A stretch of DNA of 64,000 nucleotides from the NCBI GenBank assembly GCA_037128515.1, contig JBAXWF010000007.1, positions 5,021-69,020 of the forward strand, in the 5' to 3' direction. The notes under the pieces are model-generated. The model worked only from the letters and a program-made list of their open reading frames with translations, did not search any database and was not told the DNA's origin. This stretch comes from Bacteroidota bacterium (lineage in GTDB: Bacteria > Bacteroidota > Bacteroidia > Bacteroidales > CAIWKO01). Positions within the stretch are counted from its first letter, which is position 1. Each line of letters begins with the position of its first letter. Position numbers and translations under genes: made by a program. This document shows positions 1-64,000 of this stretch, piece after piece.

Positions 1-91
1 CAGATTGATGTAAGTGCAGTAATTCCACTCTCCATTTTACATGACAATTTAAATTGAATTAAATCATTTTTTCTCAAAAAAATAATTACCT

Positions 92-499
92 ATGCCAAAT
101 TATAAGTTTAAAAATATGGAGGTATTTTCATCGGAAGAATGGATGATAAACGCATCAAAAAAATACACTACCGTATTTGACAAATCAGAAATAACCTACA
201 CTTGGACAGAATTTTCGTTTTATAACAAATTATTTGATGAAATAGAATGCACTGCAGAAATAAGTTTAAAATCCTTTGCTTGTAATGGCTCGAGAAAAGA
301 TGCATTGTGTAGCCTCGATTCGGACCAAGTAATGAAACCGAAGGATAATAATATTGTAATACACGATGGTTGGGGAAGCAAAAAACCGGGATCGTGGAAA
401 GATGAAGTGTACTGGATTGATAATGTATTTATGGATACACTTATTACCAGCATCCCTTTTTTTATGGGCGATGAAGAATTGAAGGAGTTGCTAAATTAA
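92..499 (+). CDS. hypothetical protein; resembles the N-terminal domain found in front of Bacteroidota AAA+ ATPases
   Basis: 135-aa ORF ending at a TAA 50 nt before an AAA+ C-terminal fragment that lies in another frame. No catalytic motif seen. Confidence 0.4.
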   Translation: MPNYKFKNMEVFSSEEWMINASKKYTTVFDKSEITYTWTEFSFYNKLFDEIECTAEISLKSFACNGSRKDALCSLDSDQVMKPKDNNIVIHDGWGSKKPGSWKDEVYWIDNVFMDTLITSIPFFMGDEELKELLN

Positions 500-549
500 C
501 TGAAACAAATCATACCAAAACAATTGAGAAACCGGCTAAAACAGCTGAA

Positions 550-1053
550 TTGGATGAAACGCTTGAAGATTTAATGAAAAATATGGAAGATATGCGAGGT
601 GAAATCGCCAGTATTGTAGCCGGATACCCAGATAACATGCATGAGTTTTTGGAATCGAATCCGTGTTTTAAATTTAGAATTAACGAAACATATTTTTTTA
701 ATGATTTCGCTGCTGAACAACTTAACGAAATTGCTTTAGGTTCACTTAATATAGAAAACCTAGTACCTGATGAACTAGCGAATATTCATATGAAGCAATA
801 TTTTACTTTTTTGTTCGAAACCAAGGACACGTTTTTTGGTAATGCTAGAACTGTTACAAATTTTGTTGAAGAAACAGAGAAAAACCAACAATTACGCATG
901 GCCGAAATAAATGTTACAGACCATTCTAAACAAATGATGGAGGCATTGAATTTAAAAGATGTAGAGGAATTTAGGATTAAAAGCGGATTGCAACAGTGCA
1001 ACTCGGAAATCGGATTCAAACTAACATCAAACGAACATCAAACTGACAATTAG
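550..1053 (+). pseudogene. SpoVK/CbxX-type AAA+ ATPase fragment (post-Walker-B region plus lid domain; P-loop core missing)
   Basis: LMKNMEDMRGEIASIVAGYPDNMHEFLESNPCFKFR and FGNARTVTNFVEE match the AAA+ sensor/lid consensus (MED..R..vvi.AGY..M..Fl.sNPGl.SR; GNAR.vrn). No GxxGxGKT or Walker B anywhere upstream. TTG start only. Confidence 0.45.
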
Positions 1054-1054
1054 C

Positions 1055-1978
1055 GTGACAGATTTCAAAAATATAAAAGATTTTTTTGCATTTACTAAAA
1101 GTGAACGAATAGGACTGATAACACTCAGTACACTTATTTTTCTTGTTATTTTGTTTGATATTTTTATGCCTTTTTTTATTTCGAAAAAAAAATACGATTA
1201 CACGCAATTTGATAAAGAAGTAAAATCATTTTTAATGACTCAAAAAATCGTTTCGGAAAATACTTCGTACAATAGAAAAGAAGAATTCGACATTTACGAT
1301 GCGAATAACACAAAAAATGATCAAAAACTAAATCCTTTTCCATTTGATCCAAACACAATTACCCTTGAAGAATTACAAGAATTAGGACTGACAACAAGGC
1401 AAATTACTACTTTAATGAATTATCGAAATAAAGGTGGTAAGTATTATAAAAAAAAAGACTTTAAAAAAATGTATTGTATCTCTGAAAAAGAATATTCGAT
1501 ACTTGAGCCATTCATTGAAATAAAATTAATTCCAAAAACTTTTGAATCGTATGATAAAAAAAAGGAGATTGATGTTCCTGTTGTGGTTGAATTAAATTCT
1601 GCATCTGAAGAAGAACTTCTTAAGATAAAAGGAATAGGTCCTTATTTTGCCGACAAAATTATTAAATACCGAATACTTTTAGGTGGGTATTATCAAATTA
1701 GTCAAATACTTGAAATACCGAAAATGGATAGTCTAAAATTTAAAGCTATAGAAGCCTTCATCAATGTTAACCCAATTGCAATTCGAAAAATCAATGTAAA
1801 TTCTGCTAGTTTTGGCGATTTAAAAGAACATCCATATATTGGTTACAATATAGCACTATCATTAGTAAATTATAGGACCAAGCATGGAAAATATGATCAA
1901 CTTATAGATATTAAATCATCTGCACTAGTCAGTGAAAAGGTTTTTAATAAAATATCACACTATTTAAGAGTAGATTAG
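1055..1978 (+). CDS. ComEA-like helix-hairpin-helix DNA-binding protein with N-terminal membrane anchor
   Basis: Repeated HhH modules (ELNSASEEELLKIKGIGPYFADKIIKYR; INVNSASFGDLKEHPYIGYNIALSLVNYR) and an N-terminal hydrophobic helix. GTG start. Confidence 0.7.
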   Translation: MTDFKNIKDFFAFTKSERIGLITLSTLIFLVILFDIFMPFFISKKKYDYTQFDKEVKSFLMTQKIVSENTSYNRKEEFDIYDANNTKNDQKLNPFPFDPNTITLEELQELGLTTRQITTLMNYRNKGGKYYKKKDFKKMYCISEKEYSILEPFIEIKLIPKTFESYDKKKEIDVPVVVELNSASEEELLKIKGIGPYFADKIIKYRILLGGYYQISQILEIPKMDSLKFKAIEAFINVNPIAIRKINVNSASFGDLKEHPYIGYNIALSLVNYRTKHGKYDQLIDIKSSALVSEKVFNKISHYLRVD

Positions 1979-2014
1979 CATTTACTAATTATAATCATGA
2001 AATAAAATTCTAAA

Positions 2015-2566
2015 ATGAAAAAAATCATTATGAGTTCATTAGCAATTCTTATAACCATTTCATTTTCTATGGCTCAAAAGCAACAGAAAAAGCTGACAGA
2101 AATTCAATTTAAATGGTACACGATTGAAGAAGCAACAAATTTGTGTAAAACGCATCCAAAGAAGATATTTATTGATATCTACACCGATTGGTGCGGATGG
2201 TGCACAAAAATGACGACTACAACTTTTTCCGACAGTATTATAAAGAGGTATATGGCACTATATTATTATCCAGTAAAATTTAATGCCGAACAAAAAGATA
2301 CGATTGCTTTTAACGGCAATACCTATGTTAATCCAAATCCAAATTCACCACGTTCTAGTCATCAATTGGCAATTTCGCTTCTAAAAGGTCAAATGTCGTA
2401 TCCTTCCTTTATTATTCTAAATGAAAAGCTCGAAATCCTTAATATTATTAAAGGGTATCGGACTTCGAAGGAGTTGGAACCTATTTTACACTATTTTGCC
2501 GAAAACGCTCAAACGAAGATGGTTTTCGAAAAATACGTATTGAATTTTAAAGGGAGTTTCAATTAG
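2015..2566 (+). CDS. secreted thioredoxin-fold protein (CxxC)
   Basis: Signal peptide plus the DWCGWCTKM thioredoxin-type CGWC motif. Confidence 0.7.
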   Translation: MKKIIMSSLAILITISFSMAQKQQKKLTEIQFKWYTIEEATNLCKTHPKKIFIDIYTDWCGWCTKMTTTTFSDSIIKRYMALYYYPVKFNAEQKDTIAFNGNTYVNPNPNSPRSSHQLAISLLKGQMSYPSFIILNEKLEILNIIKGYRTSKELEPILHYFAENAQTKMVFEKYVLNFKGSFN

Positions 2567-2678
2567 TGTCTGCTTTTCATAAAAACATTTGAAATTTAAG
2601 AGCAAATGCAACGCACACGAATTAAAACCGATACAAGTAAGAAAGTGTTTGTTTTATCGATACAAATATCTTTATAAA

Positions 2679-2708
2679 ATAAAAAAGCCTTGACCATAAA
2701 ATCAAGGC
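2679..2708 (-). terminator. Rho-independent terminator downstream of tRNA-His
   Basis: 7-bp stem gccttga/tcaaggc (2687-2708). On the minus strand it is followed by a T-run (A-run 2679-2686 on plus). Confidence 0.6.
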
Positions 2709-2713
2709 AGAGG

Positions 2714-2788
2714 GGAGGAAGATGGGGCTCGAACCCACGACTTTCAGAACCACAATCTGACGCTCTAACCAGCTGAGCTACATCCTCC
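2714..2788 (-). tRNA. tRNA-His (anticodon GTG) with genome-encoded G-1
   Basis: Reverse complement folds as a cloverleaf: GCTC/GAGC D-stem, TCAGA-TTGTGGT-TCTGA anticodon arm (GTG), GTGGG-TTCGAGC-CCCAT T-arm. It has an extra 5' G opposite discriminator C, and no encoded CCA. Confidence 0.9.
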
Positions 2789-2890
2789 GTTTAAAGGAGT
2801 GCAAAATTAAATAATTTTTTATTGAATCGGCAAAAAATAAAAAATAATTTTCGCCTAAGAAATAAGCCGACAATAAAAACGTTTTTGTTT

Positions 2891-2898
2891 TACTTTTG
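2891..2898 (+). promoter_or_regulatory. Bacteroidota -7 promoter box TACTTTTG
   Basis: Exact TAnnTTTG match ending 6 nt before the ATG at 2905. Confidence 0.45.
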
Positions 2899-2904
2899 CA
2901 TAAA

Positions 2905-4065
2905 ATGGCACAACAAAAATTGAACATTCTATTTCTCTCGTCATGGTATCCGACTAGGGTAAAACCCACGAATGGAAATTTTGTTGAGAAACATGCTGAA
3001 GCTGCCGCATTATACTCCAACGTAAATGTGCTTCATGTATGTTTCGACAGCAAGATGATTTCGAAGCAAGAATACGTTTTTGAAGAACATGGTAAACTAA
3101 AAACACATATTTTTTACCTAAGAAAAGCAAAAAATCAAATACCTTTTTTTTCATTTCTCAATAAATCATTACGTGTTCTAAAGGCATACAGAATAGGATT
3201 TACAAAAATTTATGCCGATAAACAACCTGATATCATTCATGCTAACATTCTTGTTCCATGTTCATTGATAGCATTCTATTTTAAATTATTTAAGCACATA
3301 CCTTTCATCATTACCGAACATTGGACAGGATATCTGCCTCAAGACCCAAATAAACCCAACAAATTATTTTTTATTTTTCGCTGTTTTGCGAAAAAAGCAT
3401 CGTGCATTGCTCCTGTTACACAAAATTTAGCTACTGCAATGCGAAACTATAGGATTAAAGGGCACTATAAAATAGTGCCCAATGTAGTTGATACTGATAT
3501 TTTCAAAGAAAAAGTGAATAGAAGAGATTCGGACTTCCATATTTTGCACGTTTCTTCCCTACTTGATGTCCAGAAAAATTTTAGTGGTATATTGGTATCA
3601 TTGCAAAGTATAAAAAACAAACGGGATGATTTTGTTTTAGAAATTATTAGTGATGGTAATTTTGAACAGTATCAACAAAAAATTGAACGACTTGGTCTTG
3701 CTGAACATATTATCTTTCATGGAAAGAAATCGACTTCAGAAGTTGCTGCTATCATGAAATATTGCGACTTTTTATTACTATTCAGCAACTATGAAAATTT
3801 TCCGTGTGTTATTCCAGAAGCGTGGTCTTGCGGTTTACCCGTATTGTCAACTAATGTTGGTGGCATTTCTGAATATTTGAATAAAAAAAACGGGGTACTA
3901 GTAAATCCTCACGATATTGAAGAATTATCCAATGCAATTGAAAAAGTGTTCGATTCAATTCAAGATTATAACAGCAATACTATAAGAACTTATGCATTAA
4001 ACAATTTCAGCTATAATGTGATCGGTTCAGAATTCACATCGATTTATAACCACGTCTTAAAATGA
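2905..4065 (+). CDS. glycosyltransferase family 4 (GT-B, GT1-type C-terminal domain)
   Basis: The EAWSCGLPVLSTNVGGISEYL motif and overall GT4 layout. Start moved from the track TTG (2896) to the ATG at 2905 because the -7 box overlaps the TTG. Confidence 0.8.
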   Translation: MAQQKLNILFLSSWYPTRVKPTNGNFVEKHAEAAALYSNVNVLHVCFDSKMISKQEYVFEEHGKLKTHIFYLRKAKNQIPFFSFLNKSLRVLKAYRIGFTKIYADKQPDIIHANILVPCSLIAFYFKLFKHIPFIITEHWTGYLPQDPNKPNKLFFIFRCFAKKASCIAPVTQNLATAMRNYRIKGHYKIVPNVVDTDIFKEKVNRRDSDFHILHVSSLLDVQKNFSGILVSLQSIKNKRDDFVLEIISDGNFEQYQQKIERLGLAEHIIFHGKKSTSEVAAIMKYCDFLLLFSNYENFPCVIPEAWSCGLPVLSTNVGGISEYLNKKNGVLVNPHDIEELSNAIEKVFDSIQDYNSNTIRTYALNNFSYNVIGSEFTSIYNHVLK

Positions 4066-4071
4066 TAAAAT

Positions 4072-5361
4072 TTGTTTAAAAAAATATTCAAAACATTCGG
4101 TGTTAAATTTTTATCAGCATTATTAAATCTTATGATTGCCGTTATTGTTTCGCAATTTCTGGGTTCAGAGGGAAAAGGCGAACAAGGACTTATAATAACA
4201 ACTATCGCTTTTATCTTAATCTTTTCGAACATCGTGGGTGGGGCATCATTGGTTTATCTCACTCCAAGACTTCCTATAAAAAAACTAGTAATCCTTTCTT
4301 ATTTATGGACTTTGCTTGTAAGTGGAATTTTTGCTATCAGCCTAATAATAATTCCTTTTAATAACATCGACCATGAATATGTGTTGCACATAGCCATTTT
4401 GGCAGCAATAAATTCATTCACTTCAGTAAATTGTTCAATTTTACTTGGGAAAGAAAATATTAAAGCAAATAATATTATCAGCTTTTTTCAGGTACTCATC
4501 ACCGTTGCTAGTCTTTTGGTTTTATTTCTTTCTGATTATCTTGTAAATATCTATGGGTATATTTATTCACTCTATATGGCATACCTTTGTTCTTTTATAT
4601 TAAGTATTGTCTATATACTTCCTTATAAAACTGAGAAAGGAAATAATGAGATGCCTTATTCGAAGGCAATTTCGATGTTGTTTCACTTTGGGTTTTTAAA
4701 TCAACTTTCGCATATTGCCCAATTGGTAAGCTTTAGAGTAAGTTATTATTATTTAGACTCATATATTGGTATTAAATCTGTCGGAATTTATTCTAATGCC
4801 GTTTCAATAATCGAATCTGTCTGGATGATTAGCGGTAGTGTTGCTATTGTTCAATATTCAAAAATTTCAAATTCGGAAAATAAAAAAGAAAATCAGAATC
4901 TTACTATAGATTTGCTTCGATTAAGTTTATTAATAACATTCTTCGTACTAATTCCTGTGGTTTTATTGCCTTCTTCTTTTTATTCATTCGTTTTCGGAAA
5001 AGACTTTTTCGATATTAATCGCATTATGTGGTGCATGGCTCCTGGTATCTTTGTTTTTGTAAATGCACTTATCATCGGTCACTACTTTTCAGGAATTGGA
5101 AAATACCATATAAACACACTTGGATCAACTATTGGATTAATAATTACGGTGGCTTTATCATTCATTATGATTCCTCGCTTTGGTTATCTGGGAGCAGCAA
5201 TCACCGCAAGCATTTCATATTTGGCAACTTCTATCTTCGTTACATGGTATTTTTGCAATGATTCAAAAATTAAGTTTTCAGAATTGTTACCACAACCCAA
5301 ATATATTTCGGGATATTATGCTCTTCTGAAACAATATCTTAAACTCAAAAAAGATGAATAA
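4072..5361 (+). CDS. polysaccharide biosynthesis protein / Wzx-like flippase (MOP superfamily)
   Basis: 429 aa, about 12 predicted hydrophobic helices, located in a glycan locus. TTG start. Confidence 0.7.
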   Translation: MFKKIFKTFGVKFLSALLNLMIAVIVSQFLGSEGKGEQGLIITTIAFILIFSNIVGGASLVYLTPRLPIKKLVILSYLWTLLVSGIFAISLIIIPFNNIDHEYVLHIAILAAINSFTSVNCSILLGKENIKANNIISFFQVLITVASLLVLFLSDYLVNIYGYIYSLYMAYLCSFILSIVYILPYKTEKGNNEMPYSKAISMLFHFGFLNQLSHIAQLVSFRVSYYYLDSYIGIKSVGIYSNAVSIIESVWMISGSVAIVQYSKISNSENKKENQNLTIDLLRLSLLITFFVLIPVVLLPSSFYSFVFGKDFFDINRIMWCMAPGIFVFVNALIIGHYFSGIGKYHINTLGSTIGLIITVALSFIMIPRFGYLGAAITASISYLATSIFVTWYFCNDSKIKFSELLPQPKYISGYYALLKQYLKLKKDE

Positions 5362-6154
5362 ACTTTCAAAGGTAATTATAGCATTTGGGCTGATATTAAG
5401 GAAACCTTATTTACTGAATCTTATAAACGATAATGAGGAAGTGATGAAGGCGTATGTTGTGAAGAAATATCAGTTAGCCGACGGCCTAAATACAGTTAGC
5501 ATCGACCATTTTATAGATAAAGAAGAAGATATTTTCCCCTATAGTTTTTTGGAAGGTTCATCGCTGCCAACAGATTTTACTTTATTAAAGAGTATTTGCA
5601 AAAAAAACTTAGTGGAAGATTATCTCGAAATCGGAACATGGCGAGGCGAAAGTGTAGCAAATGTAGCACCTTATGTTAAAAACTGTTATAGCATTAATTT
5701 ACCCGACAACGATATGCGAAAACTTGGATTCGGTGAGGATTATGTTGGTATGCATCGCTATTTTTCGAAAGATATGCTCAATATAACGCATATACAAGCG
5801 AATTCGCAGACATTTGACTTCAGTTTACTAAATAAAAAATTTGATTTAATATTCCTTGACGGCGATCACCACACTGAATCAATAACAAATGATACACGAA
5901 ATGCTTTCCAGCTTTTAAAAGACGATAATTCAATGATTGTTTGGCACGATTACGGAATGGGAACTGAAACCACTCGTTTTAGTGTACTGGCAGGTATTTT
6001 GGATGGATGTACACCTGAAAATATAAAATATTTATACAAAGTGTCACATTCGCTTTGTGCAATATATACACGAAATGAAATGATTTCACAAATCATAAAA
6101 CCTAATTCTAAACCTGAATTTTCATTCAAAGTAAAAATCTCAATTTCTAAGTAA
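5354..6154 (+). CDS. class I SAM-dependent methyltransferase (O-methyltransferase / Methyltransf_24-like)
   Basis: LEIGTWRGES (motif I-like) and LIFLDGDHHTES. Overlaps the flippase gene by 8 nt. Confidence 0.6.
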   Translation: MNKLSKVIIAFGLILRKPYLLNLINDNEEVMKAYVVKKYQLADGLNTVSIDHFIDKEEDIFPYSFLEGSSLPTDFTLLKSICKKNLVEDYLEIGTWRGESVANVAPYVKNCYSINLPDNDMRKLGFGEDYVGMHRYFSKDMLNITHIQANSQTFDFSLLNKKFDLIFLDGDHHTESITNDTRNAFQLLKDDNSMIVWHDYGMGTETTRFSVLAGILDGCTPENIKYLYKVSHSLCAIYTRNEMISQIIKPNSKPEFSFKVKISISK

Positions 6155-6209
6155 TTTAAAGTATTATAGGAACAAGGATGGTCAAAACAGAAATGAAATA
6201 CAGCTAAGT

Positions 6210-6366
6210 ATGGCCGTTGGAATCGTTAATAAAGAGGACCAGAAGTCTTGAAGAATTAGCTAAGGTATTTGTTCAAAATATTTTAACTAACACACTGTTT
6301 CATCCACACGGTACTAAAGTCCGATTGATTTCAGGAGAAGTTGGTCGTGTACAAATTATTCTCTAA
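6210..6366 (+). pseudogene. frameshifted YwbE-family (DUF2196-like) small protein gene
   Basis: MAVGIVNKEDQKS then TGA at 6249. The conserved C-terminal part continues in the +1 frame: EELAKVFVQNILTNTLFHPHGTKVRLISGEVGRVQIIL*. Confidence 0.5.
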
Positions 6367-6444
6367 TACAAATCTCGACTCATGAAAGCCGCAACACTCA
6401 ATGAACTACTAGCTGAACTTGAAATACTTTAGTATACTCAAGTT

Positions 6445-6765
6445 TTGAATCTATGCATGCAATTGGGAAAGGGTATGTTTGACTTCCGAAAGCTCATGTT
6501 TACAAAAAAGGTATATATGTTTGTGTCGAAGGGGCTCATGCACGAGCAGGGAAAGGGCATGTTTGAGTCGGGAAAGCATAAGTTTGAACTTCCGAGGTAT
6601 GTTTGGCCGGGGAAACCGTATGTTTGGGAAAGGAAACGGTATGTTTGAGTTGGGAAACCTAATGCATGGCGTGGGAAACCTCATGCACGGCCTGGGAAAC
6701 CTCATTCACGGCCGGGATTCCTTATGTTTGGCTTGGGATTCCTTATGTTTACGGGAAGATAGGGT
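6445..6765. repeat. tandem minisatellite A, about 14-15 units, predominantly 21-bp period
   Basis: GGGAAA/GGAAAC cores at 6549, 6570, 6611, 6632, 6653, 6674, 6695 and ATGTTT/ATGCA cores at 6475, 6496, 6517, 6538, 6559. There are 2-3 units with 1-2 nt indels. Confidence 0.9.
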
Positions 6766-6949
6766 GCTGAAGCCTGAGGAAAAGTTCATTTAATTGATTG
6801 AATATTAATGCGCAAACAAATTTTATTAAGAGTCTAAAAGCAATATTTTACGCAAGAAAGCTAAAAGGTAACGAATCGGGAAGATTATTAATTTGGATTA
6901 AGACAGGAATATGAAAGTTATTTGTTTTATTACAAGCAAATAGCAAATT

Positions 6950-7313
6950 GTGAAAAACAGATTAACAGCTTTGTAAAATCTCAAATAAATATAAATCCAG
7001 AAAAGAAGAAATTAAAAAAACAGATAACGAAACGCCTAAGAGAATTAATAAGAACACGGTAAAGAATTTGGATTAAAATCAAGCCTCATATCAATAGTTT
7101 GGAGGAATTGATTTCATGAGAATAGAAGCTCTGAGTTAATCAACTGTTTTGACATTATTGAGTGAAATAGGCCCAAATGGTTTTGCAAAATTTGCTACAG
7201 CAAAACAGTTTACATCCTGGCCAAGATTGGCTACAAACAATAAAATATCAGAAGGCAAAGTCCTAAGCCAAAGCATACCCAGCGGTGATTTTCGTTTAAA
7301 AAATTCTCAGTAA
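6950..7313 (+). mobile_element. IS110-family transposase remnant (C-terminal part, stops and truncation)
   Basis: Translation LLSEIGPNGFAKFATAKQFTSWPRLATNNKISEGKVLSQSIPSGDFRLKN matches the IS110/IS902 C-terminal domain consensus. Upstream frames are broken, and the fragment ends at the helicase gene stop. Confidence 0.5.
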
Positions 7314-8653
7314 CGGGTTTTCCCCGATTTATTATTCTTTTTTATACGTTTCCCGTTCTTTGTAAATTTAGGGTTACGTTTATACGCACTTCCGAGATTT
7401 ATTTTTTTGTTTTTCGCTATTTTTTCATGAAAAGCTCCTTGCGAGTCTTTCAAATCAGGTGGTTTCAAATAGGTTTTATCAAATAAATTCGTAGGTTTTT
7501 CTTCTTCTGTGTAAACTTTCGAAATAATAAGGTTTTCAGGTAAAGCTTCTTGAGGTATTTCTTTCAGCATCATTTTTTCTATTGCAAGCTGATATTCCAG
7601 CTCCCAAGGAGAAATAAACGAAATAGCCCCTCCCACCTTATCGGCTCTTCCTGTCCGGCCTATTCGGTGAATATAATCACCAGATGATTCAGGCATGTCA
7701 AAATTAATAACGTGCATAACATCGCTAATATCCATGCCACGAGCTATAACATCGGTAGCAATTAATATCGTAGTTACACCTTCTTCAAATTGTTTTAATG
7801 CTGTAAATCTAACATTGTGCGACCTGTTCGAATGAATCACACCCACCTGTCCCGGGAATATTTTATCAAAATGGTTATACAATTGATCGGCAATTTTTTT
7901 ATGACCAACAAAAACCAGAACCTTACTAAATTCTATATGCTCATTCATCAACAATTCCAGCAAATTCAACTTGGTGTTGTAATTCGGAACATGATATGCT
8001 TTTTGAAGTATTTTATCTATTGGTGTGCCATGCGGAGCAATTTCTATATAAAAAGGAAGTAGAATGTTTTCTGCAATAAAAGCATGTACATCTTTTGTTA
8101 AAGTTGCTGAAAACATAAGAGTTTGCCGTTTTGCAGGAACCAAATTCAGCAGCTGCGTTAATTCAAACCGAAAACCAAGACCAAACATCTTATCTACTTC
8201 ATCAATCACCAGTTTTTGAATGCTCTTTAAGCGCAAAACTCCTGTTAAGGTCAAATCTGTCAATCTACCGGGTGTCGACACCAAAATATCCACGCCATCA
8301 AAAACCATTTGTTTTTGCGTATTTATATTGGTGCCACCATAAATTCCTTCTGAACGCAACTGCGTATATTTGGTAAGTTTTCTCACTTCATTCAACAGCT
8401 GAACCACCAATTCACGTGTTGGTGCTATAATTAAAACACGAGGATCTTTTTGTTTCGAAGAAACCAATTGTCGAATAATCGGTAAAAGATATGCAAAAGT
8501 TTTTCCGGTACCGGTTTGTGCAATACCAACCACATTTCTGCCTGACATAATTACAGGAAATGCCTGTTTTTGAATAGGTGTTGGATAAATATAATCCAAT
8601 TCGGCCAAAGCCTTTAGTAAAGGAGGGTTTAAATTTAATTCGTCGAAAGTCAA
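7307..8653 (-). CDS. DEAD-box ATP-dependent RNA helicase (RhlE-like)
   Basis: Q motif (TPIQ), AQTGTGKT, DEVD, SAT, HRIGRTGR and a basic C-terminal tail. TTG start. Confidence 0.9.
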   Translation of the reverse strand: MTFDELNLNPPLLKALAELDYIYPTPIQKQAFPVIMSGRNVVGIAQTGTGKTFAYLLPIIRQLVSSKQKDPRVLIIAPTRELVVQLLNEVRKLTKYTQLRSEGIYGGTNINTQKQMVFDGVDILVSTPGRLTDLTLTGVLRLKSIQKLVIDEVDKMFGLGFRFELTQLLNLVPAKRQTLMFSATLTKDVHAFIAENILLPFYIEIAPHGTPIDKILQKAYHVPNYNTKLNLLELLMNEHIEFSKVLVFVGHKKIADQLYNHFDKIFPGQVGVIHSNRSHNVRFTALKQFEEGVTTILIATDVIARGMDISDVMHVINFDMPESSGDYIHRIGRTGRADKVGGAISFISPWELEYQLAIEKMMLKEIPQEALPENLIISKVYTEEEKPTNLFDKTYLKPPDLKDSQGAFHEKIAKNKKINLGSAYKRNPKFTKNGKRIKKNNKSGKTRY

Positions 8654-8675
8654 AATAATGATTTTAAATTCATTG

Positions 8676-8683
8676 CAAAAGTA
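8676..8683 (-). promoter_or_regulatory. -7 promoter box TACTTTTG for the helicase gene
   Basis: Exact TAnnTTTG on the minus strand, about 23 nt upstream of the start. Confidence 0.4.
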
Positions 8684-8823
8684 GTTATAATCTCAATAAG
8701 TCAGTATACTATTTACAGTTCAGATAAACTTAAAATTTGCAAGCTCGAATCCGCAATTAAACTATTATTTATCGATTTTGAATAATATTCACAAAATAAC
8801 TCATATATCTCAATAGTTTGGCG

Positions 8824-8831
8824 TATCTTTG
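8824..8831 (+). promoter_or_regulatory. -7 promoter box TATCTTTG
   Basis: Exact TAnnTTTG about 90 nt upstream of ORF 8921. Confidence 0.3.
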
Positions 8832-8920
8832 CATTCATCAAACTATCCCTTGGGCATAAAGACAAACACATGCACTTTTGCTACGATAAACTTAACTAAA
8901 TATACACAAAAAAACCCACA

Positions 8921-9274
8921 ATGCTTGACGACGGACGATTTATGGTACTTTGGCAGAAATACGCTGCTGTAATTCATGTACTTTTAAAAAATACAGACAC
9001 TGACATTCAAAAACTTCAACTTTATAAGCACGAATTTGAAGTTAGCGGCCAAAAACAAAAAGCAAATATGACTTTTAGTTTTAATTTGCTAAACGGTAGA
9101 GCAGTCAACATAGTTAGCACTACAGGTATTGCACGCGATTTGTGGCAAGTATTGGATAGCAAAGTAGCTACCCGTAACTTACTAAAGGAACGTAAAATTA
9201 AAGTAAGCGTAAGCAAAACATTCGAATTACAGCTCGAAAAAATTCAGGAAGAAACCATTTCTGAAGTGGTTTAA
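8921..9274 (+). CDS. hypothetical protein
   Basis: 117-aa ORF in its own intergenic context. No recognisable motif. Confidence 0.4.
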   Translation: MLDDGRFMVLWQKYAAVIHVLLKNTDTDIQKLQLYKHEFEVSGQKQKANMTFSFNLLNGRAVNIVSTTGIARDLWQVLDSKVATRNLLKERKIKVSVSKTFELQLEKIQEETISEVV

Positions 9275-9521
9275 ATACGCAATATCTCAACTCCAGTACT
9301 AGGAGGACATTCCTTTTCATCAAAAACTATTAATATTTTTTCTTTTTAGAAATATTACTATTCCCAATTCTGCTATTGTATCAGGTTTTACTGTGGGTAT
9401 AACCTTCCTTTTTATTCATAAACAAAATAATTTCCGGTAAATCAGAAAAAATATTTTAAAGTATTTGTTTATTAGAGAAATGTTTCATAATTTCGTCAAT
9501 TATTCCCTAGAAACAACCTAG

Positions 9522-12500
9522 ATGAAAAAACATTTATTCTTACTTTTTGTATTTATTCTGTTAATGAATTGGGGAGGCAATGCCCAAATAGTTATCAATG
9601 AATATTCTTGTTCCAATGTAAGTTCTTACACTGATAATTTTGGTAATTACGAAGATTGGATTGAGCTTTATAACACCAGTGCTGTTGCAGTAACCATGAA
9701 TGGTTGGTATTTGAGCGACAAAATAACCACTCCTTTGAAATGGCGTATTACAACAGCCACCATTGCAGCCCACGGCTATTTGCGTATTTGGGCATCGGGA
9801 AGAGACATTGGCACCGGAACACTTCATGCTAACTTTAAACTCACCCAATGCAAACCCGAAGATATTATTCTATCAAATGCTTCTGGAACTGCAGCCGATG
9901 TACTCACACTTAAACCTACTTTAGAGGGACATTCGCGCGGGCGAACTACCGATGGTGCCGGTACATGGAGCGTGTTTCTAAATCCTACGCCCGCTGCGGC
10001 AAATACGAACCCATATTCCGATTATGCCGGACGACCTGTGATGAGTGTGGGGCATGGATTTTACACAACAGCGCAAACGGTTTCAATGTCATCTATCACA
10101 CCGGGTGTGGCCATTCGTTACACCCTCGATGGAACAACGCCAACCGCCGCATCCACATTGTATACTGCACCAATCAACATTGCAACAACAAAGGTATTAC
10201 GTGCCATTGCAATTAGTTCTGTTGGCACTACCCCTAATAGTTTTGTAGAGAGTAACACCTATTTTATTAACGAACCACACAGCGTTGCTGTAGTTTCAAT
10301 TTATGGTGACGGTGTAATGGATTTAATGACTGGTACGCAGTCGGAGCCTTACACAGGAATTGAATATTTTGATGAAAATGGCGTTTTCAAAACCGAAAGT
10401 TATGGCAATACCAACAAACATGGTAATGACTCTTGGTCGTATCCGCAGCGTGGTATTGACTTTATCAGCCACGACCAATATGGATACAATTATGCTTTAC
10501 TCGATACCATTTTCAATTCAAAGACTCGGGCAGAGTTTCAACACATCATTTTTAAGGCCGCTGCTAACGATAATTATCCATTCGAAACTCCCGGCAGTGG
10601 CTATGCCTGGGGACCGAGCGACCAATTGGGTGCCGTGCATATTCGAGATTCTTATGTACATACGCTTTCACAAAAAGCAAAACTCCACCTCGACGAACGT
10701 ACTTGGGCTCCGAGCGTTTTGTATGTAAACGGACTTTATTGGGGCGTTTATGATACACGCGAAAAAGTGGACGATGCTGATTTTATCGATTATTATCATC
10801 ACACACCCGAAGACTCTTTGCAAATGCTAAAAACTTGGGGAGGAACATGGAGCGAATATGGCGGGGCTCAAGCTCAAACAGACTGGAATAATTTGTCGAA
10901 TTTTATTACTACAAACAATATGACTATTCCGGCCAACTACGCTTATGTTGACACCATGCTTAGTTTAAAAAGTTTGGCCGATTATGTTATTATAAATTCT
11001 TTTTGTGTTACATCGGATTGGCTTAATTGGAATACACAGTGGTGGAGAGGAATTAATGTGGGTGCCGACAAACGAAAATGGCGTTATACTTTGTGGGACG
11101 AAGATGCAACTTTTCATCATTATGTAAACTATACTGGTATTCCGAATACAAATGTGGATGCGGATCCTTGCGATCCAAATTCTCTGGGTGATCCGGGAGG
11201 TCAAGGGCAAGTTCCGGTACTAAATGCTTTGATGCAAAATCAAACGTTTTATCAATACTACATCATGCGCTATTTCGATTTATTGAATGGTCCGCTCAGT
11301 TGCAACCGCATGACTACAATTTTAGATAGTATGGTGAATGTGATTCAACCTGAAATGCAGCAACAAATCACCAGATGGGGAGCAGGCGGAACGTATGCAG
11401 CTTGGTGGGCAAATTATCAAACGCTTCGCACATTTATTCAAGACAGGTGCCAAACAGTTACTCAGAATTTTGTAGATTGCTGGCCTGTCACAGGTCCATT
11501 TCCAATAAAAGTGAATGTTGTGCCTGCCGGTGCAGGAAATATTGATATCAATTCTCTAAACCTCACTAATTTTGTTTGGTCGGGGCAGTATCCCGGCAAC
11601 ATGAATATATTGATGACAGCGCATCCCAACGGAAATTATTGTTTCGATCATTGGGAGTTTCAGCATCACACGCCTTCGCCAAGTATTAACGACTCTTCTA
11701 TTTCGTTTTTATTTACTATGCACGATAGCATTGTGGCCCATTTCACCAATGGCACAAACCCAACAGCCACTGCTTCTCCATCCACAATTTGTTCAGGTGA
11801 TTCGAGCAATCTGCTTGTGAGTGCAGGAACTACAATTTTGTGGAGCCCTGCCACAGGTTTAAGTTGCACCAATTGTGCTAATCCCACAGCAAATCCTACG
11901 GCTACTACCACCTACACGGTAACCGTATCAGGAGGTTGCGGCACGGGAACAGCCACAGTAACGGTTACGGTATCACCTCCGGGAGTTACCACACCTACCC
12001 TCTCTGCGACCTATCCTGTGTTGTGTATTGGCGATTCGACCGCGATACAGGTTAGCCCCACTGCAACCACCTATGCATGGAGTCCGGCAGCCACGTTAAG
12101 CTGTAATAATTGTGCAAATCCAATAGCTACACCCACCGCCACAACAACCTACACTGTGTCGGTGACGGGAAACTGTAGTTCAGGAACTGCAAGCATTACC
12201 ATAACCATTGCGCCCCCACCCACAGTTACCACAGGTGAAAACCCGACCATTTGCCCCAATAGCAGTATTCAGCTTACGGCATCGGGAGCCACATCGTATG
12301 CCTGGTCGCCTGCAAGCGGTTTGAGTTGCAGCAATTGCTCGAACCCCATTGCATCGCCTGACGCTACGACCATCTACACCATTATTGGTTCGAATGGAAC
12401 TGGCGATGGATGCAAAGACACCACTTCCATGATAGTGTATGTTACCGATGTTTGTCCTGATTTGTATATCCCCACAGGTTTCTCGCCCAATGGCGACTAT

Positions 12501-12725
12501 AACAATGATGTTTATTACATTTATGGGCAAACCACTGCGCTGGATTTGGTTATTTATGACCGATGGGGCCATGTTGTTTTTAAAACGACCGACCAAACTA
12601 AAGGTTGGGATGGTACATTAAATGGTAAGGATTTGCCCTCGGATGTTTATGGTTATAAAATAAGCGTGACCGACTATAAAGGAAATGTAATCTCGCAAGT
12701 GGGCAACATCACGCTGGTGCGATGA
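9522..12725 (+). CDS. CotH kinase-family protein with N-terminal lamin-tail domain, Cys-rich Ig-like repeats and a T9SS type B (gliding-associated, CHU_C) sorting domain
   Basis: Signal peptide; LTD (IVINEYSCSN...WIELYN); CotH core (SVLYVNGLYWGVYDTREKVD); 3-4 repeats of about 70 aa (WSPA.GLSC.NCANP.A.P.ATTTYTV); C-terminus IPTGFSPNGDYNND...GWDG...YGYKI. Confidence 0.8.
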   Translation: MKKHLFLLFVFILLMNWGGNAQIVINEYSCSNVSSYTDNFGNYEDWIELYNTSAVAVTMNGWYLSDKITTPLKWRITTATIAAHGYLRIWASGRDIGTGTLHANFKLTQCKPEDIILSNASGTAADVLTLKPTLEGHSRGRTTDGAGTWSVFLNPTPAAANTNPYSDYAGRPVMSVGHGFYTTAQTVSMSSITPGVAIRYTLDGTTPTAASTLYTAPINIATTKVLRAIAISSVGTTPNSFVESNTYFINEPHSVAVVSIYGDGVMDLMTGTQSEPYTGIEYFDENGVFKTESYGNTNKHGNDSWSYPQRGIDFISHDQYGYNYALLDTIFNSKTRAEFQHIIFKAAANDNYPFETPGSGYAWGPSDQLGAVHIRDSYVHTLSQKAKLHLDERTWAPSVLYVNGLYWGVYDTREKVDDADFIDYYHHTPEDSLQMLKTWGGTWSEYGGAQAQTDWNNLSNFITTNNMTIPANYAYVDTMLSLKSLADYVIINSFCVTSDWLNWNTQWWRGINVGADKRKWRYTLWDEDATFHHYVNYTGIPNTNVDADPCDPNSLGDPGGQGQVPVLNALMQNQTFYQYYIMRYFDLLNGPLSCNRMTTILDSMVNVIQPEMQQQITRWGAGGTYAAWWANYQTLRTFIQDRCQTVTQNFVDCWPVTGPFPIKVNVVPAGAGNIDINSLNLTNFVWSGQYPGNMNILMTAHPNGNYCFDHWEFQHHTPSPSINDSSISFLFTMHDSIVAHFTNGTNPTATASPSTICSGDSSNLLVSAGTTILWSPATGLSCTNCANPTANPTATTTYTVTVSGGCGTGTATVTVTVSPPGVTTPTLSATYPVLCIGDSTAIQVSPTATTYAWSPAATLSCNNCANPIATPTATTTYTVSVTGNCSSGTASITITIAPPPTVTTGENPTICPNSSIQLTASGATSYAWSPASGLSCSNCSNPIASPDATTIYTIIGSNGTGDGCKDTTSMIVYVTDVCPDLYIPTGFSPNGDYNNDVYYIYGQTTALDLVIYDRWGHVVFKTTDQTKGWDGTLNGKDLPSDVYGYKISVTDYKGNVISQVGNITLVR

Positions 12726-12767
12726 ATTTGATTACTAATTTTGTGAAATCATTAAGTTAATACCAAA

Positions 12768-13808
12768 ATGAGGTTTGTGAGAAAAATTTACATCATAATT
12801 TTCCTAGTGTTATTTGCTGCCACATCCGAAGCGCAAGACATCCATTTTTCACAACTCAGTCAAACGCCATTGCTTATTAACCCGGCTGCGGCTGGTGCTT
12901 TTGATGGATACTACCGTGGCATACTTAACTACAAAAGCCAATGGGCATCTATGGGAAAACCCTACAGCACGTTTATGGGTTCGTTTGATATGCCTTTCGA
13001 AAAAAGAGGTATGACTCAACGCGCTTATTTCGGCTTGGGCGCTCATGTTTATTCCGACAAGGCTGGCGATGCTAAGTTATCAACTACGAGTGCTAATGTG
13101 GCCACTTCGTGTATTGTTTCGTTGGGTGCATTTCATAAACTCTCGGCTGGTTTGGCTGTTGGGTTCACGTTGCGCCATGTGGATATTGCTGCTATTAAAT
13201 GGCCAAGTCAGTATGATGGTTCGGCTTACGACCCCTCGCTCCCATCGAATGAACCCAATCGGCTGGGCTCGTTTTATTATTTCGATATGTCGACAGGCAT
13301 TTACTATCAGTTTCTGAAACCGCTAAACCGCTTTCATGGTCGCGAAATTATTCACTTGACAGTGGGGGCAGCTATGTTTCATGCAGCTACTTTGTTTCAA
13401 AACCATAGCGGTGGGAATCCCGGCAAGGTTTCTCCACGATTTGTGGTGAACACTTCGTTGCGCTACGATATTCAAGATACTCGCATTGGGTTGGTGCCTT
13501 CTGTTCTGTATATGTGGCAGGGACCGGCTTATGAACTGGATTTGGGTTTTTTGATACGACTAAAAACTAGCCGACAAACCAACATCACGGGGTTTTTAAC
13601 CGAATCGGCATTTTCGGCGGGTTTGCATTATCGGTATAAAGATGCTATTATTCCACAGGTGTTTTTCGAGATTGCCAATTTTGGTATCGGGATTTCATAC
13701 GATATAAATATTTCGTCGTTTGCGGGCTCGTTGCGTAACAAAGGCGGATTGGAATTTTCGGTTCGTTACTCGCGCATGAAAGGGCCTTTGTATAAAAATA
13801 GAAATTAA
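12768..13808 (+). CDS. PorP/SprF-family type IX secretion system membrane protein
   Basis: QDIHFSQLSQTPLLINPAAAG N-terminal signature, beta-barrel-like composition, and a position immediately downstream of a type B CTD protein. Confidence 0.85.
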   Translation: MRFVRKIYIIIFLVLFAATSEAQDIHFSQLSQTPLLINPAAAGAFDGYYRGILNYKSQWASMGKPYSTFMGSFDMPFEKRGMTQRAYFGLGAHVYSDKAGDAKLSTTSANVATSCIVSLGAFHKLSAGLAVGFTLRHVDIAAIKWPSQYDGSAYDPSLPSNEPNRLGSFYYFDMSTGIYYQFLKPLNRFHGREIIHLTVGAAMFHAATLFQNHSGGNPGKVSPRFVVNTSLRYDIQDTRIGLVPSVLYMWQGPAYELDLGFLIRLKTSRQTNITGFLTESAFSAGLHYRYKDAIIPQVFFEIANFGIGISYDINISSFAGSLRNKGGLEFSVRYSRMKGPLYKNRN

Positions 13809-13832
13809 TAATTTTAAGGTACATTTATTTAA

Positions 13833-14027
13833 ATGAACACGGTTATGGAAAAACGTCATTCGCATCATGCATCGTCGGGGGCTGTTTATGGCTTGGGATT
13901 TTTGGGCGCTGCTATATATTATGTTTCGATGGCCTCGGGTTTTTGGATGGGTGCTTTGGGTTTGGTGAAAGCTTTGGTTTGGCCCGTGTTTTTGGTTTAT
14001 GAGGCTTTGAAGCATTTTGCAGGATAA
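13833..14027 (+). CDS. small membrane protein (two hydrophobic helices)
   Basis: 64-aa ORF containing GAVYGLGFLGAAIYYV and ALVWPVFLVYEAL helices. Confidence 0.4.
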   Translation: MNTVMEKRHSHHASSGAVYGLGFLGAAIYYVSMASGFWMGALGLVKALVWPVFLVYEALKHFAG

Positions 14028-14084
14028 GATTGGATTGCACGAGATTGTGGAACGTGGCAAAAGAGCTACTGTGACAGTGGGCTG

Positions 14085-14375
14085 TTATTTGTTGACTTTG
14101 TAGCCCAAGGCTTGGAGCTTGGACTCTAAGGAGGCTTTGGTTTTTAATGTGGTGTCGTAAACAATTGTTACTACTTTTTTTCGTAGGTGTGCTTTTACAA
14201 AACTAACTCCGTTTTCGGTCATCAGATTTTTCTCGATGGTGGCTTTGCCCTGTTCGCTTAAGGTATCTATTTTAATTTCTATTTGTGTGTTGGTGGTGCT
14301 TTTTTTGGCACAGCCGCTGTTGACAATGGACAGCATGGCGAATAGGCATAGTGTTGTAATGACTACTTTTTTCAT
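14085..14375 (-). CDS. lipoprotein with an HMA-like (ferredoxin-fold) domain lacking the CxxC metal site
   Basis: Lipobox LSIVNSGC. C-terminal pattern ..GV..v...l....v.i.yD......l...l...GYKV is typical of HMA domains, but there is no GMTCxxC. Confidence 0.5.
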   Translation of the reverse strand: MKKVVITTLCLFAMLSIVNSGCAKKSTTNTQIEIKIDTLSEQGKATIEKNLMTENGVSFVKAHLRKKVVTIVYDTTLKTKASLESKLQALGYKVNK

Positions 14376-14539
14376 TGTTTTTTCTATTTTTTTGAATAAC
14401 GCGGTGGTAAAATTACACTAAATAGTTTAATGCGGAATTGTGAAAAAGGGTTGGCAGGTGAATCAGTGGGAAGGGGGTGGGAAATACTAAACGTAATGAG
14501 ATGGGATAGATATGAGCAAAGGGCTGTAAACAGGGGGTT

Positions 14540-15060
14540 GTGTAACTATGACGGAGCAACATCAAGGAATGACGGAGTGACATCAAGGAATGACGACGCC
14601 ACATCAAGGAATGACGACGCAAGAACAAGGAATGACGGGGCAACATCAAGGAATGACGGGGCAACATCAAGGAATGACGGGGCAACATCAGGGAATGACG
14701 ACGCGATAACAAGAAATAACGGTGCAAGAACATGGAATGACGGTGCAACATCAAGGAATGACGGTGAGAGAACAAGGAATGACGGTGGATGTATAGGAAA
14801 TGACGGATGGGATGCATGGAATGGCGATGGGTGTATGCGAAAAGACGGAGGGTTTTTAGAAAATGACGAAGGATTTTCAAGTGATTTTGTTGGGGTAAAT
14901 TGTTTCTGAATTGGAAAAGTGCGATTATGCACCGAGAGAATTGGAAATGTTGGGGCGTTTTTTGGAAATGTAGGTGCGATTATTAGAAATGAAGATTGGA
15001 TTATTGAAATAAATGTAGCGACTATTGAAAATGGTGCAGGGATTTTTTGAAAAGTTGAAC
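14540..15060. repeat. tandem minisatellite B, 21-bp period (16 strict units, a degenerate gap, then about 6 units in the same register)
   Basis: The ATGACGG core recurs at 14548+21n for n=0..15. The TTGGAAATG-type units at 14941, 14962, 14983, 15004 and 15025 have their ATG at 14947+21n, in register with the first block. Confidence 0.95.
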
Positions 15061-15089
15061 TAAAAAAATGAAAGGGAGGGGGGGGAAAT

Positions 15090-15169
15090 AGGTAAGAGGT
15101 AAGAGGTAATTTTTTTTAATGAAGAATGAAGAGTGAAGAGTGAAGAATGAATGTCGATTGTCGATCTAT
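15090..15169. repeat. 7-bp microsatellites (AGGTAAG)x3 and (GAAGAGT/GAAGAAT-type)x7
   Basis: aggtaag aggtaag aggtaat at 15090-15110. gaagaat gaagagt gaagagt gaagaat gaatgtc gattgtc gatctat at 15121-15169. Confidence 0.9.
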
Positions 15170-15287
15170 AAAAAAGGTTGACCGTTTTAACTGGTTTAGT
15201 AATGCTATTTATTTTATATTTTTTTTGTTTTAATTTTTTTGTTGGAAACCGTTGAAACTGTTTTGGGAAGGGAAATTGTTTTGGTGA

Positions 15288-15307
15288 CCCACGAATGAAT
15301 TCGTGGG
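15288..15307. other. perfect palindrome / hairpin cccacgaat-ga-attcgtggg
   Basis: 9-nt arms that are exact reverse complements. Confidence 0.7.
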
Positions 15308-15518
15308 CTATTGTTTTTGGATGATAGGTTGAGGGTGTTTTTTGTTGGTTTTGTTGTTTTATTTTTTTAATTTAATAAGGTTATAAGGTTGATTTTTTGT
15401 GTTGCTTTTTTCTCTACTATGGTTGGCGGAAGGGAAATAAAGTTTTTTTTTTGTTTGAGTTGTTTTTTAAACCGTTGTGGGAAGGGATGGTGATTTATTA
15501 TAGTCTCAGGATTGAAAT

Positions 15519-15560
15519 AGGTAAGAGGTAATAGGCTATAGGCTATAGGCTATAGGTAAT
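15519..15560. repeat. 7-bp microsatellite (AGGTAAG/AGGTAAT/AGGCTAT) x6
   Basis: aggtaag aggtaat aggctat aggctat aggctat aggtaat. Confidence 0.9.
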
Positions 15561-15589
15561 ATGTTTTTTTAGTAGGAGGTAATTTGATT

Positions 15590-15790
15590 TAATGGCGGGG
15601 TGAAAGGGTTGTGGATGGTGGAAGGATGGCAGGGCACAGCGCCGGGAATGAAACAGGCTGGGGATGGCTCGCCCGCGCAAGGGACAGCAGCGAAAAGCCC
15701 GCAGCGCAGCGAGGACTTGTAGCGAATGGCCCGACCCGCAGGGTTGCGCCCAAAAGATGTTGAAGATGGGAGGTTGAAAGTTAAAAAATC
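15590..15790. other. GC-rich non-coding element of unknown function upstream of the GRE operon
   Basis: The stretch gcagggcacagcgccggg...gcccgcagcgcagcgaggacttgtagcgaatggcccgacccgcagggttgcgccc is embedded in AT-rich repeats. Only a spurious antisense ORF overlaps it. Confidence 0.4.
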
Positions 15791-15851
15791 GTATTTCGGC
15801 AATTAAATACCGAATTGTGTTGCTTTTTGTTTTTTTTATTTAAAATTGTAG

Positions 15852-15859
15852 TATTTTTG
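15852..15859 (+). promoter_or_regulatory. -7 promoter box TATTTTTG for the hpd-like operon
   Basis: Exact TAnnTTTG about 50 nt upstream of the ATG at 15908. Confidence 0.4.
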
Positions 15860-15907
15860 TAAATGTTTTAGAGAAAAGGTTACGCAAACCACTAACGGAA
15901 GGTGATT

Positions 15908-18592
15908 ATGAAAGATGATTTTTTAGCTTGTTCGACGGAGATTTATAACTACTACGGTGCGAAGCCGGAAGGCGACATTGAATTGCGCGAGCAAAAGCCG
16001 CAAGCGACGGCGCGTGTGGAAAAACAACGCGAAATGTATTTTGAAGCCAAGTCGTCGGCTTCGGTTGAGTTTCCGTATTGGTACACGCGTAGGTGGGAGG
16101 AATTGGATGGGGAGGTGGCGATTGTGCGCCGCGCGGAAGCGTTGAAAACGGGTTTTGAACATTTGACTCCGGCTGTTTTTCCGGGGGAACTGTTGGCGAT
16201 GCGTAAGGCGATTTATTTGCGGGGCTCCTACCCTATGCCGTGGTTGTCGGAGGGGTTTTTTCTGGCTAAGGAAGATGAGTTGTTTGTGCAAGCGCAAAAC
16301 GCGGGAAAAAATAGTGCCGACGAGGTTACTACTATGGGACAAGGCGGCGGGAATGTGACCCAAAGCGTTGGCAAGGTGATATCGATAGCAGGGAAATTTG
16401 GGTTGCGCAGCGAGGAAATGCCTATTTTGTTGAAAACGGCCAAAAAATGGTTTAACAAATCGGTGGATGATGTGGGGCACAAATATGAGCAGTTGGTTCC
16501 GGATTATCAGACCAAAGAGGAAATTATGCGTGCGGTGATTTGCATGTTTGATTCGGGTTACACGCTGCCTCAAGGCCGGGAGGTGATGAACTATTACTAT
16601 GGGCTGCAATATGGCATTGGGGGTATTAAAGGGATTTGCAACGAAAAGATTGGCGCAGCAGCGGGTAAACCGGGCATGGATAGGATTTATTTTTATAGGG
16701 CGGTGCACACGGTGCTGGAGGGTTTGCAAACCTGGATACTGAACTATGCTAAAGAGGCGCAACTGATGGCTTCGCTGGAAACAGACGCTGCGCAGAAACA
16801 GGAGTTTTTGGAAATGGAAGAGCGGCTGGTGTGGCTTTCGGAAAATCGTCCGCGTTCGTTTCATGATGCGTTGCAATTGATTTGGATTTTGCATGTGGCG
16901 GTGCTGAACGAGGATGCTATTTCGGGTTTGTCGCCCGGTCGCTTGGGTCAGGTGTTGTTTCCCTACTGGAAACGGGATATGGAAAAAGGTGTGCTGGACC
17001 GAGCTCGTTCGATTGAGTTGCTGGAGTGTATGCGTATGAAATTTACGGAATTGGATTGTTTTGCATCGATGGGTGTTGTGGGGGGTGTGTTGAGTGGAAA
17101 CACGTTTAACAACCTTTGTGTTGGGGGCTTGGATAAAGATGGCAATAGTGCTGCGAACGAACTGGAGGTGCTGATAATGGAATCGGCCATGAGTTGCGAT
17201 ACGCCGCAGCCTACGTTGAGTTTGCTGTTTGACGAGAAACTGCCGGAAGCGTTTTTGCTGAAAGGGGTGGATTGTACGAAAATTGGTACGGGGTATCCGG
17301 CTTGGGTGAACAACCGCGTGGGGATGGAGTTTTTGCTGAATAACTTTAAAAAGGAAGGCATGGATGTGGAAGAAGCGCGTGCATGGGCTATAGGGGGATG
17401 CTTGGAAACATCTGCCGGAAGCTGGATGCCGCTGGAGTTGGATGGGGAAACTTGGTTTATTCCGGGTGGTTCGGCACCGGCTACTAGTGTGGGTGTGCAT
17501 TTTATTTCGTTGCCCAAAGTGCTGGAAGCGGTTTTATATAACGGATTGGATAAACGCACGGGACGCCGTGTATATCCGGCACACGACCGCGAATTGACAT
17601 CATATAACGCGATTTGGGATGTGTTTAAAAACTATTTCAGCATTACGGTGGAGGTGCTTACGTATGCCAACAACATTCAACACGATGTGTGGGGCAAGGT
17701 GTCGCCATCTATCATCAACAGTATGTTGAAACCCGATTGTCTGGAGGTGGGAAAAGATATTAGCAACAAAGGCTGCCGCTATAACCGTACGTTTAATGTG
17801 GAGATTTGTGGTGGTGTGAATTTGGTAAACTCGCTGGCATCGATAAAAAAGAATGTGTTTGAAGAAAAAAACTTTACACTTACGGAACTAAAACTGGCTA
17901 TTGATAGCAACTTTGGTTATGTTTCGGCTTTGGAAACGGGCTCGTATAGTTTAACCGAACAGGTGAAAACGGATGATTATATGGATTGGTTAAAAATACA
18001 TAAGCAATGTATGGATGCTCCGAAATATGGGAACGATGATTTGTATGTGGATTCTATTTTTAAAGAATGGCAGATTTGGTTTAGTGGGATGTGCGAGCAC
18101 TATGTTTCTATTTACGACGAACCCTTGTATTCGTGCCAAATATCGGTTTCGACGCATGCCCCCATGGGTGCTGTTACGCTTGCCACAGCCGACGGACGTT
18201 TGTGCGGTACGACATTTTCGGATGGTTCGGTTTCGGCTTATCCGGGAACGGATAAAAACGGACCCTACGCTTTGTTTAATTCGGCGACATGTTATAATCA
18301 TGCTTTGTCGCAAAACTCGCAGCTCAATATGAAGATTCACCCTTCGGTGGTGCGAGGCCGCGAGGGATCGCGTAAGTTTTTGGAAATGATAAAAGCGTAT
18401 TTGCGTAAAGGTGCTTTTCATGCCCAGTTTAATGTGGTGGATTCGCGTATGCTGAAAGAAGCACAGAAAAACCCGGACAACTACAGAGGATTGATGGTGC
18501 GGGTGGCAGGTTTTACACAATATTGGGTGGAACTTGGCAAGCAGATACAAGACGAAGTTATTGCGCGGACAGAATATGAACAAATTAATTAA
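15908..18592 (+). CDS. hpdB: glycyl radical enzyme, 4-hydroxyphenylacetate decarboxylase large subunit type
   Basis: C-terminal RVAGF glycyl radical motif, GGCLE thiyl loop, and Ser/His/Glu positions at a constant offset to remembered 4-HPAD residues (see finding). ATG at 15908 is preferred over the track GTG at 15902. Confidence 0.8.
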   Translation: MKDDFLACSTEIYNYYGAKPEGDIELREQKPQATARVEKQREMYFEAKSSASVEFPYWYTRRWEELDGEVAIVRRAEALKTGFEHLTPAVFPGELLAMRKAIYLRGSYPMPWLSEGFFLAKEDELFVQAQNAGKNSADEVTTMGQGGGNVTQSVGKVISIAGKFGLRSEEMPILLKTAKKWFNKSVDDVGHKYEQLVPDYQTKEEIMRAVICMFDSGYTLPQGREVMNYYYGLQYGIGGIKGICNEKIGAAAGKPGMDRIYFYRAVHTVLEGLQTWILNYAKEAQLMASLETDAAQKQEFLEMEERLVWLSENRPRSFHDALQLIWILHVAVLNEDAISGLSPGRLGQVLFPYWKRDMEKGVLDRARSIELLECMRMKFTELDCFASMGVVGGVLSGNTFNNLCVGGLDKDGNSAANELEVLIMESAMSCDTPQPTLSLLFDEKLPEAFLLKGVDCTKIGTGYPAWVNNRVGMEFLLNNFKKEGMDVEEARAWAIGGCLETSAGSWMPLELDGETWFIPGGSAPATSVGVHFISLPKVLEAVLYNGLDKRTGRRVYPAHDRELTSYNAIWDVFKNYFSITVEVLTYANNIQHDVWGKVSPSIINSMLKPDCLEVGKDISNKGCRYNRTFNVEICGGVNLVNSLASIKKNVFEEKNFTLTELKLAIDSNFGYVSALETGSYSLTEQVKTDDYMDWLKIHKQCMDAPKYGNDDLYVDSIFKEWQIWFSGMCEHYVSIYDEPLYSCQISVSTHAPMGAVTLATADGRLCGTTFSDGSVSAYPGTDKNGPYALFNSATCYNHALSQNSQLNMKIHPSVVRGREGSRKFLEMIKAYLRKGAFHAQFNVVDSRMLKEAQKNPDNYRGLMVRVAGFTQYWVELGKQIQDEVIARTEYEQIN

Positions 18593-18607
18593 CAGGGAAA
18601 AGAAATT

Positions 18608-18841
18608 ATGATACACTACGATTGCAAATATTACCTTAGTTTGGATGTTTTTAAAGGTATTTGTAAACTCGATAAAAACAAAATAAATGCTGACGAGGTA
18701 TCGTGCGACAAATTTGAGAAAGCACAGAAATGCAAATTTTGTTCGAATTATACTGCTACCCAACCCAACTTGGGCAGGTGCAAGAACACGTATGATGCGT
18801 ATCCGGAAATGAATGCCGTGACATGCAATGAATACAAGTGA
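18608..18841 (+). CDS. hpdC: 4-hydroxyphenylacetate decarboxylase small (gamma) subunit type, two predicted [4Fe-4S] sites
   Basis: 77 aa beginning MIHYDCKYY. Ligand sets are H3/C6/C19/C33 and C42/C45/C58/C73. It lies between the GRE and activase genes as in hpdBCA. Confidence 0.7.
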   Translation: MIHYDCKYYLSLDVFKGICKLDKNKINADEVSCDKFEKAQKCKFCSNYTATQPNLGRCKNTYDAYPEMNAVTCNEYK

Positions 18842-19760
18842 GCTAAAAGCAACTATTTTCGATATTCAGGGACTCTCGGTACACGACGGACCCGGGTGTC
18901 GCACGCTTATATTTTTGAACGGTTGCACGATGTCGTGTTTTTGGTGCTCCAACCCCGAAGGCATGAGCAGCAGACCCAGTTTATTGTATTATCAACCCAA
19001 TTGTGTTGTGTGTGGCAATTGTGCCAACAGTTGTGCATACAACGCCATTACGGTGGAAACAGATAAAATTGCGATTGCCCGTACTATTTGTAAAAACTGT
19101 AGCGAGCCCGTGTGCGTTAGCCAATGCTTTACGGATGCATTGCGACTGAGTGGTTATGAAATAACGGTTGGAAAACTGATGGAAATTATACAACGCGACC
19201 GACAGTTTTGGGGCAGCCATGGTGGGATGACGCTTACGGGTGGGGAGCCTTTGATGCAAATTGATTTTGCCGAAGAGCTGTTGAAAAGGTGTTACGACTC
19301 GTATGTTCACACTGCCATAGAAACATGCGGAAACATTGCGTGGCAAAATTTTGAACGGGTGCTTTCCTACTTGGATTGGATATTTTTTGATATTAAGCAT
19401 TTTGATAACGCAACGCATAAAAAGGGTACGGATGTGAAAAACACTTTAATACTTGACAATGCGAAAAAGCTTGCAGCGGGGTTTAAAGGTAAACTTATGT
19501 TTCGGTTGCCCTTGGTTCCTGATTTCAACGATTCGGACAGCAACCTGAAAGCAACGATTGCCTTTCTGAAGGATTGTGGCAGAAATGAAATTAATATTTT
19601 GCCGCTGCACAGGCTGGGTGGCGAAAAATACAAAATGCTGGATAAAGAAAACGTGATTGCTGATTACGTTATTCCTACTCATGAATCGTTAAAAACGATA
19701 AAAAATGTTTTTGCCGAAAGGGGTATAACATGTTATATCGGTAGCGAAACGCCGTTTTGA
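18828..19760 (+). CDS. hpdA: glycyl radical enzyme activating protein (radical SAM, with additional ferredoxin-like clusters)
   Basis: GCTMSCFWCSNPE (CX3CX2C), CVVCGNCANSC and CKNCSEPVCVSQC. Overlaps hpdC by 14 nt. Confidence 0.85.
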   Translation: MNTSELKATIFDIQGLSVHDGPGCRTLIFLNGCTMSCFWCSNPEGMSSRPSLLYYQPNCVVCGNCANSCAYNAITVETDKIAIARTICKNCSEPVCVSQCFTDALRLSGYEITVGKLMEIIQRDRQFWGSHGGMTLTGGEPLMQIDFAEELLKRCYDSYVHTAIETCGNIAWQNFERVLSYLDWIFFDIKHFDNATHKKGTDVKNTLILDNAKKLAAGFKGKLMFRLPLVPDFNDSDSNLKATIAFLKDCGRNEINILPLHRLGGEKYKMLDKENVIADYVIPTHESLKTIKNVFAERGITCYIGSETPF

Positions 19761-21766
19761 TTGGTTTTTCTCCAAATTAAATAATTCAAATATCGCCACA
19801 CAAAATCCTGAGAACTTTTGTTGGCGATGGTTGAGAAAATACGTTGCCAATTATAGAATATTTTCTGGGTATCAACTATGTTGTCGGTATCGTAATGCTG
19901 CAAATCTTGTATGATACTTTTCATTCGTTTGTTTTCGTTCATCAACCAAAATGTTTGTGGTGTTGCAAACCCCAGTTTGTCGGTGCGGCGATAAATGCTC
20001 TGGGGCAATACATCTTTCATGGCATTTCGCAACAGGTATTTGCTCCAACCTTTATGAATTTTGTAGGCAGCCGGCATGGAAAAAACGGATTCAATTAAAT
20101 TGATATCGTCGGCAAAAGGCGTTCGGGATTCAATGGAATATTGCATGGAACAGCGGTCTTCCCATCGCAGCAGATTTTTAAGATAATTGTGTGTAAAAAA
20201 ATCGTGCAGCAATCTATTCATGTTTTTGCTGCTGTAGTCCTGAGCCATTGATAGGTTTGAATTGTTTTGTTTTAGAAAATCTGCCGAAAGAAACGAAGTT
20301 TCGTTGTGCGTTTTTTTATACAAACTGTTTTTAGCGGATTCGGACAAACTCTCGTTGAGTGCTACTTTGAGAAGGGATTTGAAAAGTACGGAGGCATTCA
20401 ATGGCGCATGTTTCAAATTCATGCATTCGGAAGCTAAGTTGCCAAGTCTAAATTTTTTAATTAATCCGATATAAAAAGAAATATAAAACGGGACATACCC
20501 GGCAAATAGTTCGTCGGCACCCTGCCCGTCGAGCAAAATGGTGATTCCCTCTTGCTTTGCCTTTTTCATTACTGCATTTTGGGCATAGGTACTGGTTGAG
20601 AATAAAGGAGCATCTTGATAATAGATGATGGTTTGGAGTTCGTCGAAGAGCTGTGCAGCGCTACATTCGGTTTTATGCCAGTTTAAATTGTTTTTTGTAA
20701 CAACTTGTTCAGCCCATTTGGATTCGTCGCAAGCTTGGTTTGGGTGAGTGGCGGTGAAAGCATGCAAATTGCCTTGCAATTGTTTGAGATGCCGCGAATC
20801 ATTGATATGCTTTGCTACTCCAATTATAGAACTGCTATCGATACCCCCACTCAAACAAAAACCCACCGGCACATCGGAACGCAAACGCAGTTCGACCGAG
20901 GAAACTATTTTTTGGCGCGTTTGCTCAATCATTTCGCGTGATTTCAATTCGTTGAACTTCTCGGCAGAAGGATTTACACTTAGTTGATAGTAGCGATTTA
21001 CGCGGAATTGTCGGGTGTTTAAATCATAAATAAAGTAATGAGAAGGAAGCAGTTCCTTTACATTATGATAAAAACCGTTCTCATCTATTTCAACCTTGCT
21101 TTGCACCAAATAATTGTATACTGCCTGATGGTTAATTGCGGTATCGAGCGGTAAAGTGTATAATGCCTTCTGCTCCGAAGCAAATGCCAGCATATTGTTT
21201 TGGTGGTAATAATAAAAAGGTTTTACGCCAAATCTGTCGCGACAGGCAATGAGGAAATTTTCTTTGCGGTTGAAAATGACGAAGGACCACATACCATTTA
21301 GTTTGTCGAGAAATCTCAAGCCCCAATATTCATAGGCTTTTAAAAGCACCTCTATATCGCTTTTGGTTCTGAAGGTCATGCCCTTTTCCTCCAACTCCTC
21401 TCGGAGCTCGATATAATTATATATTTCGCCATTGCAGGCGATCCAAATACTTTTGTCGGCATTGCACATGGGCTGATGACCGGCAGCAGAGAGGTCGATG
21501 ACGGAGAGCCTGCGATGTGCTATTCCAAGAAAAACGTCTTCCGAAAAATTATCGATATGATTTTTGGGCGAATACGCGAATGCATTATTCCATGATTCGG
21601 GCTGTGTGTCGTTGGCGCCATAAATAAAACTTTCGGTTTCGTTAAAAAAAGCAAAACCCTCATCATTGGGCCCGCGATGTTTCAGCGTATCGGACATTAT
21701 TTTGAGACGAGCAGCGATTGATTGCTCATTCGAATTAAAATCAAGAATACCTGCAATACCGCACAT
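19733..21766 (-). CDS. asnB: asparagine synthase (glutamine-hydrolysing)
   Basis: MCGIAG N-terminal nucleophile (Ntn amidotransferase) and SGGIDSS PP-loop. Confidence 0.85.
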   Translation of the reverse strand: MCGIAGILDFNSNEQSIAARLKIMSDTLKHRGPNDEGFAFFNETESFIYGANDTQPESWNNAFAYSPKNHIDNFSEDVFLGIAHRRLSVIDLSAAGHQPMCNADKSIWIACNGEIYNYIELREELEEKGMTFRTKSDIEVLLKAYEYWGLRFLDKLNGMWSFVIFNRKENFLIACRDRFGVKPFYYYHQNNMLAFASEQKALYTLPLDTAINHQAVYNYLVQSKVEIDENGFYHNVKELLPSHYFIYDLNTRQFRVNRYYQLSVNPSAEKFNELKSREMIEQTRQKIVSSVELRLRSDVPVGFCLSGGIDSSSIIGVAKHINDSRHLKQLQGNLHAFTATHPNQACDESKWAEQVVTKNNLNWHKTECSAAQLFDELQTIIYYQDAPLFSTSTYAQNAVMKKAKQEGITILLDGQGADELFAGYVPFYISFYIGLIKKFRLGNLASECMNLKHAPLNASVLFKSLLKVALNESLSESAKNSLYKKTHNETSFLSADFLKQNNSNLSMAQDYSSKNMNRLLHDFFTHNYLKNLLRWEDRCSMQYSIESRTPFADDINLIESVFSMPAAYKIHKGWSKYLLRNAMKDVLPQSIYRRTDKLGFATPQTFWLMNENKRMKSIIQDLQHYDTDNIVDTQKIFYNWQRIFSTIANKSSQDFVWRYLNYLIWRKTNQNGVSLPI

Positions 21767-21788
21767 TTGGTTTTACTTACTGTTTTAC

Positions 21789-22439
21789 TTATTTATCGTT
21801 TGCTCTGTTTTCGAGTAAAGGTACGAATCGAAAGGTGCCATGCTCTTGTTTTTTAACTTCGCCCGCATCATTTTTTGTTATAGTTATCATGCTTTGAATG
21901 CCTCCGTTACCGACAGGAATCACCATGATTCCTCCGGGTTTGAGTTGCTGAATGAGCATATCGGGAATATCGGGTGCCCCTGCTGTAACAATAATTTTAT
22001 CGAAAGGAGCAAAAGCAGGCAAGCCTTTGTATCCATCGCCATAAAACAATTTTGGCTGATAGGATATTGTAGGCAGAAACTCTTTGGTTTTAAGATACAA
22101 GTTTTTTTGACGTTCTATGGTATACACTATAGCTCCCAATTCGAGCAGCACGCATGCCTGATATCCTGACCCCGTGCCAACTTCAAGCACCTTATCGCGG
22201 TTTTTAATTTTTAAAAGTTCGGTTTGAAACGCCACGGTGTAGGGCTGAGAAATGGTTTGACCTGAACCTATCGGAAAGGCTTTATCTTCGTAAGCATGAT
22301 TTTGAAACGTTGAATCTAAAAACAAATGACGTGGTATTTTGCCGATAGCTTCTAAAACTTTCAGGTCTGTGATTCCTTTCTTCTTTATTGTTTCAACAAG
22401 TTGTTTTCGCAGTCCTTTATGTTTATAAGAGTCCATCAT
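21789..22439 (-). CDS. pcm: protein-L-isoaspartate O-methyltransferase
   Basis: PRHLF, QTISQPYTVA, VLEVGTGSGYQ and FDKIIVTAGAP motifs. Confidence 0.9.
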   Translation of the reverse strand: MMDSYKHKGLRKQLVETIKKKGITDLKVLEAIGKIPRHLFLDSTFQNHAYEDKAFPIGSGQTISQPYTVAFQTELLKIKNRDKVLEVGTGSGYQACVLLELGAIVYTIERQKNLYLKTKEFLPTISYQPKLFYGDGYKGLPAFAPFDKIIVTAGAPDIPDMLIQQLKPGGIMVIPVGNGGIQSMITITKNDAGEVKKQEHGTFRFVPLLENRANDK

Positions 22440-22543
22440 ATTGTATTATATTTTTCGCTACCTGCATGTTATAAAATAAAAAACTGTATTTTTCATTGTT
22501 AATTTCTCTTGCGAAAATACAAATTTGCATTTAATAAAAAATT

Positions 22544-22551
22544 TAAATTTG
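22544..22551 (+). promoter_or_regulatory. -7 promoter box TAAATTTG
   Basis: Exact TAnnTTTG 17 nt upstream of the ATG at 22568. Confidence 0.45.
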
Positions 22552-22567
22552 TAAAAAATTACACGAC

Positions 22568-23548
22568 ATGTTAAAAATAGGTGTTCTTGGCGCAGGTCAT
22601 TTAGGGAAAATCCATATTAGATGCATTAACCAAATTGAAAACTTTGAGTTGGTTGGGTTCTATGACCCCGATGCCAATGTGATGCAGGCTGTTGAAAGCG
22701 AATTTGGCATTAAAGCATTTGGTTCGATAGATGAACTGATTGAAGCAGTTGAAGTAGTAGATATTGTGACACCAACCGTTTCGCATTTCGATTGTGCATC
22801 GAAGGCAATGAAGGGTTCGAAACATGTATTTATTGAAAAGCCTTTGGTGACCACGCTAGACGAAGCGAGAGAACTGATTGCCATTTCGGAGGAAGCAGGT
22901 GTGAAAGTTCAGGTAGGTCATGTGGAGCGGTTTAACCCTGCTTTTACGGCAGCATCGCCATTTATTCAACAACCCATGTTTATAGAAACACATCGGTTGG
23001 CACAGTTTAATCCCCGTGGTACCGATGTGCCCGTGATACTGGATTTGATGATTCACGACATTGATATTGTTTTGAGTATTGTGAACTCGAATATTAAAAA
23101 AATACGTGCCAGTGGTGTTGCTGTGGTTAGCGATACACCTGACATTGCTAATGCACGCATTGAGTTTGATAATGGCTGTGTTGCCAACCTAACTGCCAGC
23201 CGAATTTCGATGAAAAACATGCGCAAAACACGCTTGTTTCAGCATGATGCATATATTGCTATTGATTTTCTTGAGAAAGATATTGAAATCATTCGGTTGA
23301 AAAATATTGAAAATGAGTCGGAACTCAACCCATTGGATATGATGATTGACCTAGGGGAAGGAAAAGGCAAGAAACAAATATTCTTTGAAAAGCCTGAAAT
23401 TATTCCCATTAACGCGATTAAAACTGAACTGGAAGCTTTCTATTATTCCATTGCAAATAATACTATCCCCAATGTTACCATTATTGACGGTTACAAGGCC
23501 CTAGATGTTGCATACAAAATTATTGAAAAAATCAATATTCCCGATTAA
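22568..23548 (+). CDS. Gfo/Idh/MocA-family NAD(P)-dependent oxidoreductase
   Basis: N-terminal Rossmann IGVLGAGHLGKIH and the EKP motif (FIEKPL). Confidence 0.8.
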   Translation: MLKIGVLGAGHLGKIHIRCINQIENFELVGFYDPDANVMQAVESEFGIKAFGSIDELIEAVEVVDIVTPTVSHFDCASKAMKGSKHVFIEKPLVTTLDEARELIAISEEAGVKVQVGHVERFNPAFTAASPFIQQPMFIETHRLAQFNPRGTDVPVILDLMIHDIDIVLSIVNSNIKKIRASGVAVVSDTPDIANARIEFDNGCVANLTASRISMKNMRKTRLFQHDAYIAIDFLEKDIEIIRLKNIENESELNPLDMMIDLGEGKGKKQIFFEKPEIIPINAIKTELEAFYYSIANNTIPNVTIIDGYKALDVAYKIIEKINIPD

Positions 23549-23616
23549 TATTTTTTTCGAAATATACAATAATATTTTTTCGTTTGCGTTTGTTTTTATA
23601 ATTCGAAAAAAAACAC

Positions 23617-24501
23617 ATGCATATCACCTTTACTCACGTTGAGCGTATTTTAAAAACTTTGCTTGTTTTTTCTTGTATAGCTTTATTCATCTGCCTCTCT
23701 TCCTGCAAAAAGAACGATCTTATTCCTGCGTATATCCACATCGATAAAATTACGCTGACTTCAACTTATGAAACAGATGGCAGTAATTCGAGCAAAATTA
23801 CAGATGCTTGGGTTTATGTTGACGATAATTTAATTGGAATTTATGAGTTGCCGGCCACTTTTCCTGTTTTGGCTTCTGGAATGCACAAAATCACGGTTAA
23901 AGCAGGAGTTAAATTGAATGGTATTGCTATGTCGCGTGGATATTATCCATTTTATGAAGACTACACAACTGATATAAATTTGGAAGAAGATAAAATTGAT
24001 ACTATAAACCCCATCGTAACTTATTACCCCAACAAAGTTCAATGGAAGGAAGATTTTGAAGAAGGCGGATTTACGCTGTTAAAATATACAGGCAGCGATA
24101 CAGCATTTATAAAAACTACCGATCCGGCAGAAGCTTTTGAAGGTTCGTTTTCGGCTGTTGCTAACCTAACAACCGATGATCCTTATATTTTAGCTGTGTC
24201 GACCCAAGATTATGTTATTCCACAAAATCTCACACCCGTTTTTTTAGAATTAAATTACAAAACAAATACTCCCTTGACCGTTGGAATGATTGAAGAAAAG
24301 CAATCGGGAGATCATAATGTAATTTCAACGCTAATTCTTAATCCGAATACAGAATGGAATAAGATATATATCAACTTAACACTGACAGCGAATACATCGG
24401 TTAATGTTGCTTCTTTTAAAGTTTTTTTCGCAGCAGCAAAAGATACCATCCCCAATCCGAAACTATTTATTGACAATATAAAATTGCTATATACGAACTA
24501 A
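23617..24501 (+). CDS. hypothetical lipoprotein
   Basis: Signal peptide with lipobox (CLSSC). No catalytic motif recognised. Sits immediately upstream of the initiating sugar transferase. Confidence 0.5.
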   Translation: MHITFTHVERILKTLLVFSCIALFICLSSCKKNDLIPAYIHIDKITLTSTYETDGSNSSKITDAWVYVDDNLIGIYELPATFPVLASGMHKITVKAGVKLNGIAMSRGYYPFYEDYTTDINLEEDKIDTINPIVTYYPNKVQWKEDFEEGGFTLLKYTGSDTAFIKTTDPAEAFEGSFSAVANLTTDDPYILAVSTQDYVIPQNLTPVFLELNYKTNTPLTVGMIEEKQSGDHNVISTLILNPNTEWNKIYINLTLTANTSVNVASFKVFFAAAKDTIPNPKLFIDNIKLLYTN

Positions 24502-24504
24502 ACC

Positions 24505-25920
24505 ATGAATAAAAAACTGCAGGTACTAAAATATGTTTCTTTAGATATATTTTCTGCAATTCTTGCATGGACTTTGTTTTTTGTATATCGGAAATACAAT
24601 ATTGATTCGGAGGTTTTGCATAAACCAGAAATAATTTTTGGTGATAATAACTTGTACTATGGGTTAATTATTGTTACTTTTTTTTGGTTTTTCTTGTATT
24701 TTGTTTCGGGAACCTATCAGAAGATATATCGCAAATCGCGGCTTAAAGAACTTAGTCAAACATTTATTCTTTCGTTTTTAGGCATGCTTGTTATCTTTTT
24801 CCTTTTTATTCTCGATGATCAGGTTATTTCCTATAAAAACTACTATAAATACTTTCTGATTATTTTCGGAATGCATTTCATGCTAACATTTACATTCCGA
24901 TTTATTCTATCCTCCAGAACAGCTTATAGAATTCATAATAAAATCATCGGTTTTAACACGTTGTTGATTGGCAGTAATGGAAATGCAACAGCCATATACA
25001 ATGAAATAGAGAACGAATGGAAATCGTCGGGCAATAAATTTGTTGGTTTTGTAAACGTTTTCAATGGCAACAACAATCAATTAAAGGACTACTTACCGCA
25101 TTTGGGCAATTACAAAGATTTAAAAGAAATTATTCAGAAATATCAGATTGAAGAAGTTATTATTGCTATCGACAAAAAAGAGCACACCTATATTGAACAG
25201 ATTATCTCATTTTTGGAAGATACGAATGTGGTGATTAAGATAATTGCCGACATGAAAGACTTTTTGGTGGGCAGCGTTAAAATGACATCCATTTTTCATG
25301 CCCCTTTGATTCAAATTTCGCCGGAATTGATGCCAGCATGGCAAAGGCATCTGAAACGGTTTTTTGATATTTTTACCTCTATTGTTGCTATAATTATTTT
25401 GTTACCTTTCTATATAATTGTTGCCATCGGAGTTAAGGTATCGTCGCGCGGATCCATTTTTTATTCGCATGAGCGAATTGGTTTGCATGGCAGGCCGTTT
25501 ACCATGTTTAAATTCCGATCCATGTTTATTGATGCGGAAGCCGATGGTCCACAGTTGTCGAGCAAAAATGATAAACGAATTACCCGCTTCGGAAAATTTA
25601 TGCGTAAAGTTCGTTTGGATGAAACACCACAGTTCTATAATGTGTTAAAAGGTAATATGTCGTTGGTTGGCCCAAGGCCCGAAAGAAAATATTTTATTGA
25701 CCAAATAGTGCAGAAAGCCCCTCATTATAAATTATTGCATAAAGTAAAACCTGGAATCACGTCTTGGGGACAAGTTAAATACGGTTATGCCGAGAATGTT
25801 GACCAAATGATTGAACGATTAAAATTTGATATACTCTACATTGAGAACATGTCGCTGGCGGTTGATTTTAAGATTTTAATCTATACGGCAATCATTATCA
25901 TGCAAGGCAGAGGAAAATAA
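24505..25920 (+). CDS. polyprenyl-phosphate sugar phosphotransferase (WbaP/WcaJ-like initiating transferase)
   Basis: N-terminal TM helices plus the bacterial sugar transferase domain (FKFRSM, RITRFGKFMRKVRLDETPQFYNVLKGNMSLVGPRP). Confidence 0.85.
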   Translation: MNKKLQVLKYVSLDIFSAILAWTLFFVYRKYNIDSEVLHKPEIIFGDNNLYYGLIIVTFFWFFLYFVSGTYQKIYRKSRLKELSQTFILSFLGMLVIFFLFILDDQVISYKNYYKYFLIIFGMHFMLTFTFRFILSSRTAYRIHNKIIGFNTLLIGSNGNATAIYNEIENEWKSSGNKFVGFVNVFNGNNNQLKDYLPHLGNYKDLKEIIQKYQIEEVIIAIDKKEHTYIEQIISFLEDTNVVIKIIADMKDFLVGSVKMTSIFHAPLIQISPELMPAWQRHLKRFFDIFTSIVAIIILLPFYIIVAIGVKVSSRGSIFYSHERIGLHGRPFTMFKFRSMFIDAEADGPQLSSKNDKRITRFGKFMRKVRLDETPQFYNVLKGNMSLVGPRPERKYFIDQIVQKAPHYKLLHKVKPGITSWGQVKYGYAENVDQMIERLKFDILYIENMSLAVDFKILIYTAIIIMQGRGK

Positions 25921-26508
25921 TTACAATTGTCCGTTTTCGAGCATAACAACTATTTGTTCAATATTTTTATCTTCTCCGGTAGGGTCGTATTTCGATTTTA
26001 AATTGTAGCCATAAACCCGTCCAAATGATTGATAAAAAGTGGCAACTAAGCCTCCCCTAAAATCCTTAATCAAATCGTAGGAAGAAGAACCTGTTTCGCG
26101 ATCAATGAGTTTAATCAAAATACTTCCTTGCTCATCATTCATTTTCTTTACATCATCCTCAAACTGACTCATTAATTCGTCTTCAGCCTTTTTCATCAAT
26201 CTCTTCTTTTCTTTTCTTGAATTTGCATTAGCAATCATGGTATTAAATTCCTTTGCTTTCACTGCAACAATTTTTGCATAAGGATACACACTCTTTACGA
26301 TTAATACAGTTCGGGAAAACTGAAGTGCATCTATTTTGTTTCCAAAAATTAACTTACCATATATCTTAACTTCACTCAGTGGCACTATGGGCAGGGTATC
26401 GCCGTTCACTATAGCAGCGCGGGTAACCACGGCAGTAGTGTCTTGCGCCTTTACTATTGAGGTGGTAAAAATTAATAATAGGAAACTATAGAAAAGTATT
26501 TTTCGCAC
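25921..26508 (-). CDS. secreted DUF4294-like protein
   Basis: Signal peptide. The family assignment is from memory of the conserved layout and is not verified. Confidence 0.4.
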   Translation of the reverse strand: MRKILFYSFLLLIFTTSIVKAQDTTAVVTRAAIVNGDTLPIVPLSEVKIYGKLIFGNKIDALQFSRTVLIVKSVYPYAKIVAVKAKEFNTMIANANSRKEKKRLMKKAEDELMSQFEDDVKKMNDEQGSILIKLIDRETGSSSYDLIKDFRGGLVATFYQSFGRVYGYNLKSKYDPTGEDKNIEQIVVMLENGQL

Positions 26509-26549
26509 TTTGGTTTTTTTTACTGATTCAATTATTATGCCAATACGCG

Positions 26550-27329
26550 CTACACAAACCGCCTGATTAATCTTAGTTTATGCGAATAACATTTCATATC
26601 ATGATTAAAAATACCTTCGTGGTCAATCGGGTCGATACGTACTTTGCCCGAGGCATGAATGATTGTTTGATTGTTAATTAATATTCCGGTGTGTACTATT
26701 TGGTTTTCGATGTTTTCAAAATAAACCAAATCGCCCGGCATGCCTTCGGATATAAAATCAACGGTGGTGCCTTGCACGGACTGTTGCGACGCATTGCGAA
26801 AAACTGGTATACCACAAATTTTCATTACAATTTGTGTAAAACCCGAACAATCGGTTCCAAACGGTGTTCGTCCACCCCAAAGGTAGGGCGCATTCAAATA
26901 TTTTAAGGCCACGTCAACAATTTCGGAACCGTTGGTTGGTGCAGGAATTCGAATACTTTCGGAATTTACGATGTATTCTACCAAACTTATATGGGCCGTA
27001 TCAAATTTCAGATTGGGCAAACTGCTTCCCATCACCACTTGTAAATTCGTTTGGGTGGATTTGTTAAATAGGTTCTGCACTAAATCAGAAGTAACGGCAT
27101 TATTGTGATCAACTAAAAAGTCAAATTCTTCATCGCATAAATTTTTCCCTTGTTTGGCATCAATCCAACCTTCGAAGGAATCGAAAACAGTTTTGATTTT
27201 AATCCAGGTTTCGTAATATTCAAGAATTTTATAGAGTTCGCCAAACAAAAGCTGGGTAATTAATTCCGATTTATGAGAAGGTTCGGCTCTCACAGGAATT
27301 ATACTTATAGTGCAAATACCAGAATCCAT
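26550..27329 (-). CDS. C40-family (NlpC/P60) peptidase with N-terminal SH3-like domain
   Basis: YLWGGRTPFGTDCSGF catalytic Cys motif and a downstream His (IVHTGI). Confidence 0.8.
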   Translation of the reverse strand: MDSGICTISIIPVRAEPSHKSELITQLLFGELYKILEYYETWIKIKTVFDSFEGWIDAKQGKNLCDEEFDFLVDHNNAVTSDLVQNLFNKSTQTNLQVVMGSSLPNLKFDTAHISLVEYIVNSESIRIPAPTNGSEIVDVALKYLNAPYLWGGRTPFGTDCSGFTQIVMKICGIPVFRNASQQSVQGTTVDFISEGMPGDLVYFENIENQIVHTGILINNQTIIHASGKVRIDPIDHEGIFNHDMKCYSHKLRLIRRFV

Positions 27330-27489
27330 CTTTTTTTTTCAGCAAAATAACGAAATTTTATTAAACTAATGCTACTTAACGGCAAACAACACGATAAATT
27401 GCAAGCAATTTAATCAAAACTATTATCAATTATACTCGTATAAAACCATTAATTTTACTTTTCAATTTCAATCCACTATTCATAACGCA

Positions 27490-29535
27490 ATGGATATATC
27501 AAAAACACGCTTGTCGTATTTCTATAAAACAATATTTTTTGTTGCAACCATAGCGCTCATTGTTTTTCTTTTTCCGAAAGAGTACAAATTCAAATACCAG
27601 TTTCAAACAGGCAAACCCTGGATGTACGACGATTTGATTGCACCTTTCGATTTCACCATTAATAAACTCAACAGCGAAATTAATTCCGAAAAAGAAAATA
27701 TTATTAAGGATACGAAACCCTATTACATTTTCGACAAATCAAGCATAAAAACAAAACGAAACCAATTAATAACTAATTTTAATACTACCTGGCAAGACAA
27801 TAATCCTGTTTCGAAAAAACATTATCTCGATGATTGTTTGTCAATTTTCGATTCCATTTACAAAACGGGGGTTATTCGGCTCAACGAATTGGAAATAAAT
27901 AGCGGTGGGGAAACGAATACCGTTTATATTATTTACGACAATGTTGCTTTGGAAAAACCTTTAAATAAGATTTTCAATATAAGGAAAGCCTCACAGTTTA
28001 TCGACAGCAGGCTGATGAGCGAAAAAAATGGCAAAAAGGCATCGCTCCAAAAACTTTTGGAAAATTCGTTGGTTCAGAATATTTATTACAGCAGTGACTA
28101 TACTTACAAACAGCAATACCTGCGCATAAAAAATATTTCGTTAACCAAAGGTGTTGTTCAAAAAGATGAGCGAATAATTTCTAAAGGCGAACTGGTGGAC
28201 CAAAACCGTTTTCAAATACTGCAATCGCTTAAAGAGCAATACGAGGGCTCGACCGAAAACCAACAAAGTTTTTATTATATTTTGTTCGGACAAATAATTT
28301 TGATTTCAATTGCTATAATCATGCTGGTACTGTTTTTACTGATGTTTAGAATTGATATAATTGCCGACAACAAAAAAACACTTTTAATTTTAACCGTTAT
28401 CATTCTCATGGTATTTATTACAAGTTTGATGATTCGACACTATGCGTATGAATACATTTATGTGCTCCCTTTGTGTATTGTTCCCCTTATTATTCGTACT
28501 TTTTTTGATACACGACTGGCCTTATTCGTTCACCTCATTACCATTATTTTGATTGGTTTTTTAGTTCCTGATGGATTCGAGTTTATTTTTCTGCAATTAA
28601 TTTCAGGTATAGTTACCATCATAAGTATTGTGCGGATTGAAAAGCGCGCACAATTCTTTATCACATCCATTTATATATTTTTTACGTATTCGCTCATTTA
28701 TATTGGTATGAGTATGTTGCAAACAGGTAGCTACATGGGCATTACTTCGCAAAATTTTATGTATTTTAGTATCAATTCTGCTTTAACTTTGTTGGCCTAT
28801 CCGATGATTGTTTTATATGAACGACTTTTTGGTTATGTTACCAATATCTCGCTGCTCGAATATTCTAACACCAACAACAAACTCTTACGCGAATTGTCGC
28901 AGAAAGCCGCTGCCACGTTTCAACATTCATTGCAAGTGGCCAATTTGGCCGAAGAGGCTGCCCGAAGAATTGGTGCCAATGCCTTGCTTATTCGCACAGG
29001 AGCAATGTATCACGATGTTGGAAAAATGGAAAACTCTATGTTTTTCACCGAAAATCAAATCAACAATTACAACCCCCACGGTACAAAAAACTATGCCGAA
29101 AGTGCTGCTATTGTTATTCGGCACGTGGAGCTCGGCGTTGCTATTGCTCGTAAACATGGTTTGCCCGAACAATTGATTGATTTTATTCGAACGCATCACG
29201 GAACCAAGCGAACCGAATACTTTTATACGATGCAGAAAATGGAACAACCCGACCATACTAACGAAAATGATTTTAGGTATCCGGGTCCCTGCCCTTTTTC
29301 GAAGGAAACTGCCCTGCTGATGATGGCCGATGCGGTGGAAGCCGCTTCGCGAAGCCTGAAAATGCCCGACAAACAATCGCTAAGCGATTTGGTGGAACAT
29401 ATTGTGGATAGCCAAATTGATCAGAAACAATTTAAAAATGTTGATATCACCCTGCGCGATATCAGCCGAGTTAAAAGCGTGTTTAAAACCAACCTCATGA
29501 ACAAATATCATCTGAGGGTTGAATACCCCAAATGA
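27490..29535 (+). CDS. 7TM-receptor-type HDIG-domain phosphohydrolase
   Basis: Extracellular N-domain, 7 hydrophobic helices, and a C-terminal HD domain (HSLQVANLA...MYHDVGK...HHG). Confidence 0.8.
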   Translation: MDISKTRLSYFYKTIFFVATIALIVFLFPKEYKFKYQFQTGKPWMYDDLIAPFDFTINKLNSEINSEKENIIKDTKPYYIFDKSSIKTKRNQLITNFNTTWQDNNPVSKKHYLDDCLSIFDSIYKTGVIRLNELEINSGGETNTVYIIYDNVALEKPLNKIFNIRKASQFIDSRLMSEKNGKKASLQKLLENSLVQNIYYSSDYTYKQQYLRIKNISLTKGVVQKDERIISKGELVDQNRFQILQSLKEQYEGSTENQQSFYYILFGQIILISIAIIMLVLFLLMFRIDIIADNKKTLLILTVIILMVFITSLMIRHYAYEYIYVLPLCIVPLIIRTFFDTRLALFVHLITIILIGFLVPDGFEFIFLQLISGIVTIISIVRIEKRAQFFITSIYIFFTYSLIYIGMSMLQTGSYMGITSQNFMYFSINSALTLLAYPMIVLYERLFGYVTNISLLEYSNTNNKLLRELSQKAAATFQHSLQVANLAEEAARRIGANALLIRTGAMYHDVGKMENSMFFTENQINNYNPHGTKNYAESAAIVIRHVELGVAIARKHGLPEQLIDFIRTHHGTKRTEYFYTMQKMEQPDHTNENDFRYPGPCPFSKETALLMMADAVEAASRSLKMPDKQSLSDLVEHIVDSQIDQKQFKNVDITLRDISRVKSVFKTNLMNKYHLRVEYPK

Positions 29536-29537
29536 TT

Positions 29538-30140
29538 TCAGAAACTTTTTAGATAGTGTAATGATTCGGGACCGCAATTGAACAGCAAATCGAGCAGGCT
29601 CAAATTCGGAATAAAACCAAACTTTTCATCAAAAACCTGTGTGTAGGCCGGAAACGGAAGTTGGGAGGTTTTTTTTGGGCTGATGCTGCTGCGATAGTCG
29701 GGCTCTTGGTTGTAGTCAGTAATATATTTTTCGGAAAGAACCAAGGTAGGCGAATATTTTAGCAACTTGAAAGCATGTTGGGTTATTTTCATATTAAAAT
29801 CGAGCAACCAGATGTGTTTTTGTGTAAAAAACGTTTCCAGTTCGGCTTGATAATACATAAAAAAAGGCGATTTATTGTAGGCCGAATGCAATGCTTTTAA
29901 ATGCATTTTGTGCCAGGGCAAGCTGTAGGATATTTTAACTTCTTTCAAAGGCAAATGATTGCGGCGGCATTTCTCTAATGAAACACTCAAATCGAGTTTG
30001 CCGTTGGCGGTATATATTGTGCAACGGTTTCGGTAGGTTTGTTTCAGAAAGTTTTCGTGGGCTTCTACCACAATTTTATCGGTTTTAACAGCATGGTAAA
30101 AGAATTCGATGGGGGGGAAATATGCTGTTGAAAATATCAT
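29538..30140 (-). CDS. WbqC-family protein
   Basis: MIFSTAYFPPIEFF N-terminus is typical of WbqC. Start chosen at the internal Met (track ORF extends to 30182). Confidence 0.65.
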   Translation of the reverse strand: MIFSTAYFPPIEFFYHAVKTDKIVVEAHENFLKQTYRNRCTIYTANGKLDLSVSLEKCRRNHLPLKEVKISYSLPWHKMHLKALHSAYNKSPFFMYYQAELETFFTQKHIWLLDFNMKITQHAFKLLKYSPTLVLSEKYITDYNQEPDYRSSISPKKTSQLPFPAYTQVFDEKFGFIPNLSLLDLLFNCGPESLHYLKSF

Positions 30141-30297
30141 GGTTATTTTTTTTACAAATTTCTTAAATTTTCTGCAATTCATATAATTTTAGCGTACAAT
30201 TTTACGTTTCATTTGTATCAACTGCATTCATCATAAATAAAACGCTTTGCCTATGCATTAAATGCCCCTACTCTGCAACCAATAAAAACCATGCGCT

Positions 30298-31179
30298 ATG
30301 AAAAAATTTATTTCAATTTTGCTGTTACTGGTTTTAAGTGCCGGTATAAGCACAAAAGCAACAAACGCTTTGAGTTTGTTCGAAGCTGTTAAAAATAAAA
30401 TGGTAACAGTTACATTGGCAGGACGAGGGTATTCGGTGGAAAATGGCACTTCGCATTACGGAAAATGTATTTCGCTAGAAATTAAAAATCTTACATCGCA
30501 AAGCTTGGAGCTTAAGGTGGAAGTGGGCCGCAGATTAAAATGTGTTTACGACAGCATTCAGGATATGATGATTTCGCGCTCCGAAATGTTTGCTTTGGCG
30601 CCTTATGCCAAGTACGATTACACCATCAATGCATTTTGCACACAAAAACACGACAGAGCGCCCGGCGAAACTTCGTTTTACGATTTGAGCAGCATGAGCG
30701 AAGGGTATCTTTTTCAATTGGCACAACTAATTGAATCGTTGGATTGCCAAAACAACACTGGCCAGCAAGCGGTGTGGGTTTTAACCGATAGCATTTCGCC
30801 AAACGATATTACCGGGGCCGATGCCTCCAAGGTGAAAAAGCTGAAAGATTTTGTGGAATTTGCTTTGGCAAGTTCAAAAAAGCAAGGTATCAGCGGCATG
30901 ATGTACGATTATTCGTTTCCCGACAAAACCACTGCTGGGTTTGCTATTAAAGGCGAAATAAATTGGAACATGCCCTATACCAGTTTTGTTACCATCACAA
31001 TTTATGATAACCAAAACAACAAAGTTGCGATACTTTTTGCCGAAAAGCCCTACAAAACAGGGTTTCAAACTTACAACTACGATTTAACCAACACCGCGTT
31101 CAAAGAAGGTGAACTGTATTGGCTGCGTGTGGAGGGTTGCGGAAAACGCCTGAAAGAGCTGGCTATAAAAATGGAATGA
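30298..31179 (+). CDS. hypothetical secreted protein
   Basis: Signal peptide. No recognised domain. Confidence 0.5.
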   Translation: MKKFISILLLLVLSAGISTKATNALSLFEAVKNKMVTVTLAGRGYSVENGTSHYGKCISLEIKNLTSQSLELKVEVGRRLKCVYDSIQDMMISRSEMFALAPYAKYDYTINAFCTQKHDRAPGETSFYDLSSMSEGYLFQLAQLIESLDCQNNTGQQAVWVLTDSISPNDITGADASKVKKLKDFVEFALASSKKQGISGMMYDYSFPDKTTAGFAIKGEINWNMPYTSFVTITIYDNQNNKVAILFAEKPYKTGFQTYNYDLTNTAFKEGELYWLRVEGCGKRLKELAIKME

Positions 31180-31184
31180 AAATG

Positions 31185-31214
31185 AAGGGGTGTTTTAAAC
31201 ACCCTTTATTTTTT
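31185..31214 (+). terminator. Rho-independent terminator
   Basis: Stem gggtgt/acaccc with a 5-nt loop, followed by a T-run. Confidence 0.55.
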
Positions 31215-31233
31215 CGGTTTCTTTATTAATGTG

Positions 31234-31241
31234 TAAGTTTG
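31234..31241 (+). promoter_or_regulatory. -7 promoter box TAAGTTTG
   Basis: Exact TAnnTTTG 14 nt upstream of the TTG start at 31255. Confidence 0.4.
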
Positions 31242-31254
31242 TAAAAAATTTATT

Positions 31255-32004
31255 TTGGAAAAAGACCAGTTAATCTACGGTATTCGTCCGCTTATTGAAG
31301 CCATAAATGCTGGAAAAGATGTGGATAAAATTTTAATTCAAAACGGATTAAAGTCGGAGTTATTTCACGAGTTTCGCAGTTTGCTTGCCCAGCGCAACAT
31401 CCCCTACCAGTTTGTGCCCATCGAAAAACTTAAGCGCGTTACCACCAAAAATCATCAGGGTGTGATTGGGTTTGTTTCAAACATTGTGTACAGCGAAGTG
31501 GAAAATATTGTACCCTTTGTGTTTGAACAGGGACACATGCCGCTTATAATTATTCTCGACCGCATAACCGATGTGCGCAACTTTGGAGCCATTGCCCGCA
31601 GCGCCGAATGTGCCGGTGCCGATGCCATTGTTATTCCGTATTTCAACTCCGTTAGGGTGAGTGCCGATGCTATCAAGAGCTCGGCGGGGGCACTGCACAA
31701 AATACCCGTGTGCCGCAGTTTGAGTATGATAAAAACGGTGGAGTTTTTAAAATCGAGCGGACTGCAAATTGTGGCTTGCACCGAAAAAGCACAACAACCC
31801 TATTACAACTGCAATTTTAACTTGCCAACGGCCATTATCATGGGCTCAGAAGATGACGGCATTTCGGATGTATTGCTGAAAGCTGCTGACCATAAGTTCA
31901 AAATTGAGATGGTGGGCGAAATACAATCGCTAAATGTGTCGGTGGCCACAGGCATTGTGCTTTTCGAAGCACTGAAACAGCGAACAACAGCCGAAAGTTT
32001 GTGA
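31255..32004 (+). CDS. rlmB: 23S rRNA (guanosine-2'-O-)-methyltransferase RlmB (SpoU/TrmH family)
   Basis: N-terminal SpoU substrate-binding domain (IYGIRPLIEAI) plus SpoU motifs (DRITDVRNFGAIARSAE, IMGSEDDGIS, SLNVSVATGI). Confidence 0.8.
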   Translation: MEKDQLIYGIRPLIEAINAGKDVDKILIQNGLKSELFHEFRSLLAQRNIPYQFVPIEKLKRVTTKNHQGVIGFVSNIVYSEVENIVPFVFEQGHMPLIIILDRITDVRNFGAIARSAECAGADAIVIPYFNSVRVSADAIKSSAGALHKIPVCRSLSMIKTVEFLKSSGLQIVACTEKAQQPYYNCNFNLPTAIIMGSEDDGISDVLLKAADHKFKIEMVGEIQSLNVSVATGIVLFEALKQRTTAESL

Positions 32005-32027
32005 ACGGAATCGGAGAAAAGTAGGCC

Positions 32028-32189
32028 AAAAGGCGCCTTAGATGGCCCATTGGCGGCAACCTAAGGCCAGGTTTCCACCATTGCTTTAGAACTTTCCACC
32101 ATTGCTGTAGAACTTTCCACCAAAGGTTTAAAAGATGCGACCAAAGGTTTAAGAGTTTCCACCATTGCTTTACGAGTTTCCGAAACAGC
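32028..32189. repeat. tandem minisatellite C, exact 21-bp period, 6 clean units plus degenerate 5' units
   Basis: TTTCC core at 32072, 32093, 32114, 32156 and 32177, with CCAAAGG at 32120 and 32141. It fills the whole convergent intergenic space. Confidence 0.9.
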
Positions 32190-33074
32190 TTAAAGTTTGG
32201 CTTTGGTTCGGCTCTTCACCAAGGTGTAAACCAACACAGAGGCGAGTATGATTGAAGCTCCGGTGTAGAAGCCTGGCGACATGTGTTCAGATTGGCCAAA
32301 AATGAAATAAGCGGCTAAAATTCCGTAAATGGGTTCCAGGTTGATGGCCAACACCACATGAAATGCCGAGAGTTTTTGCATGATTTTGACCGTTGCCGAA
32401 AAGGCAAAAGCAGTGCAAATTACCCCCAGCAGCAACAAAAAGATGAGATCGCGGGTGGTGAGGTTCAAACGAATGTTGGCATAATCTTTTGCCAAAAACA
32501 AAAAAATGGTGAGCGCCACAAAACCGCTCAGCATTTCGTAAAACGTAATAACATCGGGTTTGTAGCTCAGGGCAATTTGCTTGTTGAGCACACTAAACAA
32601 ACTGGCAAACAGGGCTGCAAACAAAGTGAACACAATGCCCAGCAAAAAGCGCGTTTCGAACTGAAAAATAATATAAATACCAAAAATAATAACTAAACCA
32701 ATAATGACTTCGAGCAGCGATAGGCGTTTGCGATTAAGCAAGGGTTCAATTAAACTGGTGAAAAGGGTGGTAACAGACAAACAGCCCAAAGTCACCGACA
32801 CGTTAGAAACTTTGATGGCCTGAAAAAAACATATCCAATGCACGGCAATAACCAAGCCGATGGCGCTTAATTTGGCTATATCGCGCCAAGGCAACAGCAG
32901 CGTTTGTCGGCGAATGGCCACAATAATCAACAGGGCCAGCACAGCAATAAGCATACGATACCACACCAGTTCGTAGGCAGGCAGCGAAATGAGTTTACCC
33001 AAAATGGCTGTAAAACCCAAAATGATAACAATGAAATGCAGCAGCAGGTTGTTTTGGAGGAGTTCTTTTTTCAT
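32190..33074 (-). CDS. EamA-family (DMT) transporter
   Basis: 10 hydrophobic helices in two EamA halves. Start set at the internal Met because a -7 box lies inside the longer track ORF. Confidence 0.75.
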   Translation of the reverse strand: MKKELLQNNLLLHFIVIILGFTAILGKLISLPAYELVWYRMLIAVLALLIIVAIRRQTLLLPWRDIAKLSAIGLVIAVHWICFFQAIKVSNVSVTLGCLSVTTLFTSLIEPLLNRKRLSLLEVIIGLVIIFGIYIIFQFETRFLLGIVFTLFAALFASLFSVLNKQIALSYKPDVITFYEMLSGFVALTIFLFLAKDYANIRLNLTTRDLIFLLLLGVICTAFAFSATVKIMQKLSAFHVVLAINLEPIYGILAAYFIFGQSEHMSPGFYTGASIILASVLVYTLVKSRTKAKL

Positions 33075-33089
33075 ACAACAACAATGCTG

Positions 33090-33097
33090 CAAAAGTA
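33090..33097 (-). promoter_or_regulatory. -7 promoter box TACTTTTG for the EamA gene
   Basis: Exact TAnnTTTG on the minus strand, 16 nt upstream of the ATG at 33074. Confidence 0.45.
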
Positions 33098-33140
33098 AAA
33101 ACATTTTTGATGGATAATCCTACAGCCTGTTTTTTTTTTA

Positions 33141-33148
33141 TACTTTTG
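33141..33148 (+). promoter_or_regulatory. -7 promoter box TACTTTTG for the sulfotransferase/flippase unit
   Basis: Exact TAnnTTTG 24 nt upstream of the ATG at 33172. Confidence 0.45.
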
Positions 33149-33171
33149 AAACGAAAATAAAAAGCGTATGG

Positions 33172-34227
33172 ATGAATGAGCAATTAGGGAATGTAAACAG
33201 TTTTTTTATTATCGGCCGTCCGCGCTCGGGCACCACGCTACTAAGCATTCTTTTTGATGCGCACCCCCATGTGATTATGCCAGGCGAGTGCAATTTTATT
33301 TTGGCACTTTCGCAAAAGTATAAAAACATTAAATGCTTTGATAGCAAAACCCTGCTCGAATTTGTTGCCGATTTAAAATTAACCCGAAATTATAGTTCAC
33401 TTGGCATCAACCCGGAGCAACTAAAAACAAATTTAGAAAAGTTGCCTGTTCACGCCACGTATATCGATTTTTTTAAAACGGTGCAATGTTCCAGCAAATC
33501 GATATTCGAAAAGAAAGATATTTGTTATGTTGGAGATAAAAACCCTTCGTATTCGAACCAAAATTTTCATCGCATCCTAGAGTTGTTTCCCAACGCGAAA
33601 TATATTCATCTTGTGCGCGATTATCACGACCATATTGCATCCATGCTTCACGCAAAATTTAGAATGTCCTCCCCTACCTTGATTGCTATTGCTTGGAAAC
33701 ATTCACTTAACATCCTTGCTAAATATAAGAAAAAATATCCTGAAAATTTTTACACCCTCCGATACGAAGATTTGGTTACCAACCCAGAAAAAACGATGAT
33801 TGATGTTCATGCTTTTCTAAATCTTGAATACAATCCAAGCATTTTTGATTTTTATAAAAAAGCCGAAGCCTACAGGGCAAGCCAACCATCAATCGATTTT
33901 GAAACCTTTCATAAGTCGCTTTTTAAACCAATCGACAAAAGCCGAATTGGTATCTGGCACACCGTTTTGAAAGGAAACCAGCTCAGTTCGGTTGAATTTG
34001 TGGCCGGCCGCATCGGAAAAAAATATGGTTATACAAGCGAACCACATCGGCTAAGCCCCAAAGTTATTTATTTACTCATAACGTGGCAAATGTTTTATTT
34101 GGTGGTGATTGTTTTGCGAGGTTTTGTAACTTCGCTACCTATAAACACCCGATTAAAAGTTGTTGCCATTATCAAAAAGAATAGATTTGTAAAGATTTTA
34201 TATAAATTTATAGCCCACAACCCCTGA
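33172..34227 (+). CDS. sulfotransferase with C-terminal hydrophobic segment
   Basis: 5'-PSB loop GRPRSGTTLL, 3'-PB motif VRDYHDHIAS, and a C-terminal hydrophobic stretch LLITWQMFYLVVIVL. Confidence 0.8.
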   Translation: MNEQLGNVNSFFIIGRPRSGTTLLSILFDAHPHVIMPGECNFILALSQKYKNIKCFDSKTLLEFVADLKLTRNYSSLGINPEQLKTNLEKLPVHATYIDFFKTVQCSSKSIFEKKDICYVGDKNPSYSNQNFHRILELFPNAKYIHLVRDYHDHIASMLHAKFRMSSPTLIAIAWKHSLNILAKYKKKYPENFYTLRYEDLVTNPEKTMIDVHAFLNLEYNPSIFDFYKKAEAYRASQPSIDFETFHKSLFKPIDKSRIGIWHTVLKGNQLSSVEFVAGRIGKKYGYTSEPHRLSPKVIYLLITWQMFYLVVIVLRGFVTSLPINTRLKVVAIIKKNRFVKILYKFIAHNP

Positions 34228-34237
34228 CAAACAGCAA

Positions 34238-35587
34238 ATGAGTTCAAAAAAAGACATGATATCCGAAATATTCGGCGTTTTTACCAGTAATTTGGCTGCC
34301 CTGTTTTTTGCGTTCGGCACCGGCGTGATACTGTCGCGAGTGCTGGGCCCCGAACTAAAAGGCATGTACACTTCGCTGCTTGTCATACCGGGTATTATAG
34401 CCAGCATTGCCGCTTTTGGCACACGGCAATCGTCAATTTATCATATCGGAAAAAAAATATTCAGCAACCAGCAGGTTATTTCGGCATTAACTTTTTTGTT
34501 TTTAATGAGCAGCAGCATCGGCATAGCCTTGCTGATAACCTATCATGGTTTTCGCCACGACAATTACACCCTGTGGATGATAGCTTTGGCAGTGATATAT
34601 ATTCCCATCAAGTTGCTAATTACCTACTCGGGCTCTGTGTTTTTGGCTAACGTGCAATTTAAAAAAGCCAACAGGCTAAAATGGCTCACCGCCTTGCTCA
34701 CCCTGCTCACCGTGGTGGTGTTTGTGTATGTGCTGCGCCTGTCGGTGGTTGGTGCGTTGGTGGCCCTGATATTGGCTTCGCTGCTGGTGTTGGTACTAGC
34801 CATTTATACCATTGCAAAAGATTATGGCATTAAAATACATTTCGACAAAAAAGTGATAATAACCCTATTTCGCATGGGCATAATTTATGCCATTGCGCTT
34901 TTTATCATTCAGCTTAATTTTCGTTTAGATATTATGTTGTTAGATCAACTTTCGAATAAAACCGAAATTGGATATTATTCCATTGGCGTTTCGGTGGCCG
35001 AAAAACTATGGCAAATACCCTTCGCCATAGGCATAGTGGTTATTAGCCGAAGCGCGAGCACCAGCAACATGCCCCAACTTATAACAGATGTGGGTCGGTT
35101 GATGCGGCTCGGAGTTTTAACCGTGCTCATGGCATCGGTGGTGTTGTATTTCATTGTTCCGTTTGCCATTCCTTTCCTCTACGGACATGCCTTTAGCAAA
35201 AGCATAAGCGTGGTTCAAACTATTTTGCCTGGTATTGTGTTTTTTGTTGTTGTAAGGGTGTTGGCAAGCAGTTTGGCCGGTTTGGGAAAACCCTGGATTA
35301 TCATTTGGGTTTTTCTGCCGGCATTAGTAATAAACGTAATTCTGAATTTGTTTTGGATACCCCCTTACGGTTGCATAGGAGCCTCCTGGGCCACCAATGT
35401 GAGTTATACCGCAGGAGCCCTAGGCCTAATTATAGCTTATGCCCGAATAGCCAAAGTTTCGGTTTTGAGTTTGATACTGTTTACCCGCGATGATTTTAAA
35501 TTAATTGAGAATATAAAAGCTGTGAGAAAAAGAAAACGCGAATTAAAAAACTTTCAGGAAGAAATTGCAAACGACGACGATGCATAA
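34238..35587 (+). CDS. oligosaccharide flippase (Wzx-like, MOP superfamily)
   Basis: About 12-14 hydrophobic helices, located between two sulfotransferase genes. Confidence 0.75.
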   Translation: MSSKKDMISEIFGVFTSNLAALFFAFGTGVILSRVLGPELKGMYTSLLVIPGIIASIAAFGTRQSSIYHIGKKIFSNQQVISALTFLFLMSSSIGIALLITYHGFRHDNYTLWMIALAVIYIPIKLLITYSGSVFLANVQFKKANRLKWLTALLTLLTVVVFVYVLRLSVVGALVALILASLLVLVLAIYTIAKDYGIKIHFDKKVIITLFRMGIIYAIALFIIQLNFRLDIMLLDQLSNKTEIGYYSIGVSVAEKLWQIPFAIGIVVISRSASTSNMPQLITDVGRLMRLGVLTVLMASVVLYFIVPFAIPFLYGHAFSKSISVVQTILPGIVFFVVVRVLASSLAGLGKPWIIIWVFLPALVINVILNLFWIPPYGCIGASWATNVSYTAGALGLIIAYARIAKVSVLSLILFTRDDFKLIENIKAVRKRKRELKNFQEEIANDDDA

Positions 35588-35625
35588 ACCATAGTGAAAC
35601 CTAAAATCAATTATTGCAAAACAAC

Positions 35626-36654
35626 ATGAACGCTATACCTTTTTTTTTCGTTGTTGGTCGTGCCCGTTCCGGAACCACACTGTTGCGCTGCCTGCTTGAT
35701 GCGCACCCCGAAATAAGCATTCCGCTTGAATGTGCTTTTATAATTCACCTGCAAGGCAAGTATGGAAAATGCAGCCTGTGGGATACGCAAACCCTGCAAG
35801 AGTTTTACCATGACTTACTGAAATATCCCAAGTTTCATTTTTGGACAGTGGATACCGAGCAACTGAAAAAAGATTTGCAAGCCTGTGCAGGTGCAACCAC
35901 CTACAGCAGCATTTGTCGTGTGGTTTATGCCCATTTCAAATCGTTTTTTCCAAAAACCGACATCAAATTGCTTGGCGATAAAAACCCCTCCTACTCCTTT
36001 CACACCAAGCAACTAGTCAAGCTGTTTCCCGAGGCAAAGTTTATTCACATTACACGCGATTATCGCGACAATATTATCTCCATGATTCAAGCCAAGTTCG
36101 AAGCAAAAATATACAGCTCGCTTGCCTACCGTTGGAAATTTGCCAACAAACAAACCTTGAAGCAAAAAAACAAAACACCTGAAAAATTCTACACCCTACG
36201 GTATGAAGATTTGGTAGCTCTGCCTGAGTTTTATATGCGGCAAATTTGCGAATTTCTTGGCGTTGATTTTGTTCCCGAAATGATAAACTACCATGCCAAG
36301 CTCGATGAAATGCGGAAGATTTACCCCACCGACCTGATTAACCGACATCACAAAAGTTTGTTTCAACCCATAAATACCGATAAAATTTATGCCTGGAAAC
36401 ACCTTTTAACCGAAAAGCAAATAAAAATCTGTGACACTGTGGTAGGCCCCTTTGCCGAAAAAATGGGTTATGAACGAAAGTACCAACGTTCCGTTCTCAT
36501 GTATTTGTACTGTTTGCCGGGTATGTTTTATGGGCGTTTGCTTTATTTTGTGATGGGTGCCATTCACAAGCTGCCACTAAGCATACGCATGAAGCTGATT
36601 AACGCTTTAGCCATCCTTTTTAAACACGACTGGAAAATGTTTCAAAAATCGTGA
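35626..36654 (+). CDS. sulfotransferase paralog with C-terminal hydrophobic segment
   Basis: GRARSGTTLL, TRDYRDNIIS and a C-terminal LYCLPGMFYGRLLYFVMGAI. ATG at 35626 preferred over the track TTG at 35614. Confidence 0.8.
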   Translation: MNAIPFFFVVGRARSGTTLLRCLLDAHPEISIPLECAFIIHLQGKYGKCSLWDTQTLQEFYHDLLKYPKFHFWTVDTEQLKKDLQACAGATTYSSICRVVYAHFKSFFPKTDIKLLGDKNPSYSFHTKQLVKLFPEAKFIHITRDYRDNIISMIQAKFEAKIYSSLAYRWKFANKQTLKQKNKTPEKFYTLRYEDLVALPEFYMRQICEFLGVDFVPEMINYHAKLDEMRKIYPTDLINRHHKSLFQPINTDKIYAWKHLLTEKQIKICDTVVGPFAEKMGYERKYQRSVLMYLYCLPGMFYGRLLYFVMGAIHKLPLSIRMKLINALAILFKHDWKMFQKS

Positions 36655-36658
36655 TGCA

Positions 36659-37321
36659 CTATTGATAAACAATTTCAACTTTAGTTGCCAAAACCTGCGG
36701 TTGAGCGTAGGTTAATATTTTTTCCACACTTGCACGGGTTCCGTTAATTTTATCGTTGTCGTTAAAACTTAAAAGTATTTTTTCGTTCGATGGCAAATGC
36801 TGAATTACTTTCTTAAGTTTTTCGGCCTTTTCTTCAAAACGCGCTTGGGTAAGTTCCAATAACACATAGTCAAAATCATCGCCCGCATCAATAATAGCAA
36901 AACCCAATACCAAATTAAAATCAATTGCCCGTTTGTTTGATTTCAGCACTTTTATAAATGTTCTGTCCCATCCCAGAATATAAAAAGCAATTTCAATCAT
37001 TAAATACGAAACCAACAACGGCACAATTGAATTTACATAACGTGGGTCCCAAATAAAAAGACCCCCCTCCGAAATTTTGTGTTCCCAATCAATGTTTTTA
37101 TCGTTCACCAAACCAATTTTTTCCGCCTTGTATTCAATAATATAATAGAAATTATTGGCATTGTTAATGGATTTAAACCAGGCAACCTGCATTTCGGAAG
37201 TTATCAACTCCTGATATTGCATAAAAGAGCTAACTTCAGTGGAGTTGCGTTTTTGGCGCACAAATTCCAAATCCGCTTCGGTTAACCTGATGAGCGTAAT
37301 ACCATATTTGCTAATTATCAT
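36659..37321 (-). CDS. GNAT-family N-acyltransferase (PseH-like layout)
   Basis: LIRLTEADLEFVRQKRNS...Q..WF...IG.. pattern is typical of GNAT sugar N-acyltransferases. Overlaps the GT2 gene by 4 nt. Confidence 0.5.
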   Translation of the reverse strand: MIISKYGITLIRLTEADLEFVRQKRNSTEVSSFMQYQELITSEMQVAWFKSINNANNFYYIIEYKAEKIGLVNDKNIDWEHKISEGGLFIWDPRYVNSIVPLLVSYLMIEIAFYILGWDRTFIKVLKSNKRAIDFNLVLGFAIIDAGDDFDYVLLELTQARFEEKAEKLKKVIQHLPSNEKILLSFNDNDKINGTRASVEKILTYAQPQVLATKVEIVYQ

Positions 37322-38241
37322 AACAATGCCTGCTTGATGGCATAAGATGGTTTTTTGTTTTGAACCATATAGATGCGAATGAGGTATTCGCCAATAATAC
37401 CAAGACTAAAAATAATAATGCCAGTTGAAAACAAAATGGTTACGATGATGGAAGTGTAACCATGCGGAACATGAAGGAAGATTTTTTTTACGATAAAATA
37501 AATACCCAGAAAAAAGGAAAAGAAAGCGGCAAAAAAGCCTCCGTAAATCATTAGCTTTAGCGGAATGGCAGTATAATACAACATCAGGTTGAGGCTAAGT
37601 TTAAACAGTTTTATTTTGGAGTAGCCCGATTTGCCCGATTTTCTTTTTTCGTGTTCCACTTTAACAAACGAAATATCGCCGGTGTACCAAAGCAACAATT
37701 CATCAATAAAAACAAAATTTTGCGCATGTTCCAAAATCTGTTTACCGAGCTGTTTTGTGATAAATCGAAAGGAAGAACCTTCGCCAGGCGCATCGAACAA
37801 AACTTTTGCCGATTTTTTTATCATGCTGCTGCCCAAATTGCGAACCAAACTATGGCGTTTCTTTTTATAAAACCCATAAATTAAATCCGAACTGCTTTCG
37901 TTGTATTTTTCAATAAGTTTCGGAATCTCTTCGGGAGGATGCTGCAGGTCGTCGTCAATAGTGATAAAAAACTCGCCCGTGGCATGAGCCAATCCGCAAA
38001 AAATGGCATTATGCTGACCAAAATTATGAACAAAACGAATTGCTTTAATGCAATCGGGATTTTGTTTTTTAAGTTCAACCAAACACTTCCAACTTGTATC
38101 CGAGCTGCCGTCGTCAACAAAAATCACTTCATAGCTTTTGTTCAATTGGGCAAAACACTGCTGCAAACGCGAAAAAAGTTCGTGTAATGTACTACAACTG
38201 TTATAAACAGGAACAACGACCGAATATGCGATTTCTGACAT
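37318..38241 (-). CDS. family 2 glycosyltransferase, polyprenol-phosphate sugar transferase type (ArnC/GtrB-like)
   Basis: VVVPVYN, DDGSSD and DDDLQHPPEE motifs, plus two C-terminal TM helices. Confidence 0.8.
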   Translation of the reverse strand: MSEIAYSVVVPVYNSCSTLHELFSRLQQCFAQLNKSYEVIFVDDGSSDTSWKCLVELKKQNPDCIKAIRFVHNFGQHNAIFCGLAHATGEFFITIDDDLQHPPEEIPKLIEKYNESSSDLIYGFYKKKRHSLVRNLGSSMIKKSAKVLFDAPGEGSSFRFITKQLGKQILEHAQNFVFIDELLLWYTGDISFVKVEHEKRKSGKSGYSKIKLFKLSLNLMLYYTAIPLKLMIYGGFFAAFFSFFLGIYFIVKKIFLHVPHGYTSIIVTILFSTGIIIFSLGIIGEYLIRIYMVQNKKPSYAIKQALL

Positions 38242-38277
38242 ACTGATTTTTTCAGTACCAAAAGTACAAAAAATAAA

Positions 38278-39015
38278 TTACAAACTTCCGCCTAAAGGAA
38301 TATTAATGCCCGTTATCCATCGGGCTGCATCCGAAAGCAAGAAACAAACCGGTCCGGCCACATCTTGCGGTTCGCCGATACCAAGCGGGTGCAACATCTC
38401 GAATTTCTTCATGGCTTCGGGCGATGCATGCTGCTCAGTAGCATCATACATGGGCGTTCTAACAAAACCGGGCAACAAGCAATTCGAACGGATGCCTTTT
38501 GGTGCCAACTCCAGCGCCAACACCATCGAGAACCCTGACAGCGCTGATTTGGAACTAATGTATAATGAACCGCCGTAATAAGGAAACTTGGTTGCAATGG
38601 TTGAAAAAAACACAATGGAAGCATTATCAACCAATTTCTTTTTGCTTAATATCCTTGTGGTAAGCAAAACCGGTGCATAATAATTTATGCGCATCATTTC
38701 GTCTATATGGCGCGAACGTATAAATTTGACTGGTATGGGAGCCGTAATACCTGCACAATGCACCAATCCGTTCAGTTGTGGCAATTCATCAACCAATTTC
38801 TCTATGCTTTCATCTGTCGAAATATCGGCAATTATTTGCTTATGTCCAGCACCATGCAGTTTCGTAAATGTTTCATTTAAACGCCCGGCATCTCTACCCG
38901 AAATAACAACTTTTCCGCCACATTCAGCAATTGTAATGGCACATTGTTTTCCAATTCCTGACGAAGCCCCCGTAACTAAAATTGTTTTTCCGCTTAAATC
39001 AAAAATATTGTGCAT
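38278..39015 (-). CDS. SDR-family oxidoreductase (3-oxoacyl-ACP reductase-like)
   Basis: TGASSGIG cofactor motif and YxxxK (YISSK). Confidence 0.8.
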   Translation of the reverse strand: MHNIFDLSGKTILVTGASSGIGKQCAITIAECGGKVVISGRDAGRLNETFTKLHGAGHKQIIADISTDESIEKLVDELPQLNGLVHCAGITAPIPVKFIRSRHIDEMMRINYYAPVLLTTRILSKKKLVDNASIVFFSTIATKFPYYGGSLYISSKSALSGFSMVLALELAPKGIRSNCLLPGFVRTPMYDATEQHASPEAMKKFEMLHPLGIGEPQDVAGPVCFLLSDAARWITGINIPLGGSL

Positions 39016-39027
39016 ACAGTTTTAGCT

Positions 39028-40080
39028 TTACAATTCGATAATTTCAGGACAGCAGATATTTTCCGTTTCTGTATAAACCGACCCCCACGACAATCCAACG
39101 CCAAATCCACAAATGAGCATCTTTAATTTCTGTGCATTCACCTTTTGTCGCAATTCCGAAACAATGGTTGTTGGTATAGAAGCCGAACTGGTATTTCCGA
39201 ATCTATTCAAAGAATAAGGCACTTTTTCGGGTATCAGTTTTAGTTTTTTTCGAACCGACTCGTTAATCAGTAAATTTGCCTGATGAAACAAAAAATAATC
39301 GATACTATCAATTGGAATAGTGAAATGATTCAGCAAAGCAATAACACTGGGAGCCACCTCGCGAAGCGAAAAATTAAAAACTGCATATCCATCAAGCGCA
39401 ATTTGTAGTTTATTTCTGATAATTCCTTTGCCGTAACTTTTATATTCGAAAGATTTTTTGGTAGGATAATTTCGCATACCACCATCGGGAATAATAATGG
39501 CTTTGTAGCCCGAACCGTCTGATTGCAAATTGAAACACATTGGCGAAGCGGTTTCATCATATTCCAAAGCGGTTGCGGCACCTGCATCGCCAAACAAAGG
39601 ATACGACGTTTTATCGCGATACGATGCCAGGGGAGTTACGTCGCCAATTAGCATCAGGGCTTTTTTTATGTTGCAATGCGCAATGTAATTTGCAATGGTT
39701 GATAATCCATACACATAGCCGGAGCAACCCAAATTTATATCAATTGCCAAGCACGATTTTGGCAATCCCAGTTTGTCCTGAAGTATACATGCTGTAGCCG
39801 GAAGCAAATAATCACGCGACTGTGATACAAAAACAATCAGTTCGATTTCTTCTTTGTTCCACCGAAGTTCTTCAATCAGCTTTTTTGCTGCTTCAAAGCA
39901 CAAATCGGAGGCGGTCATTCCTTTGGTAACAATGCGTTTTTCCACAACACCTATTTTCTTTATCAACAGTTCACGCTCTTTGGCACCAATCCATTTGTAA
40001 TCTTTATTTGCTACAATGTTTTTCGGAACGCAAGTGCTTATGCCGGCAATTCGGGTGTTGGGAATGCTAAAAAATGCCAT
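39028..40080 (-). CDS. 3-oxoacyl-ACP synthase III (FabH-like)
   Basis: LGCSGYVYGL active-site Cys, HQAN, GNTSSASIP. Confidence 0.8.
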   Translation of the reverse strand: MAFFSIPNTRIAGISTCVPKNIVANKDYKWIGAKERELLIKKIGVVEKRIVTKGMTASDLCFEAAKKLIEELRWNKEEIELIVFVSQSRDYLLPATACILQDKLGLPKSCLAIDINLGCSGYVYGLSTIANYIAHCNIKKALMLIGDVTPLASYRDKTSYPLFGDAGAATALEYDETASPMCFNLQSDGSGYKAIIIPDGGMRNYPTKKSFEYKSYGKGIIRNKLQIALDGYAVFNFSLREVAPSVIALLNHFTIPIDSIDYFLFHQANLLINESVRKKLKLIPEKVPYSLNRFGNTSSASIPTTIVSELRQKVNAQKLKMLICGFGVGLSWGSVYTETENICCPEIIEL

Positions 40081-40316
40081 TATTTTGCCGCCTTTAATAA
40101 GACAATATTAAATAAATCCTGAACTGTTTTTGATTTCTGAAAATCTTCGGCTACCAACATCACATCGTATTCGCTGTCTACTAATGCTATCATAGTAAGT
40201 GCATTTACAGAATTCCAATCGAATATTTCGCGAAAGCGACTTTCGGGTTTCATTTTGCCGGGTTCAAGGTCTTCGAACTCATTTTCAATTTTTAGTATAA
40301 AATCTGCTATATTCAT
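40080..40316 (-). CDS. acyl carrier protein
   Basis: 78 aa, acidic, with a DWNSVNAL phosphopantetheine-site-like motif. TAATG overlap with the KAS III start. Confidence 0.65.
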   Translation of the reverse strand: MNIADFILKIENEFEDLEPGKMKPESRFREIFDWNSVNALTMIALVDSEYDVMLVAEDFQKSKTVQDLFNIVLLKAAK

Positions 40317-40369
40317 ATAGTGTTTACATTATTTTCAAAGGTAATGCATTTTTTTAAGTTGTACGATTA

Positions 40370-41902
40370 TCATTCAAAAAATCCTTCAAATGAATTTCGA
40401 AGTTTAAAATGAGTTCCAAACAATCTGTTGATAATTTTGAACGAATACAAAACAATATTGGCTTCAATAGGGAATTTAAGATTTTTGTGTTTAAAGCGCC
40501 AACGAGTTAAATTATAAAACATCATGTTTAAAACAAATACAAATGGGCGGAAATACCAAACAGCATTTTTATATAAATGACTATTGGCTAAGGGCAAATA
40601 AAATTCGAGAAAACGCCAGGCTTGGTAGTATAATTTTTTCTCCACCCAAGGCATTCTTGAATGTTTCCAGGTTTCATCGGCCCAAGAATTTAATGAGTTG
40701 GGAGGATGATAGCCGCTTTCTAAAGCCAATTTAAACAAATCGGTTCCCGGATAAGGTGTATAGAAACTTAAAAGCGCTCTAAAATTTGAATCAATAAGCT
40801 TCGCATCCATTAATAAATTCAATGTGGCATCAAAATCACGTTTCGGATGAACCGGAAAACAAACCATAACAGTATAAAAAGTTTGAATACCGTGCTTACT
40901 AAACAAATTGGAACAGGCAATATTATCTTCCACTTTGTTGTTTTTGGCTAATAAATCAAGAACAACCTGGTCGCCCGACTCCGCTCCAATAGATATCATG
41001 CATCCACCAGATTTGCGAATGATATTAAAATCATCGTCTTTAAAATATTTCAGAAAATGAGAGGCATGACCTTGGGTTATCCATTTTAAATTGAGCTGTC
41101 GACGAATTATTTCATGGCAAAGTTGAAGAACAAACTCCCGATTTACGAAAAAATTATCATCATCAAATTTCACTCCATCAATCTGACCAACCTTAATAAA
41201 GTACTCCAGTTCGTCAATAATTTCGGGCACAGTTTTGTGATACCATTTTTGTTGATACACCAATGCTAAACTACAAAAACTACATTTGTAAGGGCAGCCT
41301 TGTGTTGTAATATAACGGATGGACCGTTCGGCATAATGATTTTTGTAAATATATTTGCGAATATCAATAAGCGTGTAATCTATTTTGGGAAATGAAAACG
41401 GATCGGTATATTTTTCGCGAGGGTTTACAATGATTTTTTGATTGTGCTTATAACCCAATCCAGGAATGGTTTCAACACTGCTATTATTCAATAAAGCTAT
41501 GATAAGATTGCGCAATGGCACTTCGCCCTGACCTGTTATAACAAAATCGACGAGGTGGTTTTCTAGAGTTTCTTCGGGAAGTATGGTAGCATGCCAACCA
41601 CCCCAAACAATAGGAGATTGAGTAATTTGTTTAACAATAGTTGAAAAACCTAACGCACCAACCAGTTGAAAACCTGTCATCGAAGAAACACCAACAAGCA
41701 ACAGTCTATCTTTAAATTCTTCAATTATGGGTTGATAATCGGGCGAAACAAATTCATCAATAAGAATAATATTGAGGTTAAGATCGCGAAGATTTCTTTC
41801 CAAAAAAAGCAATGAATAAGGTACCCTGGCTTTTTTGTTGCCCGACTTCCAAGGCACCGGATGAAAAAGTATGATGGTATCTTTTATCATTATTGTTTGC
41901 AC
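40370..41902 (-). CDS. B12-binding-domain radical SAM protein
   Basis: N-terminal cobalamin-binding-like domain followed by TTQGCPYKCSFCS (CX3CX2C). Confidence 0.8.
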   Translation of the reverse strand: MQTIMIKDTIILFHPVPWKSGNKKARVPYSLLFLERNLRDLNLNIILIDEFVSPDYQPIIEEFKDRLLLVGVSSMTGFQLVGALGFSTIVKQITQSPIVWGGWHATILPEETLENHLVDFVITGQGEVPLRNLIIALLNNSSVETIPGLGYKHNQKIIVNPREKYTDPFSFPKIDYTLIDIRKYIYKNHYAERSIRYITTQGCPYKCSFCSLALVYQQKWYHKTVPEIIDELEYFIKVGQIDGVKFDDDNFFVNREFVLQLCHEIIRRQLNLKWITQGHASHFLKYFKDDDFNIIRKSGGCMISIGAESGDQVVLDLLAKNNKVEDNIACSNLFSKHGIQTFYTVMVCFPVHPKRDFDATLNLLMDAKLIDSNFRALLSFYTPYPGTDLFKLALESGYHPPNSLNSWADETWKHSRMPWVEKKLYYQAWRFLEFYLPLANSHLYKNAVWYFRPFVFVLNMMFYNLTRWRFKHKNLKFPIEANIVLYSFKIINRLFGTHFKLRNSFEGFFE

Positions 41903-41991
41903 AACTTAAATTGAAATAACTATTGTTTATAAAACGTAAAAAACACAAATTAACTGGTACTAGAAAAATATATCAAACTGTAGGTACAAAT

Positions 41992-42411
41992 TTATTTACT
42001 AATGAATGATTCAATTGCCAAACGATAGGAATCGAGCCCGAAACCCGAAATAATACCCCGGCAACCCGCCGCTATTAATGATATGTGGCGAAACTCTTCG
42101 CGAGAAAAAATATTAGAAATATGCACTTCAATCACCGGTGTAGCTATAGCTTTCACTGCATCGGCAATTGCAACCGAGGTGTGAGTATACCCACCGGCAT
42201 TCAAAATAATACCATCGTAGGCAAAACCTGTTTCATGAATTTTGTTAATAATCTCGCCTTCCACATTGGTTTGAAAATACTCAAGACGATGGCCATTAAA
42301 TTTCACCACCAACTGAGCAAAGTACTCGGTAAATGTTTTTTCACCATAAATATTCTTTTCTCTAACTCCAATGAGATTAAGATTTGGTCCGTTGATAATA
42401 ATAATTTTCAT
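41992..42411 (-). CDS. aroQ: type II 3-dehydroquinate dehydratase
   Basis: INGPNLNLIGVRE, NAGGYTHTSVA, EVHISNI. Confidence 0.9.
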   Translation of the reverse strand: MKIIIINGPNLNLIGVREKNIYGEKTFTEYFAQLVVKFNGHRLEYFQTNVEGEIINKIHETGFAYDGIILNAGGYTHTSVAIADAVKAIATPVIEVHISNIFSREEFRHISLIAAGCRGIISGFGLDSYRLAIESFISK

Positions 42412-42477
42412 GCTATAAAGTTTTACGCCTATTCAAAGCAGATTTGTGTTTTAGGGTGATTTCCCATAAGGATTGAT

Positions 42478-42725
42478 GTGCTACTTTTAACTACAAATAT
42501 ACACTATTTGGTTTACACAATTAGAACATACACTATTTCATGTCAACCGAAGCACATTTTTTACAAAGCAAACCACTTCATAGCCAAGCATAGCTCTTTT
42601 CGCTTCAAACATAGCATTTTTCATATTAAACATGAGGTCTCCAGCATCAAACATAACACCCTTCTGTTCAAATAGGAGGTCAGGTGCTCAAGCATGAAAC
42701 ATTTTTAGACAAACATGAAACAAGT
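42478..42725. repeat. tandem minisatellite D: about 8 units of 21 bp (42560-42725), preceded by a 30-bp direct repeat
   Basis: AAAC/AAGC-AT core at 42586, 42607, 42628, 42649, 42670, 42691 and 42712. ATACACTATTT is repeated at 42497 and 42527. Confidence 0.8.
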
Positions 42726-42773
42726 GTATTGCTTTTAATTGCAATAAAATTGCAATACGGTTAAAATAAATCA

Positions 42774-42781
42774 TACATTTG
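42774..42781 (+). promoter_or_regulatory. -7 promoter box TACATTTG preceding the riboswitch
   Basis: Exact TAnnTTTG about 10 nt upstream of the riboswitch 5' end. Confidence 0.45.
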
Positions 42782-42787
42782 TCACAG

Positions 42788-42880
42788 TTTTCTTAATAGG
42801 GGTGCCTTAATACATACGGGCTGAGATTAAACCCTCTGAACCTGATCCGGATAATGCCGGCGTAGGGAGTAAGGGTAAAC
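42788..42880 (+). promoter_or_regulatory. TPP (THI-box) riboswitch
   Basis: aggggtgcc...ggctgagat...accctctgaacctgatccggataatgccggcgtagggag matches the conserved THI element core (GGGGUGC, CUGAGA, ACCUGAUCCGGAUAAUGCCGGCG, AGGGA). Confidence 0.9.
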
Positions 42881-42940
42881 TTAATGGATGGTATTTGCCT
42901 CTGACACCATCGCGAAGTTTAACAGAAAAATAAAAAAGTC

Positions 42941-45316
42941 ATGAAAAAAGTTTTGTTCTGTTTGGTCATTCCAATGCTATTACCAATAATCAGCCTGGCT
43001 CAATTCAATATTTCCGGACACGTTTCGGATAAAAATTCGGCCGCCAAACTTTCGGGAGCATCAATAGGTATCGAAGGTTTGTTTATTGGAACAATTAGTG
43101 ATGATGAAGGAAACTTCACCATCAAAAATCTTAAAAAGGGCGTTTACAAGCTGCGAATTACTTTTATGGGGTATGCTGATTTGTTGAAGACCGTGGAAGT
43201 TTCACAAAACACCAGCGTCAATATAGAGATGTCAAAAAACACGATATTGCAGGAGGAAGTAATTATAAGCGCAACGCGAACCTCAGAAAATCAGGCGAGC
43301 ACTTTTACAAACATCAACAAAAAACAACTAGCCGAATTAAATCATGGACAGGATTTGCCTTATTTGCTGAATACAACGCCGGCCCTAGTTAGCAGTTCGG
43401 ATGCCGGAAATGGGGTTGGGTATACATCATTGCGCATTCGTGGGAGCGATTTAACGCGAATTAATGTAACTATAAATGGGATTCCGGTGAATGATGCCGA
43501 ATCGCAAGGAGTTTTTTGGGTTGATATGCCCGATTTGGCCTCGTCGATTGATAATGTTCAAATACAACGTGGCATTGGCACATCAACCAATGGATCGGCG
43601 GCTTTTGGTGCCAGTATAAATTTTCAGACTACGAAACTCAACCCAAAGCCTTATGCGGTGTATGATTTAGAATATGGTTCGTTTAACACCTGGAAACACT
43701 CGCTTATGGCTGGCACGGGATTGATTGAAAATCATTGGGCCTTTGATGTTCGCTTATCGAAACTAAACTCTGACGGCTATATTGAAAGGGCTTCAACCGA
43801 CTTGAAATCGTTGTTTTTTAGTGGTGGCTATTATGGCAAGAATACGCTATTGAAAGTTGTTGTATTTTCGGGTAAGGAAAAAACGTATCAGGCCTGGAAT
43901 GGTGTTCCTAAGGATTCGTTGAAAACCCATCGCAGATACAACCCTTTTACTTACGAAAATCAGACCGACAATTACCAACAAGATAACTACCAGCTATTAT
44001 TTTCGCAGGGCATAGGAAAACGATTTTTGGTAAATGCGGCTTTGCATTATACTTATGGGCGAGGGTACTATGAAGAATATATGTCAGAGGATGATTTTTC
44101 TAAATATGGACTACCCTATCCAATTATTGGGAATGATACGATTGCAACAACAAATTTGATACGACAGAAATGGTTGAATAATCATTTTTATGGGTTTACT
44201 TTCTCAGGAACTTACAATAATCATAGAAATTTGAAGATTACGCTAGGTGGCGCCGGAAACAAGTATGAGGGTGATCATTACGGAAAAATTATTTGGGCGC
44301 AATATGCAAGCGAAACTCCAATAAATTATCAATGGTATGATAATGGTTCATTAAAAAGCGAAATGAGTCTTTATGGAAAAGTGGAATACAATCCGATAAA
44401 AAAAATTACTGCATACTTAGATTTGCAATACCGAACAATATATTTCGGCTTGGATGGCATGGACGATAAACTGCGGAACATTACACAAAAACATAATTTT
44501 AGTTTTTTCAATCCGAAGATTGGCTTTAACTACGATATTACGAATAAGCACAGGGTATACTTGGCTTTGGCCCTATCGAACCGCGAACCCAATGGGAATA
44601 ATTTTGCCGATGCAAATCCCTTGAATCCTTTGCCAAAGCCAGAAACTATGTATAATGCTGAGCTTGGCTATACTTTCAACAGCAAGTATGTTACTACAAC
44701 CCTGAATGGCTATTACATGTATTATAATAAGCAGTTGGTGTTAACCGGTGCGATTAACGATGTGGGCTATGCTATTATGACCAACGTGGCGCAAAGCTAT
44801 CGTGCAGGGATTGAAATTTGTGCAGCAGCACGGTTGTTTAAACGCTTTACATGGGAAATGAATGCCTGTTTCAGTCAGAATAAAATTTTGGGATTTACCG
44901 AATTTGTGGATGATTGGGATCATGGCGGGCAAATTGAAAACAAGATTGGGAAAACTAATATTGCTTTTTCGCCCACAGTGGTTGCATCGAATACTTTTGC
45001 GTATAATTTTATTGAAAACTTTACTATTTCGTTGATGACGAAGTATGTGAGTCGCCAATATATAGACAATACCACGAGCATGGACCGTTCGTTGAAACCC
45101 TATTGTGTTTCGGATGTGGTGATGGATTATGCTTTCAAGCTTGGAATTATTAAAGAAATACGCGTAACGCTGATGCTGAACAATATTTTTAACTTGCAGT
45201 ACGAAAACAATGCCTGGGTGTATCGCTATTATAATAATGGAACCTATAATGCATCGGATGGGTATTTTCCTCAGGCAGGAATTAACTTTTTGGCTGGTTT
45301 AAAAGTGAGATTCTAA
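42941..45316 (+). CDS. TonB-dependent receptor with N-terminal carboxypeptidase-regulatory-like domain (predicted thiamine-related uptake)
   Basis: Signal peptide, CarbopepD_reg-like domain (GHVSD...LSGASI), plug (DAESQGVFWVDMPD), long beta-barrel, and terminal F. Preceded by the TPP riboswitch. Confidence 0.85.
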   Translation: MKKVLFCLVIPMLLPIISLAQFNISGHVSDKNSAAKLSGASIGIEGLFIGTISDDEGNFTIKNLKKGVYKLRITFMGYADLLKTVEVSQNTSVNIEMSKNTILQEEVIISATRTSENQASTFTNINKKQLAELNHGQDLPYLLNTTPALVSSSDAGNGVGYTSLRIRGSDLTRINVTINGIPVNDAESQGVFWVDMPDLASSIDNVQIQRGIGTSTNGSAAFGASINFQTTKLNPKPYAVYDLEYGSFNTWKHSLMAGTGLIENHWAFDVRLSKLNSDGYIERASTDLKSLFFSGGYYGKNTLLKVVVFSGKEKTYQAWNGVPKDSLKTHRRYNPFTYENQTDNYQQDNYQLLFSQGIGKRFLVNAALHYTYGRGYYEEYMSEDDFSKYGLPYPIIGNDTIATTNLIRQKWLNNHFYGFTFSGTYNNHRNLKITLGGAGNKYEGDHYGKIIWAQYASETPINYQWYDNGSLKSEMSLYGKVEYNPIKKITAYLDLQYRTIYFGLDGMDDKLRNITQKHNFSFFNPKIGFNYDITNKHRVYLALALSNREPNGNNFADANPLNPLPKPETMYNAELGYTFNSKYVTTTLNGYYMYYNKQLVLTGAINDVGYAIMTNVAQSYRAGIEICAAARLFKRFTWEMNACFSQNKILGFTEFVDDWDHGGQIENKIGKTNIAFSPTVVASNTFAYNFIENFTISLMTKYVSRQYIDNTTSMDRSLKPYCVSDVVMDYAFKLGIIKEIRVTLMLNNIFNLQYENNAWVYRYYNNGTYNASDGYFPQAGINFLAGLKVRF

Positions 45317-45430
45317 TAGTATAAAACAATGCACTTTGGGTGATAGGATTTGTGATTAAAAAAAGTTGATATTTATTTTGAATTTGTTTATTGTTTCCAT
45401 TGCTATAGCAATCCTTTGGAAATTAATGCA

Positions 45431-45438
45431 TACCTTTG
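45431..45438 (+). promoter_or_regulatory. -7 promoter box TACCTTTG
   Basis: Exact TAnnTTTG about 158 nt upstream of the EF-G ATG. Confidence 0.35.
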
Positions 45439-45595
45439 CACAAATTTTGGTACATTACTGCTAACACTTTATATACGTAGCAGTTAATTCACAAATTGTT
45501 GTTTTTCCTCTTTTGCTATTTGTTGTTTGCTAACTATCAAAACTGGCAGGGTTGAAAACAAATTTTAATCAAAAATCATTAATCAAAACTAACAA

Positions 45596-47677
45596 ATGTC
45601 ATTAACAAAACTCAGAAACATTGGAATAGCCGCTCATATTGATGCCGGAAAAACAACCGTAACCGAACGTATACTTTTTTATACCGGTGTAACTCGTAAA
45701 ACCGGTGAAGTTCATGATGGACAAGCCACCATGGATTTTATGAAACAGGAACAAGAACGCGGTATTACAATTGCATCGGCGGCCATTACTTGTCAATGGA
45801 AAGGTATGCAAGTAAATATTATTGACACACCCGGGCACGTTGATTTTACTGTTGAAGTGGAACGTTCGCTGCGAGTTATTGACGGTATGATAGCCCTGTT
45901 TTGTGCCGTTGGCGGTGTGGAACCCCAAACTGAAACTGTTTGGAATCAGGCCGAACGCTACAAAGTTCCCCGCATTGCTTTTGTAAACAAAATGGATAGA
46001 ACGGGAGCCGATTTCAACGATGTGTTGAACATGATGAACAAATATTTGGATGCCAAAGCAGTTGCTTTTCAGTTGCCCATTGGTGCAGAAGAAGGATTTG
46101 AAGGTATTATTGATGTGATTGAACAAAAAGCATATACTTTTAAAGATGCAATGGGTATTGAAACCGAAATTCCTGAGGAATACAAAGAAAAACTCTTGGC
46201 AGCACGAACCTTTATGGTGGAAAAATTGGCCGACTATAGTGAAGAAATCATGGGTATGTATTTTGATGAAAAAGAAGTACCTGCCGAACTCTTAAAAAAA
46301 GCAGCACGCGAAGCCACCCTGAAGTTACTAATCACTCCGGTTTTTTGCGGTGCAGCATACAAAAACAAAGGCATTCAGTTGCTGCTCGATGCGGTGGTTG
46401 ATTATCTCCCCTCGCCTATTGATGTGGGTGCTGTGGTAGGTATGGATATTGATGACCCTGAAAAAACCCGTAGCCGCGCCCCTTCCACAAAAGAACCGTT
46501 TGCAGCCTTGGCTTTCAAATTAATTCACGATCCTTTTGTTGGTCAACAAACATTTATCCGTATTTATTCGGGGACATTGACGAATGGCATGCAATTGCTT
46601 AATTCTACAAAAAACAAAATGGAACGGGCAGGACGTATATTGAAAATTCATGCGAAAGACCGTGAAGAATTGCACGAAGCTGGCCCCGGCGATATTGTGG
46701 CTCTTATCGGGATGAAATTCACCAAAACCGGCGACACACTATGCGATACCGAACACCCTTTGTACTTAGAAAATATTCATATTCCGCCCACGGTAATTGA
46801 ATTGAAGATTAATCCGGCCAAACGTAAAGATCAGGAACGCATGATTGAATCGCTGCGCAAGTTGGCAAACGAAGATCCTTCGTTTAACATGCGTTATGAT
46901 GATGAAACCGAGGAAACCATTGTTTCGGGTATGGGCGAATTGCATTTGGAAATTATTATTGATCGTTTGCGTCGCGAGTTTGATGTGGAAGTGTTGGTTG
47001 GTCAGCCTTCGGTGGCTTTCCGCGAAGCGATTACCCTGGAATCGGAAAACGATTTTAAATATGCCAAACAAAGCGGTGGTAAAGGTCAGTTTGCCCGCAC
47101 GGTGTTGCGCATTGAACCGAACGAAGGCAAAGGCTACGAATTTGTTGATAAAATTAAAGGCGGTGTTATTCCGAATGAGTTTATTGTCTCGGTTGATAAA
47201 GGTATTAAAAAAACCCTCGACCGTGGCATTTTGGCCGATTTCCCCATTGTGGATGTAAAAGTTACTTTGTTGGATGGTGCTTATCATGCGGTGGATTCAT
47301 CCGATATGGCTTTCCAGACTTGTGCTTCTATGTGTTTTAAGGCCGCCTTCCTTAAAGCCAATCCGGTTTTGTTGGAACCTGTGATGAAAGTGGAAGTGAA
47401 TACCCCCGACGATTATATAGGCGAAATTGTTGGCAATTTGAACCGCCGCCGCGGAAAAATTGAGGCCATGCGCCGTTTCCGCAAAGGCTCACAAAAAGTG
47501 AATGCTTTTGTACCCCTTATGGAGATGTTTGGTTATGCTACACAATTGCGAAATATTTCGAGTGGACGGGCAAACTATAGCATGGAGTTTCATCAATATG
47601 AAGCCGTGCCACGGGCAATTCAGGAAGAAGAACTGAAAAAACTTGCCGAAAAGAAACGTTTGGAACGCAACCAATAA
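45596..47677 (+). CDS. fusA: elongation factor G (stand-alone copy, outside a str operon)
   Basis: [23 protein letters not shown] and full five-domain length (693 aa). Confidence 0.85.
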
Positions 47678-47697
47678 TCCCATTTCTTCTCAGATAT

Positions 47698-47725
47698 AAG
47701 ACACCGATTTGGTGTCTTTTTTTTT
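47698..47725 (+). terminator. Rho-independent terminator
   Basis: Perfect 8-bp stem aagacacc/ggtgtctt, 5-nt loop, T9 run. Confidence 0.8.
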
Positions 47726-47794
47726 GCAAATAGGGTTGCTAAATAATTAGGTATTCAACAACTTCATTCTATTGATACTGTAACCTTTTTTTCG

Positions 47795-47802
47795 TAAATT
47801 TG
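47795..47802 (+). promoter_or_regulatory. -7 promoter box TAAATTTG
   Basis: Exact TAnnTTTG about 60 nt upstream of the GTG/TTG start at 47864/47867. Confidence 0.35.
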
Positions 47803-47863
47803 TATAACATCTTGTTTATTATTTTAAATAGTGTGAAATAGTGACCTGAAACATACATTTTAT

Positions 47864-50608
47864 GTGTTGAAAAACCTGATTATATTTTTACAAAAAAAAT
47901 ATAACCCTCTGCTATCCAAAGTTGATAATGACCTTGGATGGATTTCTTTTTGGTATGCTTGCATCCGAAGAGTGGCTTTAGCTTTGCCTGTTGTTTTCCA
48001 AATGTTTTTCTTCTCAAAAAGTAAATCCGGTTTAAATCGTTACTATAAAAAACTTTTATTCCCTGTTTTAATACTATTTCTTCTTTCGGTTCAACCTGTG
48101 TTTGTTCGGGGGCAAAATAATAACGACAAAAATACAGAAACAGCCAGTCAGGGTAAAAATAAAAAAGCCTTCGACGAATGGAAAGAAATTTTTAAACTGA
48201 GAGGTACTTTAAACAAAAACCAATATGGCAGCCGCTATTTTATGGGCTTGTTCGATGGGCGGTTTATTGGCCCCAACGACCAGGATAATTACGGCATACG
48301 CACCTACAGCACCGCTTGGGATTATCTGATTTTTGGCAACAGTTTGCTTTCGATGCTTATCAACATGGGTTTTACGGCCGACAACATCAATTTGATATCG
48401 AGCGGCAACGTGCCCAATCATCATTCGTTTTATTTGGGTTGCATTGGGCATTATGCTATTTCGCAGGAGAAATCGTGGGTGGACTCTACTTTTAACAGAA
48501 CGGTGGGCAAAAATGTGGCTGTCGACAAGCCATTTAAAGCCTCGATTCCACGTTTGGGTATCGATTCAACTGCAGTTAAAGTTGACTTGGGTGGGTTTTA
48601 TATTAAACGGAAAGTGGAAAAGAAAACCGTTTACGATACCATAGCATTTCCGCAGATTGAAGGCACGGGTTCGTGGAAAGATGCCAACAATTTTGATTTG
48701 GTTTACGAATGGATGGAGCTATTTTTTAATGCGTACCGCGATAGTCTTGATATCAGCAAGCGGCAGTTTGCAAAAAAAACACCGAAAGAACTTCAACAAT
48801 GCATTTTGCAACGATTCAATACTAAAAAATATCTTGAAGCCAACAATTTGACTGAGGACGAATTGAATTATAAAATTGTGGATGGCTACAAGAATGACAT
48901 CTTTGATTTGGTGCATCAGCCCAATGAAAAGGTTTTTAGAATGGGACAATACGAAATGTTTAGGTATTTTAACGATGTGTATTGGCGCGATTTGAACGAA
49001 ACTGTGGTGATGATTGGCCGCGGACTGAACGATGCTGGCGAGCTGGAGCCATACTCTTATGTGTGGAAACCTTCGGACAAGAAAAACCCGGTGTGGCATT
49101 GCGCTTTTCAGTTCGACAAAGACCGCGAAACCAATCCGCGCTCGGGTTTAATAAATTATGTGATGGTGCCTTATGGCACCAAAGGCCGAAATATGCCCAC
49201 GGTGGTGCCGAACGATTTGCCTCCATTTTCGCAATTCGAGGGGGTGGTGATTTGGAGCGACAACTGCAAAAAGCAATCGTATTCGAACAAAGACGACTTG
49301 TGGCTGAACACGCTTAATGGGCGCATGATTGACCGCAATTTCAAATGTTATCCCTACGAGGTGGGTATTTTGCCGCTGAACGACGATGGCACGGTGGATG
49401 GTATTTATAAAATTTATGTTTGGAAAGACGATAAAGATTACTGGGCGTATATTTTTTGCGGAAAGCACGCGGGAGTTAGAGGTGGCAAGCCCGGAAAATC
49501 GTTTGTTGACCAGGTGGATAATTTCCGCAAAGATTATAACTTTTCGGATTATTGGTATTTTTATAAAGACGTGGATTTTGAGAAGGATGTGGTGAAGAAC
49601 ATGCCGCAGTTTATTGGCGATTTGGAAAGTTTGGAAAGTAGGGTTACGGGCATTAAAGGCAAAACCATGCCCAAAGTGTGTATTCCCATTGTAACGCCCA
49701 ACGATAAAAATCCTAAAAAGCCGCGTATTGATAATTTCTATGTTTTGCTGAACGCCGACAACACAGGAACCGTTTTCCCAGATAAAATTAATTTCTTTTG
49801 GAAAATTGATGTGTACGACGATTATGCGAACAATATGCTGGTGAAGAAAAAATCGGTGATTATTAAAATAAACAAACAGGAAATTCCATTGGATAAATTC
49901 GACGACTATTTACGAACCAACAACTTGAGCGGTTCGCAGGTGCGCAAAGCCAACGATCAGTTTGAAACCGATTTGAAAAATAGTAAAAAGAAAGACCCTG
50001 TGGTGAATTTAAACACTTTGTACAACAACCATGTGTATAATTTGGCCAACTCTGACGAAACCCAAAACCTGATTAACCAAGTGAAAGAAGACCTGATGGC
50101 GGTGCGCTACGAGTTGCCCAAAGCCGAACGGACCCTAGAGCTGGCACAGGACGAAAATGCAGATAAACTCAAAGACTTAAAAAAACAACTCGACGAACTG
50201 GAACTGACAAAAAAAACCAAGAAACCTATTTATGCTGAAACCAAAGCGCAATACGATAAACTGAAAGAAGGGGTGGATAAAAAACTTTTTAGCTACAACA
50301 AACTGGTGGCAAAAGAAACCTCCTTGGTTGATTTGTTGCAACTATCGCAAGAGCGATTGGATATTAATTTAAACAACGATTTGGCCAACATCAACTCGCA
50401 CATTGCTTTTTTGGAAAGCGAACGCGCCAAATACCAAACACAGCTGGACCAACTAAAAGCCGAAGGCAAAACCGAAACCGATAACTACCGTCAGGTGCAA
50501 ACATCAATTGATAACAAACGACAAGAACTGATTGAAGCCGAAAACAAACGCGACAAGGTGCAACAGGAAATAGAGAATCAGAAGAAATTGCAGTCGGAAA
50601 AAGAGTGA
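47864..50608 (+). CDS. large hypothetical membrane-anchored protein with C-terminal coiled coil
   Basis: 914-aa uninterrupted ORF. N-terminal hydrophobic segments; the last ~200 aa are K/E/Q/L-rich heptad-like. No catalytic motif recognised. Confidence 0.6.
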   Translation: MLKNLIIFLQKKYNPLLSKVDNDLGWISFWYACIRRVALALPVVFQMFFFSKSKSGLNRYYKKLLFPVLILFLLSVQPVFVRGQNNNDKNTETASQGKNKKAFDEWKEIFKLRGTLNKNQYGSRYFMGLFDGRFIGPNDQDNYGIRTYSTAWDYLIFGNSLLSMLINMGFTADNINLISSGNVPNHHSFYLGCIGHYAISQEKSWVDSTFNRTVGKNVAVDKPFKASIPRLGIDSTAVKVDLGGFYIKRKVEKKTVYDTIAFPQIEGTGSWKDANNFDLVYEWMELFFNAYRDSLDISKRQFAKKTPKELQQCILQRFNTKKYLEANNLTEDELNYKIVDGYKNDIFDLVHQPNEKVFRMGQYEMFRYFNDVYWRDLNETVVMIGRGLNDAGELEPYSYVWKPSDKKNPVWHCAFQFDKDRETNPRSGLINYVMVPYGTKGRNMPTVVPNDLPPFSQFEGVVIWSDNCKKQSYSNKDDLWLNTLNGRMIDRNFKCYPYEVGILPLNDDGTVDGIYKIYVWKDDKDYWAYIFCGKHAGVRGGKPGKSFVDQVDNFRKDYNFSDYWYFYKDVDFEKDVVKNMPQFIGDLESLESRVTGIKGKTMPKVCIPIVTPNDKNPKKPRIDNFYVLLNADNTGTVFPDKINFFWKIDVYDDYANNMLVKKKSVIIKINKQEIPLDKFDDYLRTNNLSGSQVRKANDQFETDLKNSKKKDPVVNLNTLYNNHVYNLANSDETQNLINQVKEDLMAVRYELPKAERTLELAQDENADKLKDLKKQLDELELTKKTKKPIYAETKAQYDKLKEGVDKKLFSYNKLVAKETSLVDLLQLSQERLDINLNNDLANINSHIAFLESERAKYQTQLDQLKAEGKTETDNYRQVQTSIDNKRQELIEAENKRDKVQQEIENQKKLQSEKE

Positions 50609-50611
50609 CGA

Positions 50612-50715
50612 AGGTAATAGGTAAGAGGTAAGAGGTAATAGGTAAGAGGTAAGAGGTAATAGGTAAGAGGTAATAGGTAATAGTTGTGTCCATTCTTCCG
50701 ACTTCCGACTTTCTT
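50612..50715. repeat. 7-bp microsatellites: (AGGTAAT/AGGTAAG)x10 (50612-50681) and (CTTCCGA)x2-3 (50695-50715)
   Basis: Read directly. The array starts 4 nt after the TGA of the 914-aa ORF and has a 21-bp super-period (AAT-AAG-AAG). Confidence 0.95.
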
Positions 50716-50915
50716 TTTACCACAGTGAACACAGAGGAAAAACAGCGTTACACGGAGAAATTATTCTGCATTCAAAAAAAATTATTTCATTTTTTTTTAT
50801 GAAAATGTTTTTTTTATTTGGAATAATTTAGTTTCTTTGTGTATCGAAAACTAAAACATACAAACCCGATGATCTATCGTTCTGACATATCATGTTCTGA
50901 AAGGCCTATTTCCGT

Positions 50916-50925
50916 GGGGGGGGGG
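50916..50925. repeat. homopolymeric G10 tract
   Basis: tccgt-gggggggggg-tattt in an AT-rich intergenic region. Confidence 0.9.
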
Positions 50926-51132
50926 TATTTTTAACCTTTTACTATTTCATTGCAATCTAACTTCTAGCGTAAACAAAACCAAGGCTTGGTTTTTTACGCA
51001 ACTTTTTCGGTTATCGGGCGCTTGCCTTGCCCATACTTTTTATTTTTTTACTTTATACAGTAGTTTTTTTCATACCAAAGAGAAACAATTTCATAATTAA
51101 CTAAATTCATAAACCTAAAAAAAGTAAAGCTT

Positions 51133-51657
51133 ATGCCATTAGACAATTTAATTTCAATTTCGTTCACTGCAGCAGAAGTAACAACTTTAGAAACTTCGTT
51201 AGCTGCCATCGAAGCCATTATCAACCCCAAAGTGGTGAACCTCACTCCCAAAGAAAGGCAACGCTACGGCAAAATGGGCGACGAAACCGAAAATTTTGCC
51301 GTAAAAACCGTTACCTACACCGAGCAAAACCCAGAAATCATTCCGTTTTTTCTCGATGCAGCCGAATTAAAAATTGATATCGAAGCCAGAAAAGTGATTG
51401 ATCCTATTTTAAAACGGATCAGCATTATTTTTGAAAAACTTGACGATACTCATAAAGTTATTGGTTTTGATTTGTTTAACCAGGTGATTTCTATTTATCG
51501 TAACGTCAAAATGCTTTCGAAACAAAACGTGCCGGGTATATCGGTGATTTATGAAGATCTGAAAAAACAGTTTCCGCATGTAGTGCTTCCGGTGATTAAT
51601 TTCACCCCCGATCCCGCATTGGATGCCACTGTTAACGACGGAACAACTCCTTCGTAA
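51133..51657 (+). CDS. hypothetical protein
   Basis: 174-aa ORF with its own terminator downstream. No recognised motif. Confidence 0.5.
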   Translation: MPLDNLISISFTAAEVTTLETSLAAIEAIINPKVVNLTPKERQRYGKMGDETENFAVKTVTYTEQNPEIIPFFLDAAELKIDIEARKVIDPILKRISIIFEKLDDTHKVIGFDLFNQVISIYRNVKMLSKQNVPGISVIYEDLKKQFPHVVLPVINFTPDPALDATVNDGTTPS

Positions 51658-51699
51658 TAAACTAAAAAACACGTTCATTGCAACAATAAAAAGGCTTAT

Positions 51700-51895
51700 G
51701 CAGTATAGCAACGGCCTGCAAGCAGTCGGTCGACGGTATGCAGGGCGTTAGCCAACGGGCTGCAGGCAGTTATTAACGGCCTACAGCCCGTTAACCAACG
51801 GCCTGTAGGGTGTTCATCAACTCCCTTCAGGCCGTATACTAACGGCCTGAAGGGAGTATACCAACGGCCTGAAGGCCGTTATAAAACAACATCGA
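51700..51895. repeat. tandem minisatellite E, about 8-9 units of 22 bp, rich in inverted repeats
   Basis: ACGG core at 51711, 51733, 51755, 51776, 51798, (51820), 51842 and 51864. Perfect 15-bp hairpin at 51821-51856. Confidence 0.9.
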
Positions 51896-51943
51896 TGGCG
51901 TTAGCAGACTGCCTGAGGAAAAAAAACAAAATTGAAACAACGA

Positions 51944-51980
51944 GTGAAGGTTTCGCTTTATGTGAAACCTTCACTTTTTT
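51944..51980 (+). terminator. Rho-independent terminator
   Basis: Perfect 11-bp stem gtgaaggtttc/gaaaccttcac, 9-nt loop, T6. Confidence 0.8.
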
Positions 51981-52031
51981 AATAATGAAACACGATTTAC
52001 AATTAATAATAATAGTAAAAACCAAAAAATT

Positions 52032-52907
52032 ATGAAAAAGAAAATCAGACCGTTTATTTATGCGCTAATATTAACAACTTTAGCATTAATTCTTACCTAT
52101 AGTTGTAAGAAAAAAGATGATAATACCACAACCGGGCCAGTGCCTACCATCAATACTATTCCTGTGGATAGTATAAAAGGTACAACCGCAAGATGTGGTG
52201 GTATAATAGCTACTGACAATGGCTCAACAATCACCTCAAGAGGTGTTTGCTGGAGCACAGGCATTGATCCTACCATTTCAAACAGCACAACAATAGATGG
52301 TGCTGGCGCAGGAACTTATGTAAGTCATATGACAGGTTTGGCACCTCTAACAACTTATTATGTGAGAGCTTATGCAACCAACGCCAACGGAACAGGCTAC
52401 GGACCGTCATATTCATTCACCACCTTAGCAATTGCTGTTGGAGATTATTATCAGGGAGGAAAAATTGCATATATATTTGTATCGGGTGATCCGGGTTATG
52501 TTGCAGGACAAATTCATGGTTTGATAGCAGCCACAAGTGACCAAAGTACGGGCTTGCAATGGTATAATGGCAGCAATGTAACAACCGGAGCTACATCGCA
52601 AAGCATAGGTAGCGGAAATGCAAATACCAATACAATAGTGAGCGTTCAAGGATCAGGAAGCTATGCAGCTAAATTATGCGCCGATCTTTCACTGGGAGGT
52701 TACAGCGATTGGTATTTACCTTCCTTTAATGAACTTTATAAACTTTACATAAATCGTTCTTATATTGGTGGGTTTGAAAGTACAACATATTGGACATCCT
52801 CGGAATATGATTTAACACAAGCTCGTTTCGTTGATTTTATGGGAGGTCCGAGTATGTATACAAATAAAAGTGCAGCCTGCAATGTTCGGGCAGTGCGTAC
52901 TTTTTAA
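52032..52907 (+). CDS. lipoprotein with Fn3-like N-domain and DUF1566 (Lcl C-terminal-like) domain
   Basis: Lipobox LTYSC, and the GGYSDWYLPSFNELYKLY motif typical of DUF1566. Confidence 0.65.
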   Translation: MKKKIRPFIYALILTTLALILTYSCKKKDDNTTTGPVPTINTIPVDSIKGTTARCGGIIATDNGSTITSRGVCWSTGIDPTISNSTTIDGAGAGTYVSHMTGLAPLTTYYVRAYATNANGTGYGPSYSFTTLAIAVGDYYQGGKIAYIFVSGDPGYVAGQIHGLIAATSDQSTGLQWYNGSNVTTGATSQSIGSGNANTNTIVSVQGSGSYAAKLCADLSLGGYSDWYLPSFNELYKLYINRSYIGGFESTTYWTSSEYDLTQARFVDFMGGPSMYTNKSAACNVRAVRTF

Positions 52908-52946
52908 TTTTACCTTTAAAAGTGGAGACCAAAAACCACCAAAAAT

Positions 52947-52979
52947 AAAGCCCTGCCCCCACACGGCGGGCTTTTTTTT
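52947..52979 (+). terminator. Rho-independent terminator
   Basis: Stem aaagccc(t)gcc/ggcgggcttt followed by T8. Confidence 0.6.
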
Positions 52980-53028
52980 ATTTTAGCCAAAAGCCACGCG
53001 CCATTAGCCATGATTGATGGTTGGTAAA

Positions 53029-53056
53029 TAAAAAAAGGACACGAAATATCGTGTCC
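53029..53056 (-). terminator. Rho-independent terminator for the aconitase-family gene
   Basis: Perfect 8-bp stem ggacacga/tcgtgtcc. A T-run follows on the minus strand. Confidence 0.65.
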
Positions 53057-53109
53057 CTGCTTTTAACTTTAAGTACTTTAGTTCACCTGCCCGTCCGGTC
53101 AGGCGGGCT

Positions 53110-54888
53110 TTAGGCACTTCCTTTAACGTAATTCACCAAACCCTTAGCCTTAAAAATATTCATCAGCTTATCGGGAAGCGCATTAAAGGTGTAGGCTTTT
53201 CCGGCAATGGTGATGGTTCCTTTGGCCATATCCACCTCCACACTGTCGCCTTTTTTGTAGTTATCAACCGCTTCGGGCACCACCAAAATGGGCAGCCCCT
53301 GGTTCACAGCCGAGCGGTAAAAAATGCGGTTCACCGATTTGCAAATAACAGCCTGCACCCCTGCAAACGACAATCCCACGGCAGGATGCTCACGCGATGA
53401 GCCGCACCCAAAGTTCATGCCGGCAATCACAATGTCGCCTGCTTTCACGCCTTCGGCAAAACTTTCGTCAACCCCTTTAAACAAGTATGGCATAATTTTG
53501 TCGCCTTCCGAACTGTTGATGTTGTAGGTTAGGTTTCCGGCAAACATTTGGTCGGTATTCATGTTATCGATATCGCCATAGCCCCACACCCCTTTCTCCA
53601 GGCGCGATTCGCCTTTTTGCACCTGCACCGTTTGGCTTTGCTCGCCGGCAAACGGAAACTTGTCGTTGGCCACCGTGCCTCGTGGGTCGGTAATTTCGCC
53701 TTTCAAAGCGGAGTAGGCCACCGTGGCTGGGGAAGCCAAATAAATGTTGGCTTTTTCGTTGCCCATGCGTCCCAAGAAGTTGCGGTTGGCGGTCGAAATC
53801 ACGTTATAACCATCGGCCGGAATCCCCTGCCCCGTTCCCAAGCAAGGCCCACACGAAGGCGACAAAAAGTTAGCGCCACAGTTCAGCAAATCCACCACCA
53901 AACCCTCGGCCATCGCCTGTTTGTATATTTCCATCGAAGCCGGAATCACCAACAACTGAAACCCCACAGGCAGTTTTTTGCCTTTCAAAATGCTTGCCGC
54001 GATGCGTATATCCTCAATGCGGCCGTTGGTGCATGTGCCCACCAAGGCTTGGTTGAGCTTGGTACCCTGCACCTCCGACACCGCTTTCACATTATCCACA
54101 TTGTGGGGCGCAGCCACCACCGGAAACAGCGTGCTCAAATCAATTTCAAATTCTTTCAAATAACGTGCATCGGCATCGGCCCAAGTGCCTTGGGTTTTAG
54201 CACCAATAAAATCCCACAACACCTGGTCGGCTTCAAACACGGCGTTTTTGGCACCCATTTCCGAAGCCAGATTGGCAATCGTCATGCGGTCGGCTATGTT
54301 CAGTGTTTTCACTCCATTGCCATGATATTCAATCGACATATAATCGGCCCCATCCGAACCGATCATACCAATAATCCACAAAGCCACATCTTTGGCATAC
54401 ACGCCGGTGCTTAGCTTTCCTGTCAAGGTAATCTTCACCGATTCGGGTACCCGAAACCACGTTTCGCCTTGTTTCCACAATCCAGCCGTTTCGGTGCGGT
54501 CAATCCCTGCCGCAAAAGCATTAAAAGCCCCTGCCGTGCAAGTATGACTGTCGCTTCCCACAATAATCATGTTGGGCCGCGCATACAAGGACATCAACTG
54601 ATGACAAATGCCATTGCCCACATCATGAAACTTTGTGATACCTTGTTTTGCCACGATGTCTCGAATTTTCTGATAATCGTTGGCCAATTTGGCGTTGGTA
54701 GGTGGCGCATTATGATCCAAAACAATCAGCAACTGATCGGGATTGGCCACCCTATCGCCCCCCATTTTTGTAAAAGTAGCATTAATACTGGCTGTGTTAT
54801 CGTGCGAAAGCACGATGTCGGGTCGTTTAAAAACGATACTGCCGCAGTCGGCACCCAATACTTTTTCTGCAAATGTTTTTCCTGACAT
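53110..54888 (-). CDS. aconitase-family dehydratase, fused LeuC-like large and LeuD-like small subunit (3-isopropylmalate/homoaconitate dehydratase type)
   Basis: GSDSHT, CTNGR and CGPCLG cluster ligands, with a C-terminal GCGSSREHP swivel-domain motif in the same polypeptide. Confidence 0.75.
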   Translation of the reverse strand: MSGKTFAEKVLGADCGSIVFKRPDIVLSHDNTASINATFTKMGGDRVANPDQLLIVLDHNAPPTNAKLANDYQKIRDIVAKQGITKFHDVGNGICHQLMSLYARPNMIIVGSDSHTCTAGAFNAFAAGIDRTETAGLWKQGETWFRVPESVKITLTGKLSTGVYAKDVALWIIGMIGSDGADYMSIEYHGNGVKTLNIADRMTIANLASEMGAKNAVFEADQVLWDFIGAKTQGTWADADARYLKEFEIDLSTLFPVVAAPHNVDNVKAVSEVQGTKLNQALVGTCTNGRIEDIRIAASILKGKKLPVGFQLLVIPASMEIYKQAMAEGLVVDLLNCGANFLSPSCGPCLGTGQGIPADGYNVISTANRNFLGRMGNEKANIYLASPATVAYSALKGEITDPRGTVANDKFPFAGEQSQTVQVQKGESRLEKGVWGYGDIDNMNTDQMFAGNLTYNINSSEGDKIMPYLFKGVDESFAEGVKAGDIVIAGMNFGCGSSREHPAVGLSFAGVQAVICKSVNRIFYRSAVNQGLPILVVPEAVDNYKKGDSVEVDMAKGTITIAGKAYTFNALPDKLMNIFKAKGLVNYVKGSA

Positions 54889-55005
54889 AATTTTTTTAGT
54901 TTTTGGTGATACAAAGTTATATCCTATTTTCTGATTGCAAAACTATTTTTGCAGATAAACCTAAAATATTTTAAAACACCTTTTTTCGCAATAAGCAATA
55001 ATATG

Positions 55006-55013
55006 TATCTTTG
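55006..55013 (+). promoter_or_regulatory. -7 promoter box TATCTTTG
   Basis: Exact TAnnTTTG 23 nt upstream of the ATG at 55036, inside the longer track ORF. Confidence 0.45.
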
Positions 55014-55035
55014 CGCCGCACACCAACCTAATCGC

Positions 55036-57561
55036 ATGATAAAATACATATTAATTGCCATAATTTTTATGGTAGTTTCGGCCAAGGCAATGGCACAACC
55101 CTGGATGAATCACCCCTACCTGAACAAAACCAAAACCGAAGCCACATTTTTCGACATACAAAAAGCGTTTTACACCTATTGGGGCAACAAACCCTATGTG
55201 CGAAGCAAAGGCTACAAGCAGTTCAAACGTTGGGAATACAACATGCAACCCAAATGCTATCCCGATGGCAAATTTCCCGACCCCATGCAGTACAACAACG
55301 AGTACAAAAAGTTTCTGGCACAAAACCCCGCCATCAAATATAGCAAAGCACTGGCATCGTGGTTGCCCTTGGGGCTCACTTCGTGGACCAATGGCCAAAG
55401 CGGCTACAACCCCGGCAACGGGCGCTTGAACGCCGTAACTGTCGACAGGCAAAACCCCAACATTATTTATGTAGCAGCACCTTCGGGTGGCATTTGGAAA
55501 AGCAACGACGCCGGCATGAGTTGGAATACCACCTTCGACACCATGGACGTGTTGGGCACCTCCGCCGTTGCCATACATCCCACCAATCCTAACATAATTT
55601 ATATAGGCACTGGCGACCGCGATGCATGGGATACCAAAGGCACCGGCATCTATAAATCCATAGATGGCGGCTCAACTTGGACCCCCACCGCCATGCACTT
55701 TGCCGCAACCTATCGCAACTTCAACAAAATACTTATCAACCCCTTAAACCCCAACCGAATTTTGGCAGCCGCCAGCAACGGCATTTTTAGCTCCAAAAAC
55801 GGGGGCAACTCCTGGGTTCAAGTTTACACGGCCAGCGAGGTAAAAGATTTAAAATACAAACCCAACGACACCACCGTTGTTTTTGGCAGCGGCGCATTTT
55901 TTGTTCGCTCATCCAATGGTGGCAACAGTTTCACAAAAATCACAGCCGGCATTCCGAACGACACTGTGCGCATAGAGTTTGATGTTACCAAAGCGAACGC
56001 CAACTATGTGTATGCCGTGGTTTCGCGCCCCGACAATACCTTCGAAGGCGTTTACCGTTCCACAGATGCCGGATTGAATTTTATAGCCCGCACCAACTCG
56101 CCCAACATATTGGGCTATTCCGAAGATGGTAGCGATTCTAGCGGACAAGCATGGTACGATTTGGCTTTGGCTGTTTCGCCCACCAACGCCAACGAGGTTT
56201 TTGTGGGTGGTGTCAATGTTTGGAAATCGACCGATGGCGGACAAAACTTTTCGGTGAACACCATGTGGTATACCGGAAGCCCCATTAGCTATATACATTG
56301 CGACATACACTCCTTAAACTTTTATGGCGACTCCCTATATTGCGGAAGCGATGGCGGAATATTTTTAACCGCCGACCATGGCAATTCGTGGATTGATTTG
56401 AGTGCTGGGTTGGGTATATGTCAGTTCTACCGATTGGGCAGCAGCGAGTCGGCGCCATACGAAATTGCGGCAGGAGCGCAGGATGTAGGTTCCAATTTGT
56501 TTAAAAATAGCCAATGGACCCACGTTTATGGCGCCGATGGTATGGAAGCCATTGTAAACAATTTCGATTCGCAAAACATTTATGTATCGTCGCAAAGCGG
56601 TGGCATATTAAAATCAACCGACGGAGGGGATAATTTTAACGGAGCCGTACCTTTCGATACCTTGTCGGGAAGTTGGGTAACACCCTATGTGATGGACGCC
56701 AACAACGGCGATATACTGTGGGCAGGCTATCAGGAAGTTTATAAAACCACCGATGCAGCTGGCAGTTGGACCCAACTTTCCACAAACCTGAGCGGAGGCG
56801 AAAACCTGAATAATTTGGTGGTAGGTGCCAACAACAATAACTATATTTATGCCTCGAGCAGCGAATATTTGTACGTTTCCACCGACGGAGGCGCCAACTG
56901 GAACACCTACAATCCGGCCCCCGGTCAATTTATTTCCTACATCACCCTCGACCCCGACAACGCCACTAGAATTTGGATGACTATTACATCCAATGGGTCG
57001 GACAAGGTTTTGTATTCGCCAAATGCAGGTGTTACCTTTACCGATATTACCGGCAACCTAACCAATATGGGATTCAATTGCATTGCCTTCCAAAAAAATG
57101 CCAACGACGCCTTGTATGTTGGCACCGAAATCGGAATCTTTTACAAAGACACCACCATGACCAATTGGATAAGCTTCAACACCGATTTGCCCAACGTTAA
57201 AGTTAACGAACTGGAAATAAACTATGGCATAGGAAAAATTAGGGCAGCCACCTACGGAAGAGGAATTTGGGAAGCCACATTGTACAATCAAACCAGCATA
57301 CAAGAAATGTTTGCAGCCAATTTCAAAGTATATCCCAATCCAGCCAAAGGAGTAGTGAACATACAACTCGATAAATCGCTTAGCGGAAAGCTGCATATAA
57401 AATTATTTACCATTGTGGGTTCCGTGGCAAAACAATCGCAAGCCGATGCTAACGGACAATTGATATCGTTGGATGTTTCGAGTCTGGTGGCTGGCTCCTA
57501 TTTCTTGCGCATTTCAAGCGCAAGCGGAACTTTCACAAAGAAAATAGTTGTTATCAACTAA
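55036..57561 (+). CDS. secreted BNR/Asp-box (sortilin/VPS10-like) repeat protein with T9SS type A C-terminal sorting domain
   Basis: Signal peptide MIKYILIAIIFMVVSAKAMAQ, about 10 S-x-D-x-G-x-x-W/F Asp boxes, and C-terminus KVYPNPAKGVVNIQL...YFLRI. Confidence 0.8.
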   Translation: MIKYILIAIIFMVVSAKAMAQPWMNHPYLNKTKTEATFFDIQKAFYTYWGNKPYVRSKGYKQFKRWEYNMQPKCYPDGKFPDPMQYNNEYKKFLAQNPAIKYSKALASWLPLGLTSWTNGQSGYNPGNGRLNAVTVDRQNPNIIYVAAPSGGIWKSNDAGMSWNTTFDTMDVLGTSAVAIHPTNPNIIYIGTGDRDAWDTKGTGIYKSIDGGSTWTPTAMHFAATYRNFNKILINPLNPNRILAAASNGIFSSKNGGNSWVQVYTASEVKDLKYKPNDTTVVFGSGAFFVRSSNGGNSFTKITAGIPNDTVRIEFDVTKANANYVYAVVSRPDNTFEGVYRSTDAGLNFIARTNSPNILGYSEDGSDSSGQAWYDLALAVSPTNANEVFVGGVNVWKSTDGGQNFSVNTMWYTGSPISYIHCDIHSLNFYGDSLYCGSDGGIFLTADHGNSWIDLSAGLGICQFYRLGSSESAPYEIAAGAQDVGSNLFKNSQWTHVYGADGMEAIVNNFDSQNIYVSSQSGGILKSTDGGDNFNGAVPFDTLSGSWVTPYVMDANNGDILWAGYQEVYKTTDAAGSWTQLSTNLSGGENLNNLVVGANNNNYIYASSSEYLYVSTDGGANWNTYNPAPGQFISYITLDPDNATRIWMTITSNGSDKVLYSPNAGVTFTDITGNLTNMGFNCIAFQKNANDALYVGTEIGIFYKDTTMTNWISFNTDLPNVKVNELEINYGIGKIRAATYGRGIWEATLYNQTSIQEMFAANFKVYPNPAKGVVNIQLDKSLSGKLHIKLFTIVGSVAKQSQADANGQLISLDVSSLVAGSYFLRISSASGTFTKKIVVIN

Positions 57562-57562
57562 A

Positions 57563-57901
57563 TTATTTACGGATAAAGTGTGGCATGTCCATTGGTATTT
57601 CAATTGACAACTCAATATAGCCACTAAATTTGCCATCAACAAACAAGGGTGTTTGATGAATTATTTTTTTAATTCCGTTTTTTTCAATAGTATACGAATT
57701 CTCGTTGTGTGTTATTAACATGTCGGCCAATATACTTTTTGAGGGTTCGGGATGACAATCGAGTAAGCTTTGTCCCACTAATGCCGCTCCCCCATATTTC
57801 TCAAAGGTTTTAACCGATTTGTCGTTCATGTAAATTATAATGCCCTTTTCATCGCAAATAGTTACTGCAAATCGAGTTTCTTTAAAATAGTCCTGTTTCA
57901 T
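57563..57901 (-). CDS. single PAS-domain protein
   Basis: 112 aa with a PAS-like fold pattern (ICDEKGIIIYMNDKSVKTF...GQSLLDCHP). Overlaps the nth gene by 4 nt. Confidence 0.55.
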   Translation of the reverse strand: MKQDYFKETRFAVTICDEKGIIIYMNDKSVKTFEKYGGAALVGQSLLDCHPEPSKSILADMLITHNENSYTIEKNGIKKIIHQTPLFVDGKFSGYIELSIEIPMDMPHFIRK

Positions 57902-58548
57902 TTCTTGGTTTCTTTTTTTTGATAGTACTTACAAATTGTTGCGATGCCGCATTGGGCACACAAAGGTTTCCGAGCCTGACAAATATAACGTCCGTGCAAA
58001 ATCAACCAGTGATGCGCAATGCCAATTTTATTTTCGGGAATGTGTTTCACCAATTGTTTTTCGGTAGCTAAAGGCGTTTTAGCATTGTGAGTTAAGCCAA
58101 TTCGGGCAGCCACCCGAAACACATGCGTATCGACCGCCATAGCCGGTTTTTTAAAAACAACCGCAGCAATCACATTGGCGGTTTTACGTCCTACGCCGGG
58201 GAGTTTTTGCAGATCATCAAGGTCGGAAGGAATGAGTCCGTTAAAATCGTTCACCACCATGCTCGCCATTCCAATTAAATGCTTTGTTTTATTGTTGGGA
58301 TAGGAACACGTTCTGATTAATTGGAACACATCAGATTCATTTGCTTTCGCAAATGAATTTACGTCGGGAAATTTATTAAATAAACCCGGTGTTATCTTAT
58401 TCACCCTTTTATCGGTGCATTGCGCCGATAAAATAACAGCCACCAACAGTTGAAACGGATCATGGTAATCGAGCTCGGTGTCAGCCTTAGGTTGATGTTC
58501 TGAAAAATAATCTATAAAAAAATTATAGCGTTCTTTTATCGAAATCAT
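57898..58548 (-). CDS. nth: endonuclease III
   Basis: HhH-GPD (LPGVGRKTANV), catalytic K/D, and the C-terminal CX6CX2CX5C cluster. Confidence 0.9.
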   Translation of the reverse strand: MISIKERYNFFIDYFSEHQPKADTELDYHDPFQLLVAVILSAQCTDKRVNKITPGLFNKFPDVNSFAKANESDVFQLIRTCSYPNNKTKHLIGMASMVVNDFNGLIPSDLDDLQKLPGVGRKTANVIAAVVFKKPAMAVDTHVFRVAARIGLTHNAKTPLATEKQLVKHIPENKIGIAHHWLILHGRYICQARKPLCAQCGIATICKYYQKKETKK

Positions 58549-58565
58549 AAAAAGAATTTAGTGCA

Positions 58566-58596
58566 AAAATAAAAAAAGCTCCATTACGGAGCTTTT
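58566..58596 (-). terminator. Rho-independent terminator
   Basis: Stem agctcc/ggagct, with T7 on the minus strand. Confidence 0.55.
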
Positions 58597-58601
58597 GTAA
58601 A

Positions 58602-58904
58602 TCAGTTTTTGATTAATGTATCCAAATCCTTCTCACTGACATTGATGACAGCCAATGCTTTGGAATACGAAATAATGTTACTTACTATTTGGTCGGGTGG
58701 ATTTACCATAGTCTTCTCCAAATCGTGCTTTGCATCGTTTAACCGAACAAATTCTTTGTAAAGTAGGTTTTCGGTCTTAATTGCGTTTTTAATAGCATTT
58801 TTAGCAGACATGTCGGTAAATTCATCGTAAACAAAAAGTAGTAAATCGTCGAGTGTAATGGTTTTATTCATAGGCAACCCAATTTGTTTTAAAATTACAA
58901 TCAT
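58602..58904 (-). CDS. hypothetical protein downstream of the ECF sigma factor gene
   Basis: 100-aa ORF (possible internal start at 58871). No TM helix or zinc-finger anti-sigma motif seen. Confidence 0.4.
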   Translation of the reverse strand: MIVILKQIGLPMNKTITLDDLLLFVYDEFTDMSAKNAIKNAIKTENLLYKEFVRLNDAKHDLEKTMVNPPDQIVSNIISYSKALAVINVSEKDLDTLIKN

Positions 58905-58940
58905 AAAACGTAAGTAAAAAATGATTATTGTATATAAACA

Positions 58941-58973
58941 AAAAAAAACCGAAGAAATATCTCCGGTTTTTTT
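58941..58973. terminator. bidirectional-looking terminator hairpin
   Basis: Stem aaccgaag/ctccggtt (one mismatch), flanked by an A-run and a T-run. Confidence 0.5.
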
Positions 58974-58992
58974 ATAAATTAGTAAACAGTAG

Positions 58993-59580
58993 TTATGCTG
59001 TTAGTATTATTTCTTTTTCTTCAATTAATTTCCTCATGTTTATGAGTGCGTATCTCATTCTACCTAGTGCGGTATTAATACTAACATTTGTAGATTCAGC
59101 AATGTCTTTAAAACTCATATCGTAATAATGCCTCATAATAAGAACTTCTTTTTGTTCGGCTGGCAAGTAATCAATTAATGCTCTCACGTCACTGTGTATT
59201 TGGTCACGCACCAATTTATCTTCAATTGAATATTCAACAATTCGTATGGTATCAAAAATATCCTGTTCTTCTTTATTTTCAACAAAAGGAATACGTTTTG
59301 ATTTCCGAAAATGATCAATAACCAGGTTATGCGCTATACGCATTGTCCATTGTAGAAACTTCCCTTCTTCTTTGTATGCTCCAGTTCTAAGGGTATTAAC
59401 AACTTTTACAAAAGTATCTTGAAAAATATCTTCTGCAAGATGGGTATCCTTAACAACCATCAGGATGTACGTAAAAACTCTTTTTTTATGTCGATTGATT
59501 AGAATCTCTAGACAAGAATGGTTACCGGATAAATAGCAATCAATCAACTCCTGATCGCCAGTCATTTTTTTTATAGGCAT
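58993..59580 (-). CDS. RNA polymerase sigma-70 family factor, ECF subfamily
   Basis: Region 2 (FQDTFVKV..., W...IAHNLVIDHFR) and region 4 (LPAEQKEVLIMRHYYDMSFKDIAE). Confidence 0.85.
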   Translation of the reverse strand: MPIKKMTGDQELIDCYLSGNHSCLEILINRHKKRVFTYILMVVKDTHLAEDIFQDTFVKVVNTLRTGAYKEEGKFLQWTMRIAHNLVIDHFRKSKRIPFVENKEEQDIFDTIRIVEYSIEDKLVRDQIHSDVRALIDYLPAEQKEVLIMRHYYDMSFKDIAESTNVSINTALGRMRYALINMRKLIEEKEIILTA

Positions 59581-59756
59581 ATTACCTCCTTTTTAAAATA
59601 CAAGTTTCAAGGTAAATGTCTTATCCGATAGTTGTCCTCCAAGATTTAGGTTAAATCTTAATGATTTAACGATGAAAAGAATAAATTTATTGTGATGATT
59701 ATAAAAATAACGGACAAAGATACTATATTTTTTTCCAAATGCAAAACAATTTTTCA

Positions 59757-59764
59757 TAATTTTG
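59757..59764 (+). promoter_or_regulatory. -7 promoter box TAATTTTG
   Basis: Exact TAnnTTTG overlapping the track TTG start. The ATG at 59807 lies downstream. Confidence 0.4.
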
Positions 59765-59806
59765 AAAAAAAATTCCTCATTACACCTTTCTTATACACCT
59801 TTATTA

Positions 59807-62632
59807 ATGAAATTTCCAAATATTGAATCTTATAGTTCAAAAGATCACATTATAATAAAAAATGCCCGGGTTCACAATCTAAAAAACATCGATCTTGCTA
59901 TTCCCCGAAATAAATTTGTTGTAATTACCGGCTTATCGGGCTCCGGAAAATCATCACTAGCCTTTGATACCATTTATGCTGAGGGACAACGACGTTATGT
60001 TGAAAGTTTAAGTTCTTATGCCCGTCAGTTTTTGGGGCGTATGCCAAAGCCCGAAGTGGATTATATAAAAGGTATATGTCCTGCTATTGCAATTGAACAA
60101 AAGGTAAAAACGCACAACCCACGATCGACAGTAGGAACTTCGACTGAAATTTATGATTTTATAAAATTACTGTATGCAAGAGTTGGGAAAACATATTCGC
60201 CTGTTTCAGGCAACATTGTAAGGAAGGACACAATAACCGACGTTGTTGAATATATTTTATCGCGGGAAAATGGCAGTCAGGTATTAATTGCATGTCCGAT
60301 GGTTGTAAGCCAAGGACGCAGTGCTGAAGAACAGTTTCAAATTACGCAACAACAAGGGTTCAGAAGAATTACCGTTCATGGCGAATTAGTTAAAATTGAA
60401 GATTTTCAGTTTCCAAAGAAAAAATCTTCTTCGGAAATTAAAATCGATATAGTAATCGATAGAATTCTTATCGGGGACGCTATAGCTGAAAACCGCGATA
60501 GAATTGCTGATTCGGTGCAAACCGCTTTTTATGAAGGGAAAGGAAAATGCAGCATTGCATCAGAAATATACGGCGTTAAGACCGAAAAAGTTTTTAGTGA
60601 TAGATATGAAATGGATAATATGGAATTTGAAGAGCCATCGGTTAATCTGTTCACCTTCAATAATCCTTATGGCGCTTGCAAAACATGCGAAGGGTTCGGG
60701 AGTGTTATTGGTATTGACGAAGACCTTGTGATTCCCAACAAAAACTTATCTGTGTATGAAGAAGCCATAGCTTGCTGGAAAGGCGAAAAAATGAGTGAAT
60801 GGAAAGAGCAATTGGTAAACACAGCTTATAAGTTTGACTTCCCAATTCACAAGCCCTACTTTGAACTTACCATGCAACAAAAAGAATTGCTTTGGACAGG
60901 TAATTCGTATTTTGAAGGGATTAACGCATTTTTTAAACATGTTGAGGAACAAACATACAAAATTCAATACAGAGTTATGCTGGCCCGTTATCGCGGCAAA
61001 ACAGTTTGTCCGGATTGCAAAGGAACCCGTTTACGCAAAGATGCCACTTATGTTAAAATTGCGGAAAAATCTGTTATTGATTTAGTATTAATGTCTGTCA
61101 CCAATGCTAAAAAGTTTTTACAATCTATTAAATTTACTGATTACGACAAACAGATAACCAAAAGTATAGTACCCGAAATTATAAATCGCTTGCAATTTCT
61201 TATTGATGTCGGGTTGGGGTATCTCACTTTAAACAGGGCTTCCAATTCACTATCAGGTGGAGAATCGCAACGTATAAACCTGGCAACCGCACTTGGAAGC
61301 AGTTTGGTTGGTTCAATGTATATTTTGGATGAGCCAAGCATAGGTTTGCATCCTCGTGATACCGAACGATTGATAAAAGTATTAAGACGTTTGCGCAATA
61401 TCGGAAATTCGGTAATTGTTGTTGAGCATGATGAAGAAATCATAAAAGCAGCGGACCAAATAATTGATATTGGACCTTATGCAGGGAAACACGGTGGCGA
61501 ATTAATTTTCCAAGGGAATTTTAAAGAGCTGATTGAGAGCTCTGATTCTTTGACATCAAAATACCTTAATAAAATAACATCTATACCAGTACCAAAATGC
61601 AGGAGTCCATGGAAACAGTATATTGAAATACGTGGTGCACATGAACATAATTTGAAAAATATCAGTGTTAAATTTCCACTTAATGTTTTCACCGTGGTAA
61701 CCGGAGTTAGCGGTTCAGGAAAAACAACATTAGTGAAGAAAAGTTTTTATGCTGCACTAAAAAAAATTCACGGCGGATATTCTGAGAAAACCGGAAAACA
61801 TGCATCTTTGAAAGGGAATATAGATAGAATTACCCAAGTTGAATATGTTGATCAAAACCCCATTGGAAGATCCTCTAGATCAAATCCGGTAACATACATA
61901 AAAGCCTACGACGAGATTAGAAATCTTTTTGCTGATCAGCAATTATCAAAAGTTAGGGGATTTAAACCGGGATATTTTTCATTCAACATTCCCGGTGGCA
62001 GATGTGAAGAATGCCAGGGTGATGGATTTGTGGTAATTGAAATGCAGTTTATGGCCGACATTCATTTGGTTTGTGACAATTGCCAAGGGAAACGGTTTAA
62101 AGACGAAGTGCTTGATATCACATGGAACGGGAAAAATATAACTGATGTGCTCGATATGACCATTGATGAAGCATTACTATTTTTCGACAGACCGGGCAAA
62201 AAACATTCTGCTGAAGATCGCATTGTTGATAAAATGCAACCTCTGGCTGATGTCGGGCTTGGCTACGTAAAACTGGGACAACCATCAAGCACTTTAAGCG
62301 GTGGTGAAGCACAACGGTTGAAATTAGCTACTTTTCTTTCAAAAGGGGGTGTTGATAAGCAAACATTGTTTATTTTTGACGAACCCACCACCGGACTTCA
62401 TTTGCACGATATTCATAAACTTTATGATGCATTGATTGCATTGATTGCAAACGGGCACACTATTATTGTAATTGAACACAACATAGAATTAATAAAATGT
62501 GCCGACTGGCTTATTGACTTGGGGCCTGAAGGAGGTGATGAAGGTGGTTACGTGGTGTTTGAAGGCACTCCTGAAGAAATGGTATTAAAATCCGACTCTT
62601 ATACTGCAAAATTTCTCAAAGAAAAATTGTAA
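59807..62632 (+). CDS. uvrA: excinuclease ABC subunit UvrA
   Basis: Two ABC modules ([18 protein letters not shown]), LSGGE signatures and zinc-finger Cys pairs. Confidence 0.95.
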
Positions 62633-62639
62633 GTATCTT

Positions 62640-63917
62640 CTATATCGTGTAAGCATACAAATCGTATTGTTCCGCCTGATAAATTCTTACCTGATAAAAA
62701 TTACTAATAATAAGTTTTTTATTCGCCGGTATCAACACTTCGTTATCAATTTCAGGAGAATCAAATTCTGTACGTGCAATATAAAAGTCATTTTCTTTTC
62801 TATCAACGAGCACTTTCAAAGTTTTACCGATCATCGCTTGATTCAATGAGAAAGATATTTGCTGTTGCAACTCCATGAGCTTATTCATGCGAACAGTTTT
62901 TGTACTTTCTCTTATCTGAGGTTTGATTGCAGCCGCAGCAGTGCCTTCTTCCGACGAAAAACTAAATACACCTAGGCGTTCAAAACGTTGTTCTTTAACA
63001 AAATTGAACAACTCTTTAAACTGTGCAGCAGTTTCACCGGGATACCCAACAATAAAAGCAGTTCGGAGATGTATGCCCGGAATCTTATTTTGGATTTTTC
63101 GCAATAACTCGCGAGTACCTTTGCTGTCAATTCCTCTATGCATCGATTCCAAAATAGAATCATTGATATGTTGCAGCGGAATATCCAGATACTTGCAAAT
63201 GTTCCCTCTGCTTTGTATTATATCGAGAACATCCTCCGGAAAACCAGAAGGAAAGGCATAATGCAAGCGTATCCATTGGAATTGTTTGATATCAGAGAGT
63301 TTTTCGAGCAAACGAGCCAACATGCGTTTTTTGTAAAGGTCGAGGCCATAATAGGTGGTATCCTGAGCCACCACAATCAATTCTTTTACACCTTTGTCGG
63401 CCAGCATCTGGGCTTCTTCCAACACTTTTTCTATAGGAATGGAAACATTTTTGCCGCGAATAAAAGGGATGGCACAAAACGAACAGGTGCGGTCGCAACC
63501 TTCGGCGATTTTTAAATAGGCATAATGACAGGGAGTAGTAATGATTCGATTGGCTGTAATATCCACATTCGACTTAGTAAAATTTTTAAGTAGCATAGGT
63601 ATTTCAGCGAAACCATAAATGCCATCTAATTCGGGAATTTCGTTTAACAGATCGGCTTTATATCGTTGAGCCAAACATCCGGTTGCAAAAACTTTTTTTA
63701 CTTTATGCCGGTTTTTAGCTTCAACATAATAAAGCAATGTATCTATGGATTGTTGCTTTGCATCATTTATAAAACCGCAAGTATTTACCAGAACAATATC
63801 GGTAAATTTGGTGGAATTATGAACAATATCAAATGTTTCGGCAGGAATGTTTCCCATGATTTTTTCGGAATCCACAACATTTTTGGCACACCCTAATGTA
63901 ACCACATTTATGCTCAT
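62640..63917 (-). CDS. rimO: ribosomal protein S12 methylthiotransferase RimO
   Basis: MTTase N-domain (TLGCAKNVVDSE), radical SAM CDRTCSFC, and a C-terminal TRAM domain. ATG at 63917, preceded by an A-rich tract, is preferred over 63947. Confidence 0.8.
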   Translation of the reverse strand: MSINVVTLGCAKNVVDSEKIMGNIPAETFDIVHNSTKFTDIVLVNTCGFINDAKQQSIDTLLYYVEAKNRHKVKKVFATGCLAQRYKADLLNEIPELDGIYGFAEIPMLLKNFTKSNVDITANRIITTPCHYAYLKIAEGCDRTCSFCAIPFIRGKNVSIPIEKVLEEAQMLADKGVKELIVVAQDTTYYGLDLYKKRMLARLLEKLSDIKQFQWIRLHYAFPSGFPEDVLDIIQSRGNICKYLDIPLQHINDSILESMHRGIDSKGTRELLRKIQNKIPGIHLRTAFIVGYPGETAAQFKELFNFVKEQRFERLGVFSFSSEEGTAAAAIKPQIRESTKTVRMNKLMELQQQISFSLNQAMIGKTLKVLVDRKENDFYIARTEFDSPEIDNEVLIPANKKLIISNFYQVRIYQAEQYDLYAYTI

Positions 63918-64000
63918 TTTTTTATGTATTCCAGAAGCAATAGGCATATTATGAATTCTTGAAAAAAGAATCTACGAACTCAATTCGGTTAAAAATTTGC

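Follow-up and report, generated by a model that had tools for sequence, protein, structure and literature searches.

Why should a single 64,000-nucleotide stretch of a Bacteroidota genome (hereafter the window) hold five tandem arrays with units of 21 or 22 bp, scattered among its genes and built almost entirely from unrelated sequences? The arrays are real. They are non-coding, evolve fast, and consist of local spacer DNA duplicated in tandem. Autocorrelation at lags of 4-60 bp in 105-bp scanning frames, with a threshold at approximately the maximum of 20 local shuffles, returned 7, 14, 21, 22, 28, 42 and 44 bp as the only significant periods in the window, with 30 and 54 bp as borderline hits, all at the loci reported in an initial annotation of this DNA. 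Tandem Repeats Finder delimited 21-bp arrays at 6596-6717, 14548-14991 (with a core of 11.4 copies) and 32071-32181, a 22/44-bp array at 51700-51881, and 7-bp arrays at 15090-15109, 15118-15151, 15531-15556, 50612-50683 and 50695-50711. Together, the two methods bear out the five 21/22-bp arrays that the annotation had claimed, array 4 being the weak member of the set.

All 7-, 21- and 22-bp arrays in the window are intergenic, as had been described, and lie outside long ORFs. Their units abut head-to-tail, without spacers, and identity drops as the distance between units grows (in array 2, from 0.66 to 0.40), which confirms the earlier observation that the consensus drifts and that neighbouring units are most alike. 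The register was said to be largely kept, and it is, apart from a 2-bp shift in array 1 near 6590. This shift, the 22-bp period of array 5 and the position of the arrays outside long ORFs mark them as non-coding. On similar grounds we rejected protein-coding heptad (7-aa) repeats: three reading frames are open simultaneously in array 2, some units contain stop codons, and the ORFs called across arrays of the sister species have no Pfam match. A CRISPR array was also rejected, since the units lack spacers and Rfam returned no CRISPR family.

Array 2 (14548-15075, plus strand) comprises approximately 25 units of 21 bp, AATGACGGNGCAACATCAAGG, with a lag-21 match of 0.90. Its core at 14548-14787 is homogeneous; units towards the 3′ side are decayed and AT-rich, and GC content falls along the array from 0.5 to 0.2-0.3. 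The array occupies a 1.5-kb divergent spacer upstream of a glycyl-radical-enzyme gene, on an island that is entirely missing in the sister species. The convergent spacer that separates rlmB from an EamA-family gene is 185 bp long, and array 3 (32020-32189, plus strand), with approximately 8 units of 21 bp, GTTTCCACCATTGCTTTAGAA, takes up about 90% of it. Array 5 (51700-51887, no strand assigned) lies 3′ of a 174-aa ORF. Its 22-bp unit, repeated approximately 8.5 times with a super-period of 44 bp, is the palindrome AACGGCCTGnAGGCCGTT, and the array is therefore a string of hairpins, with RNA fold z-scores of -6.5 and -9.7, against approximately 0 for every other array. Array 5 alone thus resembles REP/BIME elements, sharing with them a GC-rich palindromic unit and stable hairpins 3′ of a gene. 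However, REP sequences occur as hundreds of dispersed copies, whereas the array 5 unit forms one tandem array within the window, where a search for its pattern gave 12 matches, all inside array 5, against 0.09 expected.

The units of different arrays had been described as sharing no obvious similarity. This holds for every pair in our profile comparison except arrays 1 and 4, which belong to a common unit family. Array 1 (6466-6760, plus strand) is flanked by a frameshifted DUF2196 remnant on one side and by the 3′ end of a DEAD-box helicase gene on the other, and contains approximately 14 degenerate 21-bp units of the form GGGAAA-N4-ATGTTTG-N4, drifting to AAACCTCATGCACGGCCTGGG (lag-21 match 0.74). 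Array 4 (42561-42728, minus strand) consists of approximately 8 strongly decayed 21-bp units with the minus-strand core ATGTTTGA, and is situated upstream of a type II dehydroquinase gene, next to a TPP riboswitch. At 42560-42725 it went undetected by Tandem Repeats Finder and was borderline (0.52) in the autocorrelation scan; we count it as real, though decayed, because its unit profile matches, on the opposite strand, that of array 1 (z = 5.4). The two arrays, 36 kb apart and in opposite orientations, share the core AAAG-N3-ATGTTTGA, and their local alignment scores 44 against a null of 23 +/- 3.

Four 7-bp microsatellites had been annotated alongside these arrays. All are real, although the one at 15090-15169 resolves into two distinct heptamers, AGGTAAG x3 and AATGAAG/AGTGAAG x5, which we delimit on the plus strand (15084-15152) as (AGGTAAG) x3.5 at 15084-15110 and (AATGAAG/AGTGAAG) x5 at 15116-15152. 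The repeat at 50695-50711 (plus strand) is minimal, with only 2.4 copies of CTTCCGA; similar CTTCNGA runs come after purine-rich heptamer runs in contigs L008 and L031. At 15516-15560 (plus strand), two copies of AGGTAAK are followed by (ATAGGCT) x4. The plus-strand array at 50612-50683, (AGGTAAT AGGTAAG AGGTAAG) x3.4, begins 4 bp past the stop codon of a 914-aa ORF, and the 21-bp super-period attributed to it is evident from a match rate of 98% at lag 21 vs approximately 90% at lag 7. Runs of (AGGTAAG)n occur at three loci in the window and are the sole repeats recovered by its self-BLAST. (AGGTAAG)3 is also found in more than 120 metagenome contigs, the same contigs carrying further heptamer arrays, and heptamer arrays recur in relatives.

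These 7-bp arrays fit a published class of heptanucleotide repeats. According to Mrazek et al. 2007, as summarised in PMC4679880, and to PMC4692102, repeat-rich prokaryotes have an excess of heptanucleotide repeats, for which polymerase slippage has been proposed. Known examples include the cyanobacterial STRR heptamers, the TAACTGA arrays of Beggiatoaceae, Cyanobacteria and some Bacteroidetes, and GGGGATT in Xanthomonas and Nostoc (PMC4692102). Like such long simple sequence repeats, the 7-bp arrays of the window are intergenic, have at least 3 copies (the minimal 50695-50711 repeat excepted), place several heptamers side by side, and often adjoin start or stop codons. The published class, however, has units of 5-11 nt, a range that excludes the 21/22-bp arrays, and the 21-bp minisatellites form a second class that heptamer-rich control contigs do not contain. 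All of these arrays had been framed as one 7n family. Since a search for a 7-bp sub-period inside the 21-bp units found none, and few arrays have a period of 14, 28 or 35 bp, we treat the two as separate classes. What stands of the original framing is that 7-bp arrays duplicate in 21-bp steps, which links one class to the other.

Comparison with relatives indicates how the arrays come and go. In a collinear sister species, arrays 1, 2 and 4 are missing, as is the (AGGTAAG)n array; the species has three 21-bp arrays of its own. At the array 1 site it has two additional genes and no array. At two other array-less sites it retains single proto-units: one copy of GCTTAAAACATAG in a 278-bp spacer at the array 4 site, just upstream of the dehydroquinase start codon, and a non-repetitive AGGAAGC... 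between conserved flanks at the position of 50612-50683, where the window has (AGGTAAK)10. The arrays are therefore not conserved, and arise in situ. Other assemblies of the window species are identical to the window, and copy number was compared in arrays of the sister species. Between rlmB and the EamA-family gene, its array counts 8 units in one pair of assemblies and 9 in another pair, all from short-read metagenomes in which repeats may be mis-sized, and a second spacer differs between assemblies by 105 bp (5 x 21), a figure derived from gene coordinates rather than DNA. A decayed orthologous array is common to two closer species (z = 6.7 by profile comparison). Junctions of gene gain or loss host arrays 1, 2 and 5, as well as the sister arrays D42 and D50.

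Such junctions might instead point to mobile DNA. It had been suggested that the arrays are minisatellites carried by decayed elements like the BrickBuilt MITEs, and a related possibility is that they were brought in with horizontally acquired DNA; we consider an origin of this kind highly improbable. BrickBuilt, from Porphyromonas gingivalis, has one 23-nt unit at 19 loci, with a conserved leader and tail and terminal inverted repeats that match IS elements (PMC4596501). It belongs to the same phylum and is likewise an intergenic, spacer-less minisatellite of 20-odd bp, with spurious ORFs called over its arrays, and it expands and contracts by whole units between strains (PMC4596501), as the arrays of the sister species seem to do between assemblies. 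A mobile source would also suit the unit family that arrays 1 and 4 share in inverted orientation, the placement of array 2 within an island absent from the sister species, and the recurrence of (AGGTAAG)n. However, a search for terminal inverted repeats bracketing the window arrays found none, self-comparison of the window revealed no dispersed flank or leader/tail sequence, and the unit differs at nearly every locus, for which reasons we reject decayed BrickBuilt-type MITEs. Further, alignments of filled against empty sites show that resident sequence expanded, rather than that an element inserted with a target-site duplication, and other carriers of the glycyl-radical-enzyme gene do not have the same upstream region. 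In lacking a leader, tail and terminal inverted repeats, in having a different unit at each locus and in originating in situ, the window arrays differ from BrickBuilt.

Might some of the arrays nevertheless modulate local expression? Multiplied promoter-like boxes or terminator hairpins could tune neighbouring genes through copy number, in a phase- or rheostat-like manner. Array 1 has 7 plus-strand copies of TAnnTTTG, the Bacteroidetes -7 promoter motif, and array 4 has two on its minus strand, facing the dehydroquinase gene; the presence of this motif in their shared unit could mean function. The proximity of the array 4 proto-unit to the dehydroquinase start codon in the sister species, the hairpin string of array 5 directly 3′ of a gene, and heptamer arrays immediately after stop codons are all compatible with such a role, and segments of BrickBuilt have promoter activity (PMC4596501). 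Yet TAnnTTTG was absent when searched for in arrays 2, 3 and 5 and the heptamers, and the boxes of array 1 face a convergent gene at its 3′ end, where no plus-strand gene lies downstream of them. The sister species does without these window arrays, and modulation would leave the 21-bp rule unaccounted for. We regard it as distinctly unlikely.

That rule extends beyond the window. Related uncultured Bacteroidales (near Tenuifilaceae) carry similar 21-bp arrays with unrelated units. Periods of 21, 22 or 42 bp account for 15/19 minisatellites with units of at least 10 bp in the window and relatives, vs 1/17 in a control of 523 kb of metagenome contigs run at identical settings (Fisher p = 1e-5), the control being heterogeneous DNA rather than matched genomes. 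The earlier inference that such clustering is unlikely to be chance is thereby supported, and by these counts the clustering is lineage-specific. Low-copy duplications present a different picture: 21-bp periods make up 5/65 in the window and relatives and 8/80 in the control, and both spectra are broad and similar. Among arrays of at least 3 copies, by comparison, 10/17 have a 21-bp period, vs 2/30 in the control. There is thus a real period bias, and its effect falls on expansion, since low-copy spectra are alike and only the arrays of at least 3 copies are biased towards 21 bp.

A 21-bp preference in metagenomic DNA raises the question of assembly, and either the arrays or their period might be artefacts of k-mer methods. 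Most of the contigs were built from short reads on De Bruijn graphs, by assemblers with 21 as their smallest k, and several Logan contigs end inside arrays. On the other side, the units are degenerate and individually distinct, unlike perfect graph loops, and control contigs from the same kinds of assembler have no 21-bp peak. An independent Logan assembly (L001), possibly of the same sample, is 100% identical over window positions 31992-42860 and reproduces arrays 3 and 4. Sister-species arrays are seen again across several samples and assemblers, and 21-bp arrays are present in contigs L006 and L011 (0.38 and 1.3 Mb), whose record names suggest a long-read origin. An artefact is close to refuted, and we give it almost no credence.

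The arrays are probably near-neutral, variable-number repeats that arise in situ by slippage or unequal exchange, in a clade with a specific preference for expanding 21-bp units. Of the three explanations offered at the outset, the best fit is slippage or recombination that is particular to the lineage and prefers a certain unit length. An array would start when a piece of ordinary local spacer is duplicated in tandem, and would then grow or shrink by whole units, presumably through replication slippage, unequal sister-strand exchange, or both. New copies would be made in one part of the array as older ones decay by AT-biased substitution with their register kept, which would produce the drifting consensus and the likeness of neighbouring units. 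Arrays would build up in unconstrained spacers, such as convergent gene ends, sites of gene gain or loss, and the margin of an acquired island. First duplications occur at many lengths, as they do elsewhere, but beyond approximately 3 copies almost only 7-bp and 21-bp units are amplified or maintained, with occasional 22-bp units and 42-bp doublets. Candidates for the 21-bp 'ruler' are the replisome and a nucleoid protein, which might favour misalignment in steps of full helical turns. Neutrality, or something close to it, is most likely given the complete turnover of arrays between sister species, and the preference for 21 bp looks like a mutational quirk of the clade rather than a functional system.

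In these properties the arrays resemble bacterial VNTRs, the minisatellites typed as MLVA loci and attributed to slipped-strand mispairing: units are head-to-tail, neighbours are most similar, arrays are rapidly gained and lost between species, and copy number differs by whole units (here, as read from short-read assemblies of the sister species). In well-studied bacteria, however, VNTR unit lengths are heterogeneous, and many loci are intragenic with periods divisible by 3. The long arrays described here are all intergenic, almost all exactly 21 bp in period, unrelated in sequence, and found across the clade. It is this near-exclusive growth of 21-bp (and 7-bp) units into long arrays that is the unusual feature of the clade.

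At 10.5 bp per turn of B-DNA, 21 bp spans two turns; it is also 3 x 7. Iterons of plasmids and phages, direct repeats of 17-22 bp to which Rep initiators bind at a spacing of approximately two helical turns, share with the arrays a direct-repeat period of 21-22 bp that keeps the repeats to one side, on the same helix face. They are few (3-7), have one sequence per replicon, and sit beside a rep gene and an AT-rich/DnaA-box region. Iterons of a replication origin were rejected here: the neighbours are housekeeping or secretion genes, none of the iteron features just named is present, and units differ between arrays.

The same geometry would also serve DNA-structural or protein-binding elements, through a two-turn footprint, cooperative binding, or curvature from in-phase repeats that shapes the nucleoid or insulates genes, with selection keeping the period and not the sequence. 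The period is indeed exactly two helical turns and is retained while sequence turns over, and a bias that leaves first duplication untouched and acts on persistence or expansion is a pattern that selection could yield. However, this explanation, which the initial annotation had listed, finds no support in a motif common to the arrays beyond the 1-4 pair, in conservation (four window arrays are missing from the collinear sister species), or in curvature: the predicted bend per unit does not exceed that of shuffled units (mean percentile approximately 0.43, from a wedge model). Arrays also occur in every type of context, and their edges decay to AT-rich sequence. We consider a structural or binding role unlikely overall, and the spacer downstream of rlmB speaks on both sides. 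The orthologous rlmB-EamA spacer is only 62 bp long in one further relative, and holds other 21-bp arrays in two, so that, across three related species, rlmB is followed directly by a 21-bp array whose units are unrelated from one species to the next. Pure neutrality would consequently need either a persistent ancestral array with full turnover of its units or a hot spot at this site, and there may be selection for having an array downstream of rlmB.

The tandem arrays of the window are real, and the clustering of their periods at 21 and 22 bp, which the initial annotation had judged unlikely to be chance, proved statistically solid by Tandem Repeats Finder, by a scan of all periods and by comparison with control contigs. 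Tandem Repeats Finder reported 21-bp arrays at 6596-6717, 14548-14991 and 32071-32181 (arrays 1, 2 and 3), a 22/44-bp array at 51700-51881 (array 5), and heptamer arrays, that is, 7-bp tandem repeats, at 15090-15151, 15531-15556, 50612-50683 and 50695-50711. Written in register, arrays 1, 2, 3 and 5 comprise approximately 14, 25, 8 and 8.5 units, respectively. An autocorrelation scan covering all periods from 4 to 60 bp in 105-bp windows, with a threshold close to the maximum in locally shuffled sequence, returned only periods of 7, 14, 21, 22, 28, 42 and 44 bp across the 64 kb, together with borderline signals at 30 and 54 bp, and every signal mapped to the reported loci. Array 4 (42560-42725), a further 21-bp array, is a weak member of the set, being missed by Tandem Repeats Finder and borderline in the autocorrelation scan (0.52).

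All arrays in the window are intergenic. Array 1 separates a methyltransferase gene and a DUF2196 remnant from the 3' end of a DEAD-box helicase gene, and array 2 occupies a 1.5-kb divergent spacer upstream of a gene for a pyruvate-formate-lyase-like glycyl radical enzyme. The rlmB gene and an EamA gene converge on a spacer filled by array 3, array 4 sits between a dehydroquinase gene and a TPP riboswitch, and array 5 is found 3' of a 174-aa ORF. The riboswitch (42788-42885, forward strand, 74.8 bits) precedes a TonB-dependent receptor gene and is near-identical in D, a collinear sister species; two Logan contigs of the window's species stop inside it, at window position 42860.

An assembly artefact can be ruled out. 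An independent Logan assembly is 100% identical to window 31992-42860, including arrays 3 and 4, and the units of an array differ from one another, unlike perfect loops. Equivalent arrays of relatives were seen repeatedly across samples and assemblers, and no 21-bp peak appears in control contigs built by the same kinds of assemblers. Coding heptad repeats are likewise ruled out: several frames are open at once, stop codons occur and no Pfam family matches. Array 2 has three frames open simultaneously, yet individual units contain stop codons; array 1 contains a 2-bp register shift; and the 22-bp period of array 5 counts against coding. Spurious ORFs of 92-158 aa, without Pfam matches, have been called across arrays in public assemblies (L035 7499-7777, L038 4307-4606 and L044 1459-1752 among the metagenomic loci, and window 14413-14932). 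Their length follows array copy number (92 vs 99 aa), and such proteins are now present in protein databases.

The host is an uncultured member of the Bacteroidales that encodes type IX secretion proteins, and its named homologues include a Tenuifilaceae bacterium. The best match to its glycyl radical enzyme in a species-representative genome set, from which the window's species is absent, is 86% identical. Loci found via this enzyme were used for period statistics rather than for orthologous comparison; the 29 Bacteroidales MAG loci have only the glycyl radical enzyme and its activase in common with the window. Across the scanned loci L004-L034, which include two from outside the Bacteroidales (L033 and L034), 13 of 17 periodic segments had periods of 7, 14, 21, 22, 28 or 42 bp, in units unrelated to those of the window. 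An exact look-up of the window's EF-G protein and a metagenome scan with the radical-SAM protein were unproductive. Three closer species were obtained by homologue searches and exact-protein look-ups. The EF-G proteins of species B and C are 94% and 93% identical to that of the window, and species D shows 89% identity in RlmB, 88% in EF-G and 74% in the helicase.

The preference for 21 bp is a property of the clade. Among minisatellites with periods of at least 10 bp, 15 of 19 in the window and its relatives (669 kb) had periods of 21, 22 or 42 bp, compared with 1 of 17 in 523 kb of control sequence (Fisher p = 1e-5). The control set consisted of metagenome contigs retrieved solely for containing (AGGTAAG)3, with a GC content of 34-64%, and was analysed under identical settings. 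It held a further 11 heptamer arrays, and heptamer richness is therefore general, while the 21-bp class is clade-specific. General heptamer richness agrees with the published excess of heptanucleotide repeats (Mrazek et al. 2007, as summarised in PMC4679880; PMC4692102). Among the matches listed, the exact 21-mer (AGGTAAG)3 was present in more than 120 metagenome contigs (L057-L136 among them) that vary widely in GC content, some of which may be eukaryotic; AGGTAAG is thus a recurrent heptamer repeat well beyond the window's lineage. No account of 21-bp minisatellites as a class in Bacteroidota turned up in literature searches.

When Tandem Repeats Finder arrays were divided by copy number, after re-assignment of heptamer multiples, duplications of fewer than three copies displayed the same broad spectrum in both sets, with 21 bp accounting for 5 of 65 in the clade and 8 of 80 in the control. 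Among arrays of at least three copies, 21 bp accounted for 10 of 17 in the clade and 2 of 30 in the control. It is thus the expansion or persistence of arrays that is biased, and not the first duplication. The initial annotation had also grouped the arrays into a single family of 7n periodicity, and this idea survives in part. No lag-7 self-similarity was found inside the 21-bp units, which rules out decayed heptamer arrays as their source, and few arrays have periods of 14, 28 or 35 bp, so that the lengths do not form a simple 7n series. The link between 7 and 21 bp does stand, since heptamer arrays at window 50612 and in the relative locus L017 duplicate in 21-bp blocks. Indeed, the (AGGTAAK)n array (K, G or T) has a 21-bp super-period, matching itself at 98% at lag 21 vs about 90% at lag 7.

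Comparison with D indicates rapid turnover at these sites. D has neither array 1 nor array 4; at the array 4 site it keeps the riboswitch and has a 278-bp spacer. The (AGGTAAK)10 array is missing too, despite conservation of both flanks, and D lacks the entire island bearing array 2 and the glycyl radical enzyme. At the array 4 site D carries one single copy, GCTTAAAACATAG, and at the heptamer site it reads AGGAAGC. These single proto-copies mean that the window arrays are amplified resident sequence, not insertions. D has arrays of its own, built from other units than those of the window: a 21-bp array in the orthologous rlmB-EamA spacer; a 21/42-bp array, 98% identical, beside genes absent from the window; and, upstream of a secreted-protein gene specific to D, an array with some 21 units. 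The rlmB-EamA array of D has eight units in two assemblies and nine in two others, the ninth duplicating its neighbour, and gene coordinates give a 105-bp difference (5 x 21) in a second D spacer. In species B and C an orthologous array is still recognisable, AT-rich and decayed (z = 6.7). Downstream of rlmB, 21-bp arrays recur in three species; species B has a 27-unit 21/42-bp array and three heptamer runs there, and a more distant species has a spacer of only 62 bp. Within arrays, identity drops as the distance between units grows and GC decays towards one end, which suggests that new units are added locally and that old ones age with an AT bias.

Arrays 1, 2 and 5, and the two other arrays of D, sit where gene content differs between the window and D. 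At the array 1 site, two genes have been lost in the window and DUF2196 appears frameshifted: window 6177-6363 aligns by tblastn in two segments and different frames with an intact 64-aa D protein. The neighbours of DUF2196 in D, a 158-aa gene and a VF530 gene, are those missing, and array 1 lies in this decayed region. The array 2 segment (13830-19760) comprises a small HMA-like lipoprotein gene, a 64-aa membrane ORF, array 2, the glycyl radical enzyme and its activase; in D, a PorP/SprF gene abuts an asparagine synthase gene at this point. The segment looks like a horizontally acquired island. Its GC content is higher (0.40-0.48) and its GC skew extreme (+0.43 and +0.32), even across the coding region. 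Among carriers of the glycyl-radical-enzyme gene, the sequence upstream of it showed no conservation. In a G-rich stretch approximately 160 bp upstream of the gene there is a full-length, sub-threshold match to Rfam Flavo-1 (RF01705; 15666-15740, forward strand, 30.3 bits against a gathering threshold of 42, E = 6e-4), and a weak Acido-Lenti-1 match coincides with a hairpin at 15288-15318.

The initial annotation offered three explanations, of which two are unsupported. One is decayed MITEs, with a precedent in BrickBuilt, a minisatellite MITE of Porphyromonas gingivalis in which one 23-nt unit occurs at 19 loci with a leader, a tail and terminal inverted repeats (PMC4596501). Unlike BrickBuilt, the window arrays have no terminal inverted repeats and no flanks dispersed or shared within the window, and their units differ between loci; such an element was rejected. 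The other is protein-binding or structuring arrays. A binding motif common to all arrays was ruled out by comparing profiles at every circular shift on both strands: similarity was confined to arrays 1 and 4 and to one pair of orthologous arrays in relatives. The units of arrays 1 and 4 are related in opposite orientation (z = 5.4; alignment score 44 vs 23 +/- 3), and the core common to them includes the Bacteroidetes -7 box TAnnTTTG, with seven occurrences in array 1 and two in array 4. No other array has the box, and promoter-box arrays are therefore ruled out as a general property. Selected intrinsic curvature also found no support: under a wedge model, whose outcome is indicative only, the units are no more bent than their own shuffles. 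Structured RNA is excluded as a general property: array 5, which strings together palindromic hairpins, gives better folds than shuffled sequence (z = -6.5 and -9.7), z is near 0 for all other arrays, and no Rfam family was found over any array. Array 5 is a sub-type, an amplified hairpin that was probably once a terminator. If individual arrays have a function, the best hints of it are the recurrence 3' of rlmB and the boxes resembling promoters in arrays 1 and 4.

The remaining explanation, lineage-specific slippage or recombination with a preferred unit length, is the best supported of the three. The clade preferentially expands 21-bp units. The arrays originate in situ, in spacer DNA free of constraint, and we infer that they are near-neutral variable-number repeats which change by whole units through slippage or unequal exchange. 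In kind they are bacterial VNTRs and long simple sequence repeats, with a quantised 21-bp unit. In bacteria, tandem-repeat lengths are usually treated as an unstructured spectrum, bar the multiple-of-3 rule in genes and the heptamer excess. A clade whose intergenic minisatellites are unrelated in sequence yet almost all exactly 21 bp, with a bias at expansion, suggests that slippage or unequal exchange is under a specific physical constraint, one that is open to experimental study. Twenty-one is the smallest whole number of base pairs giving an integer number of B-DNA turns, and is also 3 x 7. The preference might stem from a helical-phase constraint on misalignment or from a replisome step size.

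We speculate further, and with considerable doubt, that in this clade near Tenuifilaceae a molecular 'ruler' favours amplification of units of exactly two helical turns, so that the lengths of non-coding minisatellites are quantised irrespective of sequence. The arrays would then be the footprint of the ruler machinery, preferentially marking young spacer DNA at gene gain/loss junctions. Such a ruler could be a property of the replisome, flap processing, or a nucleoid protein with whole-turn misalignment of DNA and, if real, would also account for 7-bp microsatellites duplicating in 21-bp blocks. Nothing suggests a new functional system; the value of the arrays appears to be as a clue to a lineage-specific mutational mechanism. 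In practical terms, they break short-read contigs, yield spurious ORF calls of 90-160 aa in public annotations, and represent ready-made strain-typing loci for these uncultured Bacteroidales.

Several features near the heptamer arrays deserve mention. Pairs of heptamer runs, the first purine-rich and the second a different, pyrimidine-rich one, recur immediately 3' of stop codons at window 50612-50711 and at three metagenomic loci (L008 12690-12790, L031 12670-12780 and L054 10745-10830), namely AAAGTGA then CTTCGGA, AGGTAAG then CTTCCGA, and GGAGTTG then TCCCAAG. The window pair folds no better than shuffles (z = -0.06). A 914-aa ORF at 47864-50608 has no Pfam match and is kept in D (77% over 813 aa); the borderline 30-bp period at its 3' end (50468-50614) is probably a coiled-coil-like repeat in coding sequence. 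Finally, a run of 10 G residues (50916-50925) lies inside a non-coding stretch of about 400 bp upstream of the 174-aa ORF. Approximately 280 bp of this stretch, up to the run, is conserved in D, whose contig (L046) ends exactly in the G run. A homopolymer tract for phase variation is one possible reading of the run and its surroundings; a conserved leader or a small RNA is another.

Follow-up and report, generated by a model that had tools for sequence, protein, structure and literature searches.

The array and its surroundings

The array lies in a 64,000-nucleotide stretch of a Bacteroidales genome (hereafter the window), in the divergent spacer between a gene for an HMA-domain protein and a glycyl radical operon of hpdB/hpdC/hpdA type. 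These flanks are as the original prediction gave them, and the smaller elements it named in the spacer (7-bp arrays, a G8 run, a palindrome and a GC-rich element) were borne out as well. Genes near this copy, besides the HMA-like gene and hpdBCA, are those for PorP/SprF, a CotH-type T9SS cargo protein and asparagine synthase. The features referred to below are as follows, with the strand where one applies; C96 is another contig of the same genome.

14085-14375, minus strand: gene for the HMA-domain protein
14468-15082, plus strand: the whole non-coding leader-array-tail module, about 615 bp
14468-14544, plus strand: leader, unique sequence directly before block 1; no other part of the module is as well conserved
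14485-14520, minus strand: Bacteroidota-type -33/-7 promoter-like site in the leader, TTTG-N21-TACGTTTA
14545-14880, plus strand: block 1, 16 units of 21 bp with consensus GGAATGACGGTGCAACATCAA
14881-14943, plus strand: three strongly degenerate units, matching the core at 4, 1 and 2 of its 9 positions, with the 63-bp spacing kept
14944-15069, plus strand: block 2, six decayed units of GAAATG/TTGGAAATG type
Over the array: three ORFs, of 159 aa (plus strand) and of 155 and 128 aa (minus strand)
15070-15082, plus strand: right end of the module, which leads into the G8 run and is where similarity to C96 stops
15078-15085: G8 run
15090-15109, 15118-15151 and 15531-15556: 7-bp arrays called by TRF
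15288-15307: palindrome
15826-15859: the glycyl radical operon's own -33/-7 promoter-like site
15902-19760: hpdB/hpdC/hpdA-type glycyl radical operon
C96, 53310-53903: second copy of the module, 83% identical

A 21-bp register is held across 14545-15070, where identity at lag 21 is 0.655 compared to 0.282 ± 0.020 in dinucleotide shuffles (z = 18.6), and TRF calls the array with a period of 21 and a score of 277. The degenerate part and block 2 taken alone give 0.533 (z = 6.4), and block 2 gives 0.62 (z = 7.2). Each unit of block 1 consists of an invariant 9-bp core, GGAATGACG, at positions 1-9 and a variable block at positions 10-18 and 21; ten units match the core at all nine positions and the remaining six at six to eight. 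An ATG at 14548+21n had been claimed for all 16 units and is present in 14, the exceptions being n = 8 (ATA) and n = 14 (AAG). The adjacent units at 14629 and 14650 are identical and the unit at 14671 is one change away, which points to a recent expansion by whole units. The roughly 60 bp of degenerate sequence described after block 1 proved to be three units (63 bp) that carry the phase into block 2, where ATG stands at 14548+21n for n = 19, 20, 21 and 23; the first of these, 14947 (14548+19x21), places the second block in register with the first, as had been proposed. In the tail of the array, clusters of A-tracts and T-tracts return every 21 bp. Heptamer units (AGGTAAG, AATGAAG and ATAGGCT) occur in the same spacer, and a heptamer origin of the 21-mer was ruled out by the absence of internal 7-bp structure, the lag-7 self-match of the units being 0.275 against a background of about 0.27.

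The ORFs over the array had been dismissed as artefacts, a judgement that the analysis upholds: the array is not translated. Three open frames are seen where 2.56 are expected from column-permuted units, and across the genome the share of arrays with one or more open frames is 91.4%, compared to 90.6% expected; six other arrays have none. A Pfam search of the array frames found no credible match, a crude coding score does not call them genes, and array variation has no third-codon-position pattern. In the second copy, peptides of the minus frames are 55-59% identical at 83% DNA identity and the plus frame stops after about 82 codons; the frames diverge like unselected DNA, which indicates no selection on the peptides. 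It is accordingly hard to see in the array a gene for a heptad-repeat protein (DGATSRN..., RHSLMLP...) or for a leader peptide, even with three frames open over 128-159 codons, and we regard this reading as extremely improbable.

The end of the array is 830 bp from the glycyl radical operon, and the intervening DNA contains other dispersed repeats, two terminator-like hairpins and the promoter-like site of the operon itself. The operon is accessory; no orthologue of its glycyl radical enzyme was found in 40 relatives, where the best match was 35% identical.

A second copy of the module

Both copies of the module are intergenic. Their global alignment contains 493 identical positions, 101 substitutions and one 21-bp gap, with no other gap; since this sole gap is exactly 21 bp, the array changes length by whole units. 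Over 14776-15082 the copies are 80.5% identical with no indel in 307 bp, and the degenerate stretch at 14881-14943 is kept on C96. The likeness ends abruptly at both module edges, and the flanking genes are unrelated: the C96 copy is neighboured by a cyclophilin gene and unrelated ORFs, with no glycyl radical operon, and the two copies share no gene within 8 kb on either side. At the module ends, no inverted match scoring 7 or more was found between the 70-bp end windows of either copy, and the direct repeats present there, the 8-bp GGGAAATA in the window copy and the 9-bp GAAAAGTTG in the C96 copy, differ between copies.

No other intergenic region of the genome contains the core GGAATGACG, a result that rules out a regulon marked by it. 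The unit and the leader are absent from all 40 related species examined, a result in line, in a weak sense and at species level, with the earlier proposal that absence from close relatives would count against the suggested roles. No exact leader-junction match was found in metagenome or genome contigs, and neither the relatives nor these contigs yielded an empty site that would point to mobility. A two-core pattern search returned 19 matches, mostly single-pattern, each lying in an array of 21- or 22-bp units whose linker is unrelated. The viral contigs, plasmids and phages searched have no similarity to the array.

Divergence between the two copies is about 5% for the 9-bp core and the 75-bp leader, in contrast to about 24% for the remainder. 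The leader is identical at 75 of 76 positions over 14470-14545 and differs at 4 of 77 aligned positions (5.2%), compared to 23% in the tail. Core positions differ at 6 of 135 sites and the rest of the unit at 44 of 180 (Fisher p = 6.5e-7, a value that is overstated, as are the other core statistics, because they treat units as independent, although those of a single array undergo concerted evolution). Within each of the two arrays a 9-nt window takes in about 80% of the variation (permutation p = 0.002-0.008); positions in the variable block have up to four alleles and those in the core none or one, and the per-position variation profiles of the two arrays correlate (rho = 0.89). In a consensus-level test that assumes about 24% divergence, P is about 0.09 for identity of all nine core positions.

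Phase is also kept. No out-of-phase indel accompanies the 101 substitutions, where 8.4 are expected (P = 2e-4) from a small set of non-array intergenic repeats of the same genome (40 gap openings and 479 mismatches in 20 alignments, a ratio of 0.084); other array families have 14 out-of-phase indels in 406 substitutions, and against that rate zero has P of about 0.03. A comparable partition into core and variable block is found in only 5 of 28 arrays of the genome, two of the five being the module pair, so the reading of the array as a binding platform does not extend to the whole class of arrays described below.

The promoter-like site in the leader points outward, toward the HMA-like gene, about 113 nt before its ATG, and the 1.5-kb spacer has just one other full -33/-7 match. 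The -7 box of the leader site matches at five of six positions. No inward-facing promoter-like site was found. The TAnnTTTG motif is clearly used in this genome, with a peak 20-40 nt before start codons, and 6-9% of 200-nt upstream regions carry such a -33/-7 match per strand. On its own, the match in the leader is weak evidence of a promoter.

Arrays of 21-bp period across the genome

The 3.5-Mb genome contains about 170-200 dispersed intergenic minisatellites with 21-bp (or 42-bp) units, an unpublished class defined by the present scan. The window array has the features of this class: its period is exactly 21 bp, it is non-coding and intergenic, and its unit is unrelated to those of other arrays. 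Among non-genic arrays, 156 have a period of 21 and 14 a period of 42, compared to 5 at 20 and 12 at 22, and recurrences of exact 10-mers between genes number 2597 at lag 21, 127 at lag 20 and 84 at lag 22.

There are at least 72 unit families of unrelated sequence. Many arrays of the class are multi-copy: 87 of 190 belong to 29 multi-locus families, and shuffles gave 0 links. Resemblance among the 72 families is no higher than among random intergenic 21-mers of matched GC, which rules out common descent of them all; a small excess exists at 14/21 matches (23 pairs vs. 12.2 ± 3.9). Among the strong 42-bp arrays, 7 of 13 are true 42-mers with unrelated halves.

The arrays occupy divergent (42), tandem (50) and convergent (18) spacers in numbers near the expectation from intergenic length, and an association with promoters was rejected, there being only mild enrichment in divergent spacers and no depletion in convergent ones. 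Isolated two-copy duplications of 21 bp number six, compared to 0-2 for other lengths. Five of the six belong to dispersed families, so local de novo births are not demonstrated, and birth of arrays by a ruler was set aside on this ground. Contig ends hold 59 of 208 arrays. Three congeners (G004, G014 and G006) have long 21-, 42- and 63-bp arrays with different units, and within the genus several species show the 21-bp habit strongly, while the rest of the order shows it weakly.

Known relatives and competing explanations

The closest published relative of the module is BrickBuilt, a minisatellite-bearing MITE of Porphyromonas gingivalis (Klein et al., 2015, Mob DNA 6:18; PMC4596501). Both are found in Bacteroidales hosts and combine a leader, a spacer-less tandem array of units of about 20 nt and a tail; both are intergenic and multi-copy, expand and contract by whole units, have conserved and non-conserved unit halves, and give rise to spurious hypothetical ORFs. 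BrickBuilt units are 23 nt long and those of the window array 21 nt. The 12-nt terminal inverted repeats of BrickBuilt, which are related to the IS5 family, and its target-site duplications have no detectable counterpart in the window module. BrickBuilt forms one sequence family of 19 copies, whereas the window family has two copies and stands among at least 72 unrelated families of the same period. An outward promoter has been demonstrated in the BrickBuilt leader (PMC4596501); its counterpart in the window module is a motif match alone.

Heptanucleotide tandem repeats, namely the STRR of cyanobacteria and the TAACTGA repeats of Beggiatoaceae (PMC4679880), are likewise lineage-specific, genome-wide intergenic arrays of fixed unit length. 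Their period is 7, in contrast to 21 here without lag-7 self-similarity, and an identity of this kind was rejected for the window array. The Helitron-derived PATC minisatellites of C. elegans, proposed to act via DNA mechanics with no short protein motif (bioRxiv 10.64898/2026.08.08.743475), share with it the setting of minisatellites on selfish elements and a period that fits the DNA helical repeat. They are eukaryotic, however, and have a 10-bp A/T periodicity encoding curvature, whereas the window units lack a 10.5-bp A/T harmonic. Plasmid iteron and centromere arrays include the iterons of R6K, RK2 and P1 and sopC of F, with 12 x 43 bp. Their likeness lies in helically phased tandem protein-binding cores with a variable remainder, as proposed here. 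Those arrays adjoin the gene for their binding protein on a replicon, whereas the window array is chromosomal, has no partner gene, and sits at two unrelated loci in a genome where hundreds of unrelated arrays share its period.

We consider that the array is probably the body of a module of about 615 bp within the genome-wide 21-bp class, that it is something other than neutral filler, and that it likely serves as a row for cooperative docking. The core, the leader and the 21-bp phase appear to have been kept while the rest changed about five times faster, a pattern in the sequence that argues against neutral filler. The array would present identical sites in a row, spaced by two helical turns and thus all on one face of the DNA, and its most likely way of working is that a putative DNA-binding or nucleoid protein docks cooperatively on them. 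The phased binding platform of the original prediction is kept as a live idea by these constraints, without its link to the operon. By analogy with BrickBuilt, the leader might also carry a promoter facing the adjacent gene.

A neutral account deserves some weight, although we judge it unlikely. The array would be a selfish or junk minisatellite, a decaying dispersed repeat subject to slippage, with a period inherited from a proliferated ancestral element and a core conserved by concerted evolution and chance. Arrays in all intergenic contexts, including convergent ones, near the expectation from intergenic length would suit such an origin, as would the multi-copy state of many arrays, the dispersed families behind five of six isolated duplications, the fast turnover implied by a unit missing in 40 relatives, a long decayed tail in which units were allowed to degenerate, and the P of about 0.09 in the consensus-level core test. 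Homogenisation works on whole units, however, and cannot account for variation that in both copies lies to about 80% at positions 10-18 and hardly at all in the core; nor does neutrality predict 5% divergence in the leader against 23% in the tail, or the lack of any out-of-phase indel per 101 substitutions. An inherited period should also drift in families that are dissimilar at random level, yet 21 exceeds 20 and 22 by more than 10 to 1, and true 42-mers with unrelated halves make up 7 of the 13 strong 42-bp arrays. Pure slippage, the null hypothesis of the original prediction, appears to fail as a purely neutral account, given the constraint on core, leader and phase. Another reading, which we think rather improbable, is that of a portable promoter of BrickBuilt type, in which the leader would drive the adjacent gene (HMA-like in the window, cyclophilin at C96) and the array would be an upstream activating or UP-like platform. 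The site TTTG-N21-TACGTTTA does face outward on the minus strand of the most conserved part of the module, a minus-strand gene begins about 100 bp past the leader end in both copies, the similarity of the copies ends near the predicted transcription start, and the leaders and tails of BrickBuilt have outward promoter activity (PMC4596501). On the other hand, the match is imperfect and of a kind found in 6-9% of 200-nt upstream regions per strand, the implied 5' UTR of about 113 nt compares with a typical 20-40 nt in this genome, and closer -7-like boxes, as judged by eye, are present at both adjacent genes.

Three further identities have much lower probability. The array could be transcribed into a repeat RNA, whether a multi-unit small RNA, a protein sponge or the antitoxin array of a type III toxin-antitoxin system; BrickBuilt arrays are transcribed and one has been called a small RNA (PMC4596501), and a strongly A+G-rich plus strand with an invariant 9-nt motif could equally suit an RNA-binding protein. 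This seems quite unlikely in view of the missing fold signal (z = 0.02 for the plus strand, -2.1 for the minus), the lack of an Rfam match on the array and of an inward-facing promoter-like site, and the absence of a toxin-like or other common gene beside the two copies. The type III version was rejected, there being no common downstream gene at the two copies and no structured repeat RNA; known type III antitoxin repeats, at 34-40 nt, are longer than 21 nt. Very unlikely, too, is the earlier proposal of a locus-specific phased platform, curved-DNA element or insulator serving an acquired hpd-like operon. The operon is accessory and the array does lie in its upstream spacer, with A-tract and T-tract clusters every 21 bp in the tail, but the second module copy, which sits without such an operon, largely refutes an operon-specific role, and the array is not tied to the glycyl radical operon. 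Such a role is further weakened by the 830 bp of dispersed repeats, two hairpins and the operon's own promoter-like site that intervene, and by the position of the array as one of about 200 of the same period beside all kinds of genes. No signature of curved DNA was found, a harmonic test over all 111 units showing no 10.5-bp A/T periodicity (z = -0.9). Finally, tandem units with conserved and variable parts might suggest a guide-RNA array (CRISPR, TIGR or VIPR) or else the iterons or centromere-like repeats of a replicon or partition system, and 21 bp is close to the period of plasmid iterons. Neither copy has a rep, par, cas or tas-like gene beside it, the neighbours are ordinary chromosomal genes, and no similarity to a plasmid, phage or viral contig was found; the variable blocks are point variants of one sequence, unlike the unrelated spacers of guide-RNA arrays (for types see 10.64898/2026.10.21.760802). 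We give these identities almost no probability.

Behind the class as a whole there may be a process in this lineage that measures DNA length regardless of sequence, an idea we put forward as speculation with a rather small chance of being right. It could be an oligomer of an architectural or nucleoid protein that steps by 21 bp, or a duplication or repair activity that makes and propagates 21-bp quanta. In the protein version any array of 21-bp period would be stabilised or selected, as a bacterial counterpart of satellite chromatin, and if length is measured in either way, the array studied here (Minisatellite B) would be one that was captured for sequence-specific docking.

Intergenic tandem repeats of bacteria are usually regarded either as neutral markers for typing or as phase-variation switches at single loci. 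Here, about 200 arrays in a 3.5-Mb genome agree on 21 bp, or two helical turns, and disagree on sequence, and a diverged paralogue reveals the retained core, leader and phase, which a census alone could not. In practice, the arrays break short-read assemblies and seed spurious heptad-repeat ORFs in annotation. If nothing reads them, they would be a clean natural system for what fixes the unit length of minisatellites; if a protein or a mechanical property does, they would amount to a level of chromosome organisation or gene control not yet recognised in Bacteroidota.

The array and the module that contains it

Read in 21-bp register from position 14545, the 16 units of the first block of the array have the consensus GGAATGACGGTGCAACATCAA; the 9-bp core GGAATGACG is matched at 9 of 9 positions in ten units and at 6–8 of 9 in the remaining six. 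The strict 21-bp phasing of the original prediction is confirmed by a lag-21 identity of 0.655 across 14545-15070, vs. 0.282 ± 0.020 for dinucleotide shuffles (z = 18.6), and by TRF (period 21, score 277); z is still 6.4 for the degenerate part and second block taken alone. That the second block is in register with the first also stands, as does the count of 16 units in the first, where the claim that every one carries an ATG at 14548+21n was slightly overstated (14 of 16 do). The three ORFs, G8 run, heptamer arrays, palindrome, and GC-rich element were accurately described, as were the flanks, an HMA-domain gene and an hpdB/hpdC/hpdA-type operon.

Features of the array and its surroundings (C-numbers are contigs of the same genome)
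14485-14520, minus strand: TTTG-N21-TACGTTTA in the leader, ~113 nt before the HMA-like ATG; weak motif match
14881-14943: three degenerate units, after the 16 good units
up to 15069: six decayed GAAATG-type units in the same register, with ATG at 14548+21n for n = 19, 20, 21, and 23
15118-15151, 15090-15109, 15531-15556, and 50612-50683: heptamer arrays AATGAAG, AGGTAAG, and ATAGGCT, the first three sharing the spacer with the array
15157-15226: ~58-bp dispersed repeat (gtcgattgtcgatctataaaaaaggttgaccgttttaactggtttag...), with about ten genome copies, including C96:55677
within the 1526-bp spacer: hairpin element
15384-15781 (core 15666-15740, plus strand): GC-rich element, also at C17:25254-25631, C22:25390-25705, and C85:85375-85542
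15902-19760: hpdB/hpdC/hpdA-type glycyl radical operon (PFL-like plus Gly_radical; 4HPAD gamma N-terminal domain; radical SAM activase)

When all 106 contigs of the 3.52-Mb assembly (in which the window is C74:5021-69020) were searched, a second copy of 14468-15082 was located at C96:53310-53903. The copies are identical at 493 positions; 101 substitutions and one gap, exactly 21 bp long, set them apart, and their similarity breaks off sharply at both ends. Their neighbors are unrelated: the window copy has an HMA-like gene on one side and the hpd operon on the other, and the C96 copy lies between a cyclophilin gene and ORFs without family, with no protein common to both neighborhoods within 8 kb on either side. 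Because the similarity spans 14468-15082, ends sharply, and has unrelated neighbors, the unit of analysis is a ~615-bp non-coding module, in which a 75-bp leader precedes the array and a decayed tail; the module is dispersed to two loci.

The remainder of the 1526-bp spacer likewise consists of repeats. Near-identical matches to the AATGAAG array occur in other genera and families (related genomes G010, G020, G022, and G030), and the 21-bp units are species-specific. The ~58-bp repeat overlaps a terminator-like hairpin (15160-15182). The core of the GC-rich element has a sub-threshold match to the Rfam Flavo-1 RNA (RF01705; 30.3 bits vs. a gathering score of 42, E = 5e-4); congeners G003-G015 contain many occurrences of a ~85-nt core, and 21-bp arrays with other units adjoin the element on C17 and C22.

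Constraint, coding potential, and candidate function

Array length changes by whole units, as shown by the 21-bp gap between the copies and by adjacent identical units at 14629 and 14650. In both arrays, a 9-nt window (unit positions 10–18) holds ~80% of unit-to-unit differences (permutation p = 0.002–0.008), with up to four alleles at variable positions and none or one in the core (positions 1–9), and position by position the two arrays vary alike (rho = 0.89 between their variation profiles). Since homogenisation copies whole units, it could not create this partition.

Differences between the two loci, by part of the module
Core, unit positions 1–9: 6/135 (4.4%)
Rest of unit: 44/180 (24.4%)
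Leader: 4/77 (5.2%)
Tail: 47/202 (23.3%)

Core and rest of unit differ at Fisher p = 6.5e-7, a value that counts non-independent units; taken on the consensus, the lack of change at nine core positions has P ~0.09. Out-of-phase indels between the copies number 0 per 101 substitutions vs. 8.4 expected (P = 2e-4); the expectation comes from a small control set of intergenic repeats of this genome that are not arrays, with 40 gap openings for 479 mismatches. The tail by itself, with 5.0 indels expected, has none out of phase (P = 0.007). Other array families do contain some out-of-phase indels (14 per 406 substitutions), and a comparable core/variable partition is present in only 5 of 28 arrays. 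These comparisons suggest that the array is not neutral and shows locus-specific signs of constraint.

Could the constraint be that of a gene? Open frames in the array units are at chance level (3 vs. 2.56 of 6 predicted by a column-permutation null), as they are among 70 arrays of the genome, where 91.4% have at least one vs. 90.6% expected and six have none. Two minus-strand frames retain 55–59% peptide identity between paralogues at 83% DNA identity, as would be expected of unselected DNA, and the plus frame ends after ~82 codons in the other copy, in keeping with the original view of these ORFs as artefacts. A Pfam search of the array frames gave no credible match, and differences by unit position between the two copies revealed no third-codon-position pattern; we therefore reject the array as a gene. 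We also reject a role specific to the glycyl radical operon. This operon is accessory, as none of 40 related species has an orthologue (the best match reaches 35% identity). The proposal of a platform or insulator ahead of an acquired operon is unsupported: the C96 copy adjoins no such operon, 830 bp occupied by other repeats and two terminator-like hairpins separate array and operon, and a -33/-7 promoter-like site of the operon's own lies at 15826-15859.

A tentative reading, to which we give somewhat less than even weight, is that a putative protein reads the core sequence-specifically and would dock cooperatively on the array; core sites two helical turns apart would all lie on one DNA face, allowing such docking. 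The core does not occur elsewhere in the intergenic DNA of the genome, and no RNA structure was found on either strand of the array. The leader may hold an outward promoter, as its motif match and the same site-to-gene geometry at the cyclophilin copy would suggest; both adjacent genes also have closer -7-like boxes.

A genome-wide class of 21-bp arrays

Whole-genome TRF returned 621 rows, including 235 of period 21, 49 of 42, 26 of 63, and 8 of 84, which merge into 208 loci totaling 23.5 kb. Exact 10-mers in intergenic DNA recur 2597 times at lag 21, vs. 127 at lag 20 and 84 at lag 22, with harmonics at 42, 63, and 84. By fundamental period, 156 non-genic arrays fall at 21 and 14 at 42, vs. 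5 at 20 and 12 at 22. Neither internal 7-bp structure nor a 10.5-bp A/T harmonic was found in the units, and 72 representative unit families resemble one another no more than GC-matched random intergenic 21-mers do. Of 13 strong 42-bp arrays, seven have units whose halves are unrelated, making them true 42-mers. Spacer types (42 divergent, 50 co-directional, 18 convergent) are roughly as spacer length predicts. Contig ends hold 59 of the 208 arrays, with the same units recurring at several ends; the short-read assembly is broken by the arrays, so copy numbers taken from it are minimum values.

The 50 arrays between co-directional genes have a mean AT skew of +0.12 (A > T on the sense strand of flanking genes; p = 0.003), a value uncorrected for the skew of ordinary intergenic DNA. 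Period-21 tandem repeats also lie inside much longer genes at 22 loci; these may encode genuine heptad-repeat proteins, or the process behind the arrays may also act in frame. In coding DNA, the lag spectrum likewise peaks at 21 and 42, from crude gene calls that include some array ORFs.

Multi-locus families number 29 and take in 87 of 190 arrays (shuffled units give 0 links). Flank similarity between members extends 0–276 bp beyond the array, and some families have the array alone in common. One such family is a 59-bp element in which three TACCGTTAACTGA cores, each with the palindrome GTTAAC inside it, are spaced 21 bp apart; it resembles a triple operator or else a mobile array with no flanks of its own:
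C1:120243-120301, C26:29471-29529, and C86:6667-6721: 59-bp element, flanks wholly unrelated
Isolated two-copy duplications number 6 at 21 bp vs. 0–2 at each of the other lengths between 13 and 49 bp; since dispersed families account for five of the six, they do not demonstrate de novo local birth.

Taxonomic range and relation to known systems

The unit and leader are absent from 40 related species and have no match in public metagenome, genome, viral, plasmid, and phage collections. The 21-bp habit is shared among relatives in graded form. In samples of ~100 kb each, congeners G004, G014, and G006 have long 21/42/63-bp arrays with other units at 12, 7, and 3 loci, G010 and G017 have a few short 21-bp-type arrays, and 46 kb of G008 contain none. 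In other genera and families such arrays are missing or amount to only a few of two or three copies, and even among these few repeats 21 is often the most frequent period. A two-core pattern search recovered contigs with clustered 21–23-bp arrays in Prevotellamassilia, Prevotella, a Sphingobacteriaceae genome, and others, so near-21-bp periods are widespread in Bacteroidota, to which T9SS genes, a TAnnTTTG promoter signal, and the Flavo-1-like motif assign this genome. Several different 21-, 22-, and 23-bp arrays lie side by side in public contigs L065 (Prevotellamassilia timonensis NZ_JADYUH010000001.1), L071, L062, L061, and L057; in L065 a 232-bp higher-order repeat includes some units with GC-rich hairpins.

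Iterons, partition centromeres, guide-RNA arrays, type III antitoxin arrays, and heptamer repeats were each rejected, as the array lacks a defining feature of each. Among published systems, BrickBuilt of P. gingivalis comes closest: it has 19 intergenic copies, each made of a leader, a 23-nt array free of spacers whose units have conserved and variable halves, and a tail, with whole-unit expansion and promoters in leader and tail (PMC4596501). The module shares the leader, the spacer-less array with conserved and variable parts, the tail, intergenic copies, and whole-unit length change; its putative leader promoter is a motif match. Unlike BrickBuilt, it has no terminal inverted repeats, the defining MITE feature, at the ends of either copy, and BrickBuilt forms one sequence family, in contrast to the many unrelated families that have a common period here. 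A literature search found no description of a lineage-wide 21-bp period. The module is real, non-coding, and BrickBuilt-like, and its array is a member of an apparently undescribed, period-locked class.

Follow-up and report, generated by a model that had tools for sequence, protein, structure and literature searches.

The window (the whole 64,000-nucleotide stretch of Bacteroidota DNA analysed here) carries on its + strand three intact ORFs in the canonical order hpdB-hpdC-hpdA, which probably encode a functional three-component 4-hydroxyphenylacetate decarboxylase, HpdBCA. We put this reading, which rests on sequence comparison, at roughly 85%. 4-Hydroxyphenylacetate decarboxylase (HPAD) is an oxygen-sensitive radical enzyme that converts the tyrosine breakdown product 4-hydroxyphenylacetate (4-HPA) to p-cresol. 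A first-pass annotation had already read the locus as a complete 4-HPAD operon, and that reading is supported by equivalog HMMs, structure alignment, residue conservation and gene order. From these features, we infer that the operon would be expressed and its product active, with 4-HPA, presumably from tyrosine breakdown, as the physiological substrate. The three ORFs of the operon, together with a putative upstream element, are:

15852-15859, + strand: putative Bacteroidota-type -7 promoter element, TATTTTTG, which fits TAnnTTTG; a TTTG lies at 15826-15829
15908-18592, + strand: hpdB, 894 aa from the ATG at 15908 (the gene-caller start); HPAD glycyl-radical large (catalytic) subunit
18608-18841, + strand: hpdC, 77 aa; HPAD gamma (small) subunit with two predicted [4Fe-4S] ligand sets
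18828-19760, + strand: hpdA, 310 aa; predicted radical-SAM activating enzyme

Every ORF, residue, codon, spacer and overlap listed in the first-pass annotation was found on direct inspection of the sequence. Its span for the operon, 15852-19760, was exact at the end but began 50 nt 5' of the ORF. The residue numbers used below follow its 896-aa translation of hpdB, which arises from an alternative GTG start at 15902 (15902-18592); an in-frame stop lies upstream of this ORF at 15893. hpdB and hpdC are separated by 15 nt, such that hpdC begins 16 nt past the hpdB stop, and hpdA begins within hpdC, with 14 nt shared. As had been described, the 3' end of the operon runs into asnB, with the two genes convergent and overlapping by 28 nt. 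A promoter at 15852-15859 is possible and would imply a leader of ~40 nt. The TAnnTTTG consensus is that of Bacteroides promoters, and a sigma-70 scan found nothing convincing in this region.

The large subunit provides much of the evidence. HpdB residues 32-893 align with residues 30-896 of the Clostridium scatologenes enzyme (CsHPAD, PDB 2y8n_A), i.e. end to end, at 51.6% identity over 861 aa (E=0, 1018 bits), while the next-best structure class reached at most 314 bits. Its Pfam domains are PFL-like and Gly_radical, and the NCBIfam equivalog for the 4-HPAD large subunit (NF033715, cutoff 1150 bits) matched residues 19-894 of 896 at 1413.8 bits. Both radical loops are present: the thiyl loop GGCLE, with Cys500 and Glu502, and the glycyl radical loop RVAGFTQ, with Gly870, the latter identical to the loop of two characterised clostridial HPADs (Cd/Cs) quoted in PMC13450708. 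All three of these residues had been named from the sequence and were confirmed directly. The six key codons are S341 (TCG, 16922), C500 (TGC, 17399), E502 (GAA, 17405), H533 (CAT, 17498), E634 (GAG, 17801) and G870 (GGT, 18509). It had been claimed that these six residues sit at a constant 3-residue offset to the C. scatologenes enzyme; the CsHPAD residue numbers given agree with the literature, the residues align, and the offset is constant from about residue 258 onward, as far as the C-terminus.

The agreement extends across the substrate pocket. In the alignment, each of CsHPAD F214, R223, S344, V399, L400, F405, C503, E505, H536, F537, E637, I750, V752 and G873 has an identical counterpart in the window HpdB, where the pocket residues are numbered F216, R226, V396, L397, F402, F534, I747 and V749. 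The residues that bind the para-hydroxyl, E634 (Glu2; E637 in CsHPAD) and H533 (H536), and the carboxylate binder S341 (S344) are likewise kept. These catalytic and pocket residues were invariant in 120 homologues (121 sequences with the window HpdB).

The two smaller ORFs fit the same assignment. HpdC, described initially as a 77-aa Cys-rich ORF, matches the HpdC-family profile NF033716 at 76.7 bits (cutoff 50; E=1.3e-21, far beyond chance) and aligns over its full length with 2y8n_B (E=6e-9). Pfam 4HPAD_g_N scored 39.6 bits (cutoff 25), and HPIP_like fell slightly under its cutoff (24.8 versus 28.1 bits). The ligand sets H3/C6/C19/C33 (3Cys+His) and C42/C45/C58/C73 (4Cys) occupy eight columns that are kept in 25 relatives as well as in the gamma subunit of CsHPAD, so that HpdC, adjoining hpdB, carries both predicted [4Fe-4S] ligand sets of HPAD gamma. 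A small subunit had been put forward as a hallmark of 4-HPAD. The literature agrees that IAD lacks one, but the claim left out BSS and MASS, which together with HPAD are the only GREs in which a small subunit has been observed. For HpdA, the expected CX3CX2C (C33/C37/C40) and two ferredoxin-like auxiliary Cys motifs (C59/62/65/69 and C88/91/96/100) were found, and the Pfam domains are Radical_SAM and Fer4_12. It passed TIGR02494 (313.5 bits, cutoff 174), and its best NCBIfam match was the HPAD-activase equivalog NF033717, at 349.2 bits and below the cutoff of 420; the IAD activase model scored lower, at 300.8 bits. These motifs and matches identify HpdA as a predicted GRE-activating radical-SAM enzyme with a two-cluster ferredoxin-like insert.

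The mechanism we propose is that of the HPAD literature, transferred to this locus by homology; a 2026 review notes that mutagenesis has yet to confirm the parts played by the active-site residues of HPAD. Under anoxic conditions, the CX3CX2C [4Fe-4S] cluster of HpdA would cleave S-adenosylmethionine, supported by the two auxiliary clusters, and the 5'-deoxyadenosyl radical would take a hydrogen from HpdB Gly870 (Gly868 in the 894-aa protein) in the RVAGFTQ loop. The glycyl radical would then give rise to a thiyl radical on Cys500. Bound 4-HPA is predicted to lie with its carboxylate beside Cys500, Ser341 and Glu502 and its phenolic hydroxyl bound by Glu634 and His533. The carboxylate would undergo Kolbe-type one-electron oxidation, coupled with phenol deprotonation by Glu634, and CO2 would be released, after which Cys500 would return the hydrogen and Glu502 would reprotonate Cys500, yielding p-cresol. 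HpdC would bind two [4Fe-4S] clusters, one through 3Cys+His and one through 4Cys, and would be needed for a soluble, active complex with HpdB.

Two other identities for the enzyme were weighed against this reading. The gene might have been misread as HPAD when it encodes another glycyl-radical decarboxylase (for indoleacetate or phenylacetate, or of the AAD type) or a GRE of another class, given that these enzymes have their fold and their Gly and Cys loops in common and the IAD model NF033718 still scored 707.7 bits. That score is far under the cutoff of 1100, however, and Glu634 (not Leu) and hpdC are both present. PhdB, the phenylacetate decarboxylase, is without Glu2, whereas the window HpdB has Glu634. 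The AAD-type structure 7e7l_A matched only residues 264-891 (222 bits, E=8e-65), and an accessory subunit is present here. Structures of the X-succinate synthases BSS and MASS scored 150 bits (4pkc_A) and 166 bits (9o8u_A), and the sole small ORF matches HPAD gamma. We regard such a misreading as very improbable, and these comparisons effectively refute it. It is less far-fetched, though still unlikely, that the same architecture and chemistry serve another para-hydroxylated arylacetate, such as 3,4-dihydroxyphenylacetate or methoxylated lignin-derived analogues, with a substituted methylphenol as the main product. Because HpdB shares only 51.6% identity with CsHPAD, the nearest characterised enzyme compared, its substrate breadth could differ, and clostridial HPAD itself also accepts 3,4-dihydroxyphenylacetate. 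The habitats of the clade, judged from MAG record titles, are lakes, groundwater, fens and sediments, and the cassette is without the MFS arylacetate transporter reported beside the Olsenella scatoligenes HPAD and IAD genes. Yet all known pocket residues equal those of CsHPAD and are invariant in the clade, with no sequence sign of a reshaped pocket, and the large-subunit equivalog HMM was passed by a wide margin.

The surroundings of the operon are those of a T9SS-bearing Bacteroidota host, as the first-pass annotation had proposed on the basis of the sequence. Upstream lie a CotH/T9SS type-B protein, PorP/SprF and a small HMA-like protein; downstream lie AsnB, PCMT and a GFO/IDH/MocA protein. 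The window features that mark the host are:

9522-12725: T9SS type B sorting domain (TIGR04131)
12768-13808: PorP/SprF (TIGR03519)
54949-57561: Por_Secre_tail

No transporter or regulator was found within ~5 kb of the operon, which bears out an earlier remark over that distance, and no genes for the conversion of tyrosine to 4-HPA were found in the 64-kb window. The ~0.85 kb of repeats said to precede the operon are real, but the length is not exactly that: a degenerate 21-nt tandem array occupies ~14506-14991, with short 7-16-nt repeats continuing to 15556.

These surroundings had also been taken to suggest an acquired cassette, and the composition of hpdB is in part consistent with a recently acquired foreign island in the source genome. 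With a GC of 0.474 and a GC3 of 0.526, against window gene means of 0.389 (sd 0.048) and 0.383 (sd 0.084), hpdB is a GC3 outlier, and its codon-usage distance from the other window genes (0.159) is the highest among those longer than 400 aa (next 0.155, 0.143 and 0.142). NNG codons make up 34-79% of its four-fold families, compared with 10-39% in the remaining genes of the window, EF-G among them. None of 29 related genomes shows synteny in the flanks, with contexts differing in four long contigs, and proteins 79-83% identical are labelled Desulfobacteraceae, Armatimonadetes, Cloacimonadales and Ignavibacteriaceae, although such labels may reflect binning errors. The claim that the operon is GC-richer than its neighbours stands for hpdB against the window genes but not throughout: hpdA has a GC of just 0.428, and hpdB is matched in GC content by two other genes of the window. 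Similarly, codon usage is strikingly atypical in hpdB, but hpdC and hpdA are host-like in composition. An anomalous ~4-kb zone, G-rich and C-poor on the + strand, runs across the upstream repeats and into hpdB, of which it takes in the 5' two-thirds. Because this bias extends over upstream non-coding DNA and a minus-strand gene, and was shared by 0 of 21 homologues, it looks local and lineage-specific rather than a donor signature; in most relatives, too, hpdB has a somewhat higher GC than the DNA flanking it. Further against an island, no integrase, transposase or flanking direct repeats were found in the window, its sole tRNA gene (tRNA-His, 2712-2787) lies ~13 kb away, and searches of plasmids, phages and IMG/VR contigs turned up no HPAD-type copy. 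The locus is not on record in a cassette-less form, and its sequence was the same in two samples. We consider a recent foreign origin less likely than not. Acquisition of the cassette by the source genome is suggested by the non-syntenic flanks and atypical hpdB codons, against which stand the lack of mobility genes, of plasmid or phage copies and of a cassette-less variant. The operon appears to be a self-contained module, and its occurrence in different contexts in different Bacteroidota fits past lateral spread.

Compared with known systems, the predicted HpdBCA enzyme shares with IAD and PhdB the GRE decarboxylase subclass, the Gly and Cys loops and Glu1, and HPAD and IAD have two loop extensions in common. 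Unlike IAD, in which Leu replaces Glu2 and a small subunit is lacking, it has Glu634 and a gamma subunit. AAD (7E7L), which catalyses the same overall reaction, provides another route from 4-HPA to p-cresol, one without an accessory subunit. Among the characterised enzymes compared, the closest likeness is to HpdBCA of C. scatologenes and Clostridioides difficile (CsdBCA; PDB 2Y8N, 2YAJ), with which the window shares the B-C-A order, an end-to-end large subunit, identical RVAGFTQ and GGCLE loops, identical Ser344, Glu505, His536, Glu637 and hydrophobic pocket, the gamma 3Cys+His and 4Cys sets, and an activase with three cluster motifs. Set against this are the limited identity of HpdB (51.6%), an activase under its equivalog cutoff, an HpdC of 77 aa, against 86 aa in that system, with two short deletions, and a Gram-negative T9SS-bearing Bacteroidota host rather than a Firmicute.

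Nearer to the host, an HPAD from Tannerella forsythia, of the same phylum, is listed among the previously validated GREs in PMC6181972 (UniProt A0A1D3UC78). The databases already contain over 100 proteins named 4-HPAD (PGAP/IMG) that have 70-87% identity to the window HpdB, most of them from Bacteroidales MAGs; HpdB forms its own 90% cluster, with a best relative at 87%. The rarity outside Clostridia and Coriobacteriia that had been implied for this trait was therefore overstated. Among Bacteroidota loci with contigs reaching past hpdB, the hpdB-hpdC-hpdA order is kept, with both hpdC and hpdA seen at 25 of 29 related loci, plus four further loci; the same order has been described in characterised producers. 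Four to five relatives have a class I/II aminotransferase beside the cassette, consistent with a connection to tyrosine catabolism. The window locus differs from these relatives in its flanking genes, and the G-ending codon bias of its hpdB is unique to it. The HPAD operon call is sound but ordinary, since many genomes of environmental Bacteroidota carry very similar operons that are already annotated.

The three genes of the 4-hydroxyphenylacetate decarboxylase (HPAD) cassette, encoding the large subunit (hpdB), the small gamma subunit (hpdC) and the activase (hpdA), were found in the following setting.

9522-12725, upstream: CotH-domain protein with a T9SS type-B sorting domain
12768-13808, upstream: PorP/SprF protein
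Upstream of hpdB: 64-aa ORF
Upstream of hpdB, minus strand: HMA-like gene, 96 aa
15902-18592, plus strand: hpdB, ORF of 896 aa from GTG 15902
18608-18841, plus strand: hpdC, ORF of 77 aa
18828-19760, plus strand: hpdA, activase ORF
19733-21766, minus strand, downstream: asparagine synthase (asnB), overlapping hpdA by 28 nt

An in-frame stop at 15893 precedes the hpdB frame, for which public annotation takes ATG 15908 as the start (894 aa). The hpdB/hpdC spacer is 15 nt, and hpdC overlaps hpdA by 14 nt. The first-pass annotation had bounded the locus at 15852-19760; the right end is exact, while the left end lies 50 nt 5' of the ORF. A candidate promoter upstream of hpdB consists of TATTTTTG at 15852-15859 with TTTG at 15826-15829, a pair that fits the Bacteroides-type consensus, and 15852-15859 may be a promoter element of that type. 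As the first-pass annotation had noted, no transporter or regulator stands beside the cassette, and no tyrosine-to-4-hydroxyphenylacetate (4-HPA) gene adjoins it. Beyond asnB lie PCMT, a GFO/IDH/MocA oxidoreductase and cell-envelope genes, and the remaining window has an ordinary chromosomal look (EF-G, UvrA, aconitase, a TonB-dependent receptor preceded by a TPP riboswitch). The riboswitch (42788-42885; 74.8 bits, above the gathering score) is immediately 5' of the receptor gene (42941-45316), which suggests thiamine-regulated outer-membrane uptake. Elsewhere, a 914-aa ORF at 47864-50608 has no Pfam match at E<=1e-5.

The large subunit was compared with the Clostridium scatologenes enzyme (CsHPAD; PDB 2Y8N/2YAJ) and with family profiles. 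Residues 32-893 of HpdB align with residues 30-896 of the CsHPAD large subunit (E=0, 1018 bits; 51.6% identity over 861 aligned positions), and all other solved glycyl radical enzyme (GRE) classes score at most 314 bits. HpdB passes NF033715, the NCBIfam equivalog for the 4-HPAD large subunit (1413.8 bits, cutoff 1150), and fails the equivalog for indoleacetate decarboxylase (IAD; 707.7 bits, cutoff 1100). The six key residues listed in the first-pass annotation are identical in this alignment, and their codons are all present: S341 (TCG, 16922), C500 (TGC, 17399), E502 (GAA, 17405), H533 (CAT, 17498), E634 (GAG, 17801) and G870 (GGT, 18509). Both loops it named are also present, GGCLE and RVAGF, the latter extended here to RVAGFTQ. 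The constant three-residue offset to CsHPAD holds from about residue 258 through the C-terminus. Eight further CsHPAD residues are identical in HpdB (F214, R223, V399, L400, F405, F537, I750 and V752), and together with the first six they are invariant in 120 homologues plus CsHPAD.

HpdC passes the HPAD small-subunit equivalog NF033716 (76.7 bits, cutoff 50) and matches the two Pfam domains derived from HPAD gamma, the second of them, HPIP_like, just under its cutoff; it aligns full-length with 2Y8N chain B. The proposed Cys/His sets, H3/C6/C19/C33 and C42/C45/C58/C73, were recovered, and all eight ligand positions are kept in 25 relatives, two of which have Cys replacing His. In HpdA, the described Cys motifs are in place (C33/C37/C40, C59/62/65/69 and C88/91/96/100). 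Its top family is the HPAD activase NF033717, yet its 349 bits fall below the cutoff of 420; it clearly passes TIGR02494, the general GRE-activase subfamily.

Published work describes the HPAD gamma subunit as carrying one 4-Cys and one 3-Cys/1-His [4Fe-4S] cluster, and places small subunits among GREs only in HPAD and the X-succinate synthases BSS and MASS (PMC13450708, PMC6181972, PMC13598205). According to the same sources, IAD has no small subunit and carries Leu at the Glu637 position, phenylacetate decarboxylase (PhdB) lacks Glu at that position, and arylacetate decarboxylase (AAD; 7E7L) is a different 4-HPA decarboxylase without the subunit. The background facts given in the first-pass annotation are correct in the light of this literature, except that the BSS and MASS small subunits had been left out. 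Overall, the first-pass observation is confirmed, and the sequence comparisons support the reading that the locus functions as a 4-HPAD operon; it is from them that we infer the activity, substrate preference and expression of HpdBCA. By homology to HPAD, the activase HpdA would generate a glycyl radical on G870 of HpdB, from where it would pass to C500, and the substrate would undergo the Kolbe-type decarboxylation proposed for HPAD, with the phenol contacted by E634 and H533 and the carboxylate by E502 and S341. The gamma subunit would provide two Fe-S clusters and would be required for a soluble, active complex.

The cassette had also been described as GC-richer than its neighbours and possibly acquired. 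For hpdB the compositional part stands: genes of the window average 0.389 in GC and 0.383 in GC3, and hpdB has 0.474 and 0.526. Among genes over 400 aa none has a greater codon-usage distance than hpdB (0.159), with three others close at 0.142-0.155. Codons ending in G fill 34-79% of its four-fold families; in the remaining genes of the window, EF-G among them, the share is 10-39%. However, the composition of hpdC and hpdA resembles that of the host, two further genes of the window equal hpdB in GC content, and a modest GC excess of hpdB over its flanks is seen in most relatives as well. A recent arrival in this genome would fit the non-syntenic contexts of the cassette among relatives and the labelling of some close HpdB homologues as other phyla. 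Against it, or neutral in our reading, as are the three compositional points just given, we found neither mobility genes nor repeats bounding the cassette, and the one tRNA gene of the window is ~13 kb off; nor were there plasmid, phage or viral-contig copies or a cassette-less variant, two samples being identical in sequence. Exact look-ups with PorP and AsnB, the proteins encoded on either side, returned only the same arrangement and no structural variant. Carriage by a mobile element was rejected, with no HPAD-type match in PLSDB plasmids (best 29% identity, to other GREs), INPHARED phages or IMG/VR.

The G bias of hpdB is also part of a wider pattern. Over roughly 4 kb (~13.8-17.5 kb), the plus strand is strongly G-rich and C-poor, with a GC skew in 1-kb windows of 0.29-0.54, compared with -0.17 to +0.19 elsewhere, and only 5-13% cytosine in the zone's intergenic DNA. 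Within hpdB, 41-48% of third positions are G over the first ~1.5 kb, falling to 27-29% near the 3' end. The bias has no parallel in 21 homologous hpdB genes (G3 of 0.11-0.32) and reaches into upstream non-coding DNA and a minus-strand gene, which argues for a local bias over a donor signature. Instead of donor codon usage, the zone could record a local process of mutation or recombination, specific to one strand and linked to the repeat tract. Weighing both sides, we consider recent acquisition in this genome possible but rather doubtful; that the module spread laterally among anaerobes in the past is more likely. A replication origin behind the skew and repeats was rejected: DnaA-box near-matches number 25 window-wide (20 expected), with no cluster and none within 14376-15907. 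A mosaic or recombinant hpdB was likewise rejected, as all six of its segments have the same nearest relative (locus L001, the closest overall).

The 1.5-kb gap before hpdB (14376-15907) holds a tandem array and several 7-16-nt microsatellites. The array (~14506-14991) is degenerate, with a 21-nt period, a consensus of about ATGACGGTGCAACATCAAGGA and ~17-23 units, and both of its strands have several open frames. Public annotation calls as a gene a 159-aa ORF (14430-14909) that contains NDGATSR heptads; a family search with it gave no match. Two microsatellites with 7-nt units, (AGGTAAG)n and (ATAGGCT)n, recur in intergenic DNA at places far apart (15090-15109 and 15516-15556 versus 50613-50683), with the (AGGTAAG)n of this gap reappearing at 50613-50683. 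Midway in the gene-less tract, a perfect 8-bp hairpin at 15288-15307 (CCCACGAA-TGAA-TTCGTGGG) with a T-rich tail behind it resembles a terminator and has a weak Acido-Lenti-1 match (23.8 bits versus 37). Directly 5' of hpdB, amid AT-rich intergenic DNA, is a 170-nt island of 63% GC (15590-15760), at whose left edge (15587-15617) the second sample's assembly breaks, with identical sequence on both sides. A riboswitch or conserved leader RNA for the cassette was rejected: no Rfam match upstream of hpdB reaches the gathering threshold (Flavo-1 RNA, RF01705, at 15666-15740 scores 30.3 bits versus 42), 15570-15800 folds no better than shuffled sequence (z = +1.9 and +1.0 for the two strands), and blastn found no counterpart of the region upstream of hpdB in 31 related loci.

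A protein search with HpdB returned 1074 matches at E<=1e-50, of which the best 120 are 70-100% identical; many of the best matches carry the NCBI/IMG name "4-hydroxyphenylacetate decarboxylase large subunit", mostly from Bacteroidales/Bacteroidota MAGs. One homologue (P0063; 78% identical, 893 aa, Bacteroidetes bacterium GWF2_41_31) is publicly named "MFS transporter", evidently a database misannotation. A scan of species-representative genomes gave 29 Bacteroidota-type loci at 70-87% identity to HpdB. In 25 of these, hpdC and hpdA lie directly 3' of hpdB; in the other four the contig stops at or just past hpdB, or only a fragmentary hpdC match is present. No flanking gene in the 29 loci is shared with the window, and four long contigs gave four different contexts. 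In one (L033 10850-17431, on a 3.75-Mb contig), a PDDEXK_3 gene sits between hpdB and hpdC, and downstream of the cassette come MarR and an RND/MFS efflux system (membrane-fusion protein, MFS pump, OEP outer-membrane factor), a set that could be a p-cresol efflux module; another has a Crp/FNR-type regulator upstream. When flanking ORFs were clustered over 25 loci, only an aminotransferase (4-5 loci) and a membrane protein (3 loci) recurred. The former, of class I/II, flanks the cassette in L001 (12149-14245), L002, L026, L029 and L011 and is possibly a tyrosine transaminase; the latter, an uncharacterised multi-pass protein of ~240 aa in three of the aminotransferase-bearing loci, is possibly an arylacetate or cresol transporter. 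Conserved accessory genes for the cassette were rejected; both families are missing in the window.

One reading is that environmental, mostly uncultured Bacteroidales have a large HPAD clade, biochemically uncharacterised, with ~52% identity to the clostridial enzymes and 70-87% identity among its own members. In humans p-cresol, a bacteriostatic phenol, is the precursor of a uremic toxin, and these bacteria could be significant, overlooked producers of it, or of methylphenols related to it, in anoxic lakes, groundwater, fens and sediments. Taken jointly with a local strand-specific process behind the G-rich zone, this reading seems to us unlikely. With more than 100 close homologues, the locus shows that the HPAD trait is common in environmental Bacteroidales MAGs, which is of use for annotating anoxic carbon and amino-acid cycling and opens no long-standing question. 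Discussion of HPAD centres on Clostridia and Coriobacteriia, and our literature search turned up no description of the environmental Bacteroidales clade. A specialist would nevertheless be unsurprised, because NCBI/IMG pipelines already name these proteins and the Tannerella forsythia HPAD is published, being counted among previously validated GREs (PMC6181972). The locus is a further well-supported Bacteroidota HPAD, of a kind that is known and widely annotated.
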